NCBI GenBank assembly: GCA_002245135.1
Contig: NGBS01001175.1
Coordinates: 1 to 64,000, forward strand
Source of the DNA: Proteromonas lacertae
Lineage: Eukaryota
Reading direction: 5' to 3'
DNA length: 64,000 nucleotides
Shown: positions 1 through 64,000 of the stretch, piece after piece
How positions within the stretch are numbered: position 1 is the first letter of the stretch
Layout of the letters: the number at the start of each line of letters is the position of its first letter
The notes under the pieces: generated by a model
Seen by the model: the letters and a program-made list of their open reading frames with translations, nothing else
Told to the model about the DNA's origin: nothing
The model's database searches: none
Translations under genes and position numbers: made by a program

Positions 1-1804
1 CATCATATACCCAATCTGTTTCAGAATCAGTATCATTATTATTATCTACTGATGTAACAGGTTCATTTGGAGCTTCTGAATCTACTGGTGTAACAGGTTC
101 AGTTGGGGCTTCTGAATCTACATCATCATTATTTTGAAATATTGATGAATAAGGTACTTGTCTTGTAGTACCATCTAATCTAAAATGATTAACTGTATCT
201 GGTGGAGCAGTCGGATGTGATGGTGGTGTTATTGGTGAATATACCGGTGATACCTCTCTTGGTATTTCATTATTATTACTATAATCACTTGAAACTAAAG
301 GTGGTGGTATTGGTAAATCATTTTCATCATAATTAAGTCTATATGTATCATCATCAATATCATCTTGTACTGATTGAGCTTGTTGTTGTTGTGGTGGTGG
401 TGGTGTGATGATGGTTGAGGTTGAGAGTGTTGTTGTTGTTGTGGAACAAGGTTGTTGTACCACATTATTTCTAAATTTACATTTACATTACCTCTATTAG
501 GATTTAACTTGATATTTCCATTATAATCTGCTGATAAAGCTTCTTCAACAGGTAATAATGGTGGAAAAGAACTGATATATTTTTCTTTTGTGCTAATCTA
601 TTCATATAAAACATAATTGCATCAGCATAATGATTTGTATCTCTTTGTCCTTCTTTTATATTATTTGATTCAAGTATTTTTTGAATTGTTGCTATGTAAT
701 TCATTCTATATCCATTAGAAGCAGATGATGGTAAACCCATTATATTTCTTTTGTCATAATCAGGAGGTTCAGGATATACATTACCATCTCTTAAACTAGG
801 TATTTTATACTTACTAATAAAAAATAATTCTGTAACACAATTATATATCAATACAGCTATAGAGAATGCTGTTCTTTCTTGTTGTGCAGTTATATACCAA
901 AATTTCGTTTTCATTAACTTATTAATAAATATTCTTATCTTATTAATTGTTACAGAACAATACACTTGAATCGTTTGTGAATGAATTGATCTATCTATTA
1001 AAGGTTGATTTTCATAAGGATCATCAGGTAAATCATCATCATCTTCCTCATCATCATTATTACTATCTTCATTATTATTTTGTTGTTGTTGTGAATGTGG
1101 TTGAATTGATTGATTCATAATCGTTATTATCATATATATCTTTATCATCTTCTTCATTAAAAGGTTGTGTATGATCTTTTGTTTCTTTTTGTATTTTTCT
1201 AATTCTTTTATTTTCTAATTTAACAACATTCAATCTTTCTTTAGGATGAAGCACAACAAATGGATTATTTCTTAATATATAATTAGAAGCAATACATAAT
1301 TCATCAATAGCTTTATTTAATCTATCAACAATTATTTTAACATCATTGTTTGTTTCATAGCTATATTGATATAATGATTTATTTCTTGAAAACGGTCCAT
1401 GTTGATATAACGATTTACACCAGTTAAATAACTTCATATGTACATCATATAAATTATAGATTCTATTAAACTCATGATCAGGCCATCCTACTGGTATAAG
1501 TCTCTATCAATTATTTCATCTAATCTAATCTTGGTTAACTTTTTTGCATTATCATATATAATATCTTCATAATCTTCATTACTAAGATGTTCATCATTGC
1601 CTACAATACTTATATTATCAGAATCAGTATTTTCTTCTGTTTCATCATCATCATCATCATTATTAGCATTAACAGAATTATTACTATTATTAATACCATT
1701 ATTACTAGAATTGCTACGACTGTTATTATTTGAGTTATCTACTGCTGTACCTTCATCATCATCAAATTTAATAAATCTCTACGTATTCTATTACGATTGT
1801 TCAT
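1..1804 (-). pseudogene. Large low-complexity (N/D/P/Q-rich) intronless ORF of the viral element, broken by several frameshifts and running off the window's left edge
   Basis: From ATG 1804 (MNNRNRIRRDLL...), single-base shifts join the frames into ORFs 1075-1437 and 504-1157 and a Pro/Asp-rich frame reaching position 1. No recognisable domain. Confidence 0.5.
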
Positions 1805-1856
1805 TATGTGAGAAAAAATCAATTAACTTTTTATTTGAATAATTCTTATACATATA

Positions 1857-2822
1857 ATGCAACCTAAGAGTGATACTAATAATTAGGTCATAGAAGAGCA
1901 ATTTTTTTATCATCAACTGATATTATTGAAAGAGAGTCAGATGTATATACAAAGTGTTTATCAACACCTGTTATAACTGAAGAATATCAGTATATTACGT
2001 TAAACATAGGCAAGAATATCAAACAATAACATATACACTATTCAAAATGATGTTAATGAAAAGTATGTTTTGATATAGAATATTTTCATGTAAATGATCC
2101 TATAAACCCTTAAATGATCCAAGCGTAATATTAAGCGGACCAAAATTAAATACATTAGAGATAAAGATACCACAAATCATTATAGTGGTGAAGAGTTTTT
2201 AAATTATTTAACAAAGAGTATGTTAACTGAATTAAAATTTACTACACTAGTACGTAAAGATATTTTACCTGTAAAAGAAAAAGATGAAGATGAAAGTTTT
2301 AATTATTTCTTACATCCTCAAGCTGGAGATAAGATATTTGACTGGTATGATAAGACTACGAATAGATTAAAATTATATTGTGCAATATATACTCACTTTG
2401 GTAATTATATACTAACAAAAATAAAAATGCGAATGCCTAACCTATTTGGTAGGTTATTAGGTAGTAATGTAATAGATGACGAATTAATTATATTAGATAG
2501 TAATCCATCGCATAGTTGGGGTACAAAAGAACAATACTATGATCATAAATTTTTATTAACACCATCACTTATATGGTGTAATGTAATACAAGTTAGATGT
2601 AGTTGGGTTAATAATGGTGAGAATTCAGCTGTTTTAGCAAACATACCTATAACTGATATATCAAACACAAATATAACATGGGTTAATCCACAAATAGATT
2701 GGTCAACTAAAAAGATGCAATTTCATGATTATCAAAAAATAAAGTTCAATCTATCAAATGAAGATGGTTATGCTATAGATTTAACTAATATATCATTTCA
2801 ATTTGAGATAATAGTTTATTAA
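1857..2822 (+). CDS. Minor capsid (penton-like, single jelly-roll) protein; the N-terminal part (1857-~2120) is frameshifted and ORF 2220-2822 is intact
   Basis: The C-terminus VIQVRCSWV...VLANIPI...IKFNLSNEDGYAIDL..ISFQFEI fits the Polinton/PLV penton pattern. Upstream frames reconstruct to ...RAIFLSSTD...LNIARISNNNIYTI...HYSGEEFLNYL, and the last part is in frame with 2220. Confidence 0.75.
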
Positions 2823-2884
2823 ATACTTATATAATTTTTAATTTTTGATTGTATTACCATTTTTCTTACCAAAATTAAATATAT

Positions 2885-4414
2885 ATGAATAATATAACAA
2901 CTGTACCACAATCTCAAATTCATAACAGTGTTGTACCAACATTAATACCTGATTATGTCTACATTCCTATTACACCTAACCAAACAAGAGATGTAGTTGT
3001 TTTAAGTCAAACATCATCAACTGATACAATAACTTTTGAATTATCACCAGATAGTTGTATGAATTTATCAAAATCTTATCTCGATTTTGATTTAATAATC
3101 GATCCTCATATAGTATCTGCAAATCCTGGTAATCCTGCTGCAGCTGGTAATGCATATACTATAGCAGGACGAGCAGCAGCAGCATTACCAGGTCCTGCAG
3201 TAGGTGAAACTCATGCTTTAAGATTAAGAAACACAATGAATTTTAATTCAATTAAAGTATACAACAAAACAGGAACAGTATTATGCGATTTAGATAACAG
3301 CTATAATGAATATAGAGACTTAATGCATGAATTATCTTATCATTGTCCAGATGATGTGAAAGGTATTAAATATTATGATGATACATTTGATGGATGTCAT
3401 GTAGCAAAAGATAAAGCAAATGGTCAATATGAAGTAATAGATCCATTATTATTACATTATACTCCTGGTAATAGAACAAGATCTAGATGTGGTCTTAAAG
3501 AAGAACATTATATGGAAGTGATAGATCCTGTAGGAGGTGCACCAATGGTTGATATAAGAATAAAAAGGCATTGCCGATTTCATTTTGCTGATTTATTTAA
3601 TACAATTTTATCATGCAAAAGTGATATTTATTTTGGTGAAACAATTTATATTTCAATAACATTTGCAGGAATTAATTCATGGATATTATATAAGCATAAA
3701 TTAATTGCACAAACAGCTGAGGCTGATCATGATGGAGAAAGCTATTATGATGAATGGACAAGATTTATTGAAATGAATATAATAAATCCAAAATTATATG
3801 TTGCATATAATAAAAGTCCACAATGTAATGCAAATACAATTAATTATGTTACTCATCATGGTATAGATTTTACTGATTTCAATATAGTTCAGTTAGTAAA
3901 AGATACTATTACAGGTGATCCTAATTTTAGCTATAATTTTACTATTAATAGTAGTTTAGGTCCTTATGTGAAATATATATTATATAGAGTTTATATGAAT
4001 AATGTTGCAACTAGAACACCTTTACCTTTTAAGTTTGCTGATGATAGAGTTAAATGGCAAATAAATGATACACCATGTACACCAGATTATTTAAATATAA
4101 CTAAATATGAAACATTTGAAAAATTATATCCTATAATTAGAGGAACATATTTTGAGAGATGTCATCAAGAAATTGATTGGTATGAAAGATTTTTTGATAT
4201 ATTAAATTTCGGAAGTGATTCATTAACTGATATAAAATCAAGAGCAGGTAGAGATTTAAGTAAAGATTTAAAAATTACTTTTGAAGCAAGAAATCATGTT
4301 TTTGATACAAATAATACTGCTCATCATGCAGTAATGACATATCATCACAAGTTCTACATTATAACAGGTAAGATGTTAATCATCTCAGCTAGAGGAGTAG
4401 AGAAGGTGATTTAA
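2885..4414 (+). CDS. Major capsid protein (double jelly-roll), Polinton-like virus type, 509 aa
   Basis: Motifs ITFELSPDSCMNLSKSYLDFDL, FNSIKVYNKTGTVLCDLDNSYN and FADLFNTILSCKSDIYFGETIYISITFA resemble PLV MCPs. Size and position between penton and ATPase fit; intronless. Confidence 0.8.
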   Translation: MNNITTVPQSQIHNSVVPTLIPDYVYIPITPNQTRDVVVLSQTSSTDTITFELSPDSCMNLSKSYLDFDLIIDPHIVSANPGNPAAAGNAYTIAGRAAAALPGPAVGETHALRLRNTMNFNSIKVYNKTGTVLCDLDNSYNEYRDLMHELSYHCPDDVKGIKYYDDTFDGCHVAKDKANGQYEVIDPLLLHYTPGNRTRSRCGLKEEHYMEVIDPVGGAPMVDIRIKRHCRFHFADLFNTILSCKSDIYFGETIYISITFAGINSWILYKHKLIAQTAEADHDGESYYDEWTRFIEMNIINPKLYVAYNKSPQCNANTINYVTHHGIDFTDFNIVQLVKDTITGDPNFSYNFTINSSLGPYVKYILYRVYMNNVATRTPLPFKFADDRVKWQINDTPCTPDYLNITKYETFEKLYPIIRGTYFERCHQEIDWYERFFDILNFGSDSLTDIKSRAGRDLSKDLKITFEARNHVFDTNNTAHHAVMTYHHKFYIITGKMLIISARGVEKVI

Positions 4415-4467
4415 AAATTATGATTTTAATTACAATTTAATATTTCTATTGCTATTATTACTTTATT

Positions 4468-5229
4468 ATGTTTAAGTTTGAAAAAATAAATAACATAAGG
4501 GTTGAACCTGTAGATGGTGGTGAAAAATTCAATCCTAAGAAGATAGTTGGTTATGATTATTTCAATGAGCCATTTTGTAACATTTTTATAGTTGCTCGTA
4601 AAAATAGTGGTAAGACTACTCTCATCTATAATATATTAAGACATGTTTTGGATCCAAGATATAAAGAAAAACAACATGTTCACTTCTTTGTGGGAACTAT
4701 CAAACAAGACAAGTTATATGATTCAATCAAAGAATTACTCGATTATCACGAAATTGATTATGATGAAAATGATTCACTCATTGATCCAGAGTCAGGTGAG
4801 AATGTGGTAGAGAGAATGATGAAAGAAATAAATGATGTTGATAAAGATAATTATTCTTATGCTGAGCATATTATGATCTTTGATGATCTTAGTTTAGAAT
4901 TAAAAACATCAACAATAATACCTGTACTGATGAAAGAAAATAGACATTTAAAATCAAAAATTATTATTAGTAGTCAATATATAACAGATATAGTACCAGC
5001 AGCTAGATCACAAGTTGATTATTGTCTTACATTTTATGGGTTAAGTAATAGAAATCTATTTGATTTATACAACTCATTAAATATATGGATCCCTGAGTAT
5101 GAAACATTTAAAAAATTATATCTTGCAGTCACTAAACCACAATTCAATTTTTTATATATTGATAATGTTAAAAAAGTCTTTAGAGCAAATTTTAATATTA
5201 TGATTGAAGATCATTCTGAAGTTTCTTAA
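4468..5229 (+). CDS. A32-like (FtsK/HerA superfamily) genome packaging ATPase, 253 aa
   Basis: Walker A ARKNSGKT, Walker B IMIFDD, NRH arginine motif, IIISSQ sensor and ARSQVDY segment typical of Polinton/NCLDV packaging ATPases. Confidence 0.9.
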   Translation: MFKFEKINNIRVEPVDGGEKFNPKKIVGYDYFNEPFCNIFIVARKNSGKTTLIYNILRHVLDPRYKEKQHVHFFVGTIKQDKLYDSIKELLDYHEIDYDENDSLIDPESGENVVERMMKEINDVDKDNYSYAEHIMIFDDLSLELKTSTIIPVLMKENRHLKSKIIISSQYITDIVPAARSQVDYCLTFYGLSNRNLFDLYNSLNIWIPEYETFKKLYLAVTKPQFNFLYIDNVKKVFRANFNIMIEDHSEVS

Positions 5230-5284
5230 ATAATATTTTTATAAATATATATATATATATATATATATTCATTAATAAAAAATA

Positions 5285-5956
5285 ATGTTTATTGGGGATA
5301 GAAATAAAGTTGATGTATTAGATGAAGATAAATTAATAGATGATATTACAAATAATATTACAGATAAATTAGATGAAGTGAAAGATCAAATTCTAACAGT
5401 ATGTAATACAATAAATAGTGTAGTAAATAATATACCTCGTACTATAATACCAAGACCTTATTGTTTGCATAAACAACATACATTTTATTCTATGAAAAGA
5501 AAATATTTAGTTAATGGATCACCTGTATGGGATACTAAAATTACTAAAATACCAATCAAAATAGAGATGTTTGAGCATTTTATGAAGATTAAATTATATG
5601 ATGGTTTTACATGTAATTATAGTGGATATATAGGTCATCAATTATATTTAGATGAAGATGATATCATCAAAGCTGAACCTGGTAGAGATGAATATTTACA
5701 ACGTTATTATAATATACTACTAGGATTATACTCTAATAAATTATTCCCCATTAGAGCAACAAATGTTAAAGATACTTATCATACATTAACTAATAGACCT
5801 TATTATGAGATAAAACATACATTAGTTAATAATAATAATAATCAACCTACATTATGTATTGTAGCTGATCAATACCCTAATCAAGAATATCTTGCAATAC
5901 CAAGACAGACATTCTTCACAGATTATATGAACACAGGTATTACAGAATTCTTTTAA
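5285..5956 (+). CDS. Viral protein, putative short fiber/spike (MFIGDRN family, copy 1), 223 aa
   Basis: Starts MFIGDRN like the next ORF. Short helical segment then a beta-rich domain sharing PxPY, IPIK, IK[L/I]Y, YLD and FP motifs with copy 2. Function inferred. Confidence 0.5.
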   Translation: MFIGDRNKVDVLDEDKLIDDITNNITDKLDEVKDQILTVCNTINSVVNNIPRTIIPRPYCLHKQHTFYSMKRKYLVNGSPVWDTKITKIPIKIEMFEHFMKIKLYDGFTCNYSGYIGHQLYLDEDDIIKAEPGRDEYLQRYYNILLGLYSNKLFPIRATNVKDTYHTLTNRPYYEIKHTLVNNNNNQPTLCIVADQYPNQEYLAIPRQTFFTDYMNTGITEFF

Positions 5957-6056
5957 TATAATAATAATAATAATAATAATAATACGTATATATAAATCAG
6001 TTTTAAATTTCTTGATGAATTTAATAGATTTTATATTTTTTATAATATATAAAATT

Positions 6057-6941
6057 ATGTTTATTGGTGATAGAAATAATAATACATTAGATATTGATAC
6101 AAAAGAGATTGCAAGTGAGATATCAAAAAATGTTAGTGTTAATATAGATATTCAAACATTATCAGATTCTATATCACAAAAGATTCAAATACCAACACCT
6201 AATATAACTGTAGATAGTAATAGTATATCAACCTATATAAATCAACCAATAAATGATAATACTGATACTAAAACAAAAGCAATAAAAGATGAAGTAGATC
6301 AAATTTATAATGAAGTTGATACAATAAGAAATATTGAAAGAGTTGTAGGTTGTAATGATTATAATACTGATGAAGAATTATATATGACTCAAGGTTTTGG
6401 TAAATATGATTCAATTTATAATCATCTTAAATTAATAAATATATATAACCCACAACCTTATAGTATTCAAATTACTACATGGACTGTAAAAGTTACTAGA
6501 ACAGATAATACATCATCAATTATAGATCAGATACCTATTAAAGTTACAATATTCATGAATTCTATAAGAATCAAAATTTATAATACACATCAATTAATTT
6601 ATAATGATAGATCAGATATAAAACAAATTGATATTTATCTAGATGATAATCATTTATTATCAAAATTATATAGTAATCAATCTGTATTAACTGATTTTTA
6701 TAATAAGCTTATTGAAAAATACCCTAATGATGGTAGTAATTGTATAGTATTCCCATTACAAGTTTATAATAATTCTCAATACCCATCAGAATACATACCA
6801 ACACATTTTATATTAATAAATGATAATAAACCTAATCTACATTTACAAAGTGATAGTATTGAAGGTTATCAAAAACAATGTATATTACCTGGTGTTATTG
6901 AAACTATGTATATTGATTACAGTATTATCAATCCTTTATAA
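6057..6941 (+). CDS. Viral protein, putative long fiber/spike (MFIGDRN family, copy 2), 294 aa
   Basis: Start placed at ATG 6057 (MFIGDRN) by identity with copy 1. Longer N-terminal stalk and a paralogous C-terminal domain. Confidence 0.5.
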   Translation: MFIGDRNNNTLDIDTKEIASEISKNVSVNIDIQTLSDSISQKIQIPTPNITVDSNSISTYINQPINDNTDTKTKAIKDEVDQIYNEVDTIRNIERVVGCNDYNTDEELYMTQGFGKYDSIYNHLKLINIYNPQPYSIQITTWTVKVTRTDNTSSIIDQIPIKVTIFMNSIRIKIYNTHQLIYNDRSDIKQIDIYLDDNHLLSKLYSNQSVLTDFYNKLIEKYPNDGSNCIVFPLQVYNNSQYPSEYIPTHFILINDNKPNLHLQSDSIEGYQKQCILPGVIETMYIDYSIINPL

Positions 6942-7303
6942 TATACTATTTATTACATCATCAATATCTTTTAGTATAATTTTAGTATATTTTTAGTGAA
7001 TTATAAACACCTTTTATTAATTTTAGTGAAATCCCACCATGTATTATAAAATATTTATCCCATCATCCTTTATATCCCTACCAGTAAAACCAGTAGAACT
7101 TAGAATAACATAGCTTGTAGCGACCTGTTCTACCCCTGCCGTGGCTACTGTAGAGAAAGACTATAGATCAATATTTTACTATTAATCCATCAGTAATTAA
7201 TATTTCAAATTTTTTAATTTGTTTCCTCAATATTTTAAACATTTTGGATATTTTGGGTATAGGAACACTAAATATCCTGTTTATTCATATCCTCTATAAT
7301 ATA

Positions 7304-9305
7304 TAATACCAGATGTAAAACTACCTAAAGTTGTAGATGTGTTTAATAAAATAACAACTGTAAAACATTTTAATGTTCCAACAAATATGGAACGAGTAGG
7401 AGGTATTGTATAATGCAAAATTATTAAAACTGGACTTTTTGCAGGAAAAGCTGATATATTATCAGTTAAACATAATAGAACCGAAGATACTGTTATTGCA
7501 AGAATTAAATATATGTTTGATGTAGATGAAAAGCCTGCTATAATAGAACTTAATACCACTCCAGAAGCAACAACATCTGCTGAAGAATCTATATCTACTA
7601 CTACTAGTGAAACTGAATCCACATCTACAATTCTAACAGAAACAACAACAGCAAATAGACTTCGTGCTGTTTTAAGAGAAGCAGAAACATCATCAACAGA
7701 TACAACAGCATCAACAGAAACTACTGCAACTGAGAGTACAGCTACTACAACAGGATCAACTGATACAACAGCTTCCACTGAAACAACAGAAACTGCGTCA
7801 GCAGCAACTACAGTTGAAGAAACGACAACACCAACTTCAACTCCAGAACCAACAACAACTGCTCCTCCTCCACCACCTCCAACTGTTGAAAGATTTAATG
7901 TACCAGATTTGGAATATAGTGCAATACAACTAAGAAACGATTTAACAACATACATTCCTCAATATGTTCATGTAAACCATAATGTTACAATACCAGCTGA
8001 TGGTAACTACTCTGCAAGTACTTGGGGAGATATGAAGGAAGTACAGTGAGATTAGTGGATGAAGCATCTACTCCAGAACCTACTTTCAAGTATGAAGATA
8101 AGAATGTTACATTTTATTGTAACGAAATAGGTGAAAAAGGAAAGCCTGTAGTTAAACCATATGAAACATATGTCTATACTAAAGGTAATGATATATATTT
8201 TGTATTTAAAGATCAAAAAAACTTACCAAATGATGATGCTAATTGCTATTTAGCTGCTAATCCAAATGGGGACAAATTAGAAATATCAAAATTTGATATT
8301 GCCACAACATTAAAATGTAATAGTAACAATGTATGTAGAGGTTTCACTATTCCAGATCCTAAAGATCCAGAGTTAATTACTGTAAGTGATAATGAAGATG
8401 GAAGTTATACACTTCGAGCAACTGCTAAGACAATTGGTGAAAAAGCAATGCAAGCAATGTTATCTGCATATACTCAAAATGATAATAAATATGTGTTTAT
8501 ACCTATTTCACAAGATGATGATTATTATGGAAATATATTAATGAAGTTAACAGAAGGTGTGAAATTATCAGTTACTATATTCAATGATGGTAAAATTATT
8601 AATACTGTTCCTGCTGTAGTTAGTTCAGTTATTGGTGAAATATTGAATTTACCACATTATATTGTTAATGGAACAGATAATATAACTGCAACTGCTGAAC
8701 CAACAACTACAACAGCAAAACCTAGTAGGCGTATTTTAGTTGAATCATTTGAATCAAATACAATAAATTTACCAACTGTTTATACTTCAGTTCCATTTAC
8801 TCCTTTAGTAGGTTATGAAGACAAAGTAGGTTATACAACAGCTTCAATATCAATTGATTTAACTGAAAGTGATTCAAGAAAAACAATGGAATGTAGTGGT
8901 CAAGGATTATGTAATAGAGAAACAGGTCAATGTGAATGTTATGCTGGTTATGATGGAGATGCTTGTCAAAGATTGAGCTGTCCTAATGACTGTAGTAATC
9001 ATGGTCGATGTGTGAAAGTATATGAATCATTAGAAAATGCTAATGTGAATTTATATAAAGGATTTGGAAATGATGAATATATTTATAGTTGTATTTGTGA
9101 TGCTGGTCATCGTGGAAGTGATTGTAGTTTATTAGAATGTCCATCATCTGTAGATCCAATGAAAGCAACAAATGATAAAGATGATAAATCATCTGAACAA
9201 AGAGATTGTAGTGGTCGAGGTAATTGTGATTATTCAAGTGGTTTATGTAGTTGTTTTGATGGATTTTATGGTGAAGCTTGTCAAAATGCTAATACTTATG
9301 CTTAA
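7304..9305 (+). pseudogene. 5'-truncated mastigoneme-like (Ocm1/Sig1-type) EGF-repeat, Thr-rich surface protein gene
   Basis: C-terminal MECSGQGLCNRETGQCECYAGYDGDACQRLSCPNDCSNHGRC...RDCSGRGNCDYSSGLCSCF. Paralogous to 51096-53586 but lacks the signal peptide and first EGF; in-frame TAA at 7411-7413 and a frameshift near 8040. Confidence 0.75.
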
Positions 9306-9404
9306 ACACTTATAATGAATGAAATGAAATGAATCAAGATTTCTTTATTATATATTATATTATATTATATCTAAAATTGTTTGTATGAGAGTTATTATTC
9401 TTAA

Positions 9405-11039
9405 TTAAGAATCATCCTTTGAAATACTACTTCTAAATTTCTTTTTTATTACTCTATATGCTTTTGTACTATAATCATATTCAAAATAGTATTTATTCAA
9501 TATTTTCACTCCATTTTCTTCACTTTCTTCTTGTTTTAATAAAAATCTTGAATATCTCTCAATTGCTATAAATAAATAATATATTTTATATAATATATTA
9601 AATACGATTACTATTATTGAAAATACTCGATATTTCTTTAGAATAATCTTTAGTCAATGGTTGACCTACATAATTAGATATTGCTTGATATAGAGTAGAA
9701 TAACCAACTTCATTTCGTTTATACTTCTTATATGCTTTTTTACTCATTATTGATACTTGTTTCTCTATTGTATTGGTTAAATCTCCATTTGTTACTGGTT
9801 GTAATTGATTTATTACTGATGTTGAAAAACTACGATGAGATTCTTTATTACTTTTAAAACTTCTAATTGATGGAGTTCGATGTGGTGTTAAATATGAATT
9901 ATTATTATTATTATTATTATTATTATTTTGTAAAGACATCATTGATTTTGTTTCTCTTTTTATTGTATTACCAATTAATGGACTCGATGAAGGAATTGCT
10001 TGTGGTTGTTGTAATTGTGATGGTTGTTGTTGTTGGATTTGTTGTTGGAATTGTTGTTGTTGTTTTGTAAATTCATCTTGTCGATTCTCTAATAATGGTT
10101 TATATTTGGTTTCTAATTCTTTATCCACATTTATTACTCTTTCTGATTTACAGATTTCTTTATCTTTTTTGGTATTTACATCAGCTTCTAATCCTTTCAC
10201 TTCTATTTTTTGATGTTTTACTATTTGAATAAAATAGAAATAATTATAAACATATATCCTCAAATGAGAAAGTATTATTATTATTATCACTTATTATCAC
10301 TTATTATATTCAATATATATAACCAAAATAATATGTGTATATTATATTGAATATAATAAAAGTAAAAATAAATATCAAAATAATTAAATACAAAAAATAG
10401 CCTCTTTTCATCGGATTTATATAAATATATTTATTTATACATATTCTAACTGGATATGGATGTGTATCATCTATAACATTATAATCACAGGGAGTAGTAA
10501 CAGGAGTTATTTCATTTGAATTAATTATCTTATTCAATGATAAATTGTGAATATATAAAGGAGAAATATCAATTGATGGAGATAGTTTAGGGAGGTTCAC
10601 TTTTTACTAAGATATTAACAAATTACATGAATTATACAGTTAGGTTTAAATTCATCATTCAACATTGTTGAGAATATTGAGTCTTCATATTCTTTACATT
10701 TTAGATTAGGTTACTTCATCAATATCATAATATGATGATACTGTGGAACTTAGAAATTGTAACCAACCACTATCTTCTTCAGAAAATGCTCTAGATATAA
10801 AATCGATTATTTGGGGTTTACATTCCTCAATTTTGGCTTTCGTTGAAGAAAATATACTCAAAATTACATTTATCTATATACAATATCCACATAATACATC
10901 ATACTTTTTGAAGTAAGTTAAACTTGTGAAAATAATTCAATAAATCATCTAAATCCTGCTTGGATGGAGATGGTTGTACTTTCCATTCATTATTGTATTT
11001 CTTTGAAAGCGGTATGAACTTATTTGGATCAAAATTCAT
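9405..11039 (-). CDS. NELFA: NELF-A (WHSC2)-like protein, spliced; left copy with two apparent +1 indels
   Basis: Mirror copy of 49374-50996; extra bases near 10590 and 10708 relative to the right copy. Confidence 0.55.
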
Positions 11040-11145
11040 CTCAAGCCTTCAAAAATAGTTTGAATCATCCAAAAATAGTTTTGATTAACCCATTCTTTTA
11101 AAAACAAATTTAAATCAGTATTACATTTATATAAACTATAATCTA

Positions 11146-12240
11146 TTAATTTATTACTTTATCTAACACTATCACACTAAATTCAGCAATCATTTGTTTC
11201 AACAAACTTTCATTATTGTTTAATTCATGATTTTCATATTTCATTATCAATTTCCCCTTTCCATTCGCATTATAATTACTAACTCCAAATAATTTACAGA
11301 AATAATCAATCATCTTACCCACACTGTATTTCTTATCACAATATATTGAATATATTTTATTTTCATATTTTATATTATAATACAATCGATTATTTGGAGG
11401 AATTTTTGAATCTCCTTTAGCTATTCTTTTAAATCTATTTATATAGTATTATATTCAAATATCATATACTTCTGTGATTCTATCATTAATCTATTCTTCT
11501 CATTTCTTAAATATCCACTCAATGTTCCTATTCTTATTTTCACTATTCCTTTATTATCAATATATTTAGATATTTCTTCATCTAATTCTATTTTGGTATT
11601 ATTTATTAGTATTATTTTATCATCAAGTGATAGGTTATGTTTCATACAAAGTGATGATAATATTTCATTAAATTTGGTTGAGAAATTATTTATTATTAAT
11701 TTGTCTGTACAAATACCACTACTTCTAATCATTATTGTATAGAATATAATTAATACATTATTTCTATTTCATTTAAAGTCTTTTCTTTTGAATATTCTTT
11801 ATTTTTATTATCTATAAATTGATTTGACATTGCACATCTATCACAATTATGATCTAATGGATTTCTATAATACATTACTTCATAGTTCAAATTGTTATAT
11901 CAAATACCTGTGAAGTTTACAAAAACTATGATTACATTCACAACAAATGAATTTAGTTAATTCCTTGTTTTTACAACCATTCATTTCACAACTGTATGTT
12001 GATAATTCATCTACTACTTCACTAGTTTCTAAAATTCTTTTCTTATATCTATTATTTTATCGGATTTATTTTATACTCTACACAGTTATGCTTCTCATAT
12101 GACATATGATCTTTACAATACTTCTGGTGACAAAAATCACATTCAAAAGGAAGAAAATCTAAATCAATCTAAATATTAACAACACCTTTCTGATGACATT
12201 CACTAAAACTACAATAACAACCTACTTCGGTTAATTCCAT
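11146..12240 (-). CDS. ZFAND1: AN1-type zinc finger protein ZFAND1/Cuz1-like, spliced (left copy)
   Basis: MELTEVGCYCSFSECHQKDFLPFECDFCHQK.CKDH AN1 finger, a second finger, and a C-terminal AKGDSKIPPNNRLY...SVGKMID ubiquitin-like domain. Confidence 0.85.
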
Positions 12241-12379
12241 TATTTATTTCAAATACAAAAATGAAATGTATTATTCTCTGTATTTTATTGTATTTTGGTT
12301 TATTTCTTTAAATAAATAACATACAAACACATAACAAACAAAAAATCATTAAATTAAACAACAACAACAAAAATAAATA

Positions 12380-13339
12380 TTATATCTCATCAAATACAAA
12401 GCGACCAAAATCACCTTTTCGAAATCTCTCAATAAATCTTCTACTAGCAACACATTCATCACATTTTTCATTCTTACTAATCATCTTCAATACATAATCT
12501 ATATTATCAAGTTCTTCTTCACTTCCACTCAAATGTAACACTTTTCTATATTTATAATTCTTCAACTTATTCAGTTTAAACAATATAAAATCACATAATA
12601 CATCTTCATCCACTATTTTATCAGGAATACATCCAGCTAAACATAAATTCAATCCTACTTCATTATTCATATTATTATTAATTTGTAACTTTGGAATCAT
12701 TATACCTGGACTATCATAGATATATAAATCAGGATTATTATTGATTTTCAATGGATATATATTTCGAGTTAAACCAGGAGTTGCACCAACTTTTGGCACC
12801 TTTTACTATTTAATATATATATAATAAATACATCCTTTAAAATCATTCGAATTCTTTCTTATACAATTTATTATTGAAGATTTACCTACATTTGTTAAAC
12901 CAACTATTAGAAATATTGAACCCACTGTTTTGAATTTAGATGGACATGTCTTAATCATTGTTGGAATTAGTTTATTTATATTTATCTTTTGTTTTACTGA
13001 TATAAACAAACTAGATATATTCTGTTTGGAATAATATTCATTGATTTTAGGCCATTTCGATGAATCAGATAAATCACATTTATTAAATAATATCAATCGT
13101 GGTTTATTGGGAAACAGGGAATCAAAATTATGATTAGAAGTACTCAGTGGAAACTATATTCATTTTCATCTATGAATTATACTCTAGCATCACGAACTTC
13201 CATTAACATATCCACTCCTTTCACTTTCTCAGATAAAAGTCTTAAAGCTTTAGCCATATGACCAGGATACCTATAATTCATTATAACATCACATAATATA
13301 CCAGTTTATTGTGTTATTGTAAAGAAATTCATTTCTCAT
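12380..13339 (-). CDS. MTG1: Mitochondrial ribosome assembly GTPase MTG1/RbgA family, spliced (left copy)
   Basis: WYPGHMAKA, EVRDAR, NKCDL, GLTNVGKSS, GATPGLTR and DSPG motifs in circularly permuted order. Confidence 0.9.
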
Positions 13340-13387
13340 GCTTCTAAAATCAACTTTATTCAATCAAGCCTAATCAAGTTTTTGAAA

Positions 13388-16300
13388 ATGTTTTGTTTGA
13401 AATCTTTCATAGATGAAGTATTATTATCTATATTACCACCTAATTCTAATGTATTTTACTTTATTTATTTTTAATAGATAAAAGAAAGAATAGAAAAGAG
13501 TGAAAATGAGGTAGTTTTAGTTGTTGAACATAAGAATGAGATTAAAATGATAAAAATATTAGATGTTAATGAGATAAAAGAGAAGAAGATATTGAAATTC
13601 TTAGAAAATACCTCCTTATTGTTAGATTGTTGTGCTTCCTTAATATATCCTTTTCAAGTGTTTTTAAACAGTGACTGTGTTATAATATCAAGAAATTATT
13701 TCTCTAGAGACTTAAAAGAGATGATTCAAAGTAAATCTTTGTCTAATGTTGAAATATGTAATGTGATATGTTCTTTATGTGATATTATAATGATCTTAAG
13801 TGAATATGACTTAATGATAGGTAATTTAAAGAGTAGTAATGTAATATATGAAGAAAATGGCAATATAAAGTTATGTGATTTAATCCTAAATGCATTAAGA
13901 AAAGAAGATGAAATGAGAATATATGATATATGCTTCAAAAGTCCAGAAGAGATGAATGGATTAGAATATGATGAAAGAAGTGTAATTTGGTCAATTGGCT
14001 GTATATTATATGAGATGATTTGTAAGAAATTACCATTTAATGAAGATAATAATATGAATAAAACGAAAGAGAATATTGTGAGATGTAAATACAGTTTAGA
14101 TGTAGAATGTGATGATCAAGATGAAAGAAATGATATTCAGAATGTTGAAAGTGAAGAATGAAGATAGAATGAGATTGAAAGAGTTGATAAAAGAAATGAC
14201 AAAAATGAGTGAATTATTGAAAGATGATGAGAATGATTTTATGATATTCGAAGAAAGGAAGAAGTTTTTGTATAAAAATGATAAAAATAGTATTTTACTT
14301 CCAATAATCTATCCATCAGAATACTATCTTGAAAGATTGTTTGATAGAATCTTATAATTATAAACCTAACAAAAGAATATTGTCTATACTATTGATGATG
14401 AAATTATACAAACAAGATAAATCAATTATAGATAGACTGAAGTTTCATATTCATCATCAATGTAAAAATGAAAAGATGTATTGTTTAGATAGAATGATAT
14501 TTATTATTAGTACTGATTGTGAAGATAAAGGAAAAATTGTAATTGATTCAAAACACATTTGTTTCTGTAAAGAAGGGATGGATTATTTCTTCAATATACT
14601 GAAACAGATCAATCCAACAAAACTTCCAATTTGGTATAATATTAGTTATAATTTTGTCTTGTTTAAATAGTTTTTTATATTCCAATAAAATTTTAATCAA
14701 TTATCAAATCTTCAAGAAATTTATATACATTCATGTAATGTAGATTTTAATTTCATAGAATCATTTAGTTAAATCAATTCCATTCATGAAATTAAAATAT
14801 ATAAATCTTTCATGTATATCTTGATCTATTTAAATATATTATCTTGAAATAGACACACCAATTGGTTCAAAAGGATTTAGATTAATTCTTCCATATTTGC
14901 ATTTGTTAATCAACAAAAATAATGAATTGAATCTATGTGGAATGAATTTAAATGATGAATCAATGGTATTATTATCAGAAGAATTATTTAGATATGCAAA
15001 TATAAAAAAAATAGATATTATGCAAAACAAAAATATTCATTCTGTTGGATTAAAAGCTTTATTCTCCAAGTTTCCTATTTCAAAAATAGTATTTGATGTA
15101 AATGGATGTAAAGAATTATTGGTTGATAAAGATGTTCCAGAATTAATCAAATATATTAAAAGTAATAATAATGAATTAAATCTGAGTAATATGGAAATGA
15201 ATGATTATTTTTTTGATATCATTGATTTTTTTAAAATCAGAAGAATTAAGAAAAATAGGTAGATTAAATTTGTGTAGTATTATTTGTTTTTCTTTTTTAT
15301 TATGTAGATAATAAACTTAAGTCTATGAGTGTACAAATACTGATTAACAATTATACTTCATTTTATAAGTTTAAAGAACTTCAATTATGTGGGAATGATA
15401 TAGGAGATGAAGGAATGAAAATATTATCTCCTTATTTACATTTACTAAGAAGTAATGATTGTAAATTGAATTGTTCAAGTATAATAATTGTTGTTATTGT
15501 ATTGAATAGAAATGGGTTTATCTTCAGTTGGAATAAAACATTTGATGAATTATGTAGAAGAAGATCATTATATTGAAATGTTAGAGATTAACAGTATATA
15601 TGATTTATATTATTTTAATAGACAATCCAATAGGAAATAGTGGATTTAAGTCCTTGCTAAACAATTTAAAAATATTGATGGATTATGATAAAATAAATAA
15701 TGATTAATATCTCAATTGATGATGAAAGTATAATTCTGTTGGCAAGTAATCTTTAATCAATTGAAAATTGTGAAACTATAAATCTAAATGGAAACAGTGT
15801 AAGTATGAAAGGATTAGAATCAATATGTTCAAAATCATTAGAAAATGAAAATTATCCATTCATAGAAATGAAATGTTCATCGTGGACAAATGAAGAATTG
15901 GAGTATTATTTAGACTATTGTGTAAAGAAGAGAAGAAAAGATGAATATGATTTTTCCAGTATAGAATGTGATTATTCTATATAATAGATTTTGGTTTGAA
16001 TGATTCTCATATTTCAATAATTAAACAGATAAATTATAGATGGATTGATTTATCGAATAACAAAATTAGTTCTAAAGGATTGAAAGAATTAACTGATTTA
16101 TTACCAAATTCTTCAAAATATATTACTATTCATAATAATGAGATTGGAGATGAAGGAATAGAAATAACTTGTAAATATTTAAATAAGTTTACAAGGCGAA
16201 ATTATAAAAATCACCCATATTTATTGAATTTATCAAGTATTTTATATACATAATGTGAATTTATTATTTGAATAGATGTTGGTATAAGTGAAAAAGGATT

Positions 16301-16577
16301 AAAAGTGTTAATAGAGAGATTAAAAGATTATAAACCAATTAGAAATATTGATATATCAGGAAATGAATTGAATGAAAATGAATTAAGATTGATGAAAGAA
16401 AACAGAAGGATTTTTGAAGATTTGAATGAATTATGAATAACATTAAAAGAGAATATTGATAAATCCGAATTAATATCATTTTTACAAACATTTCCATCTG
16501 TAAGAAGAATAAAAGTGAATGGATTTTCAGAAAAAGAAAAGAATGATTTATCAAAAGAATTCTTTAATGTTGAATAA
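13388..16577 (+). pseudogene. Kinase-like (pseudokinase) plus RNI-type LRR protein, disrupted (left copy)
   Basis: Kinase subdomains IGNLKSSNV (no catalytic Asp), SPEE and IWSIGCILYE, followed by LRRs (NDIGDEGMKIL, NEIGDEGIEI). TAA at 15754 (CAA in the right copy), a 23-nt deletion near 14335 and further frameshifts. Confidence 0.75.
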
Positions 16578-16747
16578 TTAATTTTATTTTTATTATATTT
16601 CATTGTCAATTCTATTCATATGATTGTGATTTTGGAAATTTTCATTTATCCCAAAACTATCCCCAAATTCAATTTTTCATTAACCCAAATCCATTCAAAT
16701 TAAATAGACTTTCCCGCTTTTTAAAAAGCCAAAAATTCTTTTTGCTC

Positions 16748-19700
16748 ATGCTCACTCGTTTTGAGACTACTAGCAATAGAGTGAAGGGTTTGAGTTTCCA
16801 CCCACATCGACCTTGGTTATTAGCCAGTTTACACACAGGAAGTATCCAATTATGGGATTATCAAATGAAAGCTTTAATTGATGTATTTGATGAACATACA
16901 GCTCCAGTCCGTGGTGTTTGTTTTCATCAAAGTCAGCCTTTATTTGTGTCAGGAAGTGATGATTTCAAAATCAAAGTATGGAATTACAAACAACGAAAAT
17001 GTCTATTCACACTTCTTGGTCATTGTGATTATGTGCGAAGTGTAAAGTTTCATCCCGAATATCCTTGGATTTTGAGTAGTTCTGATGATCAAACGATAAG
17101 AATATGGAATTGGCAAAGTAGAGAATGTATATCCGTCCTTACTGGACATAACCACTATGTAATGTATGCTGAATTCCATCCAACAAAGGATTTAGTCTTA
17201 TCAACCTCCTTAGATACAACGATAAGAGTATGGGATGTATCAGCGTTAAGAAAGAAGAAAGTAAATGGAACGCCAGGTGAAGAACAACAAGCAGCTGGTT
17301 TGGGTCGTTTAAATTCCGAATTATTTGGAGTAGTAAAATTTGTTCTTGAAGGTCATGATCGATGTGTAAATTGGGCAAGTTTCCATCCAACTTTAAATTT
17401 AATAGTTTCAGGATCTGATGATAGACAAGTGAAGATATGGCGATATAATGATTCAAAGGCATGGGAAGTTGACACTTTAAGAGGACATACTGGAAATGTA
17501 AGTTGTGTATTATTCCATCCAACAAAGAATCTTATATTTAGTGACAGTGAAGATCATTCTATTCGTATATGGGATGCAACAAAGAGAATTTGTATTCAGA
17601 AGTTTAGTCGACCTCATGATAGATATTGGGTAATGGCAATGCATCCAAGTCAAGATTTAATAGCAGCAGGTCATGATAATGGTTTAATAATATTCAAATT
17701 GAATAGAGAAAGACCAGCTTATTATACCAATGGAAATGAGTTATATTATGTGAAAGATAAATATATTCGATTATATGATTATACTTCCACGAAAGATATT
17801 CCAATATCAAGTATATCTAATAATTCGAATATCCAACCAAAACAATTGATATATAATTCAATGAATCCAAGTGAAAGTAATATAATATTATTTTCCACAG
17901 CTGATGGTGGAACATATGAAATATATCGAACAGGTAAAGGTGAAAATACAAATGGAAGTGAGCCAATAAAAGGTAATGGATTAAGTGCCTTATTTACAGC
18001 TAGAAATCGTATAGCTGTATTAGAAAAAGATCGAAAGATAAGTATAAGAAGTCTTGACAATCAATTAACTAAACCAGTAACACCTCCATCAGGTAATTGG
18101 AGTGAAATATTTGCTGGTGGAATAATTGGTCGAATATTATTAAGAAGTGATGATCGAATAGTATTATTTGATACAACCAGTCGAAAACAATTAGGAAGTG
18201 CAATAGTAAATGGTGTAAAATATGTTCAATGGAATGATAATAATGAATATGTTGCATTAATGAGTAAAGATACAGTATGGATATGTAATAAAGATTTAGA
18301 AATAATCTCTACTTCGAATGAGCCAATGAGTGTAAAAGGTGGTAGTTGGGATAAAAGAGGTGCATTTATATATAGTACATTAAGTCATATAAAATATATA
18401 ATACCAAGTGGAGATAGTGGTGTAATAAGAACAATCGATTTTCCATGTTATGTGACTAAAATTGAAAATAAACATGTATATGTATTAGATAGAGATTGTA
18501 AACCTCGAAGATTAGCGATTGATCCAACTGAATATGAGTTTAAAATAGCATTAGAAAGTCGAAATATTCAAGAAGTATTAAGAATAATAAAGAGTGGTAA
18601 ATTATGTGGTGAAGCAATAATTGAATATTTACATAAGAAAGGATATCCTGAAGTTGCATTAAACTTTGTAAGTGATACATCCTCTCGATTTGATTTAGCG
18701 TTGAAATGTGGTAATATTGAAATAGCAGCTGAATGTGCAATTAGTTTAAATAAAGATGAATATTATGAGAAATTAGCTGATGTAGCTTTATCAAGAGGTA
18801 AAATATCAGTAGCTGAAATGGCTTATCAAAAGACAAAATCATTTGAGAAATTATCATATTTGTATTTATTAACAGGTAATAATGATAAATTACAGAAAAT
18901 GTATAAGATAGCAGAAATGAGACAAAATGTAATGTCCAAATATCTAAATGCATTATTATTAGGAAATGCAGAAGAAAGAGTAAAAATATTAGAAGATGCT
19001 GGTGAGAATAGTTTAGCTTATTTAACTGCTTTAACATACAATTTAAATGATAAATTAGAGAATATTCAAGCTGCTTTAGATACAAATAATATTCCAATAC
19101 CTGTAAAGAGTGAAAATAGTGAAGAATTATATCCACCCAAAACTGTAGAATTAGTAAATGATTGGGTAATTGGAGATAAAAGAAGTAATTATTTTGAATC
19201 TGCTGGAATGCCTCAAGGAAATAATAATAATAATAATGAAGATGATGATGATGATGAAGAAGAAGAAGGAGAAGAAGAAGAAGAAAACAATAAAAATGAT
19301 GAAGATGATTGGAATAAGAATGATGATAATAAAGGAAATGAAGCCAATGAATGGGGTGATGATCTTGAAATACCTGCTGATGAATTACCTGATACAATTG
19401 TAAATACATCAAATAAAAATGAAAAAGATGAATTTAGTATGGAAGAAAGTGGAAATATCGTAAGTGGAACAAGATTACCATCTGCGAAAGATTATTGGAT
19501 TGATAGTTCATCTTTAGCTGCAATTCATATAGCTGGTGGTTCAATAGAAAGTGGAATGAGATTATTAAATCGTCAAATTGGTGTAATTAACTTTGATCCA
19601 TTAAAAGAAGTATTTCGAAGTGTTTATTATGGCAGTGAAATATTTTGTCCTGGTTATTCAATAAGTCCACCAATTGGATATGAATTAATACATGATGGAA

Positions 19701-20459
19701 GTAAAGTCAATTCAATGAAGAAAACAGTACCTCCAAGTACAATAAAGTTCAGTCATTTAGTTGAGAGATTAAAAGAAGGATATAAATATTTCCAATTGGG
19801 TAAATTTACTGAAAGTATGAATACATTTTTAAAGATCTTGACGAGTTTACCATTATTAATAGTAAGTCATAAAAGTGAAAGTGATGAAGTAAAAGAATTA
19901 GTAAGTGTAAGCCGTGATTATATAACTGCTTGTCGATTAGAATTATATCGTCGAAGTATTCAATCAAATGATGGAGTTAGAGGATTAGAATTGAGTTGTT
20001 ATATGACTCATTGTAATTTACAAGCTAATCATTTGTTATTAGTATTGAATTTAGCAATGACAAGTGCTTATAAATTGAAGAATTATATAACTTCAGCTGA
20101 TTTTGCAAGAAGAATATTAGAAATCAATGAAATAAACAAACAAAATAATGCTCAATTAAAAGATAAAGTATATATATAAATATATATATATTATTATTAT
20201 TATTATATAATAGACACTTAAAGTATTACAAGCATCTGAGAAACAAGGAAGAAATGAAAATGAATTGAATTATAATAGTCAAAATCAATGGGTAATAAAC
20301 TGTGAGAAATTTTTACCATTAAATAAAAGTGATGAAATAATGAAATGTCCATATTGTGGATCTAGTTATGATGTGAGTTATAAAGGTAAGTTATGTTTGA
20401 CTTGTAATTTGAGTGAAGTTGGTTTACAGACACTTGGTTTAGTTTGTAGTTTAAATTAA
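16748..20459 (+). CDS. COPA: Coatomer subunit alpha (left copy), one intron at 20168-20213
   Basis: MLTRFETTSNRVKGLSFHP start, WD40 repeats, alpha-solenoid, and C-terminal CPYCGS...CLTCNLSEVG zinc site. Confidence 0.97.
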
Positions 20460-20670
20460 GCTTAATGAAATACAATTATTCTTCTTGTTAATTGAAATCA
20501 TATTATTAATTGTTGTTTGATTTGATTTGATTATTGCAAATGAAAGAAGAAATGTTTAATGTGAAAATAAAATGAAAAGAAAAACAATATTCTGTTTATA
20601 AATAGACATTTCTGTAATTTTAAGCCTCGTCAAACGAATAAATATTTTGAAACATCAAACAAGTTTGAAA

Positions 20671-21391
20671 ATGTTTAATTTTACATTTTTACATGATAAT
20701 GTAATGAAATCTGTATTTCCGCCTAATGTGAAGGTACTGTTTTTGAATTATTTTGAATAGATAAAAGAAAGAATAGAAAAGAGTGTTAATGAGGTAGTTT
20801 TAGTTGTACAACATGAAGATGATATTAAAATGATGAAAGTGTTAAATGTAGGTGATGTAGAAGAAAAAAGTATATTAAAATTCCATGAAATGAATTTGTT
20901 ATTGTTAGATTTCTGTTTATCGTTTGTTAATCCTTCTAAAATGTTTGTAAAGAATGATTGTATGATAATATTACGAGAATATTACTCTAGAGACTTAGAA
21001 GGGGTAATTCAAAGTAAATCTTTGTTAAGTGTTGAAATATGTAATGTGATATGTTATTTATGGAATTGTACTATTATTTAAAAATTGTATTTCAAAGAAA
21101 AGAAATCAGTTTAATAAAAACTATGATTTTTTAGGTATAAATGTTGTTTTATAAAGAAATAGATGTAAAGGATTGAAAGAATTAACAGATTCTTTATCAA
21201 GAGATGTAGAACATATTTCAATATTTAATAATCCTATTGGAGATGAAGGAATAGAGATAATATGTAAATACTTAGATAAATTTGTTGAATATCAACCATC
21301 TTTGAATTTATCTAGTATTTTTTGAATATATAATGGATTATCAGAAGAAGTAAAGAAAGAAATATGTAAAAATTATATTAATGTTGAATAA
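20671..21391 (+). pseudogene. Internally deleted remnant of a third pseudokinase-LRR paralog
   Basis: The 5' part parallels 13388 onward (IKERIEKS.NEVVLVV, YYSRDL, VEICNVI) and joins almost directly to the terminal LRR (NNPIGDEGIEIICKYL...NVE*). Confidence 0.7.
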
Positions 21392-21465
21392 AAACAATTA
21401 ATACACATTAATATTATATAAAATGTTTTGATTATATATATAATTTAGTATAACTTAAATAATAT

Positions 21466-23466
21466 TTAATATGGACCTCTTTTGGGAGGTTTCATTCCTT
21501 TACTTGAAGTTGGAATATTTTTATTCATATTTGCAGCATTCATATTCATATTATAATTATAATTATTATTTACATTCATTCCATATCCCATTTGTTGCAG
21601 TTGCTGTTGTTGTAATTGTTGCTGAGGTGTTAAAACAGCAAATGCACTAAATGGATCAACTTCTAAATTCAAGGAATTATTACTATTATTGGATGGAGCA
21701 GAGGGAATTGCATTGAATAAATCATCTAAATCATTATCTTTTGGAGTTTGAACATCATTTTCTTCATTTTCAGCTAATTCACTTACACTTTCTAATCCTA
21801 CTTTTTCTCTTGGTGTTTCAACTTCTTCTACTACTTCTTCTACTACTTCATATTCTACTCCGCCTAATTCTTCATTTCTTTTGTTTAATTCTTGTAATAC
21901 TCTTTGTGCTTTACTTGATACTATCACTTTTGCATTTCCTAAACATTCTTGTAGTATTTCACTATTCGTCATAAAAAATACTACATAATCAGTGGTTGAT
22001 GGATTTTTTATTAATGATTCAATTACAGATAAAGTCTTTACTACAACCATATAATTCTCATCATTCAATTTATCTAATAATATTTCTCCAATTATCTATA
22101 AGATAATAATATACATATAAATCAATTAATTATACATTTGGATCTAAGGTTAAACAATCACTACAAAACTGTTGTAACTTACCAGGAGGAGGTGAAGGTT
22201 TTAGTCCACCGCTTGATACTAAATCATCCACTAAACTTTTTTCATAAGATCCATCAGACATTGCTTTTCCAGAAACAGCTTTGAATTTCTCTCCAAATGA
22301 TACTTCTTGCACTGCTCTTTTTGGTTGAGCTTTGCTATTATTCATCGCATTACCTAAGCCTGTAACTGGAGCTTCATATCCACCATCAGTATTTGTTTGA
22401 TTATAAAAGCTTTCTAAATCATTACCTACAGATGCATCATAAGTCAATGAACGAGGTTTTCCTAAATTATTAGCTCTATTCATCCATTCTGGTTGAGTTG
22501 GTTTATAATTTGTATTTGCTACTCCAACTATCTTATCATTTGAAGTTGTTCTACCTTTAATAGCCATTTTAGCTCTTGTTAAGAAACTAGGAGTAGTGTC
22601 TGCATTTAAAGATACTTCTCCTACAATTACAGATTGAGCTCTTGGTTTACCAGATGGACCAACTAAACTCTTAGCTTTTTCTACCCAACTTTTCTTTTTA
22701 CTGTCATTTCCTTCCAAAGTTAACGATGAGGTCACTGGAATTAGCTGAAGTACTATTCTCATTCATATTACTATCAGGAGTGTATGAATGACCTAAATTC
22801 TTTACTTTATCCATCCATTCATCATGTCGAATATCTTTTGATGATAAATTATTACCTAAACCAACCATTTGTTTCTTTTGAGTATATAGCGAATTACTTC
22901 TTGGTTTACTTGCTGCTGCAGTATTTGTTTCAGCTGGTAAAGCTGCTTGAAAGGTTGCATTCACTGGTTTGGATGGTCCTTGATTCACTCTATTCATTAT
23001 TGCATCACTTGTCTTTCTAGCTTGTTGATGAAGCATTTCATAAGGAACCATTCCATTTATTGGATCTGGAGCTCCTCTGTACGTTGCAACTTCTCTTAAT
23101 TTGTCTGAGTGCTTTAGTATATCATATGCGAATGTTTCATTACATGTCTCTGCTAAATGCTATTCATAACAATAAATAGCCAATAATTCTATACTTCAAT
23201 AATTCTCATAACCTTCCATTTAATGTATGGATTTTCTTTAGATAGACGATCAATTAGAATATTGGCGATTGAAAGTCCACGATTTGTACTTTCTGATACA
23301 GCAAGTAAATAGTCAAGAAAATATATTCGAAATAGTATATAAAAATGATATCTTGAATTTCGTGAAGCTGTGTTCCATCTACAGGTTGATTGTTGTTAGG
23401 AGTTAACCTAGTTATCATCAATCTGTCCTTTGCAGCTACTGCAGTTCCAGTTACTGAGCTAAGCAT
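21466..23466 (-). CDS. TEPSIN: Tepsin (AP-4 accessory ENTH/tVHS protein), spliced, with apparent homopolymer frameshifts
   Basis: ENTH region LIDRLSK..PYIKWKVMRII...YRGAPDPINGMVPYEMLHQQAR and tVHS region YEKSLVDDLVSSGGLKPSPPPGKLQQFC. Confidence 0.85.
23305..23351 (-). other. Candidate U12-type AT-AC intron (47 nt) in tepsin
   Basis: Reads ATATCATTTT...TTTCTTGACTATTTAC. Removal restores the ENTH frame HEIQVAVSESTNRGLSIANILIDRL; no GT-AG alternative seen. Confidence 0.75.
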
Positions 23467-23788
23467 CTTTATCTAATCTATATAGCTTTATAAGTAAAAA
23501 AATATCTTTTCTCAAACAAGTTTGAGAAGTTAATATCTTTGCTTTTTTAAAAGATAAATACAAGTATAAAATAATATGTAAAAATATTCAAAATAGTCAT
23601 GTATTTTCATTGCATATTTGATAGGATAAAATATAGTCTAATTTCTTTCTAATTTTGTTTCATCACTTATATAAAGGGGTATATCGAATAATATGTTGTT
23701 GATAATAATAGAATAACATCAGATTTTTAAATTATATATTCACAAAGTGAGTTATTTTTAAAAACGTTATTTTTCTTTTTTTCTAAAA

Positions 23789-25014
23789 ATGGATGATAAT
23801 ATCATTTGTCCAGAACTGGCATCGATAGTTGCTGATGCTAAAAGAACTGGTACATTCTCTTATGGAATGAGAGGTTTAACAGTAGGGTTATTATTATAAT
23901 ATGCTTTAGTTCATACCTTCAGTAATATTTAATATACCAGAAATAACAAAACTTGATTTATCTAATAACTGCATAGAAACTTTACCAGAAGAAATAGGTA
24001 ATTTAGTAAATCTAGAACATTTATGGATTAATAACAATCCAATAAAAGAAATACCAAGTTCAATAGAAAACTGTAAGAAATTAAAAGTTTTAGATATTCG
24101 AAATCACTCGTTTAACTACATTACCAAGACAAATGGGAACATTGACGAATGTATTAATAATAGACACACAAGGAGTTCCATTTGAAGGTGAAATCGTAGA
24201 TGCAGTGGCACAAGGTACAAATGCAATAATAGAATTCTTAAGAGGAAAGAATTTGAGACAAATATTTATTGATGATTTAATTCTTCAATTATCAAATAAT
24301 GTATAGATATTATATTATTATTATGTAATTTAGTTATATTTCCGTGAAAGTCTAACTCCAACAGGAGAAAGTTTAATAAAAGAAATTGCAGAAGCAACAG
24401 CTGATTTCTTTAAAAAACCTGAAGATAGAAAAACGGTGATAAATAATTTAGATAGATTATTCCCTCAATATATTGATCGATTTGATATTAATGAAGTAAA
24501 GAAATTATTCGATCAAACTCGTAGACACAAATATGCCAAAGTATTATTGGCGAAATTGGAGTTGAAATTAAGATGTTTATATTTCAATATGGTTCAACCA
24601 TCAGATGTAGAGAAAATGGTGAATGATGTATATTCTGTATTACCCGAATTAGATCAAGTTCAGTTTGTAATTAGATATTTAAATGAAATTTATCCTCAAG
24701 ATCCCAAAGAGGTGAATAAAGAGTTAATTTATAATAATACAATTACGTTAAAAGCAAAGGTTGATAAAGAAAGAGAAGAGATATTGGGTAATTTAATAAA
24801 AACATTAATGGCAATATATGATGGTGTTGCAGAGGAAAAAGTTAGTAAATTTGCACATGATCTTAGCCCTTATATTAAGAAGAATGAATATATGAGAAAG
24901 ATTATATCACAAGCTAAAGTATATTTTACTGAAGATTTTGAGAAGTTGAAACCTGTTGCGATTAAGAATAGGTTGATGAAAGATATGAAATCTACTTTAG
25001 AACCTGAATATTGA
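23789..25014 (+). CDS. Leucine-rich repeat protein with a helical C-terminal region, spliced, one apparent frameshift near 24105
   Basis: Typical LRRs: LDLSNNCIETLPEEIGNLVNLEHLWINNNPIKEIPSSIENCKKLKVLDI. Confidence 0.75.
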
Positions 25015-25132
25015 TTTATCATTTATTTATTCTGTTTATTTGAGGAGAAAATTCAAAAAATACAAAAAATAGCTGTTAGGCTTGATGATCTCAAGTTTTC
25101 TATTTATTCTTTTTGCCTTTTATTACTTTACT

Positions 25133-25663
25133 ATGGCTTCTTCATGGTTTCAAACTGAAGTTGAAGTATATATGATACTATTCATTAATAAAAATAGTTT
25201 CAAAAACATCCCAAAGGCTGTCATTTAGTTACAGATGAAATTGTAAGTCATGTTCCTCAAATAAAACAAGTAAAGATAGGTTTATGTCATATATTTCGTA
25301 TTCATCAATGTATCTATGAGTGATAGTTCAACATACAAGCGCTGCTCTATCCATAAGTGAAAACTATGATCCAGATGTTAGAAAAGATATGGCAACTGTT
25401 TTGGATAGATTAGTACCTGAAAATAACTCATTATATACTCACACTATGGAAGGACCTGATGATATGCCTGCACATGCGAAAACAGCGTTATTAGGAAATG
25501 AATTGACTATACCAAGTATATTTTAGTTTTATTTATTATTTTAATAGTCAGTAACGGAAGATTGAATCTAGGAACTTGGCAAGGAATATATTTATGTGAA
25601 TTTCGTGACCATCCAAGTCGTAGAAGAGTGATAGTCACTGTAAATGGTCAAACAGAAAAATAA
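25133..25663 (+). CDS. YjbQ/UPF0047 family protein, three short introns
   Basis: GCHLVTDEI, QHTSAALSISENYDPDVRKDM, HTMEGPDDMPAHAK and LGTWQGIYLCEFRD motifs. Confidence 0.92.
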
Positions 25664-25802
25664 ATAAATGTCTTTCTAATATTTAAATTTCATTTATTTT
25701 ATATAACATATGATGTAAAATTACTGTGAAAAAACATGTTACATTAACTGTAAGAGTGTTAATTTAATATCTTATATCACATCTTATTAATTAACAAATA
25801 TA

Positions 25803-26653
25803 TTAGCTGTTACTAGGAGTAACAATCCTACTAATACTTAAATTCTTATGACTAGCATCAATACCTGAATCTTCATAATCCCATCGGTCTATATTCTCCT
25901 TCAGTCTCTCCAAATTCTTAGTAAATGATAAATCAGTTTTGTCATAATCCAATTTACTCACTTTATCATAATAATTATGTGCTTTATCAACAGCCAATTC
26001 TTGTTGATTTGAAGTAGTTCTTAAAAATATACAATAATTCACTACTAAAGCAATTGTGACTGAATGTTTCATTAAAATGTCACTACTATTTGAAATTTCA
26101 AATGCTTTAAGATAACTATTACCTGCTTCTTCTAAACATTTTATACAATCCTTTTCTTTAGAATATGCCTTTGATTCTATGATATATCGATAATAATCAC
26201 CTTTTGTTTTCAGTAAGAGAGTAAGACTAATATCAGAATATTCATAGTTTGTTAAATGTACATCAATTACGTTGATTAAATCACTGCATCTTGATAGTAA
26301 TTCATTTAAAATACACACTCTGTATTGCGAACACAAATCTGGCTATTTAATATATAAGAAAATATGTAAAATATACTCTATCAAAGTCTAAATCATTCTC
26401 TACTTGAGTAATTTTGTGTAATGATTCTCTTAAACTTTTTATGGTTAAATAATATGCACTAAGAGCTGATTTTAAATTATCTAAACTTAATAACTGTTCT
26501 ATTTTTAACAATTTTAAGGAAGCATAAAAACCCAAATCCTAATAATAAGATTATATATAATAGTACTTTCAAATCTGTTTCTGTACTAATGCTACATAAT
26601 TTAGCAAGAGTATTTAAGTCGTCTAAAGTCTCTATAAATGAAAAATTAATCAT
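25803..26653 (-). CDS. Divergent 14-3-3-like protein A, spliced
   Basis: KTKGDYYRYIIE, IALVVNYCIF and LKENIDRW correspond to 14-3-3 helices 5, 7 and 9. Confidence 0.75.
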
Positions 26654-26806
26654 TAAATTCTTTTTTGTTCGAAATTTTTCGATAACCCAAAATATTAAAA
26701 ACCTCACAATTTCCTTTTAAACCTTAAAAACAAATGTACAAAAACATAACACATTTTATTTAACAAATTTACATTTATTGAAGAAAAATCATTTACATTT
26801 ACACAT

Positions 26807-27623
26807 TTAAACTGTTACTTCATGATGAAGTTGGCTATAACTCATATATTTTCTTTGGTTTCCCAAACCAATATCTTGATGATCCCATTTTTCAATGTTA
26901 TCCTTTAATAGATTCAAATATTTCACTAATTCTGAATCATTCTTGTCATACTCCACATGAGATATACTTTCAAAACATTCAGATGCTTTCTTATATGCTA
27001 ACTGATGTTGTTGATAATTATCACGTAAAAATATTGTAAAATTTACCATAAATGACACTTTACAAGATAATGGGATTGAATCATCTCTTTTATATACTTC
27101 TTCACCATCAAGATATGATTTATATGCACTTTCTATATATTCAGCATAGTTATTATCTTCTGGGTATAGCTCGATAATGTATCTATAATAATCCCCTTTA
27201 ATCTTGTATAAATCCAAGAGAGAATGACTATCATAATCCATAGTAAGTTGGTTTTCATCTATCAGGTCGATCAGCTTTACACAAAGATCACGTAATTCTT
27301 CTTGAACTATTTGATGGTATCTTGATAACAAATCAGGACGAATTTCTGAATCAAAACTCTCTTCTTTCTTAACTATTTCGCTTATTGTCCGCCTAATGTT
27401 CTTTACTACCAAATAATAACTTGATGATGCTAAATGAATTGTTTTAGGTGTTAATTTTTGGCGGCATGATAAGAGTTGTACAGCCGAAGCATAACTTAAA
27501 GCCTACAATAACAATGTGAGAAATAAATACTGTTAAATCCTTTTCACTACTAAAAACGCACAATCCTTCTAACGTATGGATGTCATTAATTTCACTAATA
27601 AAATTAAAAGTGAGAGCCGACAT
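26807..27623 (-). CDS. Divergent 14-3-3-like protein B, spliced (tandem paralog of A)
   Basis: ELRDLCVKLIDLID, YKIKGDYYRYIIE, VNFTIF and LLKDNIEKW. Confidence 0.78.
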
Positions 27624-27709
27624 AAGTAATCTTTAATCAAACTTTTTAATTATTTTGTCCGTTTCAGATTTTAATGAACAGAATATATCACAAATACAAG
27701 ATATTTAAA

Positions 27710-30039
27710 TTATTTTTTACTACTATTATATGTACTATCGATTAAAATGATGGATTTTTTGATATTTAGGTTGATATGAGTCAATTCCTCGTAACTTAAA
27801 CAGTCATGAGATTTCAGGTGTTTATGAAGTTTCATCCCATATTTTGAAATGTCTATATATTCTTTTGTTGATTCAATCAGTGATTTATAAGATATAAGTC
27901 TTTCTTGGAGTTTCATCCTATAAAAAATATAATTTTTAAATAATTATCTAATACAAATTGAATTCTATGCATTTTCTTTCATTTGACAAACATTTAGACT
28001 TAAAATCTTCGCATTGTTTCAGAATTTCATCATATCTAACATTGCACTCCTCCAAATCTGTTTTACATTCATCACTTGTATCAATATCTCCTATATCATT
28101 CAAAAGCTCCATTATTTTCAAACATAATTTTTTAATATAATCTCTATTGAAATTCTCATTCAAATTAACTTCCATTGAATCAACACTTTTATCATCTTCT
28201 AAATTAATAAAACCCTTCATATTATTATATTGCTTTTTACATTTTTCTATTAGTTCCAATTTTGAATAGTGATATTTTGTATTTTTTTCATTGAGGATTT
28301 TATTAATTCTTCATCACTTTTATGATATCTGAAATACAATTTATTGTCAATATCTTCAATCACTTTAAATACATCTGATATTAACGATTTCATGTTACTA
28401 ACATTATTAATATTCACCTTATTATTTGCTTCTGAGATTACTAATGTGTTTATATAATTCTTTGAGTTTTCTAATATTTTGTATATTTCTGATCTACCAT
28501 AGAGTTTTGGATTTGTGTCTAATTTTGCTTCTAATTCTTTTATCAACAGATTCAATTCGAGAAAACAATAATATAACTGTATAACTGTCTATATTTATAA
28601 ATTAATGATATTATTATATATATATACTGTTAATATTATATATTTAGATTGAATATTACTGAATTTGGTTTTATATGTATCTAGTTTATGTTCTACAGAT
28701 AACCATTCAATTATTTTGTTCATATTCCCAACATAAGTTGAAAACACTTTATTATTATCAAATGAATATTCACCAAACATTGCCAACAGAATTTGTTCAA
28801 CTTTTCTATTATAGATATATTAATGATTTTCTAATAATGATATATATATACAGATATAAATTACACAGTTGAACATATTCTGCTTTTTTTAAACTCTAAA
28901 ATTAGTTATAATTAGAATAATAATACATCATATATTCCTGGAGATGCTCTATCAACTTGATCCATTGATAATTCAATGGATAATATCTTATTCAATATCT
29001 CTTGTTTATCATTTATTATAGATTCAAGTGATTGAATATTTTCCACTTTCTTATAATGTAAAAACTGGTTTACTTCTATTATTTCGTCATTTACTGTCTG
29101 TTTCAATATATCTGATATATAATTTGCCCTTTGTATTTGATCTTGATATATTTTAACATGCATTGATAATATAACATATCCAATATTATAATTGAATAAA
29201 CTAAATAATGTTTTAGTAGGCAATTGTAATTCTTTTATTTTTATTAATTGAGTTTTTTTAAATCTCAAATCACGATTATTGTCTAAATCATTCCTTATTT
29301 CTTCACAAGTTGTTGTTATTAATGTATAGAATTTTGGTCTATTAAAATATTTGTCGTATAATTCAAGTAAGTATGTTATTATTGATCTAATATATAATTA
29401 TATATTAAATATACAAATTATCTTCAAGAACATATATTAAACATTCTCTCTATGAAGATATAAACTGAATTAAATACAATTTCTTTTGATTTTATTTGAT
29501 ATAGTAAAACTATATTATTTTTAACTTCTTCTATCTTTCTATTATATTCAGCTATTATTTTGTCATATTCATTCAATGATATATTTGATTCTATAACATC
29601 CTTCATGAATTCGTCAACTTCTTCATAATGATTTGCAAAATCTTCAACTGGTGTGTGTTTTATTGCATCAATTTTCTTTTCATAAAAACTCCTAATCATA
29701 CACAATATAAATACATTATACATTAAATCACATAAATATAATAACGAATTTACAAACCCCTATAATATATTTCTTTTCTATACTATCACATATTTGACTT
29801 GTGAATGATCAATTTCAGGTTCATCATTCATATTATCATTTACAGCAGCTACATATTGAGATACTTCATTTGGTATATATTTTAATATATTCTTATTTAT
29901 TCTAATTAATTTACCTCTATTACATAATACTTTCATTATACATAGTAGGTAATTCTGTATAATTCGTTTTTTCGGGCAATTTGAGATCTTCATCTATTTT
30001 AATTATATTATCTGATAAATCATCGTATGTTTTATCCAT
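27710..30039 (-). CDS. Multi-exon helical/coiled-coil protein of unknown function
   Basis: Chain of same-strand ORF fragments separated by short GT..AG introns; no recognisable motif. Confidence 0.5.
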
Positions 30040-30186
30040 TTTCGAATTATTTACAAATACTTTTTATTATATTTCGAGATAAAGAAAAAAGAAAAATACA
30101 ATCTCCAACGGCTAAAATTTATTATTCAAATATTTTTAACCTAAACTCTGACAAATTAATATCTATATTCGAAAATTTTGTTTAAT

Positions 30187-33100
30187 ATGAGTCAACAGGT
30201 TTATTTTATGTTAATATTGGAGGTTTTGCTACTAGCTTTCTTCAAATCCATTAATTGTAAAGTTATTAAATCAGATGTGTATTCATTGAATGACTTACAC
30301 TCAACTGAAACCACTCGAAGGTATAATATATTTATGTTAATATACGTTATAGAGATAGTAGTATTCTAAAGCAAACATCGTTGAAACGATACTCGTTTGT
30401 TAATAATAGAATCACAAGGAATTTAGAAGAGTTGAATAACGGAGAAGGTGATGTAAAAGAGACAGATTCTGAATCACAGGAAGCAGATACAGAAACTCCA
30501 GAAACAGATATGGATACTTATGAAACAGTTGAAAATACAGATACAGAAAGTCGAACAGAATTGAATACTGAAGAAACTACAGAATTTTTAACTGAGGAAA
30601 ATACAGAAGGAACAACAGAATCTACAACAGAAGTAACAACAGAAACAACTACAGAATCAACAACAGAATCAACAACAGAATCAACAACTGAAATAACAAC
30701 AGATGGGGCAACTAGTGATAGTTCAACAACTGAATCAATTACAGAATCAACTACAGAATCAACAACTGAAATAACAACAGAATCAACTACAGAATCAACT
30801 ACAGAAGCTACTACAGAAGCAACTACAGAAGCAACAACAGAAGTAACTACAGAATCAACAACTGAAATAACAACAGATGGAGCTACTACAGATAGTTCAA
30901 CAACAGAACCAATAACAACAGATGGAATAACTACAGATTCTTCTACAACAGAACCTGTTACAACAGATGGAGCAACTACTGATAGTTCAACAACTGAACC
31001 AATAACAACTGATGGAGCAACTACTGATAGTTCAACAACAGAACCAGTAACAACAGATTCCTCAACAACAGAACCTGTGACAACAGATTCCTCAACAACA
31101 GAACCTATGACAACAGATTCTTCTACAACAGATGGAATAACTACAGATAGTTCAACAACTGAACCAATAACAACTGATGGAATAACAACAGATGGTATAA
31201 CTACTGATAGTTCAACAACAGAACCAGTAACAACAGATTCTTCCACAACAGATGGAATAACTACAGATAGTTCAACAACTGAACCAATAACAACTGATGG
31301 AATAACAACAGATGGTATAACTACTGATAGTTCAACAACAGAACCTGTGACAACAGATTCTTCTACAACAGATGGAATAACTACAGATTCCTCAACAACA
31401 GAACCAGTAACAACAGATTCCTCAGCAACAGATGGAATAACTACAGATTCCTCAACAACTGAACCAATTACAACAGATTCTTCTACAACAGATGGAATAA
31501 CAACAGATGGAATAACTACTGATAGTTCAACAACAGAACCAGTAACAACAGATTCCTCAACAACAGAACCTGTAACAACAGATTCCTCAACAACAGAACC
31601 TGTGACAACTGATTCCTCAACAACAGAACCAGTAACAACAGATTCCTCAACAACTGATGGAATAACAACAGATGGAACAACTACAGATAGTTCAACAACA
31701 GAACCAATAACAACAGATGGTATAACTACTGATAGTTCAACAACAGATGGGGCAACTACAGATTCCTCAACAACAGAACCAGTAACAACAGATTCCTCAG
31801 CAACAGATGGAATAACTACAGATTCCTCAACAACTGAACCTGTTACAACAGATTCTTCTACAACAGATGGAATAACAACAGATGGAATAACTACTGATAG
31901 TTCAACAACAGAACCAGTAACAACAGATTCCTTAGCAACAGATGGAATAACTACAGATTCCTCAACAACTGAACCTGTTACAACAGATTCTTCTACAACA
32001 GATGGAATAACAACAGATGGAATAACTACTGATAGTTCAACAACAGAACCAGTAACAACAGATTCCTTAGCAACAGATGGAATAACTACAGATTCCTCAA
32101 CAACTGAACCTGTTACAACAGATTCTTCTACAACAGATGGAATAACAACAGATGGAATAACTACTGATAGTTCAACAACAGAACCAGTAACAACAGATTC
32201 CTCAACAACAGAACCTGTAACAACAGATTCCTCAACAACAGAACCTGTAACAACAGATTCCTCAACAACAGAACCTGTAACAACTGATTCCTCAACAACA
32301 GAACCAGTAACAACAGATTCCTCAACAACAGAACCTGTAACAACAGATTCTTCAACAACAGAACCTGTAACAACTGATTCCTCAACAACAGAACCAGTAA
32401 CAACAGATTCCTCAGCAACAGATGGAATAACTACAGATTCCTCAACAACTGAACCTGTTACAACAGATTCTTCTACAACAGATGGAATAACAACAGATGG
32501 AATAACTACTGATAGTTCAACAACAGAACCAGTAACAACAGATTCCTTAGCAACAGATGGAATAACTACAGATTCCTCAACAACTGAACCTGTTACAACA
32601 GATTCTTCTACAACAGATGGAATAACAACAGATGGAATAACTACTGATAGTTCAACAACAGAACCAGTAACAACAGATTCCTCAACAACAGAACCTGTAA
32701 CAACAGATTCCTCAACAACTGAACCTGTTACAACAGATTCTTCTACAACAGATGGAATAACAACAGATGGAATAACTACTGATAGTTCAACAACAGAACC
32801 AATAACAACAGATGGAGCAACTACTGATAGTTCAACAACAGAACCAATAACAACAGATGGAGCAACTACTGATAGTTCAACAACAGAACCAGTAACAACA
32901 GATTCCTCAGCAACAGATGGAATAACTACAGATTCCTCAACAACTGAACCTGTTACAACAGATTCTTCTACAACAGATGGAATAACAACAGATGGAGCTA
33001 CTACAGATAGTTCAACAACAGAACCAATAACAACAGATGGTATAACTACTGATAGTTCAACAACAGATGGGGCAACTACAGATTCCTCAACAACAGAACC

Positions 33101-35365
33101 AGTAACAACAGATTCCTCAACAACAGAACCAATAACAACAGATTCTTCTACAACTGATGGAATAACTACAGATTCCTCAACAACAGAACCTGTTACAACA
33201 GATTCTTCTACAACTGAGCCAATAACAACAGATGGAGCAACTACTGATAGTTCAACAACTGAACCAATAACAACAGATGGAACAACTACAGATAGTTCAA
33301 CAACAGAACCTGTTACAACAGAATCAACTACTACTTTATTTACACCAGTTTTAATTTTTGGATTATGTAGTTATAGTTCAAATTCTTACAATTTTCCTAT
33401 AAAAGATAGTTATGACACTATTGCTCCTTCCTTATCCACAGCAACTTCATATACCTTTGTTAGAAATAACAAAACATCATATATATCAATCAACAATAAC
33501 AATGGAATAATAACAGTATCAAATTCACAAGTGTTTCATGATTATATATCCATAAGATGTTCAAATACAACTCATTATAGTGTTACTACAATTGATATTG
33601 AGATATACAATAACGAACTACCAATTTCACTTGTTCCAATATATATGCCAGGATATTTTCAATTAGATACAATCCCATTACATCCTTTATCATTTTTAGT
33701 AACATACCAAAATTTTAATCCAAATAATAGAGCTACATTGAAAATATCATCCAATGAATCATATATAAACGAAGTGAATTTACAATTGTCATCAGTATCA
33801 GGTTCGACAATTGAATTTTCAAATTCTGATATAAGATTGACATTATCCAATGTAATAGATGATAGTGTTACTTCAATACCAATTAGTATAATACTAACAG
33901 TTATTAATAATGACAATAAGAATTATATAAAAAATTTTGAGTCTGAAATAAAGATTAATGATAGTATATTTCATTTATTATTATATTTATTATTATATAT
34001 AGAATGTAATTACAGAGATGAATATGGAGTATGTTGCAACGTTGGACAAATATGTGCTATTTTAGAACTTCAATTCTCATTTGTTATTACTTCTGAAAAT
34101 GCTAATCTTGTAAATATAAATAACGAAATAATTAATATATTTAATAAACTAACAACTGCTTATAATATAACAAGCAAAGAAGTTAATAAGAATGAATTAG
34201 GATATACAGTATCATATAAACCATCAACAATAAGAAGGAACTTAAGACATTTACAGAATAGTGGAAGATATTATGATGAAATAATTAGTGCAAGTCAAAA
34301 CCTATTGAAAAATTCAACATTCTTCAATGAACTAGAGAATGAAGGAATATCAAAGAATATTAATATTGATGCAGATATTAAGAATAATGAGGATATAGTC
34401 ATTGATTATATTTCACAATCATCTCAATCATGGTGGGATAAAAATGTATTTTAATATTATTATCATTTTATTGTTCTTATAGAAAACAACGTTTATAATA
34501 GTAATAATTGCAGTGATTGTAGTTATTGCATTAATCAGTTTAGTTGTTTGTTTTGCTCTAATGAATAGGAATAATCATAACAAAACAAGATTAATGAAAT
34601 ATGAAGCTGTATATATAATAATTATTATTATTATCAATAGAAAATCACTCCATTAAATGAGGTATACAACCCTTATAATAAAGATAAGATTTGTTATGAA
34701 GGATTCTTATTGAAACAAGGTAGAAACAGAGTGAATATGGGTAATGGAAGTGATTATCAAAGAAGGTATTGTGTATTATTCAATGAACCAAAAGATTTCA
34801 GAATATATGAAACTATGATTCCTTCATTTTATGGAAATGTTTTCATCAATGAGAAACAAAGTGTAGAAATGAATTGTTTTAGAGATATTAGGAGAGAAAC
34901 TGCTAATACATTTATAGTGAAATTTGAAGTGAAGAGTAGTGTTGATAAAGCATTAAAAGCAGCTGAAGGCGATGAACAAAAAGAAGAAAGAATTTATAGA
35001 TTTAGATGTGAAGATAATGCTGTAATGAATGAATGGATTAAACAGTTTGAATCATTTAAGACAAATACAAATAAAGCAACAATTGTTAAAGATATTGATG
35101 ATTATCAAACAATAGGTAAAATAAAGACTGTTGCTGTTGTTAATAAAGAGCAGAAAAAAGTGGAATATTTAGAATCAAATTATGTTATTGCTGATTCTAA
35201 TATTGTATCTGCAGATCGTATATATATTTATCTCTAATTATTATATCAATAGCTAACCATACAAAGATTAGAGCTTTAGCACAGAAAAAGAAGAGAATTG
35301 AAGATGAAAGAGCTAATATGGCGCCTAGAAGGAAAAGATATCATCATCCTAAAGGCAATAATTAA
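30187..35365 (+). CDS. Type I membrane mucin-like protein with signal peptide, ~900 aa Thr-rich stalk, beta-rich ectodomain, single TM and cytoplasmic PH domain; spliced
   Basis: Hydrophobic N-terminus, TTDSS/TTEPV/TTDGI repeats, TM FIIVIIAVIVVIALISLVVCFALM (~34490-34563), and PH-like YEGFLLKQG...QRRYCVLF...YRFRCEDNAVMNEWIKQF. Confidence 0.75.
30600..33330 (+). repeat. Coding 15-nt (pentapeptide) minisatellite with higher-order repeats
   Basis: Units encode TTDSS, TTEPV/I, TTDGI/A and TTES; 31981-32220 recurs at 32461-32700. Confidence 0.95.
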
Positions 35366-35561
35366 TTCTTCCAATGAATAATAAAAGAATGAATATTAAT
35401 AAGATAATTTTTTCATAATATATATAATTAAAATTAAAATTTTCGTTAAAGTTGTTTATTTGGTGATAAAATTGTGATTGACAATAATTACATGTAATTT
35501 ACAACTTTTATATGTTTTGTTTTTTCTCCTTTTATAATTATATATATTAACAATAAACTCA

Positions 35562-38500
35562 ATGAGCATTATATCTCCATCGCCAATGTATGTATTTCTG
35601 CAATCTATCTCGTAATTAGTATTTATAAACTAGATTTAGTTAATTTTATGATTTATGAGAAATTTCAAATATATTTTAGAGAAGGATTGAATTTAGTAAT
35701 GGGACCAAATGGATGCGGTAAAGTATTTTACTTAATTTATACATTTCTCTAATTAGAGTACTATAGTTGCCGCTATTAAGCTAGCATTAGGCTCTTCACC
35801 ATCTGAATGTGGAAGAGGAAATGATATATCAAATTATATAAGAAACAATGCAACTCCTGAATCTCCTTCAACAATTGCCCTAATAATACATAATCCTACT
35901 AAATGTGATTCTATATATGTATTTATATTTATTATATAATATATAACAGAAACATGTGAATTGTTTAGGTCAAATCTACTTCAATCTCAGAACAAAGACT
36001 AGAAAGCTTATTGATAACAATATTCATGTATATAAAATATCGGATTATAATCATAATAGTTGACAGATCCAAAATTAATTAACAAATACATAGAAGAAAC
36101 CTACCATTTCAATTCAAACAACATTTTCCATATATTAACACAAGAATATATATCTAAATTACTATCTCCATTGAATTCTACTAATCTTAGGGAAATTGAA
36201 CAATCACTTGATAATGAACTAGTATAATCTTATATATATATATATATATAATAGTATAATAAACATTCAAGATTAATAAGTTATGTAAAAGAGATAAATA
36301 GCAGTATGGATGAAATATGTAAAATAAAAAGAAATATAATAGAAATTGATACAAAAATAAATGTATAAATTTATAATATATATATATATATGAATTAGAA
36401 AACTAAAGAATTATCAAAGAAATTAGAACTATCCAGTGATATTGATAAGAAGATAGAATTATCAGTATGTTTTATAAAATGGAATTTATATAAAGAAACA
36501 AAAACTGATTTTGCAAATCTGTTACAAGTATATAACTCAATACAATCCGATGAGATGAGTAGAATGAAAATAGAAGGATATAAAAGAGAATTAATTCGTT
36601 TAGAAGAAGTGAACGACCAATATTTGAAACAAATTGAACCATATGAAGATAACTTATATAGCAAAGTGTTAGAATTATCAAATAAAGTGATAGAAACTAC
36701 TAGTGGAGTATAATTATCAATACATTCACATTTTATTTGTTTATTTATATAGAATAACAATCCTGATATAGTTTTACTGAAAATAAAAGATAAAATCAAT
36801 TTCTTAAACGAATTAATTGAAGAGAAACAAGAATATTTAAATAAATTCGAAACAGCAGAAATACAAACAGATTCACCAAATATAAAATCAGTAGATAGTA
36901 AAATGAAGGAAGTAAAAGAGGAAATAAAAGAGTGTAGAGATAGAATTATTGAAAATCTAGATGATGTAGAAGTTACAGAAAGAGAATTATCAATCTTTAA
37001 AAATTCATCCCCACTTACATCAAGACAACCAGATAGATTCTATAACGAATCTGTTATTCCATTTGGAAATCAATACTTTTATACTCAACTGACATTAATT
37101 GATAATAAAATTAATAATTATTTTTCTCCTATTTATTCATATATATGTATTGAAGTGGCATTATATAGTTACATTTTACAATATGAAGTTGGATTAGCAA
37201 CTTTGCTAGGAGTATTATGTTGTAGTAACGACGATGCTTATAAATTGAGATTATATTGTAGAAATAATAGTATAAAAAATATTTCAGTATTTTGTTATAC
37301 TAATAATTCTAAGGATGAGATAAAAGATGAGATTAATCCATCAGATTTAAAACAGTTTGGAATTGCATCACCTTTTATTGACGTATTAATATTATTTTTA
37401 TTATTTAAGAGTATAAAAGTTGATAAAGGAGCTAATGATTTAAAAAAGTTCCTTATTCTACAGTTCAGTATAATAATATCCTTATGTTTATACAAATAGA
37501 TCTAAATCGTATATATATTTCTCATTCAAAATTCAAGCCAAATTTGTTTATAAAGTATTTACAGAACAATAAAAGTAAATTCTTTAATAATCAATCAAAT
37601 ACTATTAGAATATATACATCAAGAGAAAGATATTCATATAATTTAATAAGAGGCAAATATGTTACTGAGAATGTGGAAAGTTTTAAATTTGATAATGATT
37701 CGTTATTGATTCAGTCACATTCCTTTAGAAGAAGAGTATATATATATATATATTATATTCATAATAGATTCAGATTCAGGAAGATTCAACTAGCTATAAC
37801 ACACAACTAGTAAAATATGAAGAAAAATTAAAAGCATTATATGATGATAATAAAGAATTGAATAGCAGATTGAATGAATTAGAAACAGAGTATAATGACT
37901 TAAGAAAACAAACGAATAAAGTAAAATATTGTGAATATACTAAAAAACAGATTTTAGAAAATGTATTTAGTTTAATATTTCTATATTTGACTTAGATAAA
38001 AGAGTATAGAAAAGAAATTACAGAACTTGTAGAAAAACAAAATGAACTACAATCAAATCCAAATACATACTGTATATTTCAATGATATTTTTATTAAAAT
38101 AGTTGTTGTATGTAAAGATGTCTGTACAAATCTAAACTCGATGGTTTCAGTAATGAAAAACTATGAAAAAGTTGTTATTATATCATTATTGGCAAAAGAT
38201 ATTGATATTATCAGAATGTCTCTTGAAAAAAATATAAAGAGCGAAGAAAATAACATAACTACTATATTTGATATGAAAAGTGAGAAATTGAGGAGTTTAG
38301 AAATGTATAAGACACAGTTACACCAATCTTTTGTATATATATTATTAAAGTTATTGTATTATACATAGAGTGAAGCAATGACTAGTTTGCATCTTGAAAC
38401 TATAAAAATGGTTATTGATAACTGTCCTTTTCTTGATGTTGATTATTATACTTATGTATTTGATTAATTAATTCTTCTATATTTTATATTAGATTGTTCC

Positions 38501-39490
38501 AAATGAATATAAGAAATATGATATACCAACTCCACAATTGGAACATAACATCCAACTATACTTGAATACAAAGAAAAAACTGGAAGATAATTCAAAAGAT
38601 GATTTTAGACCATCAAAATCTGATTATTCTGATTTAGGAACAAAAAAGGTTGAATTATATGAATTGTATTATTTATATATAGTTATGATTGCATAGAAGT
38701 CAGAATTTTAATAAGTTAGAAGAATCATTTAGATCACTTTTATATGAATGGTACAAAGGAATTACATCAAAAATACAAAACATTAATCAAACCTTAGAGA
38801 ATTATATAGATGATAATATAGTAAATGAAAATGAAATACAATCATTTTTACTGAATTTAGATCCTTCATTGTTAGATTTAGATACTCCAATTGAGTATGA
38901 TTATATATTATAATTATATGATGAATAGAACTTTGACTAATTTTATTACCTCCTCAAAAGTAGTATTTAGAAATACAAAAGGATCTATTCCTCCATCTTT
39001 ACTATCAAATGGTGAAAAAGCATTTCAAATATGTTTATTGTTATTAGCTATGAGACAAGATTTAAATTCACCGTTTTGTATAATAGATGAGATTAATCAA
39101 GGAATGGATGAGAATCTTGAATTTATATTTTATCAGATGTTATTTAAAGATTTGTCAAATCAAAAATCACAGTATTTGTTATTCACTCCTCATTATAATG
39201 TTCAATTTCACAGTTTTCTTGCTTCTTCAAAGTATAATATCTTCCACATTTATTATTATTAATATAGTGTTGATGAAGTAGTAAAGGTCACAACTCATCA
39301 CCTTTTGATTGGAGAACATATTCCAACAATTAGTATATATATATATATATATATATATTCCTTTTTAGCAATTTATTTTAATTCAATAATTACAGAATAT
39401 GAAAATGAACTAACAAAACGAAAAAGGAAGAGAGAAGAAGAAGAAGAAGAAGAGAATCAAGAAAAAGTAAAAATAACAAAAACTGAATAA
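35562..39490 (+). CDS. SMC5: SMC5-like protein, divergent, many short introns (3' end uncertain)
   Basis: N-terminal LVNFMIYE...GLNLVMGPNGCGKSTIVAAI and C-terminal LSNGEK...SPFCIIDEINQGMD; DEINQGMD is characteristic of SMC5. Confidence 0.8.
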
Positions 39491-39568
39491 TATTGTATAT
39501 TGTTCTTTTATGCTAAATTTCATAAAAATATGTAATTAAACACTATAGAAAAATGTGACTATCTCGAG

Positions 39569-39785
39569 ATTTTAATATCATTTTTTCTTCTACATCAGAT
39601 AAATTTAGCACTTTCATCATTTTAATATCATCTTCATATTGTACAACTAAAACTACTTCATTAACACTCTTTTCTATTTTTTCTTTTATCTATTCAAAAG
39701 AATTCAAAAACAGTACCTTCACATTAGGCGGAAATACAGATTTCATTACACTATCACTATCATGTAAAAATGAAAAATTAAACAT
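39569..39785 (-). pseudogene. 5' fragment of the pseudokinase-LRR paralog, cut at the duplication's inner breakpoint
   Basis: Mirror of 20671-20881; homology stops at ~39569. Confidence 0.65.
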
Positions 39786-39996
39786 TTTCAAACTTGTTTG
39801 ATGTTTCAAAATATTTATTCGTTTGACGAGGCTTAAATATACAGAAATGTCTATTTATAAACAGAATATTGTTTTTCTTTTCATTTTATTTTCACATTAA
39901 ACATTTCTTCTTTCATTTGCAATAATCAAATCAAATCAAACAACAATTAATAATATGATTTCAATTAACAAGAAGAACAATTGTATTTCATTAAGC

Positions 39997-42900
39997 TTAA
40001 TTTAAACTACAAACTAAACCAAGTGTCTGTAAACCAACTTCACTCAAATTACAAGTCAAACATAACTTACCTTTATAACTCACATCATAACTAGATCCAC
40101 AATATGGACATTTCATTATTTCATCACTTTTATTTAATGGTAAAAATTTCTCACAGTTTATTACCCATTGATTTTGACTATTATAATTCAATTCATTTTC
40201 ATTTCTTCCTTGTTTCTCAGATGCTTGTAATACTTTAAGTGTCTATTATATAATAATAATAATATATATTTATATATATACTTTATCTTTTAATTGAGCA
40301 TTATTTTGTTTGTTTATTTCATTGATTTCTAATATTCTTCTCGCAAAATCAGCTGAAGTTATATAATTCTTCAATTTATAAGCACTTGTCATTGCTAAAT
40401 TCAATACTAATAACAAATGATTAGCTTGTAAATTACAATGAGTCATATAACAACTCAATTCTAACCCTCTAACTCCATCATTTGATTGAATACTTCGACG
40501 ATATAATTCTAATCGACAAGCAGTTATATAATCACGGCTTACACTTACTAATTCTTTTACTTCATCACTTTCACTTTTATGACTTACTATTAATAATGGT
40601 AAACTCGTTAAGATCTTTAAAAATGTATTCATACTTTCAGTAAATTTACCCAATTGGAAATATTTATATCCTTCTTTTAATCTCTCAACTAAATGACTGA
40701 ACTTTATTGTACTTGGAGGTACTGTTTTCTTCATCGAATTGACTTTACTTCCATCATGTATTAATTCATATCCAATTGGAGGACTTATTGAATAACCAGG
40801 ACAAAATATTTCACTACCATAATAAACACTTCGAAATACTTCTTTTAATGGATCAAAGTTAATTACACCAATTTGACGATTTAATAATCTCATTCCACTT
40901 TCTATTGAACCACCAGCTATATGAATTGCAGCTAAAGATGAACTATCAATCCAATAATCTTTCGCAGATGGTAATCTTGTTCCACTTACGATATTTCCAC
41001 TTTCTTCCATACTAAATTCATCTTTTTCATTTTTATTTGATGTATTTACAATTGTATCAGGTAATTCATCAGCAGGTATTTCAAGATCATCACCCCATTC
41101 ATTGGCTTCATTTCCTTTATTATCATCATTTTTATTCCAATCATCTTCATCATTTTTATTGTTTTCTTCTTCTCCTTCTCCTTCTCCTTCTTCATCATCA
41201 TCTTCATTATTATTATTATTATTGCTTTGAGGCATTCCAGCAGATTCAAAATAATTACTTCTTTTATCTCCAATTACCCAATCATTTACTAATTCTACAG
41301 TTTTGGGTGGGTATAATTCTTCACTATTTTCACTCTTTACAGGTATTGGAATATTATTTGTATCTAAAGCAGCTTGAATATTCTCTAATTTATCATTTAA
41401 ATTGTATGTTAAAGCAGTTAAATAAGCTAAACTATTCTCACCAGCATCTTCTAATATTTTTACTCTTTCTTCTGCATTTCCTAATAATAATGCATTTAGA
41501 TATTTGGACATTACATTTTGTCTCATTTCTGCTATCTTATACATTTTCTGTAATTTATCATTATTACCTGTTAATAAATATAAATACGATAATTTCTCAA
41601 ATGATTTTGTCTTTTGATAAGCCATTTCAGCTACTGATATTTTACCTCTTGATAAAGCTACATCAGCTAATTTCTCATAATATTCATCTTTATTTAAACT
41701 AATTGCACATTCAGCTGCTATTTCAATATTACCACATTTCAACGCTAAATCAAATCGAGAGGATGTATCACTTACAAAGTTTAATGCAACTTCAGGATAT
41801 CCTTTCTTATGTAAATATTCAATTATTGCTTCACCACATAATTTACCACTCTTTATTATTCTTAATACTTCTTGAATATTTCGACTTTCTAATGCTATTT
41901 TAAACTCGTATTCAGTTGGATCAATCGCTAATCTTCGAGGTTTACAATCTCTATCTAATACATATACATGTTTATTTTCAATTTTAGTCACATAACATGG
42001 AAAATCGATTGTTCTTATTACACCACTATCTCCACTTGGTATTATATATTTTATATGACTTAATGTACTATATATAAATGCACCTCTTTTATCCCAACTA
42101 CCACCTTTTACACTCATTGGTTCATTCGAAGTAGAGATTATTTCTAAATCTTTATTACATATCCATACTGTATCTTTACTCATTAATGCAACATATTCAT
42201 TATTATCATTCCATTGAACATATTTTACACCATTTACTATTGCACTTCCTAATTGTTTTCGACTGGTTGTATCAAATAATACTATTCGATCATCACTTCT
42301 TAATAATATTCGACCAATTATTCCACCAGCAAATATTTCACTCCAATTACCTGATGGAGGTGTTACTGGTTTAGTTAATTGATTGTCAAGACTTCTTATA
42401 CTTATCTTTCGATCTTTTTCTAATACAGCTATACGATTTCTAGCTGTAAATAAGGCACTTAATCCATTACCTTTTATTGGCTCACTTCCATTTGTATTTT
42501 CACCTTTACCTGTTCGATATATTTCATATGTTCCACCATCAGCTGTGGAAAATAATATTATATTACTTTCACTTGGATTCATTGAATTATATATCAATTG
42601 TTTTGGTTGGATATTCGAATTATTAGATATACTTGATATTGGAATATCTTTCGTTGAAGTATAATCATATAATCGAATATATTTATCTTTCACATAATAT
42701 AACTCATTTCCATTGGTATAATAAGCTGGTCTTTCTCTATTCAATTTGAATATTATTAAACCATTATCATGACCTGCTGCTATTAAATCTTGACTTGGAT
42801 GCATTGCCATTACCCAATATCTATCATGAGGTCGACTAAACTTCTGAATACAAATTCTCTTTGTTGCATCCCATATACGAATAGAATGATCTTCACTGTC

Positions 42901-43695
42901 ACTAAATATAAGATTCTTTGTTGGATGGAATAATACACAACTTACATTTCCAGTATGTCCTCTTAATGTATCAACTTCCCACGCCTTTGAATCATTATAT
43001 CGCCATATCTTCACTTGTCTATCATCAGATCCTGAAACTATTAAATTTAAAGTTGGATGGAAACTTGCCCAATTTACACATCGATCATGACCTTCAAGAA
43101 CAAATTTTACTACTCCAAATAATTCGGAATTTAAACGACCCAAACCAGCAGCTTGTTGTTCTTCACCTGGCGTTCCATTTACTTTCTTCTTTCTTAACGC
43201 TGATACATCCCATACTCTTATCGTTGTATCTAAGGAGGTTGATAAGACTAAATCCTTTGTTGGATGGAATTCAGCATACATTACATAGTGGTTATGTCCA
43301 GTAAGAACAGATATACATTCTCTACTTTGCCAATTCCATATTCTTATCGTTTGATCATCAGAACTACTCAAAATCCAAGGATATTCGGGATGAAACTTTA
43401 CACTTCGCACATAATCACAATGACCAAGAAGTGTGAATAAGCATTTTCGTTGTTTGTAATTCCATACTTTGATTTTGAAATCATCACTTCCTGACACAAA
43501 TAAAGGCTGACTTTGATGAAAACAAACACCACGGACTGGAGCTGTATGTTCATCAAATACATCAATTAAAGCTTTCATTTGATAATCCCATAATTGGATA
43601 CTTCCAGTGTGTAAACTGGCTAATAACCAAGGTCGATGTGGGTGGAAACTCAAACCCTTCACTCTATTGCTAGTAGTCTCAAAACGAGTGAGCAT
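39997..43695 (-). CDS. COPA: Coatomer subunit alpha (right copy)
   Basis: Near-identical to 16748-20459; intact reading frame. Confidence 0.97.
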
Positions 43696-43866
43696 GAGCA
43701 AAAAGAATTTTTGGCTTTTTAAAAAGCGGGAAAGTCTATTTAATTTGAATGGATTTGGGTTAATGAAAAATTGAATTTGGGGATAGTTTTGGGATAAATG
43801 AAAATTTCCAAATTCACAATCATATGAATAGAATTGACAATGAAAAATAATAAAAAATATAATTAA

Positions 43867-46800
43867 TTATTCAACATTGAAGAATTCTTTTGATAATTCA
43901 TTCTTTTCTTTTTCTGAAAGTCCATTCACTTTTATTCTTCTTACAGATGGAAATGTTTGTAAAAATGATATTAATTCGGATTTATCAATATTCTCTTTTA
44001 ATGTTATTCATAATTCATTCACATCTTCAAAAATCTCAATTCATTTTCATTCAATTCATTTCCTGATATATCAATATTTCTAATTGGTTTATAATCTTTT
44101 AATCTCTCTATTAACACTTTTAATCCTTTTTCACTCATACCAACATCTATTCAAATAATAAATTCACATTATATATATATAATACTTGATAAATTCAATA
44201 AATATGGGTGATTTTTATAATTTCGCCTTTTAAACTTATTTAAATATTTACAGGTTATTTCTATTCCTTCATCTCCAATCTCATTATTATATATTGAAAT
44301 ATATTTTGAAGAATTTGGTAATAAATCAGTTAATTCTTTCAATCCTTTAGAACTAATTTTGTTATTCGATAAATCAATCCATCGATAATTTATCTGTTTA
44401 ATTATTGAAATATGAGGATCATTCAAACCAAAATCTATTATATAGAATAATCACATTCTATACTGGAAAAATCACATTCATCTTTTCTTCTCTTCTTTAC
44501 ACAATAGTCTAAATAATACTCCAATTCTTCATTTGTCCACGATGAACATTTCATTTCTATGAATGGATAATTTTCATTTTCTAATGATTTTGAACATATT
44601 GATTCTAATCCTTTTATACTTACACTGTTTCCATTTAGATTTATAGTTTCACAATTTTCAATTGATTGAAGATTACTTGCCAACAGAATTATACTTTCAT
44701 CATCAATTGAGATATTAATCATATCTATTTTATCATAATCCATCAATATTTTTAAATTGTTTAGCAAGGACTTAAATCCACTATTTCCTATTGGATTGTC
44801 TATTAAAATAATATAAATCATATATACTGTTAATCTCTAACATTTCAATATGATGATCTTCTTCTACATAATTCATCAAATATTTTAATCCAACTGAAGA
44901 TAAACCCATTTCTATTCAATACAATAACAACAATTATTATACTTGAACAATTCAATTTACAGTCATTACTTCTTAGTAAATGTAAATAAGGAGATAATAT
45001 TTTCATTCCTTCATCTCCTATATCATTCCCACATAATTGAAGTTCTTTAAACTTATAAAATGAAGTATAATTGTTAATCAGTATTTGTACACTCATAGAC
45101 TTAAGTTTATTATCTACATAATAAAAAAGAAAAACAAATAATACTACACAAATTTAATCTACTTATTTTTCTTAATTCTCCTGATTTTAAAAAAATCAAT
45201 GATATCAAAATATAATCATTCATTTCCAAATTACTCAGATTTAATTCATTATTATTACTTTTAATATATTTGATTAATTCTGGAACATCTTTATCAACCA
45301 ATAATTCTTTACATCCATTTATATCAAAAACTATTTTTGAAATAGGAAACTTGGAGAATAAAGCTTTTAATCCAACAGAATGAATATTTTTGTTTTGCAT
45401 AATATCTATTTTTTTTATATTTGCATATCTAAATAATTCTTCTGATAATAATACCATTGATTCATCATTTAAATTCATTCCACATAGATTCAATTCATTA
45501 TTTTTGTTGATTAACAAATGCAAATATGGAAGAATTAATCTAAATCCTTTTGAACCAATTGGTGTGTCTATTTCAAGATAATATATTTAAATAGATCAAG
45601 ATATATATGAAAGATTTATATATTTTAATTTCATGAATGGAATTGATTTAACAAATGATTCTATGAAATTAAAATCTACATTACATGAATGTGTATAAAT
45701 TTCTTGAAGATTTGATAATTGATTAAAATTTTATTGGAATATAAAAAACTATTTAAACAAGATAAAATTATAACTATACAAAATTGAAGTTTTGTTGGAT
45801 TAATCTGTTTCAGTATATTGAAGAAATAATCCATCCCTTCATTACAGAAACAAATATTTTTAGAATGAATTACAATTTTTCCTTTATCTTCACAATCAGT
45901 ATTAATAATAAATATCTTTTCATTTTTACATTGATGATGAATATGAAACTTCAGTCTATCTATAATTGATTTATCTTGTTTGTATAATTTCATCATCAAT
46001 AGTATAGACAGTATTCTTTTGTTAGGTTTATAATTATAAGATTCTATCAAACAATATTTAATCACTTTCCAATTTTTACTTTCAAGATAGTATTCTGATG
46101 GATAGATTATTGGAAGTAAAATACTATTCTTGTGATTTTTATACAAAAACTTCTTCCTTTCTTCGAATATCATAAAATCATTCTCATCGTCTTTCAATAA
46201 TTCACTCATTTTTGTCATTTCTTTTATCAAATCTTTCAATCTCATTCTATCTTCATTATTCACTTTCAACATTCTGAATATCATTTCTTTCATCTTATCA
46301 TCACATTCTACATCTAAACTGTATTTACATCTCACAATATTCTCTTTCGTTTTATTCATATTATTATCTTCATTAAATGGTAATTTCTTAAACATCATCT
46401 CATATAATATACATCCAATTGACCAAATTACACTTCTTTCATCATATTCTAATCCATTCATCTCTTCTGGACTTTTGAAGCATATATCATATATTCTCAT
46501 TTCATCTTTTTTTCTTAATGCATTTAGGTTTAAATCACATAACTTTATATTGCCATTTTCTTCATATATTACATTACTACTCTTTAAATTACCTATCATT
46601 AAGTCATATTCATTTAAGATCATTATAATATCACATAAAGAAGATATCACATTACATATTTCAACACTTGACAAATATTTACTTTGAATTACCTTTTTTG
46701 AGTCTCTAGAGTAATATTCTCGTAATATTATTATACAGTCATTCATTACAAACACTTGAAAAGGATATATTAAGGAAGAACAACAATTCAACAATAAGGA

Positions 46801-47025
46801 GGTATTTTCTAAGAATTTTAATATCTTCTTCTCTTTTATCTCATTAACATCTAATATTTTTATCATTTTAATCTCATTCTTATGTTCAACAACTAAAACT
46901 ACCTCATTTTCACTCTTTTCTTTTTTTTCTTTTATCTATTAAAAATAAATAAAGTAAAATACATTAGAATTAGGTGGTAATATAGATAATAATACCTCAT
47001 CTATGAAAGATTTCAAACAAAACAT
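43867..47025 (-). CDS. Pseudokinase plus RNI-type LRR protein (right copy); kinase part open, last exon apparently disrupted
   Basis: The 396-aa ORF 45676-46866 has degenerate HRD/DFG motifs, followed by LRR exons; a deletion near 44035 relative to the left copy. Confidence 0.7.
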
Positions 47026-47073
47026 TTTCAAAAACTTGATTAGGCTTGATTGAATAAAGTTGATTTTAGAAGC

Positions 47074-48034
47074 ATGAGAAATGAATTTCTTTACAATAAC
47101 ACAATAAACTGGTATATTATGTGATGTTATAATGAATTATAGGTATCCTGGTCATATGGCTAAAGCTTTAAGACTTTTATCTGAGAAAGTGAAAGGAGTG
47201 GATATGTTAATGGAAGTTCGTGATGCTAGAGTATAATTCATAGATGAAAATGAATATAGTTTCCACTGAGTACTTCTAATCATAATTTTGATTCCCTGTT
47301 TCCCAATAAACCACGATTGATATTATTTAATAAATGTGATTTATCTGATTCATCAAAATGGCCTAAAATCAATGAATATTATTCCAAACAGAATATTTCT
47401 AGTTTGTTTATATCAGTAAAACAAAAGATAAATATAAATAAACTAATTCCAACAATGATTAAGACATGTCCATCTAAATTCAAGACAGCAGGTTCAATAT
47501 TTCTAATAGTTGGTTTAACAAATGTAGGTAAATCTTCAATAATAAATTGTATAAGAAAGAATTCGAATGATTTTAAAGGATGTATTTATTATATATATAT
47601 ATTAAATAGTAAAAGGTGCCAAAGTTGGTGCAACTCCTGGTTTAACTCGAAATATATATCCATTGAAAATCAATAATAATCCTGATTTATATATCTATGA
47701 TAGTCCAGGTATAATGATTCCAAAGTTACAAATTAATAATAATATGAATAATGAAGTAGGATTGAATTTATGTTTAGCTGGATGTATTCCTGATAAAATA
47801 GTGGATGAAGATGTATTATGTGATTTTATATTGTTTAAACTGAATAAGTTGAAGAATTATAAATATAGAAAAGTGTTACATTTGAGTGGAAGTGAAGAAG
47901 AACTTGATAATATAGATTATGTATTGAAGATGATTAGTAAGAATGAAAAATGTGATGAATGTGTTGCTAGTAGAAGATTTATTGAGAGATTTCGAAAAGG
48001 TGATTTTGGTCGCTTTGTATTTGATGAGATATAA
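47074..48034 (+). CDS. MTG1: MTG1/RbgA family GTPase (right copy)
   Basis: Same motifs as 12380-13339. Confidence 0.9.
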
Positions 48035-48172
48035 TATTTATTTTTGTTGTTGTTGTTTAATTTAATTATTTTTTGTTTGTTATGTGTTTGTATGTTGTTT
48101 ATTTAAAGAAATAAACAAAATACAATAAAATACAGAGAATAATACATTTCATTTTTGTATTTGATATAAATA

Positions 48173-49267
48173 ATGGAATTAACCGAAGTAGGTTGTTATT
48201 GTAGTTTTAGTGAATGTCATCAGAAAGGTATTGTTAATATTTAGATTGATTTAGATTTTCTTCCTTTTGAATGTGATTTTTGTCACCAGAAGTATTGTAA
48301 AGATCATATATCATATGAGAAGCATAACTGTGCAGAGTATAAAATAAATCTGATAAAATAATAGATATAAGAAAAGAATTTTAGAAACTAGTGAAGTAGT
48401 AGATGAATTATCAACATACAGTTGTGAAATGAATGGTTGTAAAAACAAAGAATTAACGAAATTCATTTGTTGTGAATGTAATCATAGTTTTTGTAAATTT
48501 CACAGGTATTTGATATAACAATTTGAACTATGAAGTAATGTATTATAGAAATCCATTAGATCATAATTGTGATAGATGTGTAATGTCAAATCAATTTATA
48601 GATAATAAAAATAAAGAATATTCAAAAGAAAATACTTTAAATGAAATAGAAATAATGTATTAATTATATTTTATACAATAATGATTAGAAGTAGTGGTAT
48701 TTGTACAGACAAATTAATAATAAATAATTTCTCAACCAAATTTAATGAAATATTATCATCACTTTGTATGAAACATAACTTATCACTTGATGATAAAATA
48801 ATACTAATAAATAATACCAAAATAGAATTAGATGAAGAAATATCTAAATATATTGATAATAAAGGAATAGTGAAAATAAGAATAGGAACATTGAGTGGAT
48901 ATTTAAGAAATGAGAAAAATAGATTAATGATAGAATCACAGAAGTATATGATATTTGAATATTATATAATATAAATAGATTTAAAAGAATAGCTAAAGGA
49001 GATTCAAAAATTCCTCCAAATAATCGATTGTATTATAATATAAAATATGAAAATAAAATATATTCAATATATTGTGATAAGAAATACGGTGTGGGTAAGA
49101 TGATTGATTATTTCTGTAAATTATTTGGAGTTAGTAATTATAATGCGAATGGAAAGGGGAAATTGATAATGAAATATGAAAATCATGAATTAAACAATAA
49201 TGAAAGTTTGTTGAAACAAATGATTCCTGAATTTAGTTTGATAGTGTTAGATAAAGTAATAAATTAA
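48173..49267 (+). CDS. ZFAND1: ZFAND1/Cuz1-like AN1 zinc finger protein (right copy)
   Basis: Same motifs as 11146-12240. Confidence 0.85.
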
Positions 49268-49373
49268 TAGATTATAGTTTGTATTAATGTAATGCTGATT
49301 TAAAATTGTTTTTAAAAGAATGGGTTAATCAAAACTATTTTTGGATGATTCAAACTATTTTTGAAGGCTTGAG

Positions 49374-50996
49374 ATGAATTTTGATCCAAATAAGTTCATA
49401 CCGCTTTCAAAGAAATACAATAATGAATGGAAAGTACAACCATCTCCATCCAAGCAGGATTTAGATGATTTATTGAATTATTTTCACAAGTTTAACTTAC
49501 TTCAAAAAGTATGATGTATATGTGGATATTGTATATAGATAAATGTAATTTTGAGTATATTTTCTTCAACGAAAGCCAAAATTGAGGAATGTAAACCCCA
49601 AATAATCGATTTTATATCTAGAGCATTTTCTGAAGAAGATAGTGGTTGGTTACAGTTTCTTAGTTCCACAGTATCATCATATTATGATATTGATGAAGTA
49701 ACCAATCTAAAGTGTAAAGAATATGAAGAATCAATATTCTCAACAATGTTGAATGATGAATTTAAACCTAACTGTATAATTCATGTAATTTGTTAATGTC
49801 TTAGTAAAAAGTGAACCTCCTAAACTATCTCCATCAATTGATATTTCTCCTTTATATATTCACAATTTATCATTGAATAAGATAATTAATTCAAATGAAA
49901 TAACTCCTGTTACTACTCCCTGTGATTATAATGTTATAGATGATACACATCCATATCCAGTTAGAATATGTATTAATAAATATATTTATATAAATCCGAT
50001 GAAAAGAGGCTATATTTTGTATTTAATTATTTTGATATTTATTTTTACTTTTATTATATTCAATATAATATACACATATTATTTTGGTTATATATATTGA
50101 ATATAATAAGTGATAATAAGTGATAATAATAATAATACTTTCTCATTTGAGGATATATGTTTATAATTATTTCTATTTTATTCAAATAGTAAAACATCAA
50201 AAAATAGAAGTGAAAGGATTAGAAACTGATGTAAATACCAAAAAAGATAAAGAAATCTGTAAATCAGAAAGAGTAATAAATGTGGATAAAGAATTAGAAA
50301 CCAAATATAAACCATTATTAGAGAATAGACAAGATGAATTTACAAAACAACAACAACAATTCCAACAACAAATCCAACAACAACAACCATCACAATTACA
50401 ACAACCACAAGCAATTCCTTCATCAAGTCCATTAATTGGTAATACAATAAAAAGAGAAACAAAATCAATGATGTCTTTACAAAATAATAATAATATTAAT
50501 AATTCATATTTAACACCACATCGAACTTCATCAATTAGAAGTTTTAAAAGTAATAAAGAATCTCATCGTAGTTTTTCAACATCAGTAATAAATCAATTAC
50601 AACCAGTAACAAATGGAGATTTAACCAATACAATAGAGAAACAAGTATCAATAATGAGTAAAAAAGCATATAAGAAGTATAAACGAAATGAAGTTGGTTA
50701 TTCTACTCTATATCAAGCAATATCTAATTATGTAGGTCAACCATTGACTAAAGATTATTCTAAAGAAATATCGAGTATTTTCAATAATAGTAATCGTATT
50801 TAATATATTATATAAAATATATTATTTATTTATAGCAATTGAGAGATATTCAAGATTTTTATTAAAACAAGAAGAAAGTGAAGAAAATGGAGTGAAAATA
50901 TTGAATAAATACTATTTTGAATATGATTATAGTACAAAAGCATATAGAGTAATAAAAAAGAAATTTAGAAGTAGTATTTCAAAAGATGATTCTTAA
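49374..50996 (+). CDS. NELFA: NELF-A (WHSC2)-like protein, spliced (right copy)
   Basis: The N-terminus NEW...LLNYFHKFNLLQKINVILSI...EEDSGWL and the C-terminus YFEYDYSTKAYRVIKKK parallel NELF-A's N-terminal and C-terminal (FEMNY.TG.W...KK) conserved blocks, with a low-complexity middle. Confidence 0.6.
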
Positions 50997-51095
50997 TTAA
51001 GAATAATAACTCTCATACAAACAATTTTAGATATAATATAATATAATATATAATAAAGAAATATTGATTCATTTCATTTCATTCATTATAAGTGT

Positions 51096-53586
51096 TTAAG
51101 CATAAGTATTAGCATTTTGACAAGCTTCACCATAAAATCCATCAAAACAACTACATAAACCACTTGAATAATCACAATTACCTCGACCACTACAATCTCT
51201 TTGTTCAGATGATTTATCATCTTTATCATTTGTTGCTTTCATTGGATCTACAGATGATGGACATTCCAATAAACTACAATCACTTCCACGATGACCAGCA
51301 TCACAAATACAACTATAAATATATTCATCATTTCCAAATCCTTTGTATAAATTCACATTAGCATTTTCTAATGATTCATGTACTTTCACACATCGACCAT
51401 GATTACTACAGTCATTAGGACAACTCAATCTTTGACAAGCATCTCCATCATAACCAGCATAACATTCACATTGACCTGTTTCTCTATTACATAATCCTTG
51501 ACCACTACATTCCATTGTTTTTCTTGAATCACTTTCAGTTAATTCGATTGATATTGAAGCTGTAGAGTAGCCTACTTTGTCTTCATAACCTACTAAAGGA
51601 GTAAATGGAACTGAAGTATAGACAGTTGGTAAATTTATTGTATTTGTTTCTAGTGTTTCACCTAAAATACGAGTATCATGTTCTGTTGTAGCTGTAGTTG
51701 TTGGTTCAGCAGTTGCAGTTATATTATCAGTTCCATTAACAATATAATGTGGTAAATTCAATGTTTCACCAATAACTGAACTAACTGTAGCAGTAGCAGG
51801 AACAGTATTAATAATTTTACCATCATTGAATATAGTGACTGATAATTTCACTCCTTCAGTTAACTTCATTAATATGTTTCCATAATTATCATCATCTTGT
51901 GAAATAGGTATAAACACATATCGATTTTTATTATCTGTATATGCAGATAACATTGCTTGCATTGCTTTTTCACCAATTGTTTTAGCAGTTGCTCGAAGTG
52001 TATAACTTCCATCTTTATTATCACTTACAGTAACAATATCCTCACTTGTATCAGGAATTGTAAAACCTTTACAATCATTATCACTTTTACATTTTAATAT
52101 TGTTTTACCAACTTCTGTTTCAGCTATAGGTACATATACACCTTTTGGATCACTAGCCAAATAACAAACAGCATCTTTACTAGGAGTATCACTTTGATCT
52201 GCAAATACGAAATACACATCATTATTATCACTAGTATATACAAATGTAGTATATGATTTTACTTCAGCTTTTCCTTCTCCAATTTGTTCATTACAATAGA
52301 ATGTTGCTTCTTTATTCTTATATACTAAATCTATTAATACTCTCATTCTTTCTGTTTGAGATGGTGGTTGTGTTGTTGGTTTTTCATCAAAGAAACCCAT
52401 ATCATCCAATATATCTTTCATTCCACTCCATACAATTGCAGAATATCCTTCTTTAGCTGCTGTTCCATTAATAGTTGGTCCATCAGTTGGTAATTCATTA
52501 TTCTTTATTACTTTGTTTATTTCTACTTTTTCTGGAACTAATGTTGTTAAATCTTTTCTTAATTGTATTATAGTGTATTCTAATTCCTGTAAATTGAATG
52601 TCTCTTCTTTTGGTGGTGGTGGAGGTGGAGCAGTTGTTGGTGGTTCTGTTGTTGGTTCTGTTGTTGTGGTTGATGGTGTTGTTGTGGCTTCTTCACCTGT
52701 TACTGTTGTAGCTGCTTCTGATGTAGTTGTTGCTTCAGCTGTTGTAGCTTCAGCGGTTGTTGTTGCTGCGGTAGTTGCAGCTTCTGCTGCATCCACCCTT
52801 CTAAAACACGAAGTCTTTTTACTGCTTTTACTTCTCCTTCTTCCTTTGTTGTTGTTGCTTCAACTGTTGTTGTAGCTTCAGTTGCTGCTGTAGTTTTGCC
52901 TTCAGTTGCTGCTGCTGATGTTGATTCTGTAGGATTTGCTGTTGTTGGCTCTTCAGGTTTTTCAGTTAATTCAAACATAAATCTGATTGTAGCATATAAT
53001 GCTGTTTCATTTTCAATTTTAACTGACATTATATCAGCTTTTCCTGCAGTCTTTCCTGTTTTGGAACTTCTACACATCACAGTACCTCCTGCACTTTCCA
53101 TTCCAGGTGGAATAATTGGATTTGAAATATTCCATACTCTATCACTAGTTTTATTAACTAATGATGGGAAAACAGTTGTTACTTCAGGAGTAGTTTCTGT
53201 AGCTGCTGCGGTTGTTCCTGCTTCTGTGGCTTTAGTTGTGGTTTCTTCTGCTAAAAATCTATAACTCTTTTCACTAAGAGCTCTTCTACAAGGTGCACTA
53301 TTACATCCTTCATATCCTTCTTTATCTGTTTTTACTGTTCCTTGAAATGTACCAAAAGGCTTTCCAAGAGGACATGTTCCTAAACAGTTATAAATAAAAA
53401 TATACGGTGGGAGCAATCTGCTCCTGTATATGTAAAAACTTCAAAAGCACCTCCATTCAATGCTAAGCCAGTTTGCTTATTACATTCACAGATTCCATTA
53501 TCACCACATTTGCCGTGGCCACTACAATTATTGGGACAAGCAGCTAATAAATAAGCAAAAAATAGAGTCAGACAAAAATGCTTCAT
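51096..53586 (-). CDS. Full-length mastigoneme-like (Ocm1/Sig1-type) EGF protein with Thr-rich inserts; 26-nt intron at 53380-53405; one apparent frameshift near 52797
   Basis: Signal peptide MKHFCLTLFFAYLLA, then CPNNCSGHGKC...YTGADCSHRTCPLG, and three C-terminal EGF-like modules, matching the stramenopile tubular hair protein layout. Confidence 0.78.
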
Positions 53587-54051
53587 CGAGATATTAATAT
53601 ATTGAAATATTACGTTGGTCAAGCCAAGGTTTGAATCTTTAATTTTTGTTTTTTGAATATTTTATCTAAATGTAGGATATTGATTATTATTTTATAATAT
53701 TAAATTATTTAAGCAATTATATAGCCATTGCGCTAAAATTATATTTATTTATAAATTTGAAAAGAATTAGTAAGAAAAATAATATAAAACAACTATCACT
53801 ATCAGATAATTATATTCTCTTAATTATTAGTAATATATCATCCGCTATTGTCATAAGAATCACAGATTGTTTATTAAAAATAAAACAACAGATTATACTA
53901 GTGTTCACTATAAGAAATAATAGCTTAGAAAGAAATAGTATAAAGACACAACCAAATTCGAATTACAAATGTAATTTGAATCAAACTTGTTTGATATTTA
54001 TTGTTTTCATACCCCAATTTTAAATTTTCGATAAAATTTCATTTTTGAAAA

Positions 54052-54287
54052 ATGATGATGCCAAATATGTATTCTATTATAATAATACCATAATAGAATG
54101 GGAGGTGGATTGCCTAGTGCACCAGTTAAAGAATCTGGAATAAAGACAAAATTTGGATTTATTTCATATAAGAATGTATATATTCGAATTGATCATAGTT
54201 TAGATAAAAAGTGTAGTGACAGTTGTGGTATTTACAACGGCAGTTGTTCTATCTGAACTTTATGGTGATAAAATTCCACTTCCTTAA
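54052..54287 (+). CDS. 59-aa single-TM microprotein, Tom6-like; introns at 54069-54096 and 54176-54203; absent from the ORF track
   Basis: Two 28-nt GT..AG introns splice to MMMPNIMGGGLPSAPVKESGIKTKFGFISYKNIKSVVTVVVFTTAVVLSELYGDKIPLP*. Confidence 0.65.
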
Positions 54288-54320
54288 TTGTTAGATTATT
54301 AATACAATAAGTAAGAATAA

Positions 54321-56364
54321 TTATTTATAAATTTGAATGTTGTTGGATGATGAAACAGCTAAATAATCTCTTTTTCTGGCAATATGTTCATATTCACCTA
54401 TCTCATAATTCATATGAACTTCATTCAACTCCCAATTCAGTGATGAAAAATCCAAATCATTTAATTTGTTGTTTATTTCAACCCATTTCATATTCTCTAT
54501 ATTATTAACTGCAAGATTATTTCCATTTGACTGAGCATACGTTATATACACTTCTCTTCTTTTCATACTAATTGTATAATCAACAATAATAGAGTATTCT
54601 TTTAACTGAATTGAAGTGTATTTAATTATCATGATTTTTATAATAATCTATACATAATAGTAACAAGCAATTTTCATCATTATCACATAATAAATATAAA
54701 TAATCATTATCCCTATCATTTACACTACATAGATTACTGCATAACGGATTAATATTCAATGATTCTATCATCATTGAATTGCATTTATTTAGTGGTTCAG
54801 AATTGATTAATTCTATTTGATTCTCAAACTGTTTAATCACTTCATTGAATGTTATAAAATAATTATCAATACTACAATAAAAGAATGATTTATAACTCAT
54901 TAATTTCTCACTTTCTATTTCTGAATTTGAATATAAAACAATTTCCACTAGTGAGAAATCTATTTGTGGAATTGCTATATCATCTGATGTTTTGTCATTA
55001 CTTATCTATATATAGAGAGAGATAGAGATATAACAATATATATAAATATACTTGTTTTGCCTGTTTTATAATCCATCCAAATAATATCTTAAAATATTCT
55101 TTACATTTGAATATATAATCAATTGAATCATATATTGTCTTACCAAAATCATTTATTAATTGAATGAATTGAGTTATTGTATTGTTATTGTATAAACCAT
55201 TATTATTATTATTATTATTATTATTGGTAGATTCAGTATAAGACTTTATTGATGAAATGATTAATAAAATATTCTCTAAATTCTTATATATATCATATTG
55301 AAATGATTTTATTATTTTATCTATTAAACTATTAATATCAATGTATAGATTCTTAGCTTCAATGGCTGAGAGTTTTGTATTGAAGAATTGAGAGATGGAA
55401 TCATCAATAATTCCTGTACAATATAATTTCCATAAATATTCTTTCACAGAATAATCAGAACCTTGTAAAAATTAAAGAAATTAATAAAAAATAAATAAGA
55501 ATAAAAAGAATGATATAAAATTAGTAATAATTGTTTGAAAATCATTCATTTTTTCATTTAATGAATTAATTCCTATTTCCCATTGACTTTTCATTGAATT
55601 AATTGTATCTTTCATATGATTAATTATCTTTGTGATGGAAGGAAGTCTACTAGACATCTATTAATAAAAATTATGAAAATAATATTAAATAATTATTAGA
55701 ATATACAATATGTAAAATGTAATTATTCTGTAGAAATTCCAAATTATAACCATATAGATTCTTTTCTGTATTTATATATAACTTATTAGGAGATAATATG
55801 ATATTGTTTATTTGAGAATTTAGTTGTAAATTTATCAATAAATAAACTCCATTAAGAATAAATGAAATATTTCCAACTTCATCTCCAATTATTAAATATG
55901 AGAGTAATTCTGTTGTATTCTGATGATTATTAATGCTTATTTCTGGAATATCAGTGCTTAGTATTAGGTAATCTATATTTTGAACCTTTATATCTGATTC
56001 TATCCATAACATTGAAGTGATTTTCGAAGTGTGATTATTATTGAATAATATTGATTCAAATTTACATGTTTCAATGTTATACATGGATATTCTACCTTTA
56101 TCATTTCCTATACATAATCTAATACCATCAAAAGACCAAATACAACAACTACACTCTCCCCCTCCTAATTCACTTCTTTTAATTATACTAATTTGTTCAA
56201 ATGATGGGAATCTCTAAAACATATAACTGTTAAAAACATACAAACAAAGAAATTTGATTAGAAGCAGTCACAACACAAGCGATATCCATTTTAGGATTTA
56301 ACACCAAGAATTTTATTTCCTGTTTGATTTGATTTTCACAGTAAAGTGTTCTATCCTGATTCAT
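54321..56364 (-). CDS. ANAPC4: Anaphase-promoting complex subunit 4-like, spliced
   Basis: LNPKMDIACVVT..NQISLFR, IWSFDGIRLCIG..KGRISMYNIE, LIIGDEVGNI..ILNGVY and SVKEYLWKLYCTGIIDDSISQF. Confidence 0.8.
55465..55516 (-). other. Candidate U12-type AT-AC intron (52 nt; or 54-nt AT-AA) in APC4
   Basis: Reads ATATCATTC...TTTCTTTAATTTTTAC and contains an in-frame stop. The frame is restored with an AA acceptor 2 nt downstream, or with AC plus a one-base indel. Confidence 0.55.
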
Positions 56365-56381
56365 TTTTGAATTTTTGAACT

Positions 56382-56403
56382 AGGCTTGATGTCTATCAAG
56401 CTT
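56382..56403. promoter_or_regulatory. GGCTTGA promoter motif as an inverted pair in the APC4/DRC7 divergent promoter
   Basis: AGGCTTGAT-gtct-ATCAAGCTT; the same heptamer occurs near several other start codons. Confidence 0.55.
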
Positions 56404-56465
56404 TAAATTTAAAAAATAATATTCGTTTCAAAATCGTTTTTTTTTCAAGTTTTGCTGTTTTTGAA

Positions 56466-59159
56466 ATGAAAAAGGGGAAACAAGAGCAGCAAGATTATAA
56501 AATTAGACGTATTTTTGATAATATATTCTGTAGAGCTACCTTTTCAAAAGACTCTTCGTATTGCAGCTTTAAAAAAGACAGATGACTTACCTCCAAGATA
56601 CATATCCAATAATCTCAAAGAAGAACTTGCTTTAGAGTATTTAAAAATTATATTAATCATTTGTTGTATAGATATGTTCAAAACTTCGATACAAAATACA
56701 AAAGATTATACCCTGACAAACCTCCAGTATTGCTATTCCCACTAAATGAATATGGTGTTCAAAAATTAATATGTACGACAATTAGACCAACTCAAATGCC
56801 ATATCGTGGTTTGTATGATATAAGAGAAACTGCAGTATTTCTAGCAGATTTCTTAGCCTATGAACCATTAGAAAATCCAGTTAGATACCCAGAATACTTA
56901 CCAAGTCCAGAAATTGTGTTAAAATGGCGAAGAGGTGATTCATTTGATATGAGTGTTTTATTATGTTCATTACTATTAGGCAGTGGTGTGGATGCATATT
57001 GTGTATGTGGAATAGCTCCCAAGTACATAACTGAAAAGAACTTATTAAAACAAACATGTCCATTATTACAAACTGAAGAAGTATTAAAAGAAGAAAAGAA
57101 AGAAGATGAAGATCCAGATCGTCCTTATCAAGTACCAAAGAAGAGATATGAAAATAGTTTATTCCAATTGGAAAAACAAAAAGAACAAGAGGAAGAAGAA
57201 AGAAGAAAGAAAATATATGATGAAAATGAGAGTGATGAAGAATATCCTGAAGAAGAAGAAGATTTATTAGCAGGTAAACGAATACACTGTTGGGTAATGG
57301 TACAAGCAGGTAAACGAAGTGTGGAAAAACATATCTTTATTGAACCTTCCACTGGATTTATATATGATATAGATAAAAGTCCGTATGAAAAGATGTTATT
57401 TTGTTGGAATAATGAGAATGTGTGGGTGAATGTGATGCAAGATGAGATTCCATTGAATAGTACTGGTATTAATTTAAGAAATCGTGATATTTGGGAGTAT
57501 ATATATATATATTTATTTATTTATTATTATAGAAATGTATTTTATGAACCAGATATAAGTGAATTAAAAGATGCAATTAAAACCAAAGATGAAGAAGATG
57601 AAGAAGATGAACTAAATCTTGGAGCAACAGCAACAACTACAGCATCAGCAAGTGGTGGAAATGGTGAAAATGGTAATGCAGCTGGAAGTGGTGGTAGTAG
57701 TGCTGGAGGAACAACATCAGCAAGTGGTACTGGAACAATCAATTTAAGTAATGCAAAAGATACTGATTTAAGTGAAGCTAAAAAACCTGAATATTTAGAT
57801 GTACCGAAATCATGGGTTGAAGCATTTGTTATCGATAGAGATGATTATGAAAAACAATTCGCAGGGAATGATAAACCAGGTGAAAATACAGTATTATATG
57901 AAAAATCAAAATTAGAAAGGTTTGGCTTGTTATGTAATAATCAAGGATTAATGTGGAGAGTGACTGAATATAAAGACTTAGCGAGAGTTTATCCAAAGAA
58001 AATAACTGAAGAATATAAGAATAGACAAGATAGATTATTAAAGAGGATAAAAATGTGTGATAATTATAAAGTTATTGAACATTTTGGTCCAGGTAGAAAT
58101 TGTCAAGAAAAAGAGATATATGATATAGCTGGTGTAGAAAGAGAAGTTAAATTTTATACAATTGCAAGGTTAGATGGATTATCTAGTAGAAAAGAATTAA
58201 TAAATCATAAATTAATAGAAACTTATGAAAATACTCCAGATAGAATATTTTACAGAAGTGTAACGATTGATTTAAGCTTGAGAGGAACAAGCCATGTTAC
58301 TTCATTACCATTATACGATGGAAGTGAATGTGCTATAGTAAAAATGAAAGAAAAATATTTAAAAGATGAATCAAAAGATGGTGATCAAATCAGTACAATC
58401 ACATATGTATTTCAACCAAAAGAAGAAAGTAGAATAGAGGTGAAATATCATTATTTACCCAATAGAATTACAGCTAAAACAATAGTATTTTATAATGATG
58501 GAACTCCTCCAGAGATTAGTGAAATTGATCCTGGTTTTGTTAGACCTTCTGATGGTACATTGAATTTATTATTAAAAGACTTAAAAGAGAGAGAAAAGAA
58601 CTGTTTAATTGCAATGAGAGAAGGTCAAAGAGAAGCTATGGAAATATTACAACAAAGAAATGATGAAGAAAACAATGTTGTGGTTGAGAAAGATATCTAC
58701 ATATTAGCTAGAGAGAAGAACTTAAGTAGTTTGAAGAAAGAAAAGAAAGAAGATGATGAAGAAGATGATAATGAAAATAATAATGATTATCTAACACCAT
58801 TCTTAAGTGGTATAACTGATATATCTCAAATCACATTCAAACAAGCTCAGAATATTCGAGAACAATGTTTGAAAGCATTACGTGATAGATTGATTGAAAG
58901 AAGTGCAATCATTCAGAGAAGATTAGATGATGAAAATGCTGCCTTAGCTAAGAAACAAGCACAATTCCAGAGGAACAGAGATCATGTAGATGGTGCAGAA
59001 GAAGAATTCGAACAATTCTGTCAAGAAGCGATGTTTAGAATAAAGATATTAGAACAGAGAAGACAGAGACATGAAGAAACTGCTTTGATTAAATATAAGG
59101 CATTGTCAGAGAAATTAGCTCGAGATCCAAGACTAGCTATACTATATAAGAATAAATAG
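56466..59159 (+). CDS. DRC7: Dynein regulatory complex subunit 7 (CCDC135), spliced
   Basis: PLNEYGVQKLICTTIRPT, GDSFDMSVLLCSLLLGSG.DAYCVCG, RIHCWVMV, FIEPSTG and C-terminal LRDRLIERSAIIQRRL...FRIKILEQR...DPRL. Confidence 0.95.
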
Positions 59160-59299
59160 AAATATAATTAATATTTTATATATGAAAATTGTGTATTTTG
59201 TATTAAAGAATAAAAGAAATATTAAGAACACGATATATAATATATTAATGTTAAAAATACAGAAAAAAATTGCTTTGTATTATATTATTATTGTTGTTA

Positions 59300-59819
59300 T
59301 TAACTCTCTTCCATATTTTCTTCTTTTCCTTCTTCTTCTTTCTTATTTTCTTCATCTGCATAACCTTTAGGTAGTTTTACTCCTAATCTTTTTAATTTCT
59401 CTAAATCTTGTTTTTCTTTTTCTATTTTAGCAGCTAATGCTTCTTGTACCTCTTGTTCTGTTGGTTCTTTTACTGAAAAGTCCATACAACCAAAATGAAA
59501 TCGTTTTGGATCTTTCTGTGTGAATGGTTTATTAATATCTTTATAATCGTCTTCTTCTTCTATTCTATATTAACAAAAATAATACCTGGAGTTGTTGTGA
59601 GTGTGATTTTTCCTCCAAATGAATCAACTATTTTTGATATATCATCTATTAGATTATATTGAATTGTTTTTTAATACTTTCAGTTTTTTTACCATACATA
59701 GCAACCAACATTTTTTTGTTGACTTTGCTTTGAAATTTATCAACAATTGGTTTTATATCTTTATCGTATGTGTACTTCTTTGCCTTCTTTCTAGACTTGG
59801 ATCTAAGTCCCTTTGCCAT
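59300..59819 (-). CDS. Small basic/acidic protein starting MAKGLRSKS (LLPH/DUF2423-like N-terminus), spliced, with apparent indels
   Basis: N-terminal motif only; the reading frame needs homopolymer corrections. Confidence 0.4.
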
Positions 59820-59918
59820 TGTTTAGAAAAAATGCAAATTGAAATGAAAAAGGTTTGGCTTGACAAGTGGAGGTTTGAGTTAGACTTGAATCTATTTTCA
59901 AATCGTTTTTATTACAGT

Positions 59919-61680
59919 ATGACAAAAGTTTTAGTTAATCCAATCTCTTTTGGAATAGATTTAGGTACAACTAATTCTTATATTGGGTTTGTAAGGACCA
60001 AAAGATGAAGTGGTAGTGTTTTGTACAAGTGAAAGTGGTACTCCTTCTGTTCCTTCATATGTGAGTTATAGAAAAGGTGGTGAAATTGTTGTTGGTGATG
60101 CTGCTCTAATTGCTGTTGAAACTCATTACGAAAACACTATCTACAATTCAAAACGACTAATTGGTCATAAAATCACAGAAGATAAAGTCAAAAAAGATAT
60201 TTCACAATGGCCGTTTACTGTTACATCCGATGAAGAAGATAATCCAGTCTTTGAAGTTACTGTTGATGGAAATATAAAGAAAATTACTCCAATAGATGTA
60301 GCTGCTGAAATATTGAAAAGATTAGCTGGCTTAGCTGAAGATTTAACAAATACAAAACGTACTGATGTTCCATTCAATTCAATCATCACAGTACCAGCTT
60401 ATTTCACAGGTGCACAAATTGAAGCAACCAAAGAAGCAGGAAAACTAGCTGGTTTAAATGTATTACACATTATCAAAGAACCAACAGCAGCAGCTATAGC
60501 ATATGGTTATAGATATTTCAAAAGTTATACTTCTAACAATAAAAAGATATTAGTGTATGATTTTGGTGGAGGCACTTTTGATGTGAGTGTCATTGAAGTT
60601 AATGGAAGAGAAATTACTGTATTAGCCACAGATGGAGATGATCACTTAGGTGGTGAAGATATCACTAATAACATATGTGCCTATTATGAAAATGAATTAA
60701 AGAAAGTGACCAATAAAGAGTTGAATAAAAAGAAACATATTAAATTAAGAAGAGCTTGTGATGTTGCTAAAAAAATACTATCTGATACTACTGAATCTTA
60801 TGTTGATTTCCCATCATTAGAAGAAAATGAAGTTGATAATTTATTAACTCACAGTTTAATGAATGAATTAAACAAACATATATTCAATAGAACAATTGAT
60901 TTAGTAAAAAGCACAATAGAGAATTTAAAATTAAAACCTTCTGATATTGATGATGTTGTTTTAGTTGGTGGTAGTAGTAGAATAAAAAGAATAATAGAAT
61001 TATTAACTGAATATTTTGGCAAAGCTCCTTATCAAGATATTCATCCAGATGAAGCTGTATGTTATGGAGCAGCAATCTTATCATTTGATATGTTAAGAGA
61101 TGTAAAGATTGAAGTAAGTAATGAGAGAGATGAAGAAATGATGAAGAAATATAATAAAAGTAAGAGTGGAAATGGTAGTACAACAAGTGGTAAAAAAGTT
61201 GTATTTATTGATAATAAGAGTGGTAATGAAATTAAGATTAAAAGAGGAAAGAAAGTAATTGTTGATACAAATGGTAATGTATTAGATGAAGAGTTTAAAG
61301 GTGGTTCAGAATTACATATTAAAGATATATTAAGCCATCATCTTGGTGTAGAAATAAGAGGTGGAAAAATAAGTAAAGTGTTAGAAAAAGGTTCTTCATT
61401 ACCATCAACACATACTTCTGTTTATACTACAAGTTATAATAACCAACCGTTTATGGAGTTGAGAGTGTATGAAGGTGATAGTGACATGGTTGCAGAGGAT
61501 TTGTATTTAGGAACTTTACATGTTCCATTACCAAAACAACCAAAAGCTTCAGTTAGATTAGAAGTTACTTTTACATATGATAAGAATAATATTTTGCATA
61601 TAACAGCGAAAGATAGTGTGGAAGGTAGAGTGAATAAATATGATTTGTCTACTGATAAGAAGAAAGATGGTATTACTTGA
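59919..61680 (+). CDS. Atypical Hsp70-family protein, intronless, one apparent frameshift near 60003
   Basis: GIDLGTTNS, ITVPAYF, EPTAAAIAYG, VYDFGGGTFDVS and VLVGGSSRI; ends after the SBD-beta domain with no lid and no EEVD. Confidence 0.9.
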
Positions 61681-61797
61681 TTTATATTCTTTAAAATACT
61701 CATTTTACATTTAGATTAATGAATTTGTTTTATAAATAATGAAAAAACAACATAAAAAAAAACAGCATAACTTAATAATTAATTCACATGTAACAAA

Positions 61798-63974
61798 TCA
61801 AAAAGGAGATGCTGAATCTTCTACACCAGCAGTAGGAGATGGACAATTTACAACTTTAAGTGATCCATATTCACTTCGTTCCTTTTTATCTGAAGAATAT
61901 CTACGTGTTGTAGCTGCATCTCCAAGTGTAGCAAATCCACAGGCAGTTGTACCATCCATTTCATTGTTCATACATGTAGGAGGAATATATACATTATCTC
62001 TTGGTATTTCTACTTCATTTTCAGTTCCATTATTATTATTATTATTATTATTTATATGTTCATGTAGAACATCTACTGGATTTATTCCACTATTTGTTAC
62101 TTTTACAACATCTTTTTTTATTAATTGTCCTAATAATTCAGGTATATCGCTCAATTGAAAACAACTATTTGGATTGACTATTCTTCCTTTGCTCATTTGA
62201 TATGAAAATCCAGTCTCTTTGTCTGTTACTGCATTTTCACACATTCTTATTCTCACGGCATATTGTAATGCTGGATGAAAATATGTAAAATCATGTAACC
62301 ATTTATATGGAATATCAACATAATATGATTGTTTGGACTTTAAAAAATCAGGGAATTGTTTCTCTAATTTGCTATACACAAAATAAATTGATTTATCTAA
62401 TATTGTAAAAACATCTTTATCTTTTGGATTACTAGCGTATGATAATATTTCTTCTTTTATTGTAGTGGGAAATCTTATTCTTTTATTTGCTGTATTTGAG
62501 ATGTATCTATTAATAATTTTATTTAACATTATAATTATTCTTTTATTAGAACCCATTGAGAATTTCTTAAAAGTTTGACAATCTTCCCAAAAACTCAAAT
62601 AATGATCTGTGTTATCTTGAGATAAATATAATCTAAAACATTCTCTATAAATATTATCTGTCATTATATGTGCTTCTAATTTTGGTCTTAAATTCTCATC
62701 TTTTACTTCTAATCCTAGTGGATAAAATATTCCATGTGATGCAATATGAGCAAGATTAACAGTAAACGCAAATAATAATCTCTGTTTACCTAAATACAAA
62801 TACTCGGATAGAAATATTTCCATTAAATAATAAGTTAACATTATACATGCTAAACCAATTCTCCATATTTGAAATACATAAACATTTTCAGATTGAGATT
62901 GAACGTTATATAAAGTATAGAAATGGATTGTTATAAACCATGTTATAGCCTATATATATAATAATAATAATAATAATATACAGGTAAAAAGTAGATAATG
63001 CATATTGGATGACTATCACATAATGGCATTGTATATGTCAAACCACTCAACAATTCAATATTTCTACCAAATCCATAGTAATAATGATAACCAATTGCAA
63101 ATATAATAAATTCTAACACTAAAGCAGTGGCTAAATGAAGTGATAAATATAACCAATTATTCTTTATCTTCAACATTTTTATTTTTTCATAATACATATA
63201 GGTCGCTGTTGCACAAGCAGCTGAAGAATGAATTGTATGTCCGAATGCTCCAATTATTAAAACAACCAAACATTCTGTTTCATTATCAACAAAACTACGA
63301 GAAGCTTCAAATGCTGATATAAATACAGTTCCAAGTGCATATACTACAATAAAATGAGGAGGTAAATATTGTAGATAAATCCAATAGAGTTTAACAACAT
63401 TATAGACTGTATAAAACCACATTAAAGTAATTATTCCAAAGAATACATACAAGGCAATTGCTGAATTCTTTTGTAAATCTTTATTATAACAAGAAACTGA
63501 TTCATTCTCAGGAAGCGGTACTTTTAAACAAGTTACATTCTCTTTATATCTGTATGATACTGTCATATATGAATCTTCATTACATTCACCTTCAACTATT
63601 TCAAAACTATCACTATTACAATTATTAATTTCATTTACAACTTTTATATTTAAAAGTTGATTATCATCGGGATTATGTAAATCATAACAATAAATTGGTA
63701 TAGTTTCACCATCATATACTGTATCTGTGTTTGATAACCTGATTTTGATTGTAACTGATGACTTTTGGTTAGCTCTATATTGATTATTATCAGGCACATA
63801 AAATGATGCAGATGGCACATAGATCGAGACATTTTGGCTTCCTCTGTTAGAGATTATAAATTGCTTCATAGTTCCTGTTGTTTCATTCAGCTTCAGATGA
63901 TTGTTATCTAATGTACAATCAAGTGAATATGTGATGCATGAAAGATATACTACAAAAATGAAAATTTTATTCAT
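61798..63974 (-). CDS. 7TM-RGS protein: signal peptide, Cys-containing ectodomain, multiple TM helices, RGS domain; spliced, one apparent frameshift near 62870
   Basis: About seven hydrophobic segments followed by FRLYLSQDNTDHYLSFWEDCQTFKK...IINRYISNTANKRIRF (RGS pattern). Confidence 0.72.
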
Positions 63975-64000
63975 TCGTTTTATTTTAGAAACGAATAGTT

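What the first reader, a model, noticed from the sequence alone, without database searches (positions are those of the whole stretch)
1857..6941. Endogenous Polinton-like virus virion module (penton, MCP, packaging ATPase, two fiber-like genes) in a protist chromosome
Seen: five co-oriented intronless ORFs with 53-100 nt spacers in an intron-rich genome; MCP, ATPase and both downstream ORFs are uninterrupted. Established: penton, double jelly-roll MCP and A32 ATPase define Polinton/PLV/MELD-type virions. Inference: this is the morphogenesis arm of a recently integrated, possibly still virion-competent and probably undescribed dsDNA virus, with replication and integration genes left of the window. 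The Walker A starts with Ala (ARKNSGKT) and the MCP has an Ala/Gly/Pro loop (NPGNPAAAG...AAALPGPAVG).
Basis: partly seen in the sequence, partly recalled or inferred. Interest (0 to 1): 0.9.

Follow-up and report, generated by a model that had tools for sequence, protein, structure and literature searches.

The report
Polinton-like virus capsid genes in protist
A protist chromosome carries five tightly packed, intron-free genes (a predicted major capsid, a likely vertex capsid, a likely DNA-packaging motor and two unknowns) that are likely part of an integrated Polinton-like virus whose capsid family appears to be already catalogued in a gut protist, so the find is real but mostly ordinary.

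Summary
Real, and the viral reading holds. ORF 2885-4414 is predicted as a double jelly-roll capsid (pLDDT 84.7; Z 23.4 to PBCV-1). ORF 4468-5229 is an A32-type packaging ATPase. Gene 1857-2822 belongs to a family that matches the PBCV-1 vertex protein. Distant relatives keep the order penton, MCP, ATPase in 23 of 30 loci, and some carry pPolB, rve integrase or helicases. Corrections: (1) the penton carries five single-base frameshifts, probably consensus errors, but unproven; (2) Ala at the start of Walker A is the family norm (35 of 45); (3) the Ala/Gly/Pro stretch is a variable, low-confidence loop; (4) 'fibre-like' is untested, since the two downstream paralogues have no homologue or fold; (5) no terminus, replicase or integrase was found, so 'recent' and 'virion-competent' are open; (6) 'undescribed' is too strong. 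By eye, the same MCP family is in the supplement of Bellas et al. 2023, as 285 hits in Proteromonas lacertae, confirmed there by the same folding test. What looks new is the gene context and an unnamed clade of full-length relatives found only in Logan assemblies. Verdict: new member of a known kind; modest interest.

The parts
1857..2822 (+). Minor capsid (penton)-family gene, five single-base frameshifts in its first third; open from ATG only 2220-2822
   Evidence: 62% and 40% identical to 324 and 322 aa relatives; break positions; matches a 34-member family that precedes the MCP in distant loci, E 1.6e-9; family profile hits PBCV-1 P1v1, E 9.2e-5
2885..4414 (+). Major capsid protein, predicted double jelly-roll, 509 aa
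   Evidence: AlphaFold2 pLDDT 84.7, pTM 0.86; Foldseek E 1.2e-12 to iridovirus MCP; Z 23.4, rmsd 4.0, 364 aligned to a PBCV-1 capsid chain
4468..5229 (+). A32/FtsK-type genome-packaging ATPase, 253 aa
   Evidence: Pox_A32 E 4.8e-4, below the curated cut-off; family profile hits STIV B204 E 1.7e-7; 87% identical to nearest relatives
5285..5956 (+). ORF4, 223 aa, unknown; paralogue of ORF5; candidate spike by position only
   Evidence: 26% identity over 170 aa to ORF5, E 4e-8; no family or homologue
6057..6941 (+). ORF5, 294 aa, unknown; paralogue of ORF4
   Evidence: shared N-terminal MFIGDRN; no family or solved relative
1..1804 (-). Divergent low-complexity coding region, likely one long frameshifted gene running off the window; viral or host unresolved
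   Evidence: five overlapping stop-free segments in changing frames tile 1778 to 2; no significant match
6942..7342 (.). Zone that must hold the right virus-host junction; no terminus identified
   Evidence: no repeat partner in the window; similarity to the host mucin paralogue starts at 7343
7343..9305 (+). Host Thr-rich mucin-like/EGF gene (right flank), with a stop and a frameshift; paralogue at 51099-53440
   Evidence: EGF domains; paralogue alignment

Best explanation
The block 1857-6941 encodes a predicted double jelly-roll major capsid, a likely penton and a likely packaging ATPase, and is likely the virion-building arm of a Polinton-like virus integrated, probably as one of many copies, in the chromosome of an AT-rich flagellated protist. 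By established knowledge of PRD1-adenovirus-lineage viruses, MCP trimers would tile an icosahedral shell, penton pentamers would close the vertices and the ATPase would pump the linear DNA in. The two paralogous orphans are inferred to be host-attachment spikes, from position only. Replication and integration genes are inferred to lie left of the window, most likely pPolB or a helicase plus an rve integrase as in distant relatives. The five penton frameshifts are more likely consensus errors than decay (about 60:40). Shown: fold, homologies, gene order, breaks. Inferred: integration mechanism, copy number, spikes, intactness, host lineage (Proteromonas-like gut stramenopile).
For: Fold. ATPase. 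Penton. Same gene order in 23 of 30 loci that hold all three genes, out of 85 fetched. pPolB in L020 and L041, rve in L020, L027, L041 and L078, PIF1 helicase in L015 and L055, primase-helicase in L078 and L001 (30 proteins scanned). Near relatives of the three genes share contig lengths such as 10216, 8989 and 7277, an indirect sign of linkage. Host genes are contiguous on the right. For errors: identity in the frameshifted third is 71/105 against 57/106 and 74/107 downstream, with no stop codons; all five breaks fall in 324 nt and none in the next 4,491 coding nt, p about 1e-6 if uniform; stray single-base indels also occur in host genes; Bellas 2023 reports such artefacts in multi-copy elements. 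A published homologous MCP has 285 hits in one Proteromonas assembly.
Against: No TIR, target-site duplication, replicase, integrase or protease was found in the window. The left end and the host's whole genome could not be read. The penton model was low-confidence (pLDDT 51.5) and gave no significant fold match: best Z 3.7, no Foldseek hit at E 0.001. The penton indels are not enriched at homopolymers (3 of 5 against 45% background). Distant relatives place a long fibre after the ATPase, but ORF4/5 do not match it. Distant loci are only 28-48% identical in the ATPase, so their replication genes need not be this element's. The link to the published family is by eye only.
Confidence: 0.7

Rival explanations
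1. A decaying relic: the element is a real integrated PLV, but the penton and the left-hand gene are truly broken, so this copy cannot build virions by itself.
For: Five frameshifts in the penton and about four more in the left gene; the flanking host mucin copy has a stop and a frameshift; no terminus found; indels not enriched at homopolymers.
Against: No nonsense codons and no loss of identity in the broken third; 4,491 coding nt downstream are intact.
Confidence: 0.2
2. Assembly chimera: a viral copy from another locus, or a free virus in the culture, joined to host DNA at the repetitive mucin gene.
For: The junction lies beside a repetitive paralogous mucin gene at the end of a 12.8-kb inverted duplication; the other arm continues into host genes.
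Against: Viral and host genes have similar GC3 (0.07-0.18 against 0.09-0.23); the family is reported in protist assemblies.
Confidence: 0.06
3. A fragment of a giant virus (Nucleocytoviricota), a Mriyavirus-like element or a virophage rather than a PLV.
For: The best structural matches are NCLDV capsids (Z 22-23.4), above Sputnik (18.7) and mavirus (17.8). Some PLV-sized groups have NCLDV-like modules (10.64898/2026.06.19.733378). One distant locus carries VLTF3.
Against: All structural matches are at most 13% identical, so the ranking cannot assign a class. Sequence relatives lie on compact contigs with PLV gene content. No NCLDV core gene among the window ORFs scanned.
Confidence: 0.04

Closest known systems
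Proteromonas lacertae endogenous MCP cluster (Bellas et al. 2023, PMC10120064, Tables S1, S3, S4)
   Same: By eye the printed 450-aa representative shares motifs in the same order along the whole protein, for example NLSKSYL, FTINSS.GPY and LNFGSD. It was confirmed there by Colabfold and Foldseek to the PBCV-1 capsid, and has 285 hits in one cluster outside the named groups.
   Different: The paper lists MCPs only and does not name Proteromonas in its main text. I saw no description of the penton, ATPase, orphan genes or gene order. No score was computed against the published sequence.
Environmental PLV-like contigs L001-L085 (IMG/VR, JGI and other metagenomes)
   Same: Homologous penton, MCP and ATPase; same order in 23 of 30 loci; same Ala/Ser-starting Walker A.
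   Different: Only 28-48% ATPase identity. Most have a small ORF between MCP and ATPase and a long fibre after it; the window has neither and has two orphan paralogues instead.
Blastocystis MELD virus (Starrett et al. 2021, PMC8502044)
   Same: Midsize dsDNA virus of a gut stramenopile with unrecognisable virion proteins, plus PolB and integrase.
   Different: Sequences were not compared. The one 'MELD virus sp.' structural hit is 13% identical. The window's host has DRC7, while Blastocystis is flagellum-less (recalled).
Maverick-Polintons (Polintoviricetes) and virophages
   Same: Capsid module of MCP, penton and A32 ATPase.
   Different: No protease, pPolB or rve in the window; no sequence-level match to solved virophage capsids.

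Membership tests
Polinton-like virus | Double jelly-roll major capsid protein | tested here: met
Polinton-like virus | A32-like packaging ATPase | tested here: met
   Pox_A32 E 4.8e-4; STIV B204 E 1.7e-7 against cellular ATPases E 0.054 or worse; 14 of 47 relatives carry PF04665
Polinton-like virus | Minor capsid protein, by sequence homology | tested here: met
   family profile hits PBCV-1 P1v1 at E 9.2e-5 over profile positions 11-96 only; that P1 is the penton is recalled
Polinton-like virus | Minor capsid protein, single jelly-roll fold | tested here: inconclusive
   model of relative P0246 pLDDT 51.5; mavirus penton Z 3.1 among noise
Polinton-like virus | 15-40 kb element bounded by terminal inverted repeats | tested here: inconclusive
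   no repeat partner for 6941-7345 in the window; left end outside; no genome held
Polinton-like virus | Replicase (pPolB or helicase/primase) and integrase (rve or YR) | tested here: inconclusive
   0 of 14 candidate replication/integration proteins from relatives match the window; present in distant relatives; sequence left of the window not available
Maverick-Polinton (Polintoviricetes) | pPolB, rve and cysteine protease together | not testable with these tools
   element incomplete in the window
Virophage (Virophaviricetes) | Virophage-type MCP and cysteine protease | tested here: inconclusive
   no sequence hit to solved virophage MCPs; structural Z below NCLDV capsids; no reference tree
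Published Proteromonas MCP cluster | MCP homologous over its length to the cluster representative | tested here: met
   by eye only, motifs in order along the protein; no score computed
Trimeric viral fibre (ORF4, ORF5) | Trimeric shaft and knob fold, or homology to known fibres | tested here: inconclusive
   no family, solved relative or homologue; no structure model available

The most novel reading that the evidence does not exclude
An unclassified, still active clade of Polinton-like viruses of gut opalinate protists. It is widespread in public sequencing runs with full-length genes, has fast-changing capsid loops around a conserved motor (ATPase 87%, penton 62%, MCP 53% identical to the nearest relatives), and uses a new family of paired attachment proteins in place of the usual long fibre. 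It could be a parasite of giant viruses in the vertebrate gut.
Probability: 0.25. Interest if true: 0.6.

Novelty: new member of a known kind. Interest (0 to 1): 0.3.

Why it matters
Endogenous PLVs are common in protists (over 35,000 MCP hits in 462 genomes; PMC10120064), so one more copy adds little. The value is narrower. It gives gene context to an MCP cluster that seems known only as a table entry. It shows a well-supported clade of full-length relatives held only in unnamed Logan assemblies. It offers two orphan proteins as candidate receptor-binding proteins. If virions were shown, it would be a tractable DNA virus of a gut protist.

Tried and rejected
No whole genome held, so no copy count or left extension. 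The protein atlas did not complete. Trimer prediction of ORF4 gave no verdict: score 0.01, alignment not used, fold uncertain; it is no evidence either way. IMG/VR scans with the MCP, penton, ORF4 and the broad ATPase alignment found no relative; a narrower ATPase alignment found 5 loci. Sequence searches of the PDB with the MCP, its profile and ORF5 found nothing. No Pfam family marks the MCP family (1 weak unrelated hit among 33 relatives). No ATPase match in the phage collection. ORF4/5 are not penton paralogues by profile comparison (probability 0.1). The second arm of the inverted duplication is not an empty site, because similarity fades inside the mucin genes. Three apparent frame hops inside the MCP lie in a divergent loop of an open frame and were treated as alignment noise. 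Earlier scan findings: nothing listed. Literature searches for a description of this element found only passing mentions.
Full report
Observation. The window holds four uninterrupted co-oriented ORFs at 2885-4414, 4468-5229, 5285-5956 and 6057-6941, with spacers of 53-100 nt. The fifth gene starts at ATG 1857 but is open from an ATG only at 2220-2822. A search with that piece found 2 relatives of 324 and 322 aa. A frameshift-aware alignment places five single-base breaks near 1882, 2012, 2068, 2106 and 2177. To the right lie eukaryotic genes: a mucin-like EGF gene, coatomer alpha, 14-3-3, APC4, DRC7 and Hsp70. DRC7 indicates a flagellated host (established knowledge). There is no compositional step at the block, and GC3 is like that of host genes.

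Major capsid protein. The ORF has no Pfam family and no solved sequence relative. Seven relatives at 33-54% identity, all from Logan, were found among 7,995 candidates scored. Their profile reached 261 representatives at E 0.001 or better. With 133 sequences, AlphaFold2 gave pLDDT 84.7 and pTM 0.86. Foldseek's best PDB matches are capsids of Singapore grouper iridovirus (E 1.2e-12), PBCV-1, mavirus, Sputnik and faustovirus. VIA-align gives Z 23.4 (rmsd 4.0, 364 residues) to a PBCV-1 capsid chain, 18.7 to Sputnik, 17.8 to mavirus and about 14 to adenovirus hexons. BFVD agrees, at 13% identity or less. The Ala/Gly/Pro stretch is one of two segments with pLDDT under 50 (83-91 and 197-214). It is largely absent in 5 of 7 relatives, a sixth being a fragment. 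Against the nearest relative the three loops are 9/34, 28/89 and 5/22 identical, while the core blocks are 58-69% identical. That these loops are the outward towers is inferred from the usual jelly-roll topology.

ATPase. It hits Pox_A32 weakly. A profile of 45 sequences hits the STIV B204 packaging NTPase at E 1.7e-7 and cellular ATPases at 0.054 or worse. It has 47 relatives, the nearest 87% identical. The first Walker A position is Ala in 35 of 45 aligned rows, Ser in 9, Cys in 1 and never Gly, so it is a family trait. In a quick IQ-TREE run of 61 rows (relatives under 200 aa left out, 14 of 85 loci added, midpoint root, no reference groups) the window sits in a 12-row clade with SH-aLRT 100, whose other 11 rows are Logan-only. 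A FastTree of 57 of the 133 MCPs gives a matching 14-row clade with support 100.

Penton. The gene matches a 34-member family that precedes the MCP in distant loci, at E 1.6e-9. The joint profile hits PBCV-1 P1v1 at E 9.2e-5 over its N-terminal 86 positions; that P1 is the vertex protein is recalled. The fold test on a full-length relative was inconclusive (pLDDT 51.5; best Z 3.7).

Are the breaks real? The broken third is as conserved as the rest (71/105 against 57/106 and 74/107) and has no stop codons. All five breaks fall in 324 nt and none in the following 4,491 coding nt. The 1.8 kb to the left is tiled by five overlapping stop-free segments in changing frames. The two arms of a 12.8-kb inverted duplication differ by 11 single-base indels, 10 of them extra bases in the left arm. 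Bellas et al. report false frameshifts in multi-copy elements (PMC10120064, section read). Against the error reading, the indels are not enriched at homopolymers. I put errors at about 60%.

Context from relatives. Of 85 loci fetched by ATPase similarity, 30 hold all three genes, and 23 of these have the order penton, MCP, ATPase on one strand. Among 30 neighbouring proteins scanned are pPolB (L020, L041), rve integrase (L020, L027, L041, L078), PIF1 helicase (L015, L055) and primase-helicase (L001, L078). None of 14 candidate replication/integration proteins from these loci matches the window. Near relatives of the three genes share longest-contig lengths (10216 for all three; 8989, 7277, 4941, 9425, 5898 and 2748 for pairs), which hints at linkage; those contigs could not be read.

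ORF4 and ORF5. They are paralogues (E 4e-8) that share an N-terminal MFIGDRN. No family, solved relative or homologue was found. Distant relatives carry a long fibre-like gene after the ATPase (label by appearance, with weak support), so a spike role is a positional guess.

Ends. No terminus was found. Similarity to the host mucin paralogue begins at 7343, so the right junction lies in 6942-7342.

What is known. Bellas et al. 2023 (PMC10120064; passages, sections 6 and 7, index and matching rows of the supplementary tables) list Proteromonas lacertae MCPs confirmed by Colabfold and Foldseek, with 285 hits in one cluster outside the named groups. The printed representative is homologous to this MCP by eye. 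The main text does not name Proteromonas. A 2026 preprint mentions Proteromonas PLV MCPs in passing (10.64898/2026.07.28.741278; passages and section 6). Starrett et al. describe a Blastocystis MELD virus (PMC8502044; section 3.4); sequences were not compared. Two 2026 preprints frame PLV diversity and mosaicism (10.64898/2026.06.19.733378, parts 1-3 of 5; 10.64898/2026.10.13.758929, abstract and part of one section); their supplements, not seen, may already classify this clade. Giant viruses of the vertebrate gut are reported in 10.1101/2024.03.23.586382 (passages), with no gene flux to Blastocystis. Six searches found no description of this element's gene content. The host lineage is inferred from the MCP family and DRC7, not tested.

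Verdict. It works like the virion module of a Polinton-like virus, and it meets the capsid and ATPase criteria. Termini, replicase and integrase are untested. It is a new member of a known kind, from an MCP family that seems already catalogued. Interest 0.3.

Noticed in passing
window 8109-20881 and 39569-52304: Inverted duplication of 12.8 kb at 96.7% identity (coatomer alpha, kinase, GTPase), whose outer ends fade inside paralogous mucin/EGF genes.
   Followed up: partly
window 13478-14667 versus 45679-46935: The kinase is split in the left arm and whole in the right; 10 of 11 single-base indels are extra bases in the left arm, which suggests uneven consensus quality.
   Followed up: partly
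window 30327-34451: 1,375-codon Thr/Glu/Ser-rich ORF with a long 15-nt tandem array; no Pfam family.
   Followed up: no
window 25806-27502 (-): Two adjacent divergent 14-3-3-like genes.
   Followed up: no
window 56613-59156: DRC7, a flagellar dynein-regulatory gene, in one long frame.
   Followed up: partly
L015:3-2876 and L055:119-3667: PLV replicase candidates with an HNH nuclease domain and a PIF1 helicase in one ORF.
   Followed up: no
L002 and L005 (same 31,888-nt contig): Two ATPase matches on one IMG/VR contig, one cut by the contig end; possibly a terminal repeat or concatemer.
   Followed up: no

Follow-up and report, generated by a model that had tools for sequence, protein, structure and literature searches.

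Two neighbouring genes on the + strand, at 5285..5956 and 6057..6941 of the 64-kb stretch of DNA analysed here (the window), encode proteins that share the N-terminus MFIGDRN and have related C-terminal domains. We lean, a little to the probable side of even, towards reading these anciently diverged paralogs as two virion attachment fibres of an integrated polinton-like virus module, each anchored by an MFIG(D/E)R peptide and each ending in a knob-like head. Two alternative attachment fibres appear likely because the genes stand within a capsid module and because the predicted head resembles those of reovirus sigma1 and of adenovirus knobs.

Two paralogous genes with a common N-terminal peptide

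Both open reading frames are intact. The short fibre paralog (5285..5956, +) encodes 223 aa, and the long fibre paralog (6057..6941, +) encodes 294 aa counted from its ATG. The long frame reaches upstream to a TTG at 6012 in the ORF listing; its true start is likely the ATG at 6057, because all 12 database homologs begin at MFIG. The common peptide occupies 5285..5305 in the short gene and 6057..6077 in the long gene (both +), the latter located by six-frame scan and alignment. A six-frame search of the whole 64 kb locates MFIGDR at two positions, 5285 and 6057, and nowhere else; IPIK[IV] is likewise confined to 5549 and 6531.

BLASTP aligns residues 56-214 of the short protein with residues 132-288 of the long one (38.5 bits, E 4e-8, 44/170 identical, 26%), a similarity well above chance, and judged by this alignment the two are paralogs. 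The first-pass annotation had drawn attention to the MFIGDRN start of both frames, to stalks of about 55 versus 130 aa ahead of a PxPY motif, and to five pairs of scattered motifs. All three observations hold: the PxPY motif is placed at residue 56 in the short protein and residue 132 in the long one because BLASTP aligns these positions, and the pairs PRPY/PQPY, IPIKIEMF/IPIKVTIF, YLDED/YLDDN, YYNILL/FYNKLI and NQPTL/NKPNL all appear in the pairwise alignment. Two other accounts of the identical start were considered and set aside. Recent gene conversion does not fit genes that are otherwise 26% identical and whose distant homologs keep the same start, and an adenovirus-type protease site in MFIGD does not match the consensus for such sites.

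To place the pair within a family we relied on a full HMMER scan, by which alone relatives were detected; word-indexed searches with each paralog returned 69 and 357 candidates, none at E<=0.01. The profile search, run against 1.84 billion proteins, recovered five relatives (E 6.6e-32 to 2.5e-14), and the family homologs sit on contigs of 961-2133 bp. A search for further MFIGDRN-type starts had been suggested in the first-pass annotation, and every one of the 12 database proteins (the five relatives and their cluster members) does begin MFIG[D/E]R. With the two window proteins included, the start is found in 14/14 family members, which bears out the proposal of a conserved N-terminal peptide. 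In an alignment of seven representatives M1, F2, I3, G4 and R6 are invariant, and the first six residues hold 5 of the 14 invariant columns, in sequences that overall are 24-36% identical to the short protein. Where homologs do vary within the start peptide the substitutions are conservative (D/E at position 5, N/T at position 7). Such invariance at the N-terminus is what a docking peptide would be expected to show.

Beyond these relatives the family stands apart. Neither Pfam nor PHROG assigned a known family to any of the 10 members scanned, neither IMG/VR nor the JGI metagenomes yielded relatives when scanned with the paralog pair, and a search of PDB sequences with the fibre profile gave no meaningful match. 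Homology to a known non-structural family had been named beforehand as something that would speak against fibres, and 0/10 members map to one in Pfam or PHROG. The literature searched contains no mention of the MFIG[D/E]R motif. As a side observation, an Atlas look-up with the long paralog pointed to viral capsid-type clusters, but with scores no higher than 0.79 and below the threshold; we did not count these leads as evidence.

The family tree divides into two head subfamilies with support of 100/99. Subfamily A contains the short window protein and P0009-P0011, subfamily B contains the long window protein with P0008/P0012, and the window thus carries one head type of each. Because this split groups each window protein with relatives, both head types appear to have been kept in several lineages. 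Subfamily A spans the 223-aa window protein and relatives of 243 to 295 aa, and since its other members are longer the short stalk is best read as a lineage-specific shortening. Short versus long, the contrast first drawn between the two genes, does not survive as a conserved distinction; what the tree indicates to be conserved is a pair of old head types, which stalk length does not separate.

Predicted stalks and heads

We modelled the short protein as a monomer with AlphaFold2 from a 7-sequence alignment (pLDDT 70.5). In this model residues 1-12, which include the proposed capsid anchor, are disordered (pLDDT <50), residues 14-49 form a helix (5324..5431, +), and a beta-rich head follows, with block pLDDT 74-91 over residues 61-150. 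The stalk helix carries a heptad pattern, a 28-residue window from residue 23 being reached by only 1/500 shuffles. Similar patterns occur directly before the head in P0010 (1/500), P0011 (8/500) and P0012 (15/500), such that four of the seven representatives have a heptad with Ile/Val/Leu at the a/d positions before the head (<=15/500 shuffles); the pattern is weak in two further members (134/500 and 196/500).

The long stalk, delimited by alignment to residues 8-131 (6078..6449, +), is composed differently. It contains a proline-containing segment with the family motif PINxNT, prolines within IPTPN and NQPIN, a weak heptad stretch at residues 70-97 and, before the head, a segment of ~35 aa that the alignment places only in subfamily B. 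Because of these prolines, and because the best heptad stretch of the long protein was reached by 74/500 shuffles, the long stalk is probably not one continuous helix. The original description of both stalks as helical is upheld by the model of the short protein (helix 14-49, heptad 1/500) and is probably inexact for the long one. A homotrimer prediction with three copies of the short protein scored 0.01 against a mark of 0.32, in a run where the alignment was unused and the chain fold uncertain, and it counts neither for nor against a trimer.

The head domains correspond to residues 56-223 of the short paralog (5450..5953, +), assigned a predicted sigma1/fibre-knob-like beta fold from structure searches of the model, and to residues 132-294 of the long paralog (6450..6938, +), assigned from its BLASTP match to short residues 56-214. 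A structure scan of 48,161 PDB chains, independent of Foldseek, placed viral fibre heads in all of its top 21 rows, namely reovirus sigma1/sigmaC, adenovirus knobs, virophage Zav_19 and noumeavirus NMV_189, with matches covering residues 57-217. Over that span the model aligned with reovirus sigma1 at Z 7.4 and an rmsd of 4.0 A for 133 residues. In a second structure comparison 50/50 listed entries were fibre heads. Foldseek against the PDB likewise returned reovirus sigma1/sigmaC for 9/9 matches at E<=0.001, with Zav_19 (probability 0.93) and adenovirus fibre heads in lower rows, and against BFVD it gave matches of the same kinds (reovirus, adenovirus and virophage fibre heads). These matches are modest (best Z 7.4, TM 0.31-0.46, 4-13% identity), and a Z below 8 can, as the tool itself warns, reflect a common arrangement. 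With a best Z of 7.4 on a model of pLDDT 70.5, the short head resembles the sigma1/fibre-knob-type fold class. The fibre-type head postulated in the first-pass annotation gains support here, since in two independent structure searches the best-ranked matches of the predicted short head are viral fibre heads only.

The capsid module and competing explanations

The genes directly upstream of the fibre paralogs, on the same strand and with short spacers between, encode a major capsid protein (MCP) and a packaging ATPase. Together these two constitute a capsid module, and it supports the viral setting presumed for the paralogs. The MCP gene (2885..4414, +) encodes 509 aa, and although its AlphaFold2 model is of low confidence (pLDDT 50.9), structure searches of it were consistent. 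Foldseek against BFVD found 70 matches at E<=0.001 (best 2.2e-10), among them adintovirus, MELD virus, TVS1, mavirus, virophage and NCLDV MCPs. VIA-align gave Z 12.6-8.2 over 264-357 residues for 50/50 listed entries, which include ASFV p72, faustovirus, vaccinia D13, mavirus, Sputnik, PBCV-1, hexons and PRD1. Atlas feature scores reached 0.97-0.98 to MCP-bearing clusters. At the level of sequence, seven homologs were found, all Logan-only; neither the MCP nor its profile had a meaningful match among PDB sequences, its alignment found no relatives in IMG/VR or the JGI metagenomes, and Pfam returned chance-level singletons only for the 8 MCP family members scanned. As modelled, at pLDDT 50.9 and with Z rising to 12.6 for matches of 311-357 residues, the product is a double-jelly-roll (DJR) MCP.

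The next gene (4468..5229, +, 253 aa) was assigned to the A32/FtsK-HerA type of genome-packaging ATPase from three sequence matches that are weak and concordant: Pfam Pox_A32 at E 4.8e-4 (20.1 bits, below the 22.8 cut-off), phrog_2666 terminase large subunit at E 9.7e-6, and the STIV2 B204 packaging NTPase at E 0.007. On these matches its product is an A32/B204-like packaging ATPase. Directly upstream of the capsid gene lies an intact 200-aa ORF (2220..2822, +) without a Pfam, PHROG or PDB sequence match, which by size and position is a candidate minor capsid (penton) protein. Around the module, Rfam had no match in bases 1-10000, no tRNAs were found in 1-12000, and a look-up of sequencing runs containing 2200-7000 listed none, of RNA or otherwise.

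We propose that each fibre protein would assemble as a parallel trimer through the heptad-patterned helix just before its head, and that its flexible N-terminal peptide would insert into a socket of the capsid. The vertex (penton) is our choice for this socket: the putative anchor is a short disordered linear motif and not a folded three-fold domain, and the tail peptide of adenovirus fibres provides the analogy. Since the same plug is present on both proteins, the docking sites would be either shared between them or contested. Particles would then present heads of two kinds, each at its own distance from the shell, and might have two receptor specificities, directed at the host cell surface or at the host plus a helper giant virus. 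A broader version of this proposal is possible and is offered tentatively, namely that MFIG(D/E)R is the universal six-residue plug of an undescribed polinton-like virus lineage, by which any head bearing it would dock in one and the same capsid socket. Each virus would then have two old head types on freely reset stalk lengths, a minimal and modular host-range cassette for two receptors, of which one might be on the cell and the other on a helper giant virus.

A different siting has a minor chance of being correct: the proteins could sit on the three-fold MCP capsomers, not at the vertices, as receptor-binding or decoration proteins. Such siting has been shown for NMV_189 of noumeavirus, and it is the proposed one for Zav_19 of Zamilon (Sputnik V8); NMV_189 (Z 4.6) and Zav_19 (Z 5.4-5.5) are both among the head matches, and bioRxiv 10.1101/2023.01.23.525297 proposes it for three virophage fibres of different length. 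Moreover, a trimer on a trimeric capsomer would involve no symmetry mismatch, and the penton here is a candidate by position. However, Zav_19 is anchored by a folded 52-residue beta-prism and NMV_189 by a concave surface of its head, whereas what is conserved here is a stretch of 6-7 residues within a disordered N-terminus, which is like tail-peptide docking. Reovirus and adenovirus heads also outscore Zav_19.

We consider it improbable that the module is a captured relic whose two proteins have ceased to be parts of a virion and are drifting ORFs or host-domesticated binding proteins. The virus-like genes recognised number only five, and no polymerase, integrase, protease or primase-helicase was detected among the window ORFs scanned with Pfam. 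No flanking (terminal) repeats were found in bases 1-9000. In GC3 the five genes (0.07-0.18) are equal to host genes (0.08-0.22), and a 12.8-kb host segmental duplication begins about 1.2 kb downstream. Against decay, none of the five ORFs is interrupted, in DNA whose G+C content of about 26% makes stops easy to acquire, and intact relatives of both paralog types with the same invariant start exist in other assemblies. The short gene list itself has two readings, either a relic module or an element that extends past the left edge (base 1) of the window.

Viral yet non-structural roles, for example as secreted or intracellular lectin-like or TNF/C1q-like ligands that resemble knobs, strike us as quite improbable. 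A Z below 8 would fit a generic beta-sandwich arrangement, but no TNF, C1q or lectin chain ranked above the fibre heads among the 48,161 chains; in addition, the place of the genes right after the MCP and ATPase fits a morphogenetic module, and inspection of the N-termini by eye revealed no hydrophobic signal-like start. Least probable of all is that the identical start reflects a nucleic-acid signal over the first codons (a transcription start or translation element of late genes) and not a docking peptide, for although the two genes agree at 22/23 nt counted from the ATG, with one synonymous difference (GGG vs GGT), and 79% identity extends over the 48 nt around the start, the other three module genes start differently, homolog changes are conservative in the protein with M, F, I, G and R invariant at 24-36% identity elsewhere, and extreme AT-biased codon use alone (GC3 0.07-0.11) explains the nucleotide identity.

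Comparison with known attachment proteins

The family described here is an orphan in sequence, but its members are of a known kind. The principle is not new either, for its logic is already seen in the Zamilon virophage and in adenoviruses with two fibres. The attachment proteins of polinton-like viruses (PLVs) and virophages are mostly sequence orphans and poorly understood. If the attachment-fibre reading is true, the window offers a small and tractable pair (223 and 294 aa) with one short anchor peptide and two homologous, diverged heads. It would provide a handle on how fibres dock to a double-jelly-roll capsid and on the recognition of protist hosts or helper viruses, and would add a further case of a fibre-head fold common to unrelated non-enveloped viruses.

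Reovirus sigma1 is built on a plan of N-terminal anchor, alpha-helical coiled coil and compact head, which the predicted layout of the short protein, with its putative anchor, resembles. In sigma1 a body of triple beta-spiral also separates the coiled coil from the head. Orthoreovirus sigma1 and avian reovirus sigmaC are the best head matches (Z 7.4-6.5, rmsd about 4 A, 121-133 residues), at 4-13% identity to the short head. They belong, however, to dsRNA viruses with a different capsid, and the triple beta-spiral body of sigma1 is not evident in the short protein.

Two-fibre adenoviruses have a DJR capsid, and their fibres share a penton-docking N-terminal tail while differing in shaft length and knob; examples are HAdV-40/41/52, with long and short fibres, and fowl adenovirus, with fiber-1 and fiber-2. 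The penton-binding tail motif of adenovirus fibres is of the FNPVYPY type. No FNPVYPY-like motif was seen after the N-terminus of the family sequences when these were read by eye, and MFIG[DE]R is found instead. Adenovirus knobs match the short head at Z 6.5-4.5, among them those of the short fibres of HAdV-41 and HAdV-52. The adenovirus shaft consists of beta-spiral repeats, whereas the head-adjacent stalk here is predicted to be helical. Pfam detected no adenovirus fibre or knob domain at E<=0.1 in 10/10 members, and in the two window proteins none appeared even at E<=1. The adenovirus analogy put forward in the first-pass annotation applies to architecture and does not extend to sequence membership in the adenovirus fibre family. 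The two-fibre arrangement is in part described in PMC12220804.

The same paper (PMC12220804) describes polinton-like virus fibres as bacteriophage-like, with Peptidase_S74 chaperone, collagen, laminin_G3 and BppL_N architectures, and reports such fibre genes, presumed to be penton-binding, in endogenous PLVs of protists. None of these PLV fibre Pfam domains (Peptidase_S74, collagen, laminin_G3, BppL_N) is present in the proteins here, which in contrast to bacteriophage-like fibres are small (223-296 aa) and have a predicted sigma1/knob-type head. The noumeavirus NMV_189 capsomer cap (PDB 7qrr) provides a fibre-head fold on a DJR capsid and matches at Z 4.6, but it has no tail or stalk.

The closest parallel is the Zamilon virophage fibre set Zav_19 / Zav_20 / Zav_1. 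According to bioRxiv 10.1101/2023.01.23.525297, these three proteins have a common N-terminal domain, unequal stalks and different beta-sandwich heads. They differ from the pair here in several respects. The Zamilon anchor is described as a folded, intertwined beta-prism of 52 residues, as against 6-7 invariant residues within a disordered tail here, and the ~52-residue N-terminal beta-prism of Zav_19 / Sputnik V8 is absent from the model of the short protein (disordered 1-12, helix 14-49). The Zamilon heads are reported there to lack mutual sequence similarity, whereas the two heads here are homologous (E 4e-8), and the long Zamilon stalks are given as collagen repeats, of which the paralogs have none. 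Sequence similarity to Zav_19 was not found (6% identity; profile search of PDB sequences). There is nevertheless a likeness in plan: like the proteins in the window, Zav_19 / Zav_20 / Zav_1 of Zamilon vitis (Sputnik V8 orthologue; PDB 7qrj) belong to a small DJR-capsid virus and combine a shared N-terminus with unequal connectors, a 3-helix bundle in the case of Zav_19, and C-terminal heads, and the short head aligns with Zav_19 at Z 5.4-5.5 and an rmsd of 3.5 A over 108 residues.

A paralogous pair with a common start

Two adjacent plus-strand ORFs, of 223 aa (5285-5956; the short paralog) and 294 aa (6057-6941; the long paralog), both begin MFIGDRN, as the first-pass annotation had recorded, and a six-frame scan of the whole 64 kb found MFIGDR in two places only, at these two ORF starts. 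The first 23 nt of the two genes differ at a single, synonymous base. Paralogy is borne out by BLASTP (38.5 bits, E 4e-8, 44/170 identical), which aligns residues 56-214 of the short protein with residues 132-288 of the long one; these offsets agree with the ~55 and ~130 residues previously counted ahead of a PxPY motif, and all of the motif pairs listed in that annotation recur in the pairwise alignment. Mechanical ORF calling puts the start of the long paralog at TTG 6012; ATG 6057 appears the credible start, since every database relative begins at MFIG.

Word-indexed homolog searches with each paralog returned nothing. A profile of the two, run against 1.84 billion representatives, retrieved five proteins (E 6.6e-32 to 2.5e-14), and their clusters add seven more, all Logan-only and on contigs of 961-2133 bp. 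All 12 of these relatives start with MFIG[D/E]R, a motif that occurs in no paper of the literature searched. In an alignment of seven representatives, overall identity to the short paralog is 24-36%, and M1, F2, I3, G4 and R6 account for five of just 14 invariant columns. Judged by Pfam and PHROG, in which none of the 10 members scanned matched a family beyond chance-level singletons, the paralogs and their relatives are a sequence-orphan family.

A maximum-likelihood tree of 14 proteins (the 12 relatives and the two window paralogs) falls into two groups with support 100/99: group A contains the short paralog and the relatives P0009, P0010 and P0011/17, and group B the long paralog with the P0008 and P0012 clusters. 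It follows from this split that the duplication predates the element, with one gene of each type in the window. The stalks of the window pair do differ in length, as had been proposed, but stalk length does not define the two types, since group A proteins measure 223, 243, 281-284 and 295 aa; the 223-aa form is, on this comparison, a shortened derivative. Group B carries an extra ~35-aa segment ahead of the head. At the same place, between stalk and head, P0009, P0010 and P0011/P0017 have a run of at least five Gly/Ser residues, a likely hinge; the short paralog has no such run, and its helix is joined straight to the head.

Structure of head and stalk

The AlphaFold2 model of the short paralog, built from a seven-sequence alignment (pLDDT 70.5, pTM 0.60), has disordered residues 1-12, one helix over residues 14-49, and a beta-rich head (roughly residues 60-211) that includes one helix (135-149) and has block pLDDT of 74-91 across residues 61-150. 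In a Foldseek search of the PDB, 9/9 matches at E<=0.001 were reovirus sigma1 or avian reovirus sigmaC, with adenovirus fibre heads ranking lower, as did the Zamilon virophage fibre protein Zav_19 (probability 0.93); TM-scores were low (query 0.31-0.35, target up to 0.43). Similarly, BFVD returned reovirus sigma1/sigmaC and aviadenovirus fibres. With VIA-align against the PDB, fibre heads were 50/50 among the matches listed, the best at Z 7.4 (rmsd 4.0 A, 133 residues). Absolute structure scores are modest; by the tool's own caution, a Z <8 can mean a common arrangement. In a scan of 48,161 representative chains that did not rely on Foldseek, rows 1-21 were solely viral fibre heads, including sigma1, sigmaC, many adenovirus knobs (the HAdV-52 short fibre too), Zav_19 and the noumeavirus capsomer cap protein NMV_189, while single-helix matches to the short stalk start at Z 4.6. 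The assignment rests on fibre heads alone occupying the top of the list and on alignments that extend across the whole head. By homology only, the long head would have the same fold.

For the stalk, the heptad a/d pattern in the 28 residues directly ahead of the head was compared with 500 shuffles. It was reached by 1/500 shuffles for the short paralog and likewise 1/500 for P0010, by 8/500 for P0011, 15/500 for P0012, 74/500 for the long paralog, 134/500 for P0008 and 196/500 for P0009. Trimeric coiled coils are favoured when beta-branched residues occupy both the a and the d positions, a rule by which the stalk may be a trimer. In the long stalks, the N-terminal half contains prolines and a conserved PINxNT motif and is therefore unlikely to be helical.

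The capsid module and surrounding DNA

The plus strand carries, between ~2.2 and 6.9 kb, a head-to-tail series of five intact ORFs with short AT-rich spacers: a 200-aa ORF (2220-2822), the double-jelly-roll major capsid protein (MCP; 509 aa, 2885-4414), an ATPase (253 aa, 4468-5229) and the two paralogs. The MCP has no sequence match in Pfam, PHROG or the PDB and only seven homologs, all from Logan assemblies, and the AlphaFold2 model built for it is of poor quality (pLDDT 50.9). Sequence comparison by itself reveals little about viral context, yet the MCP fold searches are consistent despite the model. Foldseek gave 70 BFVD matches at E<=0.001 (top E 2.2e-10), and the best 50 of these comprise 26 named capsid, coat or hexon, three BTB or F-box, and others unnamed or uncharacterised. 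Against the PDB, double-jelly-roll proteins were 50/50 among the VIA-align matches listed (Z 12.6-8.2 across 264-357 residues, the full model span), including ASFV p72, faustovirus, vaccinia D13, mavirus, Sputnik, PBCV-1, hexons and PRD1. Atlas feature scores (0.97-0.98) agree with these searches. The ATPase matched Pox_A32 in Pfam (E 4.8e-4, under the cut-off), phrog_2666 in PHROG (E 9.7e-6) and STIV2 B204 (E 0.007), three weak but concordant matches that suggest a capsid-packaging ATPase. The 200-aa ORF had no match in Pfam, PHROG or PDB sequence searches; its position alone makes it a penton candidate.

As eukaryotic DNA the window is rich in A+T (G+C 22-34% in 2-kb steps), and it carries ordinary cellular genes for coatomer alpha, protein kinases, dynein regulatory complex subunit 7, Hsp70 and RGS. 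Codon composition is equal (GC3 0.07-0.18 in module genes vs 0.08-0.22 in host genes). In the window ORFs scanned, neither a polymerase nor an integrase nor a protease turned up, so the module is a fragment or else the right-hand end of an element continuing past the left window edge. On the minus strand, ORFs 504-1157, 1075-1503 and 1488-1778 overlap in different frames; they contain acidic and poly-Q/N tracts, match no family, and may be a single gene with introns or frameshifts, which could be host or viral.

Several other features were observed. MCP residues ~75-111 (window ~3100-3220) form an Ala/Gly/Pro-rich insertion, by eye missing or much shorter in the 416-495-aa homologs and disordered in the model; it could form a loop at the surface. 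Across the 64 kb, the 13-mer CCAAAATTAAATA has just two exact occurrences, at 2140-2152 and 2869-2881 (+), which precede the 200-aa ORF by 68 nt and the MCP gene by 3 nt (three matches vs 0.98 expected with one mismatch allowed); it may be a promoter element common to these two capsid genes. The start of an EGF-repeat ORF (8022-9305, +) is overlapped by a mucin-like ORF rich in Thr, Ser and Glu (7513-8049, +), and the two are probably parts of a single gene for a surface protein, split by an intron or frameshift; on the opposite strand, ORF 7281-7955 resembles a shadow of the repeats. Within ORF 8022-9305, ~1.2 kb past the long paralog, begins a 12.8-kb inverted segmental duplication (8109-20881 vs 39569-52304, 96.7% identity) holding two copies of the EGF-repeat protein, a kinase and coatomer alpha; the MFIGDR scan revealed no second copy of the viral module in the window. 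A 1314-aa ORF (30510-34454, +) of many diverged internal repeats, with self-matches of 68-80% identity throughout, has no Pfam family.

A dual-fibre model and known fibre systems

The first-pass reading of the pair as adenovirus-like dual fibres agrees with the predicted head fold, the capsid context and the invariant start, its short/long contrast failing as the defining distinction; partly tested, it is the best available explanation. Both paralogs would be three-part virion fibres, in which the invariant N-terminal peptide serves as plug, the stalk can vary in length and a knob-type head binds the receptor. Docking at a vertex is favoured over anchoring by a folded three-fold domain, since what is conserved is a short linear peptide within a disordered tail; the adenovirus fibre docks on the penton by just such a tail peptide. 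Since the plug is identical, the two fibres would share sites, and particles would display two head types.

Some adenoviruses carry long and short fibres, and the short fibre knobs of HAdV-41 and HAdV-52 match the short head (Z 4.5-4.7), whereas none of the 10 members scanned against Pfam belonged to the adenovirus fibre family. The closest published parallel is Zamilon virophage. Three of its proteins have an N-terminal domain in common; they have connectors of unequal length, made of a 3-helix bundle or of 14 or 38 collagen triplets, bear differing beta-sandwich heads, and are proposed to make capsid fibres of different length (bioRxiv 10.1101/2023.01.23.525297). Zav_19, as described there, is anchored by a folded three-fold domain, in contrast to the short peptide in a disordered tail found here, and a profile search of PDB sequences did not place the paralogs in its sequence family. 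Endogenous polinton-like viruses of protists are reported to have fibre genes of other architectures, including fibre pairs per penton (PMC12220804). The paralog family thus adds a sequence orphan to a known kind of fibre system, one whose conserved anchor is notably minimal.

Follow-up and report, generated by a model that had tools for sequence, protein, structure and literature searches.

The window analysed here is a 64,000-nt stretch of Proteromonas lacertae DNA (assembly GCA_002245135.1, contig NGBS01001175.1, positions 1 to 64,000 of the forward strand). It has a GC content of 26.7% and carries eukaryotic genes, as judged by Pfam (COPA, kinases, 14-3-3, HSP70 and the flagellar gene DRC7). 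Together with a 26-nt intron and EGF genes of the hair-protein type, these features would suit a flagellated, Opalinata-like stramenopile; the related literature records the loss of nearly all flagellar genes in Blastocystis (PMC12129017). Viral genes occupy the left end of the window and are followed, across a short non-coding gap, by a host EGF gene without its 5' end. The features of the locus are as follows.

1-1778, minus strand: low-complexity frames, broken by frameshifts and open at the left edge of the window, putatively viral from their intronless layout beside the capsid module
1857-2822, plus strand: ORF 5' of the capsid gene, from the ORF list, a minor-capsid candidate by position only
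2885-4414, plus strand: intact gene for a double jelly-roll (DJR) major capsid protein (MCP) of 509 aa, from an AlphaFold model and Foldseek
4468-5229, plus strand: intact gene for an A32-type packaging ATPase, from matches to Pox_A32 and STIV B204
5285-5956, plus strand: viral ORF A, a paralog of ORF B (E = 4e-8)
6057-6941, plus strand: viral ORF B, from the ORF list, the last ORF ahead of the junction
6942-7303, no strand: non-coding gap of 362 nt, candidate right terminal repeat, with three tandem arrays (6969-6997, 7080-7099 and 7230-7260), a GC-richer patch and an imperfect hairpin
7300-9305, plus strand: 5'-truncated host EGF (mastigoneme-like) gene, with coding signal from 7300-7309 and a stop codon ending at 9305
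8390-20840, plus strand: one of the two inverted arms of a segmental duplication, with 98.4% identity to about 52030-39600 and its left breakpoint inside the EGF gene
51096-53586, minus strand: full-length paralog of the EGF gene, with a signal peptide and EGF exon, a 26-nt intron (53405-53380), a T-rich middle and C-terminal EGFs

We assign 1-6941 to an endogenous Polinton-like virus (PLV), of which it forms a part, on the basis of its DJR capsid and A32-type ATPase, both of which serve to recognize PLV / Polisuviricotina EVEs. Although the AlphaFold model of the MCP is of low confidence (pLDDT 50.9), the top Foldseek matches in the PDB listed for it were all DJR capsids. The best of these was the mavirus MCP (E = 1.9e-9), at 10% identity and thus a likeness at the level of the fold only, and Foldseek also returned an adintovirus protein (E = 2.2e-10) and a MELD virus protein (E = 1.9e-9). 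The A32/FtsK-type packaging ATPase was found by a match to Pox_A32 at E = 4.7e-4 (20.1 bits, under the curated cut-off of 22.8) and to the STIV B204 ATPase at E = 0.007. A profile search with the MCP gave 261 matches at E ≤ 0.001, 12 of these at 1e-30, and seven homologs with 33-54% identity were found among 7995 scored candidates, all of them present only in Logan. The capsid clade is uncatalogued. PLVs have been described in P. lacertae itself (bioRxiv 10.64898/2026.07.28.741278), the P. lacertae row of Table S1 in PMC10120064 gives 285, which we take as capsid hits, and Blastocystis carries MELD viruses according to PMC8502044. Our element resembles these Opalinata Polinton-like EVEs and Blastocystis MELD viruses in that a MELD virus protein is among the top fold matches of its capsid, and in that the capsid matched no Pfam family. 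Its homolog P0001 had no Pfam match either.

The remaining viral frames are less informative. ORFs A and B (5285-6941) are tandem paralogs that share their first seven residues and 26% identity overall; the predicted fold of ORF B was uninformative (pLDDT 31), and from their position both are candidates for fibre or receptor-binding proteins. The minor-capsid (penton) candidate has several frameshifts in its 5' part, and its unbroken frame, 2118-2822, had no Pfam or PHROG match. Further left, Pfam families were absent from 2-487, 504-1214 and 1075-1503, PHROG gave only weak matches over 1-1778, and an ESM Atlas search of 504-1103 found no match. Because an ORF runs off position 1, the element extends beyond the window. 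Within 1-6941, neither an integrase (rve or tyrosine recombinase) nor a replication gene (pPolB or primase-helicase) was identified with Pfam and PHROG, and no maturation protease was found in the visible part of the element. About ten frameshifts lie within 1-2200 and none in the 4.7 kb of 2200-6941, a contrast that suggests poor consensus nearby, or else a mosaic of decayed and intact copies. For multicopy EVEs, a consensus artefact of this pattern is described in PMC10120064 (section 7), and there and in PMC8547959 such elements are said to yield a false consensus and to assemble in fragments; decay may nonetheless account for the frameshifts here.

The capsid gene also contains a strong DNA hairpin at 3117-3200 (z = -5.5 and -6.6, 0 of 200 shuffles), which is in frame and codes for a loop of ~30 residues. 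This loop is missing from five of the seven homologs and has a different filling in P0001, and the fragment P0005 does not cover it. A small insert and a cis-element are both conceivable readings of this coding palindrome.

As the initial annotation had it, about 360 nt of non-coding DNA follow the last viral ORF: ORF B ends at 6941, and 6942-7299 holds no ORF of more than 50 codons. The small direct repeats named there are present, with TTTTAGTGAA at 6991 and 7021, CCAGTA at 7081 and 7090, and ATTTTGG at 7241 and 7250, and they exceed what is seen in dinucleotide shuffles (p = 0.012 for the count of 10-mers). Three tandem arrays of period at least 8 occurred in only 1 of 1000 shuffles. However, a trio of such arrays is also found in 3 of 107 host tiles of the same length, so the repeats, while real, do not mark a terminal repeat. 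The GC-richer patch placed at ~7110-7160 is likewise real: it spans 7113-7162 with 27 G+C in 50 nt, a value reached in 0.1% of 5000 shuffles. It folds no better than shuffled sequence (z = -0.24 and -0.52), and an Rfam search over 1-9400 gave three chance-level matches, none of them in the gap; that the patch is a cis-element is a guess. An imperfect hairpin (z = -1.95, 8 of 200 shuffles) lies at ~7236-7284, with 20 nt between it and the junction. We also considered an ATCCTYTATA motif, three of whose four copies in the window fall in 6931-7298, and dropped it after a post-hoc control in which 24 of 101 host tiles held some 10-mer in three dispersed copies.

Motifs of the AGTAGT/AGAGAG type are terminal motifs, and none is present in 7150-7400. 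Nor does 6900-7420 contain a perfect palindrome with arms of at least 7 bp and a loop of at most 7 nt, and 6900-7400 has no inverted partner in the window above chance. Since the element exits the left edge, the window holds no inverted partner, no 5' half of the gene and no target-site duplication (TSD). Because the repeats are ordinary, no inverted partner lies in the window and no long palindrome is present, the gap fits a right terminal inverted repeat (TIR) by position and size only; we treat it as a candidate that may be, or contain, this TIR.

On the host side, the switch to coding sequence that had been placed at ~7304 lies at 7300-7309, with the minimum of the cumulative codon score at 7306. 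The codon score of 7300-7386 was matched by none of 3000 base shuffles, and its composition is host-like (GC3 0.03, GC1 0.45); a k-mer virus/host classifier showed no sharp boundary. The homology claimed for this first segment, of IIPDVKLPKVVD to PEVTTVFPSLVN of the paralog, did not reach significance (p = 0.51 for 7300-7341 and 0.42 for 7300-7386). Significant homology begins at about 7342-7385, downstream of the start of codon periodicity near 7306: 7342-7410 matches the paralog with p = 0.0005, and the BLASTP match, which starts at codon 26, ~7375, has E = 1e-15 and covers 54 residues at 50% identity. In a five-way alignment, the proline at 7324 is invariant.

The signal peptide and first EGF are missing from this copy, as the initial annotation reported, and the Cys segment that follows them is gone as well. 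Apart from cross-matches to C-terminal EGFs, the first 112 residues of the family members P0035-P0037 and the 5' exons of the paralog match the window only at the paralog, so the truncation is real in the assembly. Altogether some 130 residues at the N-terminus, present in each of the four fuller family members, are missing from the copy. No part of the family is better conserved than the N-terminal exon (the paralog and P0035-P0037 share 86-87% identity in the first exon), so this absence reflects truncation and not divergence. The reading frame of the truncated copy is further interrupted by a TAA at 7411-7413 and by a frameshift near 8040. Introns from the GT-AG list that would remove the stops at 7297 or 7411 were rejected, as they either broke the frame or deleted conserved residues. 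None of 37 candidates at E ≤ 1 was a full-length relative from the truncated copy's own subfamily.

The paralog, which had been called intact, has one frameshift in the assembly, at a G run near 52795, which is probably a consensus error. It and P0035 have the layout of mastigoneme proteins, with a signal peptide (by hydropathy only) and 3-4 EGF-like domains but without a transmembrane segment. Published mastigoneme proteins are described as having a signal peptide and 3-4 EGF domains but lacking a membrane anchor (PMC12223298; bioRxiv 10.64898/2026.09.11.750887), and the paralog fits the stramenopile examples, such as Phytophthora PnMas as presented in PMC12223298, in its domain layout. The homologs retrieved for the EGF proteins were all unnamed proteins. 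Unlike these, the EGF family here has a long, Thr/Glu-rich and fast-diverging middle. Comparison of 7385-8390 with 53100-52030 shows conserved ends and a middle that diverges fast with many non-synonymous changes, in the manner of variable surface antigens.

At ~8390 the identity between the truncated copy and the paralog rises from ~55% to more than 90%. Here the inverted duplication begins, which is 12.4 kb long and accounts for two copies of COPA and of a kinase; it represents a segmental duplication, or else a contig into which two haplotypes were joined. The shared 3' part of the EGF gene has 19 non-synonymous and 14 synonymous differences in 304 codons, compared with 3 and 22 in the 1140 codons of COPA. 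The jump in identity and the start of the duplication within the EGF gene together indicate that this gene is a point of recombination or conversion independent of the virus. The other breakpoint falls within an older duplicate of part of the kinase region, where 20664-21391 resembles 13381-13779 and 16064-16577. Between the two arms, a mucin-like gene (30327-34454) encodes a long Thr/Ser/Asp tandem array and is likely another surface protein, and two divergent 14-3-3-like genes lie in tandem on the minus strand at 25803-27502, one recognized by a Pfam match (26807-27502) and the other by eye.

Several integrating viruses offer points of comparison. The EMALEs, endogenous mavirus-like virophages of Cafeteria burkhardae, are reported in PMC8547959 to lie in predicted host genes at 15 of 29 sites and in exons at 13 of 29, with no sequence specificity, to have TIRs of 0.2-2.3 kb and TSDs of mostly 3-5 bp, and to include partial elements and false stops arising from assembly. 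Our element shares with them a stramenopile host, a DJR capsid with an ATPase and a probable exonic site, and their TIR range, as given there, includes 0.36 kb. It differs in that its capsid is related to theirs at the level of the fold only (10% identity), in that no protease, rve integrase or pPolB was seen in 1-6941, and in that it has no GC contrast to its host. More broadly, such elements are usually 15-30 kb long, and TIRs are seen at about 47% of the EVE loci that are well assembled (PMC10120064); for PLVs, TIRs and TSDs of 4-6 bp are given as standard, with elements using a tyrosine recombinase having no TSDs (PMC12220804). The TIRs of Halocafeteria PLVs average 485 bp, and their tips carry 52-nt palindromes (bioRxiv 10.64898/2026.07.28.741278). 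The imperfect hairpin 20 nt from our junction recalls these palindromic tips of Halocafeteria PLVs and virophages; however, a long, near-perfect terminal palindrome of their type is absent from 6900-7420.

The initial annotation proposed that the junction arose by insertion into a mastigoneme-like gene. Its arrangement stands, with virus on the left, a host gene lacking its 5' end on the right and the switch between them near 7304, while the mechanism is the likeliest one only. On balance, we think that the virus probably integrated into exon 2 of a host EGF surface-protein gene and split it. The coding signal begins abruptly, at 7300-7309, in the gene's own frame, and the 0.36 kb of non-coding DNA after the last ORF is within known TIR sizes. 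If so, the 5' half of the gene would lie beyond the far end of the element, left of the window, the 362-nt gap would be or contain the right TIR, and the first 3-9 host bases would be the TSD, provided that the integrase, whose gene would lie outside the visible part, is of the rve type. The decapitated copy, deprived of its signal peptide, would be dead, its stop and frameshift representing early decay or consensus error, and its loss would be buffered by paralogs. Tolerance because the gene is multicopy is plausible, with one paralog in the window. Against insertion stand the independent role of the gene as a rearrangement point, with the 12.4-kb inverted duplication starting at ~8390, the many frameshifts in 1-2200, the absence of a distinctive terminal signature in the gap, and the fact that neither an integrase nor a polymerase was identified in the visible part.

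Because the gene is also a breakpoint of the inverted duplication, a later deletion or a misassembly must be weighed as rivals to insertion. The virus could have integrated upstream or elsewhere, with a later deletion or ectopic recombination removing the 5' end of the gene, and perhaps part of the TIR, and so joining the two. The locus is prone to rearrangement, one breakpoint of the duplication falling in the EGF gene and the other in the older kinase-region duplicate, and truncated and TIR-less elements are described in bioRxiv 10.64898/2026.07.28.741278 and PMC8547959. However, this course of events requires two steps, and the whole 362-nt non-coding stretch after the last ORF has been retained; we regard it as unlikely, if the most serious of the alternatives to direct insertion into the exon.

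A second alternative, which we find improbable, concerns the gap itself, which instead of being the viral terminus would be a separate small insert with a 15-nt direct repeat at its borders, or what decay has left of the host gene's own 5' end. The repeat (6931-6945 and 7289-7303, 14 of 15 positions identical) flanks the gap exactly, and only 3 of 4940 TAA sites, its own included, match the left copy so well, which, with 12 TAA sites in the vicinity of the junction, amounts to a chance of ~0.5%, uncorrected, that one of them would do so. However, it was found post hoc, three dispersed copies of some 10-mer being present in 24 of 101 host tiles, and it would be unparsimonious for a virus to end exactly at a stop codon. 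As for a host relic, 7060-7165 shows a weak coding-like signal (p about 0.02-0.05), and the gap loosely echoes, in collinear order, the EGF, the intron and the beginning of exon 2 of the paralog. These echoes were not significant in any comparison of the gap with the paralog's 5' end (p = 0.05-0.46 in eight of eight DNA tests, 0.34 for protein). In addition, GC3 in the GC patch is 0.26-0.28 compared with 0.03-0.10 in the EGF gene family, and Pfam had no match in any of the four gap frames tested. The least probable alternative is that assembly created the junction, by way of a chimeric read or of a misjoin at a multicopy element, an origin which would suit the frameshifts of 1-2200 and the false consensus and fragmentation that PMC10120064 and PMC8547959 describe for multicopy EVEs, but which sits poorly with the lack of a long shared repeat at the junction (no match in the window), the 4.7 kb free of frame breaks to its left and the unique, diverged paralog that forms the host side.

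Insertion into the exon thus remains our preferred reading; it does not extend to a choice of target. The suggestion that multicopy surface-protein genes are preferred targets is not borne out, since a single site cannot demonstrate preference, and exonic insertion without sequence specificity is the norm for EMALEs. Scans of viral, metagenome and genome contig collections returned zero loci holding other copies or relatives with DNA, and an alignment of 56 sequences was too divergent to yield patterns. Literature searches, in which PLV insertion and mastigoneme genes were not directly paired, gave no report of the one into the other, which is weak evidence. We give very little credence to the broader idea that an uncatalogued PLV clade of gut stramenopiles preferentially inserts into the variable middle exon of multicopy hair-protein genes, such that insertion and recombination there would turn surface variants off or shuffle them, the GC patch at 7113-7162 serving as a cis-element of the terminus.

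The junction is present in the assembly, and the event is probably an ordinary one with an outcome already described for such viruses. Its value is modest: it maps a junction for a capsid clade of which close relatives, at 33-54% identity, were found only as unnamed Logan proteins, and it would gain greater weight only if a genome-wide census showed insertions to be enriched in the EGF surface-gene family. If confirmed, it would add to the cases, already documented for the EMALEs, in which integration of a DNA virus knocks out a protist gene that is redundant.

Follow-up and report, generated by a model that had tools for sequence, protein, structure and literature searches.

A 12.5 kb inverted repeat with both ends inside multicopy gene families, from a likely Blastocystis-related flagellate

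The window (i.e., the whole stretch of DNA that was analysed, 64,000 nucleotides in length) contains a large inverted repeat. Self-BLAST of the window returned one inverted alignment, of positions 8109–20881 with 52304–39569 (12,822 columns, 96.7% identity). Near identity begins at ~8377/52033—with 11–22 differences per 50 bp before position 8400, and 0–10 after—and ends exactly at 20881/39569, such that self-BLAST and an alignment of the arms define a left arm (8377–20881, forward strand) and a right arm (39569–52033, reverse strand). The arms differ by substitutions at 209 of 12,424 aligned sites over 8377–20881 (98.3% identity) and at 157 of 11,520 in the core, 9060–20660 (1.36%; 98.6% identity), together with multi-base indels of 2–23 bp. 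Between them lies a single-copy spacer of 18,687 bp (20882–39568), in which we find the 3' part of a kinase-family gene (K2), an LRR gene, two 14-3-3 genes, a Thr/Ser-rich tandem-repeat gene, a PH-domain gene and an SMC5-like gene; no mirror homology was seen between the two spacer halves. The neighbours of the two arms, also by self-BLAST of the window, differ on both sides. The 12.5 kb inverted duplication around an 18.7 kb spacer proposed in a first-pass annotation is therefore present in the assembled sequence, and the sliding-window differences confirm its outer boundary. Longer than 1 kb, more than 90% identical and inverted as assembled, it would be a segmental duplication of the ordinary kind, and is no new kind of element.

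Six genes are mirrored at near identity: the 3' half of an EGF/mastigoneme-like gene, a gene labelled 'NELFA', a ZFAND1-like gene, a YlqF/MTG1-like GTPase gene, a pseudokinase-LRR gene (K1) and COPA (coatomer alpha). To these, whose number agrees with the first-pass annotation, we add a seventh mirrored piece: a kinase stub at the inner end. COPA is intact in both arms; the left copy (16748–20459, forward strand) encodes 1221 aa and has one intron (20168–20213), and the right copy (39997–43695, reverse strand) encodes 1219 aa. The ZFAND1-like gene (left copy, 11146–12240, reverse strand; right copy, 48173–49267, forward strand) matches PF25327 and zf-AN1; its right copy has an open frame of six exons. 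The right YlqF/MTG1-like copy (47132–48034, forward strand; TIGR03596) is open across three exons, and the left copy (12380–13281, reverse strand) carries a single-base insertion at 12791. In the gene labelled 'NELFA', the three modelled exons of the right copy (49374–50803, forward strand) are open, and the frame of the left copy (9598–11039, reverse strand) is broken by single-base insertions at 10590 and 10708. The label itself, given in the first-pass annotation, is unsupported: neither the ORFs nor the right-arm exons (four of four, searched singly and at E up to 3, this being a single-exon Pfam search only) match the NELF family in Pfam, and the last exon has no usable Atlas match. Altogether, ten single-base insertions are found in the left arm (10590–15699) vs one in the right (sign test, p 0.012), an excess that suggests a thinly covered consensus there. 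True gene loss as an explanation for the left-arm insertions was rejected for MTG1 (4 synonymous changes, 1 non-synonymous).

The outer end of the duplication lies in a pair of mastigoneme-like genes. The right gene (51096–53586, reverse strand) is full length, with a hydrophobic N-terminus, an N-terminal EGF, Thr-rich linkers and C-terminal EGF repeats; it has one frameshift, near 52790, that is absent from relatives. The left gene (7387–9305, forward strand) consists of a 5' half that is an old paralog and a 3' half that lies in the arm. Its signal-peptide/first-EGF exon was not found, and it carries an in-frame TAA (7411–7413) and a frameshift near 8040. EGF matches are seen at both ends of the protein, while the signal peptide and the lack of a membrane segment were judged by eye only; with the middle region as query, three proteins were returned, no named mastigoneme among them. 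Searches of metagenome contigs for loci related to the 3' half gave 74 pattern matches, none confirmed.

Similarity between the arms fades inside this gene, as had been claimed. Two further inverted BLAST pieces (7821–7951/52671–52541, 78%; 7387–7537/53101–52954, 70%) carry the paralog-level similarity out to 7387/53101, slightly less than the ~7304/~53170 originally given. Immediately inside the boundary is a transition stratum (8377–9060, forward strand) with a pS of 10.8% (16/148.5 sites), vs 2.8% in the arm, and the pair as a whole falls into at least four strata of divergence, the oldest of which is older than the split from a relative. Grouping of sites against the relative P0127 (right + relative/left + relative/right + left; alignment columns from 145 on) gives 18/3/7 and 19/4/10 in the 5' part, 14/6/28 in the middle and 5/5/92 in the 3' part. 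Three mastigoneme proteins of relatives are themselves mosaics, with 28 pattern changes vs a shuffled mean of 65 (0 of 10,000 shuffles were as low). By the stepped fade and the switch in topology, the outer junction falls inside two homologous members of one family, a pair of old mastigoneme-like paralogs that become more alike step by step towards the arm. It is conceivable, as a long shot, that the mirrored pair makes up a long-lived variation system, in which an intact, expressed copy lies opposite a truncated, silent one, the latter next to an endogenous virus and with the spacer in between, and repeated exchange from the conserved 3' ends reshuffles a protein of the surface hairs in a gut flagellate; the 12.5 kb duplication would then be the latest such exchange, one that overran the gene and caught its essential neighbours.

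Outside the repeat, and abutting the truncated left mastigoneme-like gene, is a virus-like block (2118–6941, forward strand). It contains a predicted double-jelly-roll capsid gene (2885–4414), a candidate A32-like packaging ATPase gene (4468–5229; Pox_A32, E 4.7e-4, at 20.1 bits below the cut-off of 22.8) and three further ORFs. The capsid structure model, built from a 16-row alignment (pLDDT 73, pTM 0.77; the single-sequence fold gave pLDDT 30), is matched by Foldseek to the PBCV-1 capsid at E 6e-12 and to the mavirus capsid at E 2e-10, and on this model the protein has the predicted double-jelly-roll fold of the major capsid proteins of Polinton-like viruses and virophages. No integrase or polymerase gene and no terminal inverted repeats were seen in positions 1–8400; the element may extend beyond the left end of the window. 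Among viral contigs, the capsid gene gave six pattern matches for related loci, none confirmed.

The inner boundary, previously placed at 20881/39569 within a kinase-family remnant, is exact and does fall in such a remnant. On the left, K2 (20671–21335, forward strand) spans the boundary; it is a kinase start fused to a last LRR, and is 72–79% like K1. On the right, the corresponding stub (39569–39790, reverse strand) ends abruptly at 39569, 78 bp past the stop codon of the SMC5-like gene (39488–39490), and no kinase-like sequence was found beyond this point, where the best matches are low-complexity (E 0.014 or worse). Alignment did not bear out the idea that a more distal stretch of the kinase had supplied the nine bases that follow the right junction. 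The stub differs from the left K2 at six positions in the last 40 bp, and at six in the preceding 182 bp (P 0.001, or 0.03 if adjacent changes are counted as one event; post hoc). The differences in the last 40 bp include paired changes within codons, with family-like residues kept. This pattern is as expected if a resident paralog gave short homology, the signal being moderate to weak and post hoc. Error-prone synthesis at a junction could also yield differences of this sort.

The mirrored K1 copies belong to the same family. The left copy (13388–16573, forward strand) bears a 23-bp deletion at 14335, a TAA at 15754 and several single-base insertions, and is likely a pseudogene. The right copy (43867–47025, reverse strand) has a predicted kinase fold and lacks two stretches, of 21 bp and 22 bp, that are present in the left copy; from its motifs we take GNLKSSN to stand at the catalytic loop and DLN to replace DFG. 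The lesions thus differ between the two copies. In the right K1, a putative exchange patch (46663–46752, reverse strand; left equivalent 13661–13750) shows 18 differences in 90 bp between the arms; K2 differs from it at 9 positions and from its left equivalent at 18. Signs of short exchange are confined to the mastigoneme and kinase families. The earlier claim that both breakpoints lie in multicopy gene families holds as well, each end being in a family with more than one copy within the window.

Further members of these families, and the placement of the locus, were sought among relatives. A kinase-family search at E 1e-25 gave one relative among 1057 candidates. In a COPA tree made by a quick method (24 rows: the two arms and 22 of 120 listed hits), the arms and two relatives join Blastocystis sp. 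with an SH-aLRT of 98; long-branch attraction is flagged, and the placement is weak. The source organism is likely a Blastocystis-related flagellate. The two unspliced COPA frames had no exact match in the protein collection, and 102 pattern matches for related COPA loci in metagenome contigs include none confirmed.

The protein-coding differences between the arms show how the two copies have evolved. COPA has 22.5 synonymous and 3.5 non-synonymous changes over 722 and 2935 sites, respectively (binomial p 2e-12), while MTG1, ZFAND1 and three exons of the 'NELFA'-labelled gene, pooled, have 13 of each (p 3e-4). The corresponding dN/dS values are 0.04 for COPA and 0.06 for MTG1. Had selection on one COPA lineage lapsed at the split, ~46 non-synonymous changes should be seen; the two COPA lineages are both under strong purifying selection, as alleles are. 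At 99.75%, the arm-to-arm identity of the COPA protein compares with 99.8–99.9% and 99.3% among cluster members of two relatives. The arm differences are biological—two sequences rather than one plus errors—and the synonymous excess in COPA, with the substitutions and indels given above, upholds the statement that the arms are not a trivial duplicate. Pooled pS is 2.8%, and ranges only from 2.1 to 3.1% over six gene sets (chi2 0.50, df 5, p 0.99); the synonymous changes in COPA are unclustered (p 0.43 and 0.59). The longest identical runs are at chance level in each of three segments (p 0.14, 0.08 and 0.31), and the p of 0.045 for the longest run in the whole core reflects constraint on COPA. 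Since synonymous divergence is flat, the arms split once, and the housekeeping genes give no sign of patchy homogenising. The suggestion that the arms keep homogenising COPA, MTG1, ZFAND1 and the 'NELFA'-labelled gene is accordingly unsupported; the accompanying suggestion, that the spacer could flip between the arms, would be possible in principle from their arrangement.

We give about an even chance to a real, one-time segmental duplication that arose when ectopic homologous copying took place between two pairs of related genes in inverted orientation. The pairs would have existed beforehand: mastigoneme-like genes on the outside, and kinase-family stubs on the inside. A break near one pair would have been repaired on the other locus, with the single-copy genes in between being copied. 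Repair may have proceeded by long-tract conversion, or by break-induced replication in which the template was switched a second time, at the kinase stub. If the homologous chromosome served as donor, which is possible, the arms would differ like alleles; the same chromosome would result if two rearranged homologues crossed over within the spacer. Thereafter, the housekeeping genes would have accumulated differences, with no arm-to-arm conversion detected. Either arm may be the copy. A one-time duplication is favoured because the flanking neighbours differ on both sides, where plain alleles would share them. In addition, the tandem-repeat gene of the spacer is open for 1375 codons, and so no break is visible there. 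The original proposal of ectopic recombination or conversion between family members fares well in one part, with both ends in families, a stepped outer fade and exchange patches, and finds no support in its continued homogenising of housekeeping genes. Our reading is weakened by the allele-strict selection on the copies, the left-arm insertion excess and the weak, post hoc signal at the inner edge.

The same observations lend weight to a serious rival, a haplotype switch in the assembly, which we consider possible but somewhat doubtful. Here the arms are alleles: in a diploid, the block would lie to one side of the spacer on one homologue and to the other side on the other, and the assembler would have switched haplotype within the shared spacer. 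Such an arrangement could, tentatively, be reached by two inversions, one in the mastigoneme pair and one in the kinase pair, with one copy of the block per chromosome, and would also explain the homeologous ends. The divergence and selection are those of an allelic false duplication: pS is flat at 2.8%, dN/dS is 0.04 in COPA and 0.06 in MTG1, and the COPA protein difference falls within the range of the relatives' cluster variants; the one-sided insertion excess in the left arm points the same way. A diploid k-mer signal is reported for eight of eight Blastocystis isolates in PMC10690189, and our literature search on ploidy found nothing relevant. Against this, the rival requires two rearrangements in addition to the haplotype switch, and we reason that a single heterozygous inversion does not produce the junction at 39569. 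Simple false duplications, where a long-read assembly has switched haplotype, share flanks. The present arms resemble them in allele-like divergence and in uneven consensus quality between copies, but share neither flank, and structural heterozygosity would be required.

Two other explanations are improbable. An ancient palindrome of the kind seen on mammalian sex chromosomes, its arms kept similar by repeated conversion between them and its spacer flipping, would account for divergence that is graded at both edges (with at least four mastigoneme strata, the oldest of them older than the split from a relative) and for two intact COPA copies, and perfect runs of up to 533 bp would permit crossovers. 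However, neither of its hallmarks—a recently homogenised mosaic of young and old tracts, or arm identity above 99%—is found: all six gene sets have similar pS, identical runs within the three segments are of chance length, the core is 98.6% identical, and the K1 copies bear different lesions. There is similarly little to recommend a one-sided event, in which invasion took place between the mastigoneme paralogs, the left side was copied to the right, and copying ended at 39569 by microhomology or without homology, the inner stub being incidental. On the left, K2 does extend across the boundary, and on the right its counterpart is truncated there, with nothing kinase-like beyond, but the paired codon changes in the last 40 bp look more like a resident paralog than like point mutation.

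The inverted repeat can be set beside several known systems. Blastocystis ST7 has 320 duplicated blocks making up 39% of the assembly, with identities of 99% in coding and 97.8% in intron and intergenic sequence; two copies are reported to share a scaffold or lie in tandem only rarely, and the main text does not use the term 'inverted' (PMC3129679). Our arms are likewise multi-gene and of uniform high identity (flat across genes), but are mirrored, 18.7 kb apart, and end in paralog pairs. At human PLP1/MECP2, template switching at near-identical inverted low-copy repeats yields de novo duplication-triplications (PMC4352052); the two cases share junctions that fall within inverted repeats, switch points with homology or homeology and a possible spacer inversion, whereas here the seed paralogs are 50–80% alike and a simple mirror of two copies results. 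Mammalian X/Y palindromes and Caenorhabditis inverted repeats also have large, gene-bearing inverted arms around a unique spacer, with arm identities of over 99% to 99.9% and demonstrated conversion (PMC3723533, PMC8981503, PMC1803023); by comparison, the present repeat, known from one stretch only, lacks a conversion signal in its single-copy genes.

If real, the duplication would be a clear single example of multicopy families seeding near-identical gene blocks of the Blastocystis type, with both ends readable. If it instead reflects a haplotype switch, it would illustrate how counts of such blocks can be inflated where a protist genome is diploid and rearranged. Either outcome bears on the origin of the duplicated gene blocks reported in Blastocystis.

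Self-BLAST of the window returned a single long inverted alignment, pairing positions 8109–20881 with 52304–39569 at 96.7% identity over 12,822 columns, and lower-identity inverted pieces extend as far as 7387/53101. The inverted duplication described in the first-pass annotation was thus confirmed, and its interpretation as a whole was supported in part. The two arms, at 8377–20881 (+) and 39569–52033 (−), are separated by a spacer (20882–39568). Differences between them number 11–22 per 50 bp upstream of 8400 and 0–10 thereafter; 209 of 12,424 sites differ across 8377–20881, and 157 of 11,520 (1.36%) in the core (9060–20660). No translated homology was found between the two spacer halves, or between the flanks that lie outside the mastigoneme genes.

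The window has a GC content of 20–37% per kb, introns of 26–46 nt (as modelled), and long open frames with the standard code. The genes of each arm are a mastigoneme-like EGF-repeat gene (3' half), an unnamed gene, a ZFAND1-like gene, a YlqF/MTG1-like GTPase gene, a pseudokinase-LRR gene (K1), COPA, and the stub of a second kinase-family gene (K2). The label NELFA, previously given to the unnamed gene, found no support in searches with single exons. In a quick COPA tree, to which a long-branch warning attaches, both arms and two relatives group with Blastocystis sp. Outside the arms, the right flank (54600–61680) encodes an APC4-like protein, the flagellar protein DRC7 and a divergent Hsp70, each single copy within the window. 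Taken as a whole, the window would suit a Proteromonas-like, flagellated stramenopile with kinship to Blastocystis. The spacer holds two highly divergent 14-3-3 genes in tandem (25803–27502 (−); 38% mutual identity over 173 aa), and a 1375-codon, mucin-like open frame (30327–34454 (+)) with a Thr/Ser/Asp-rich 2.8-kb tandem array at 30554–33334. The array is an obvious site for an assembly join in the spacer; the frame is unbroken there.

Every modelled exon of the right arm is open. The left arm contains ten single-base insertions (10590–15699), mostly lengthening a homopolymer, versus a single one on the right (p = 0.012). Since left MTG1 carries one such insertion, yet shows only 1 non-synonymous versus 4 synonymous changes, the left-arm insertions are likely to be consensus errors. 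Left K1 is probably dead: besides insertions it has lost 23 bp and contains a TAA at 15754. Right K1 carries separate deletions of 21 and 22 bp; the 21-bp deletion (14475/45917) takes out an apparent splice donor, the matching acceptor is altered too, and 12 in-frame bases remain, possibly reflecting intron loss through partial deletion.

The arms represent two distinct biological sequences. In COPA they are separated by 22.5 synonymous changes against 3.5 non-synonymous ones (pS 3.1%, dN/dS 0.04, p = 2e-12), and pooling three of the unnamed gene's exons with MTG1 and ZFAND1 gives 13 of each (dN/dS 0.23, p = 3e-4); for K1, dN/dS is near 0.56. The three COPA amino-acid changes all lie in an acidic linker and, by reference to three full-length relatives, are derived in the right copy. 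Had one lineage been selection-free since the split, ~46 non-synonymous COPA changes would be expected; both lineages have therefore been constrained throughout, as retained duplicates or as alleles. Synonymous divergence (pS) is flat over six gene sets (2.1, 2.6, 2.5, 2.4, 2.8 and 3.1%; pooled 42.5/1504 sites; chi2 = 0.50, df 5, p = 0.99), a test that omits, as outliers, the outer transition and K1's kinase exon. COPA's 23 synonymous codons are unclustered (p = 0.43, 0.59). The longest identical runs are unremarkable in three segments (p = 0.14, 0.08, 0.31); that of the whole core (p = 0.045) falls in constrained COPA. The flat pS pattern fits one split of the arms, and together with the unclustered COPA changes it does not bear out the ongoing homogenising of housekeeping genes proposed earlier. 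A complete homogenising sweep may have occurred once, at the time of the split.

At the outer end, the right mastigoneme-like gene (53586–51096) is full length, with one frameshift absent from its relatives. The left copy bears a TAA and a frameshift, and no counterpart of the first exon was found in it. Mastigoneme proteins are described in PMC12223298. With the middle region as query, three relative proteins (P0127–P0129) emerged from 4869 candidates; these are segmental mosaics of one another (0/10,000 shuffles) and vary chiefly in their middle region. Informative sites (right + P0127/left + P0127/right + left) group the right copy with the relative in the 5' part (18/3/7 and 19/4/10), begin to group the two window copies in the middle (14/6/28), and do so overwhelmingly in the 3' part (5/5/92). 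Protein identity between the copies climbs from 43–50% through 51% and 90% to 99%, and pS in 8377–9060 is 10.8% (p = 9e-6 versus the arm). Judged from these stepped patterns, the paralogs predate the split from the P0127 relative, and exchange of their 3' sequence took place more than once.

Adjoining the truncated left copy is a Polinton-like/virophage-like block (2118–6941 (+)) with a predicted, divergent double-jelly-roll capsid gene and a putative A32-like ATPase gene. The capsid ORF (2885–4414) has 18 relatives, with no Pfam or NCBIfam match and no relatives among viral contigs. Its predicted fold (pLDDT 73, 15 of the 18 relatives aligned) resembles the double-jelly-roll capsids known from PBCV-1, iridovirus, mavirus and Sputnik (E between 6e-12 and 8e-10); the A32-like match of the following ORF is under the cut-off. 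The block probably represents an endogenous Polinton-like virus or virophage, elements described as commonplace in protist genomes (PMC10120064). It may have caused the truncation; a search for its insertion ends found none. ORFs 5279–5956 and 5931–6941 share a similar short stretch at their starts. Acidic low-complexity frames in 1–1750 (−), overlapping and frame-shifting (1075–1503, 504–1214, 1–487), might represent a single gene of the block that is broken or was mis-read, and 150 bp of higher GC (≤45% per 40 bp) lie between block and mastigoneme gene (7030–7180).

At the inner end, left K2, an internally deleted remnant, runs on beyond 20881. The right stub stops at 39569, 78 bp past the stop codon of an SMC-family gene that we take, by motif, to be SMC5; no kinase-like sequence was found beyond this junction. 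Within 13661–13750 (left coordinates) the K1 copies differ at 18 of 90 bases, and the patch differs from K2 at 9 positions in the right copy and 18 in the left. Among 27 differing K1 sites in 13385–13800, K2 matches the right copy at 16, the left at 9 and neither at 2. By these comparisons, members of the kinase family exchange sequence; the outgroup P0148 agrees with left K1 at some patch residues and with right K1 at others, so the direction is only suggested. At 16125–16131/44297–44291 the K1 copies show four differences in 7 bp, all K2-like in the right copy, which makes this another, very small exchange patch.

We give about even credence to an origin in one ectopic repair event between two flanking inverted paralog pairs. 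Two such pairs would have flanked the region beforehand, and the event would have copied all sequence between them onto the other side. The template could have been the homologous chromosome, or the repeat could have arisen by spacer crossover between rearranged homologues; either would leave allele-like arms on one real chromosome. The second landing site is moderately favoured to be a resident paralog stub by an excess of changes at the inner edge: the last 40 shared bases hold 6 differing sites, versus 6 in the preceding 182 (p = 0.001 at 3%; p = 0.03 with adjacent changes counted once). A one-sided event whose inner end is non-homologous is improbable.

The main rival to the ectopic repair event, a tentative one, is that the same two rearranged homologues were joined by the assembler inside the spacer; sequence alone cannot separate this from a real one-chromosome repeat. 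An old palindrome maintained by conversion, a model that does not pass the mosaic test, is quite unlikely. Recombination could in principle flip the spacer, since the arms share perfect runs as long as 533 bp.

Literature searches of openly readable main texts found no paper describing this locus. In Blastocystis ST7, 320 duplicated blocks are reported to make up 39% of the assembly, with uniform identity of 99% for coding and 97.8% for non-coding DNA, and with their origin left open (PMC3129679; mentioned again in PMC5608401); diploid signals are described for later isolates (PMC10690189). At human PLP1, inverted repeats are described as sites of switching driven by homeology (PMC4352052), and palindromes kept by conversion are reported to exceed 99% identity (PMC1803023). 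The P. lacertae locus belongs to an already known kind of structure.
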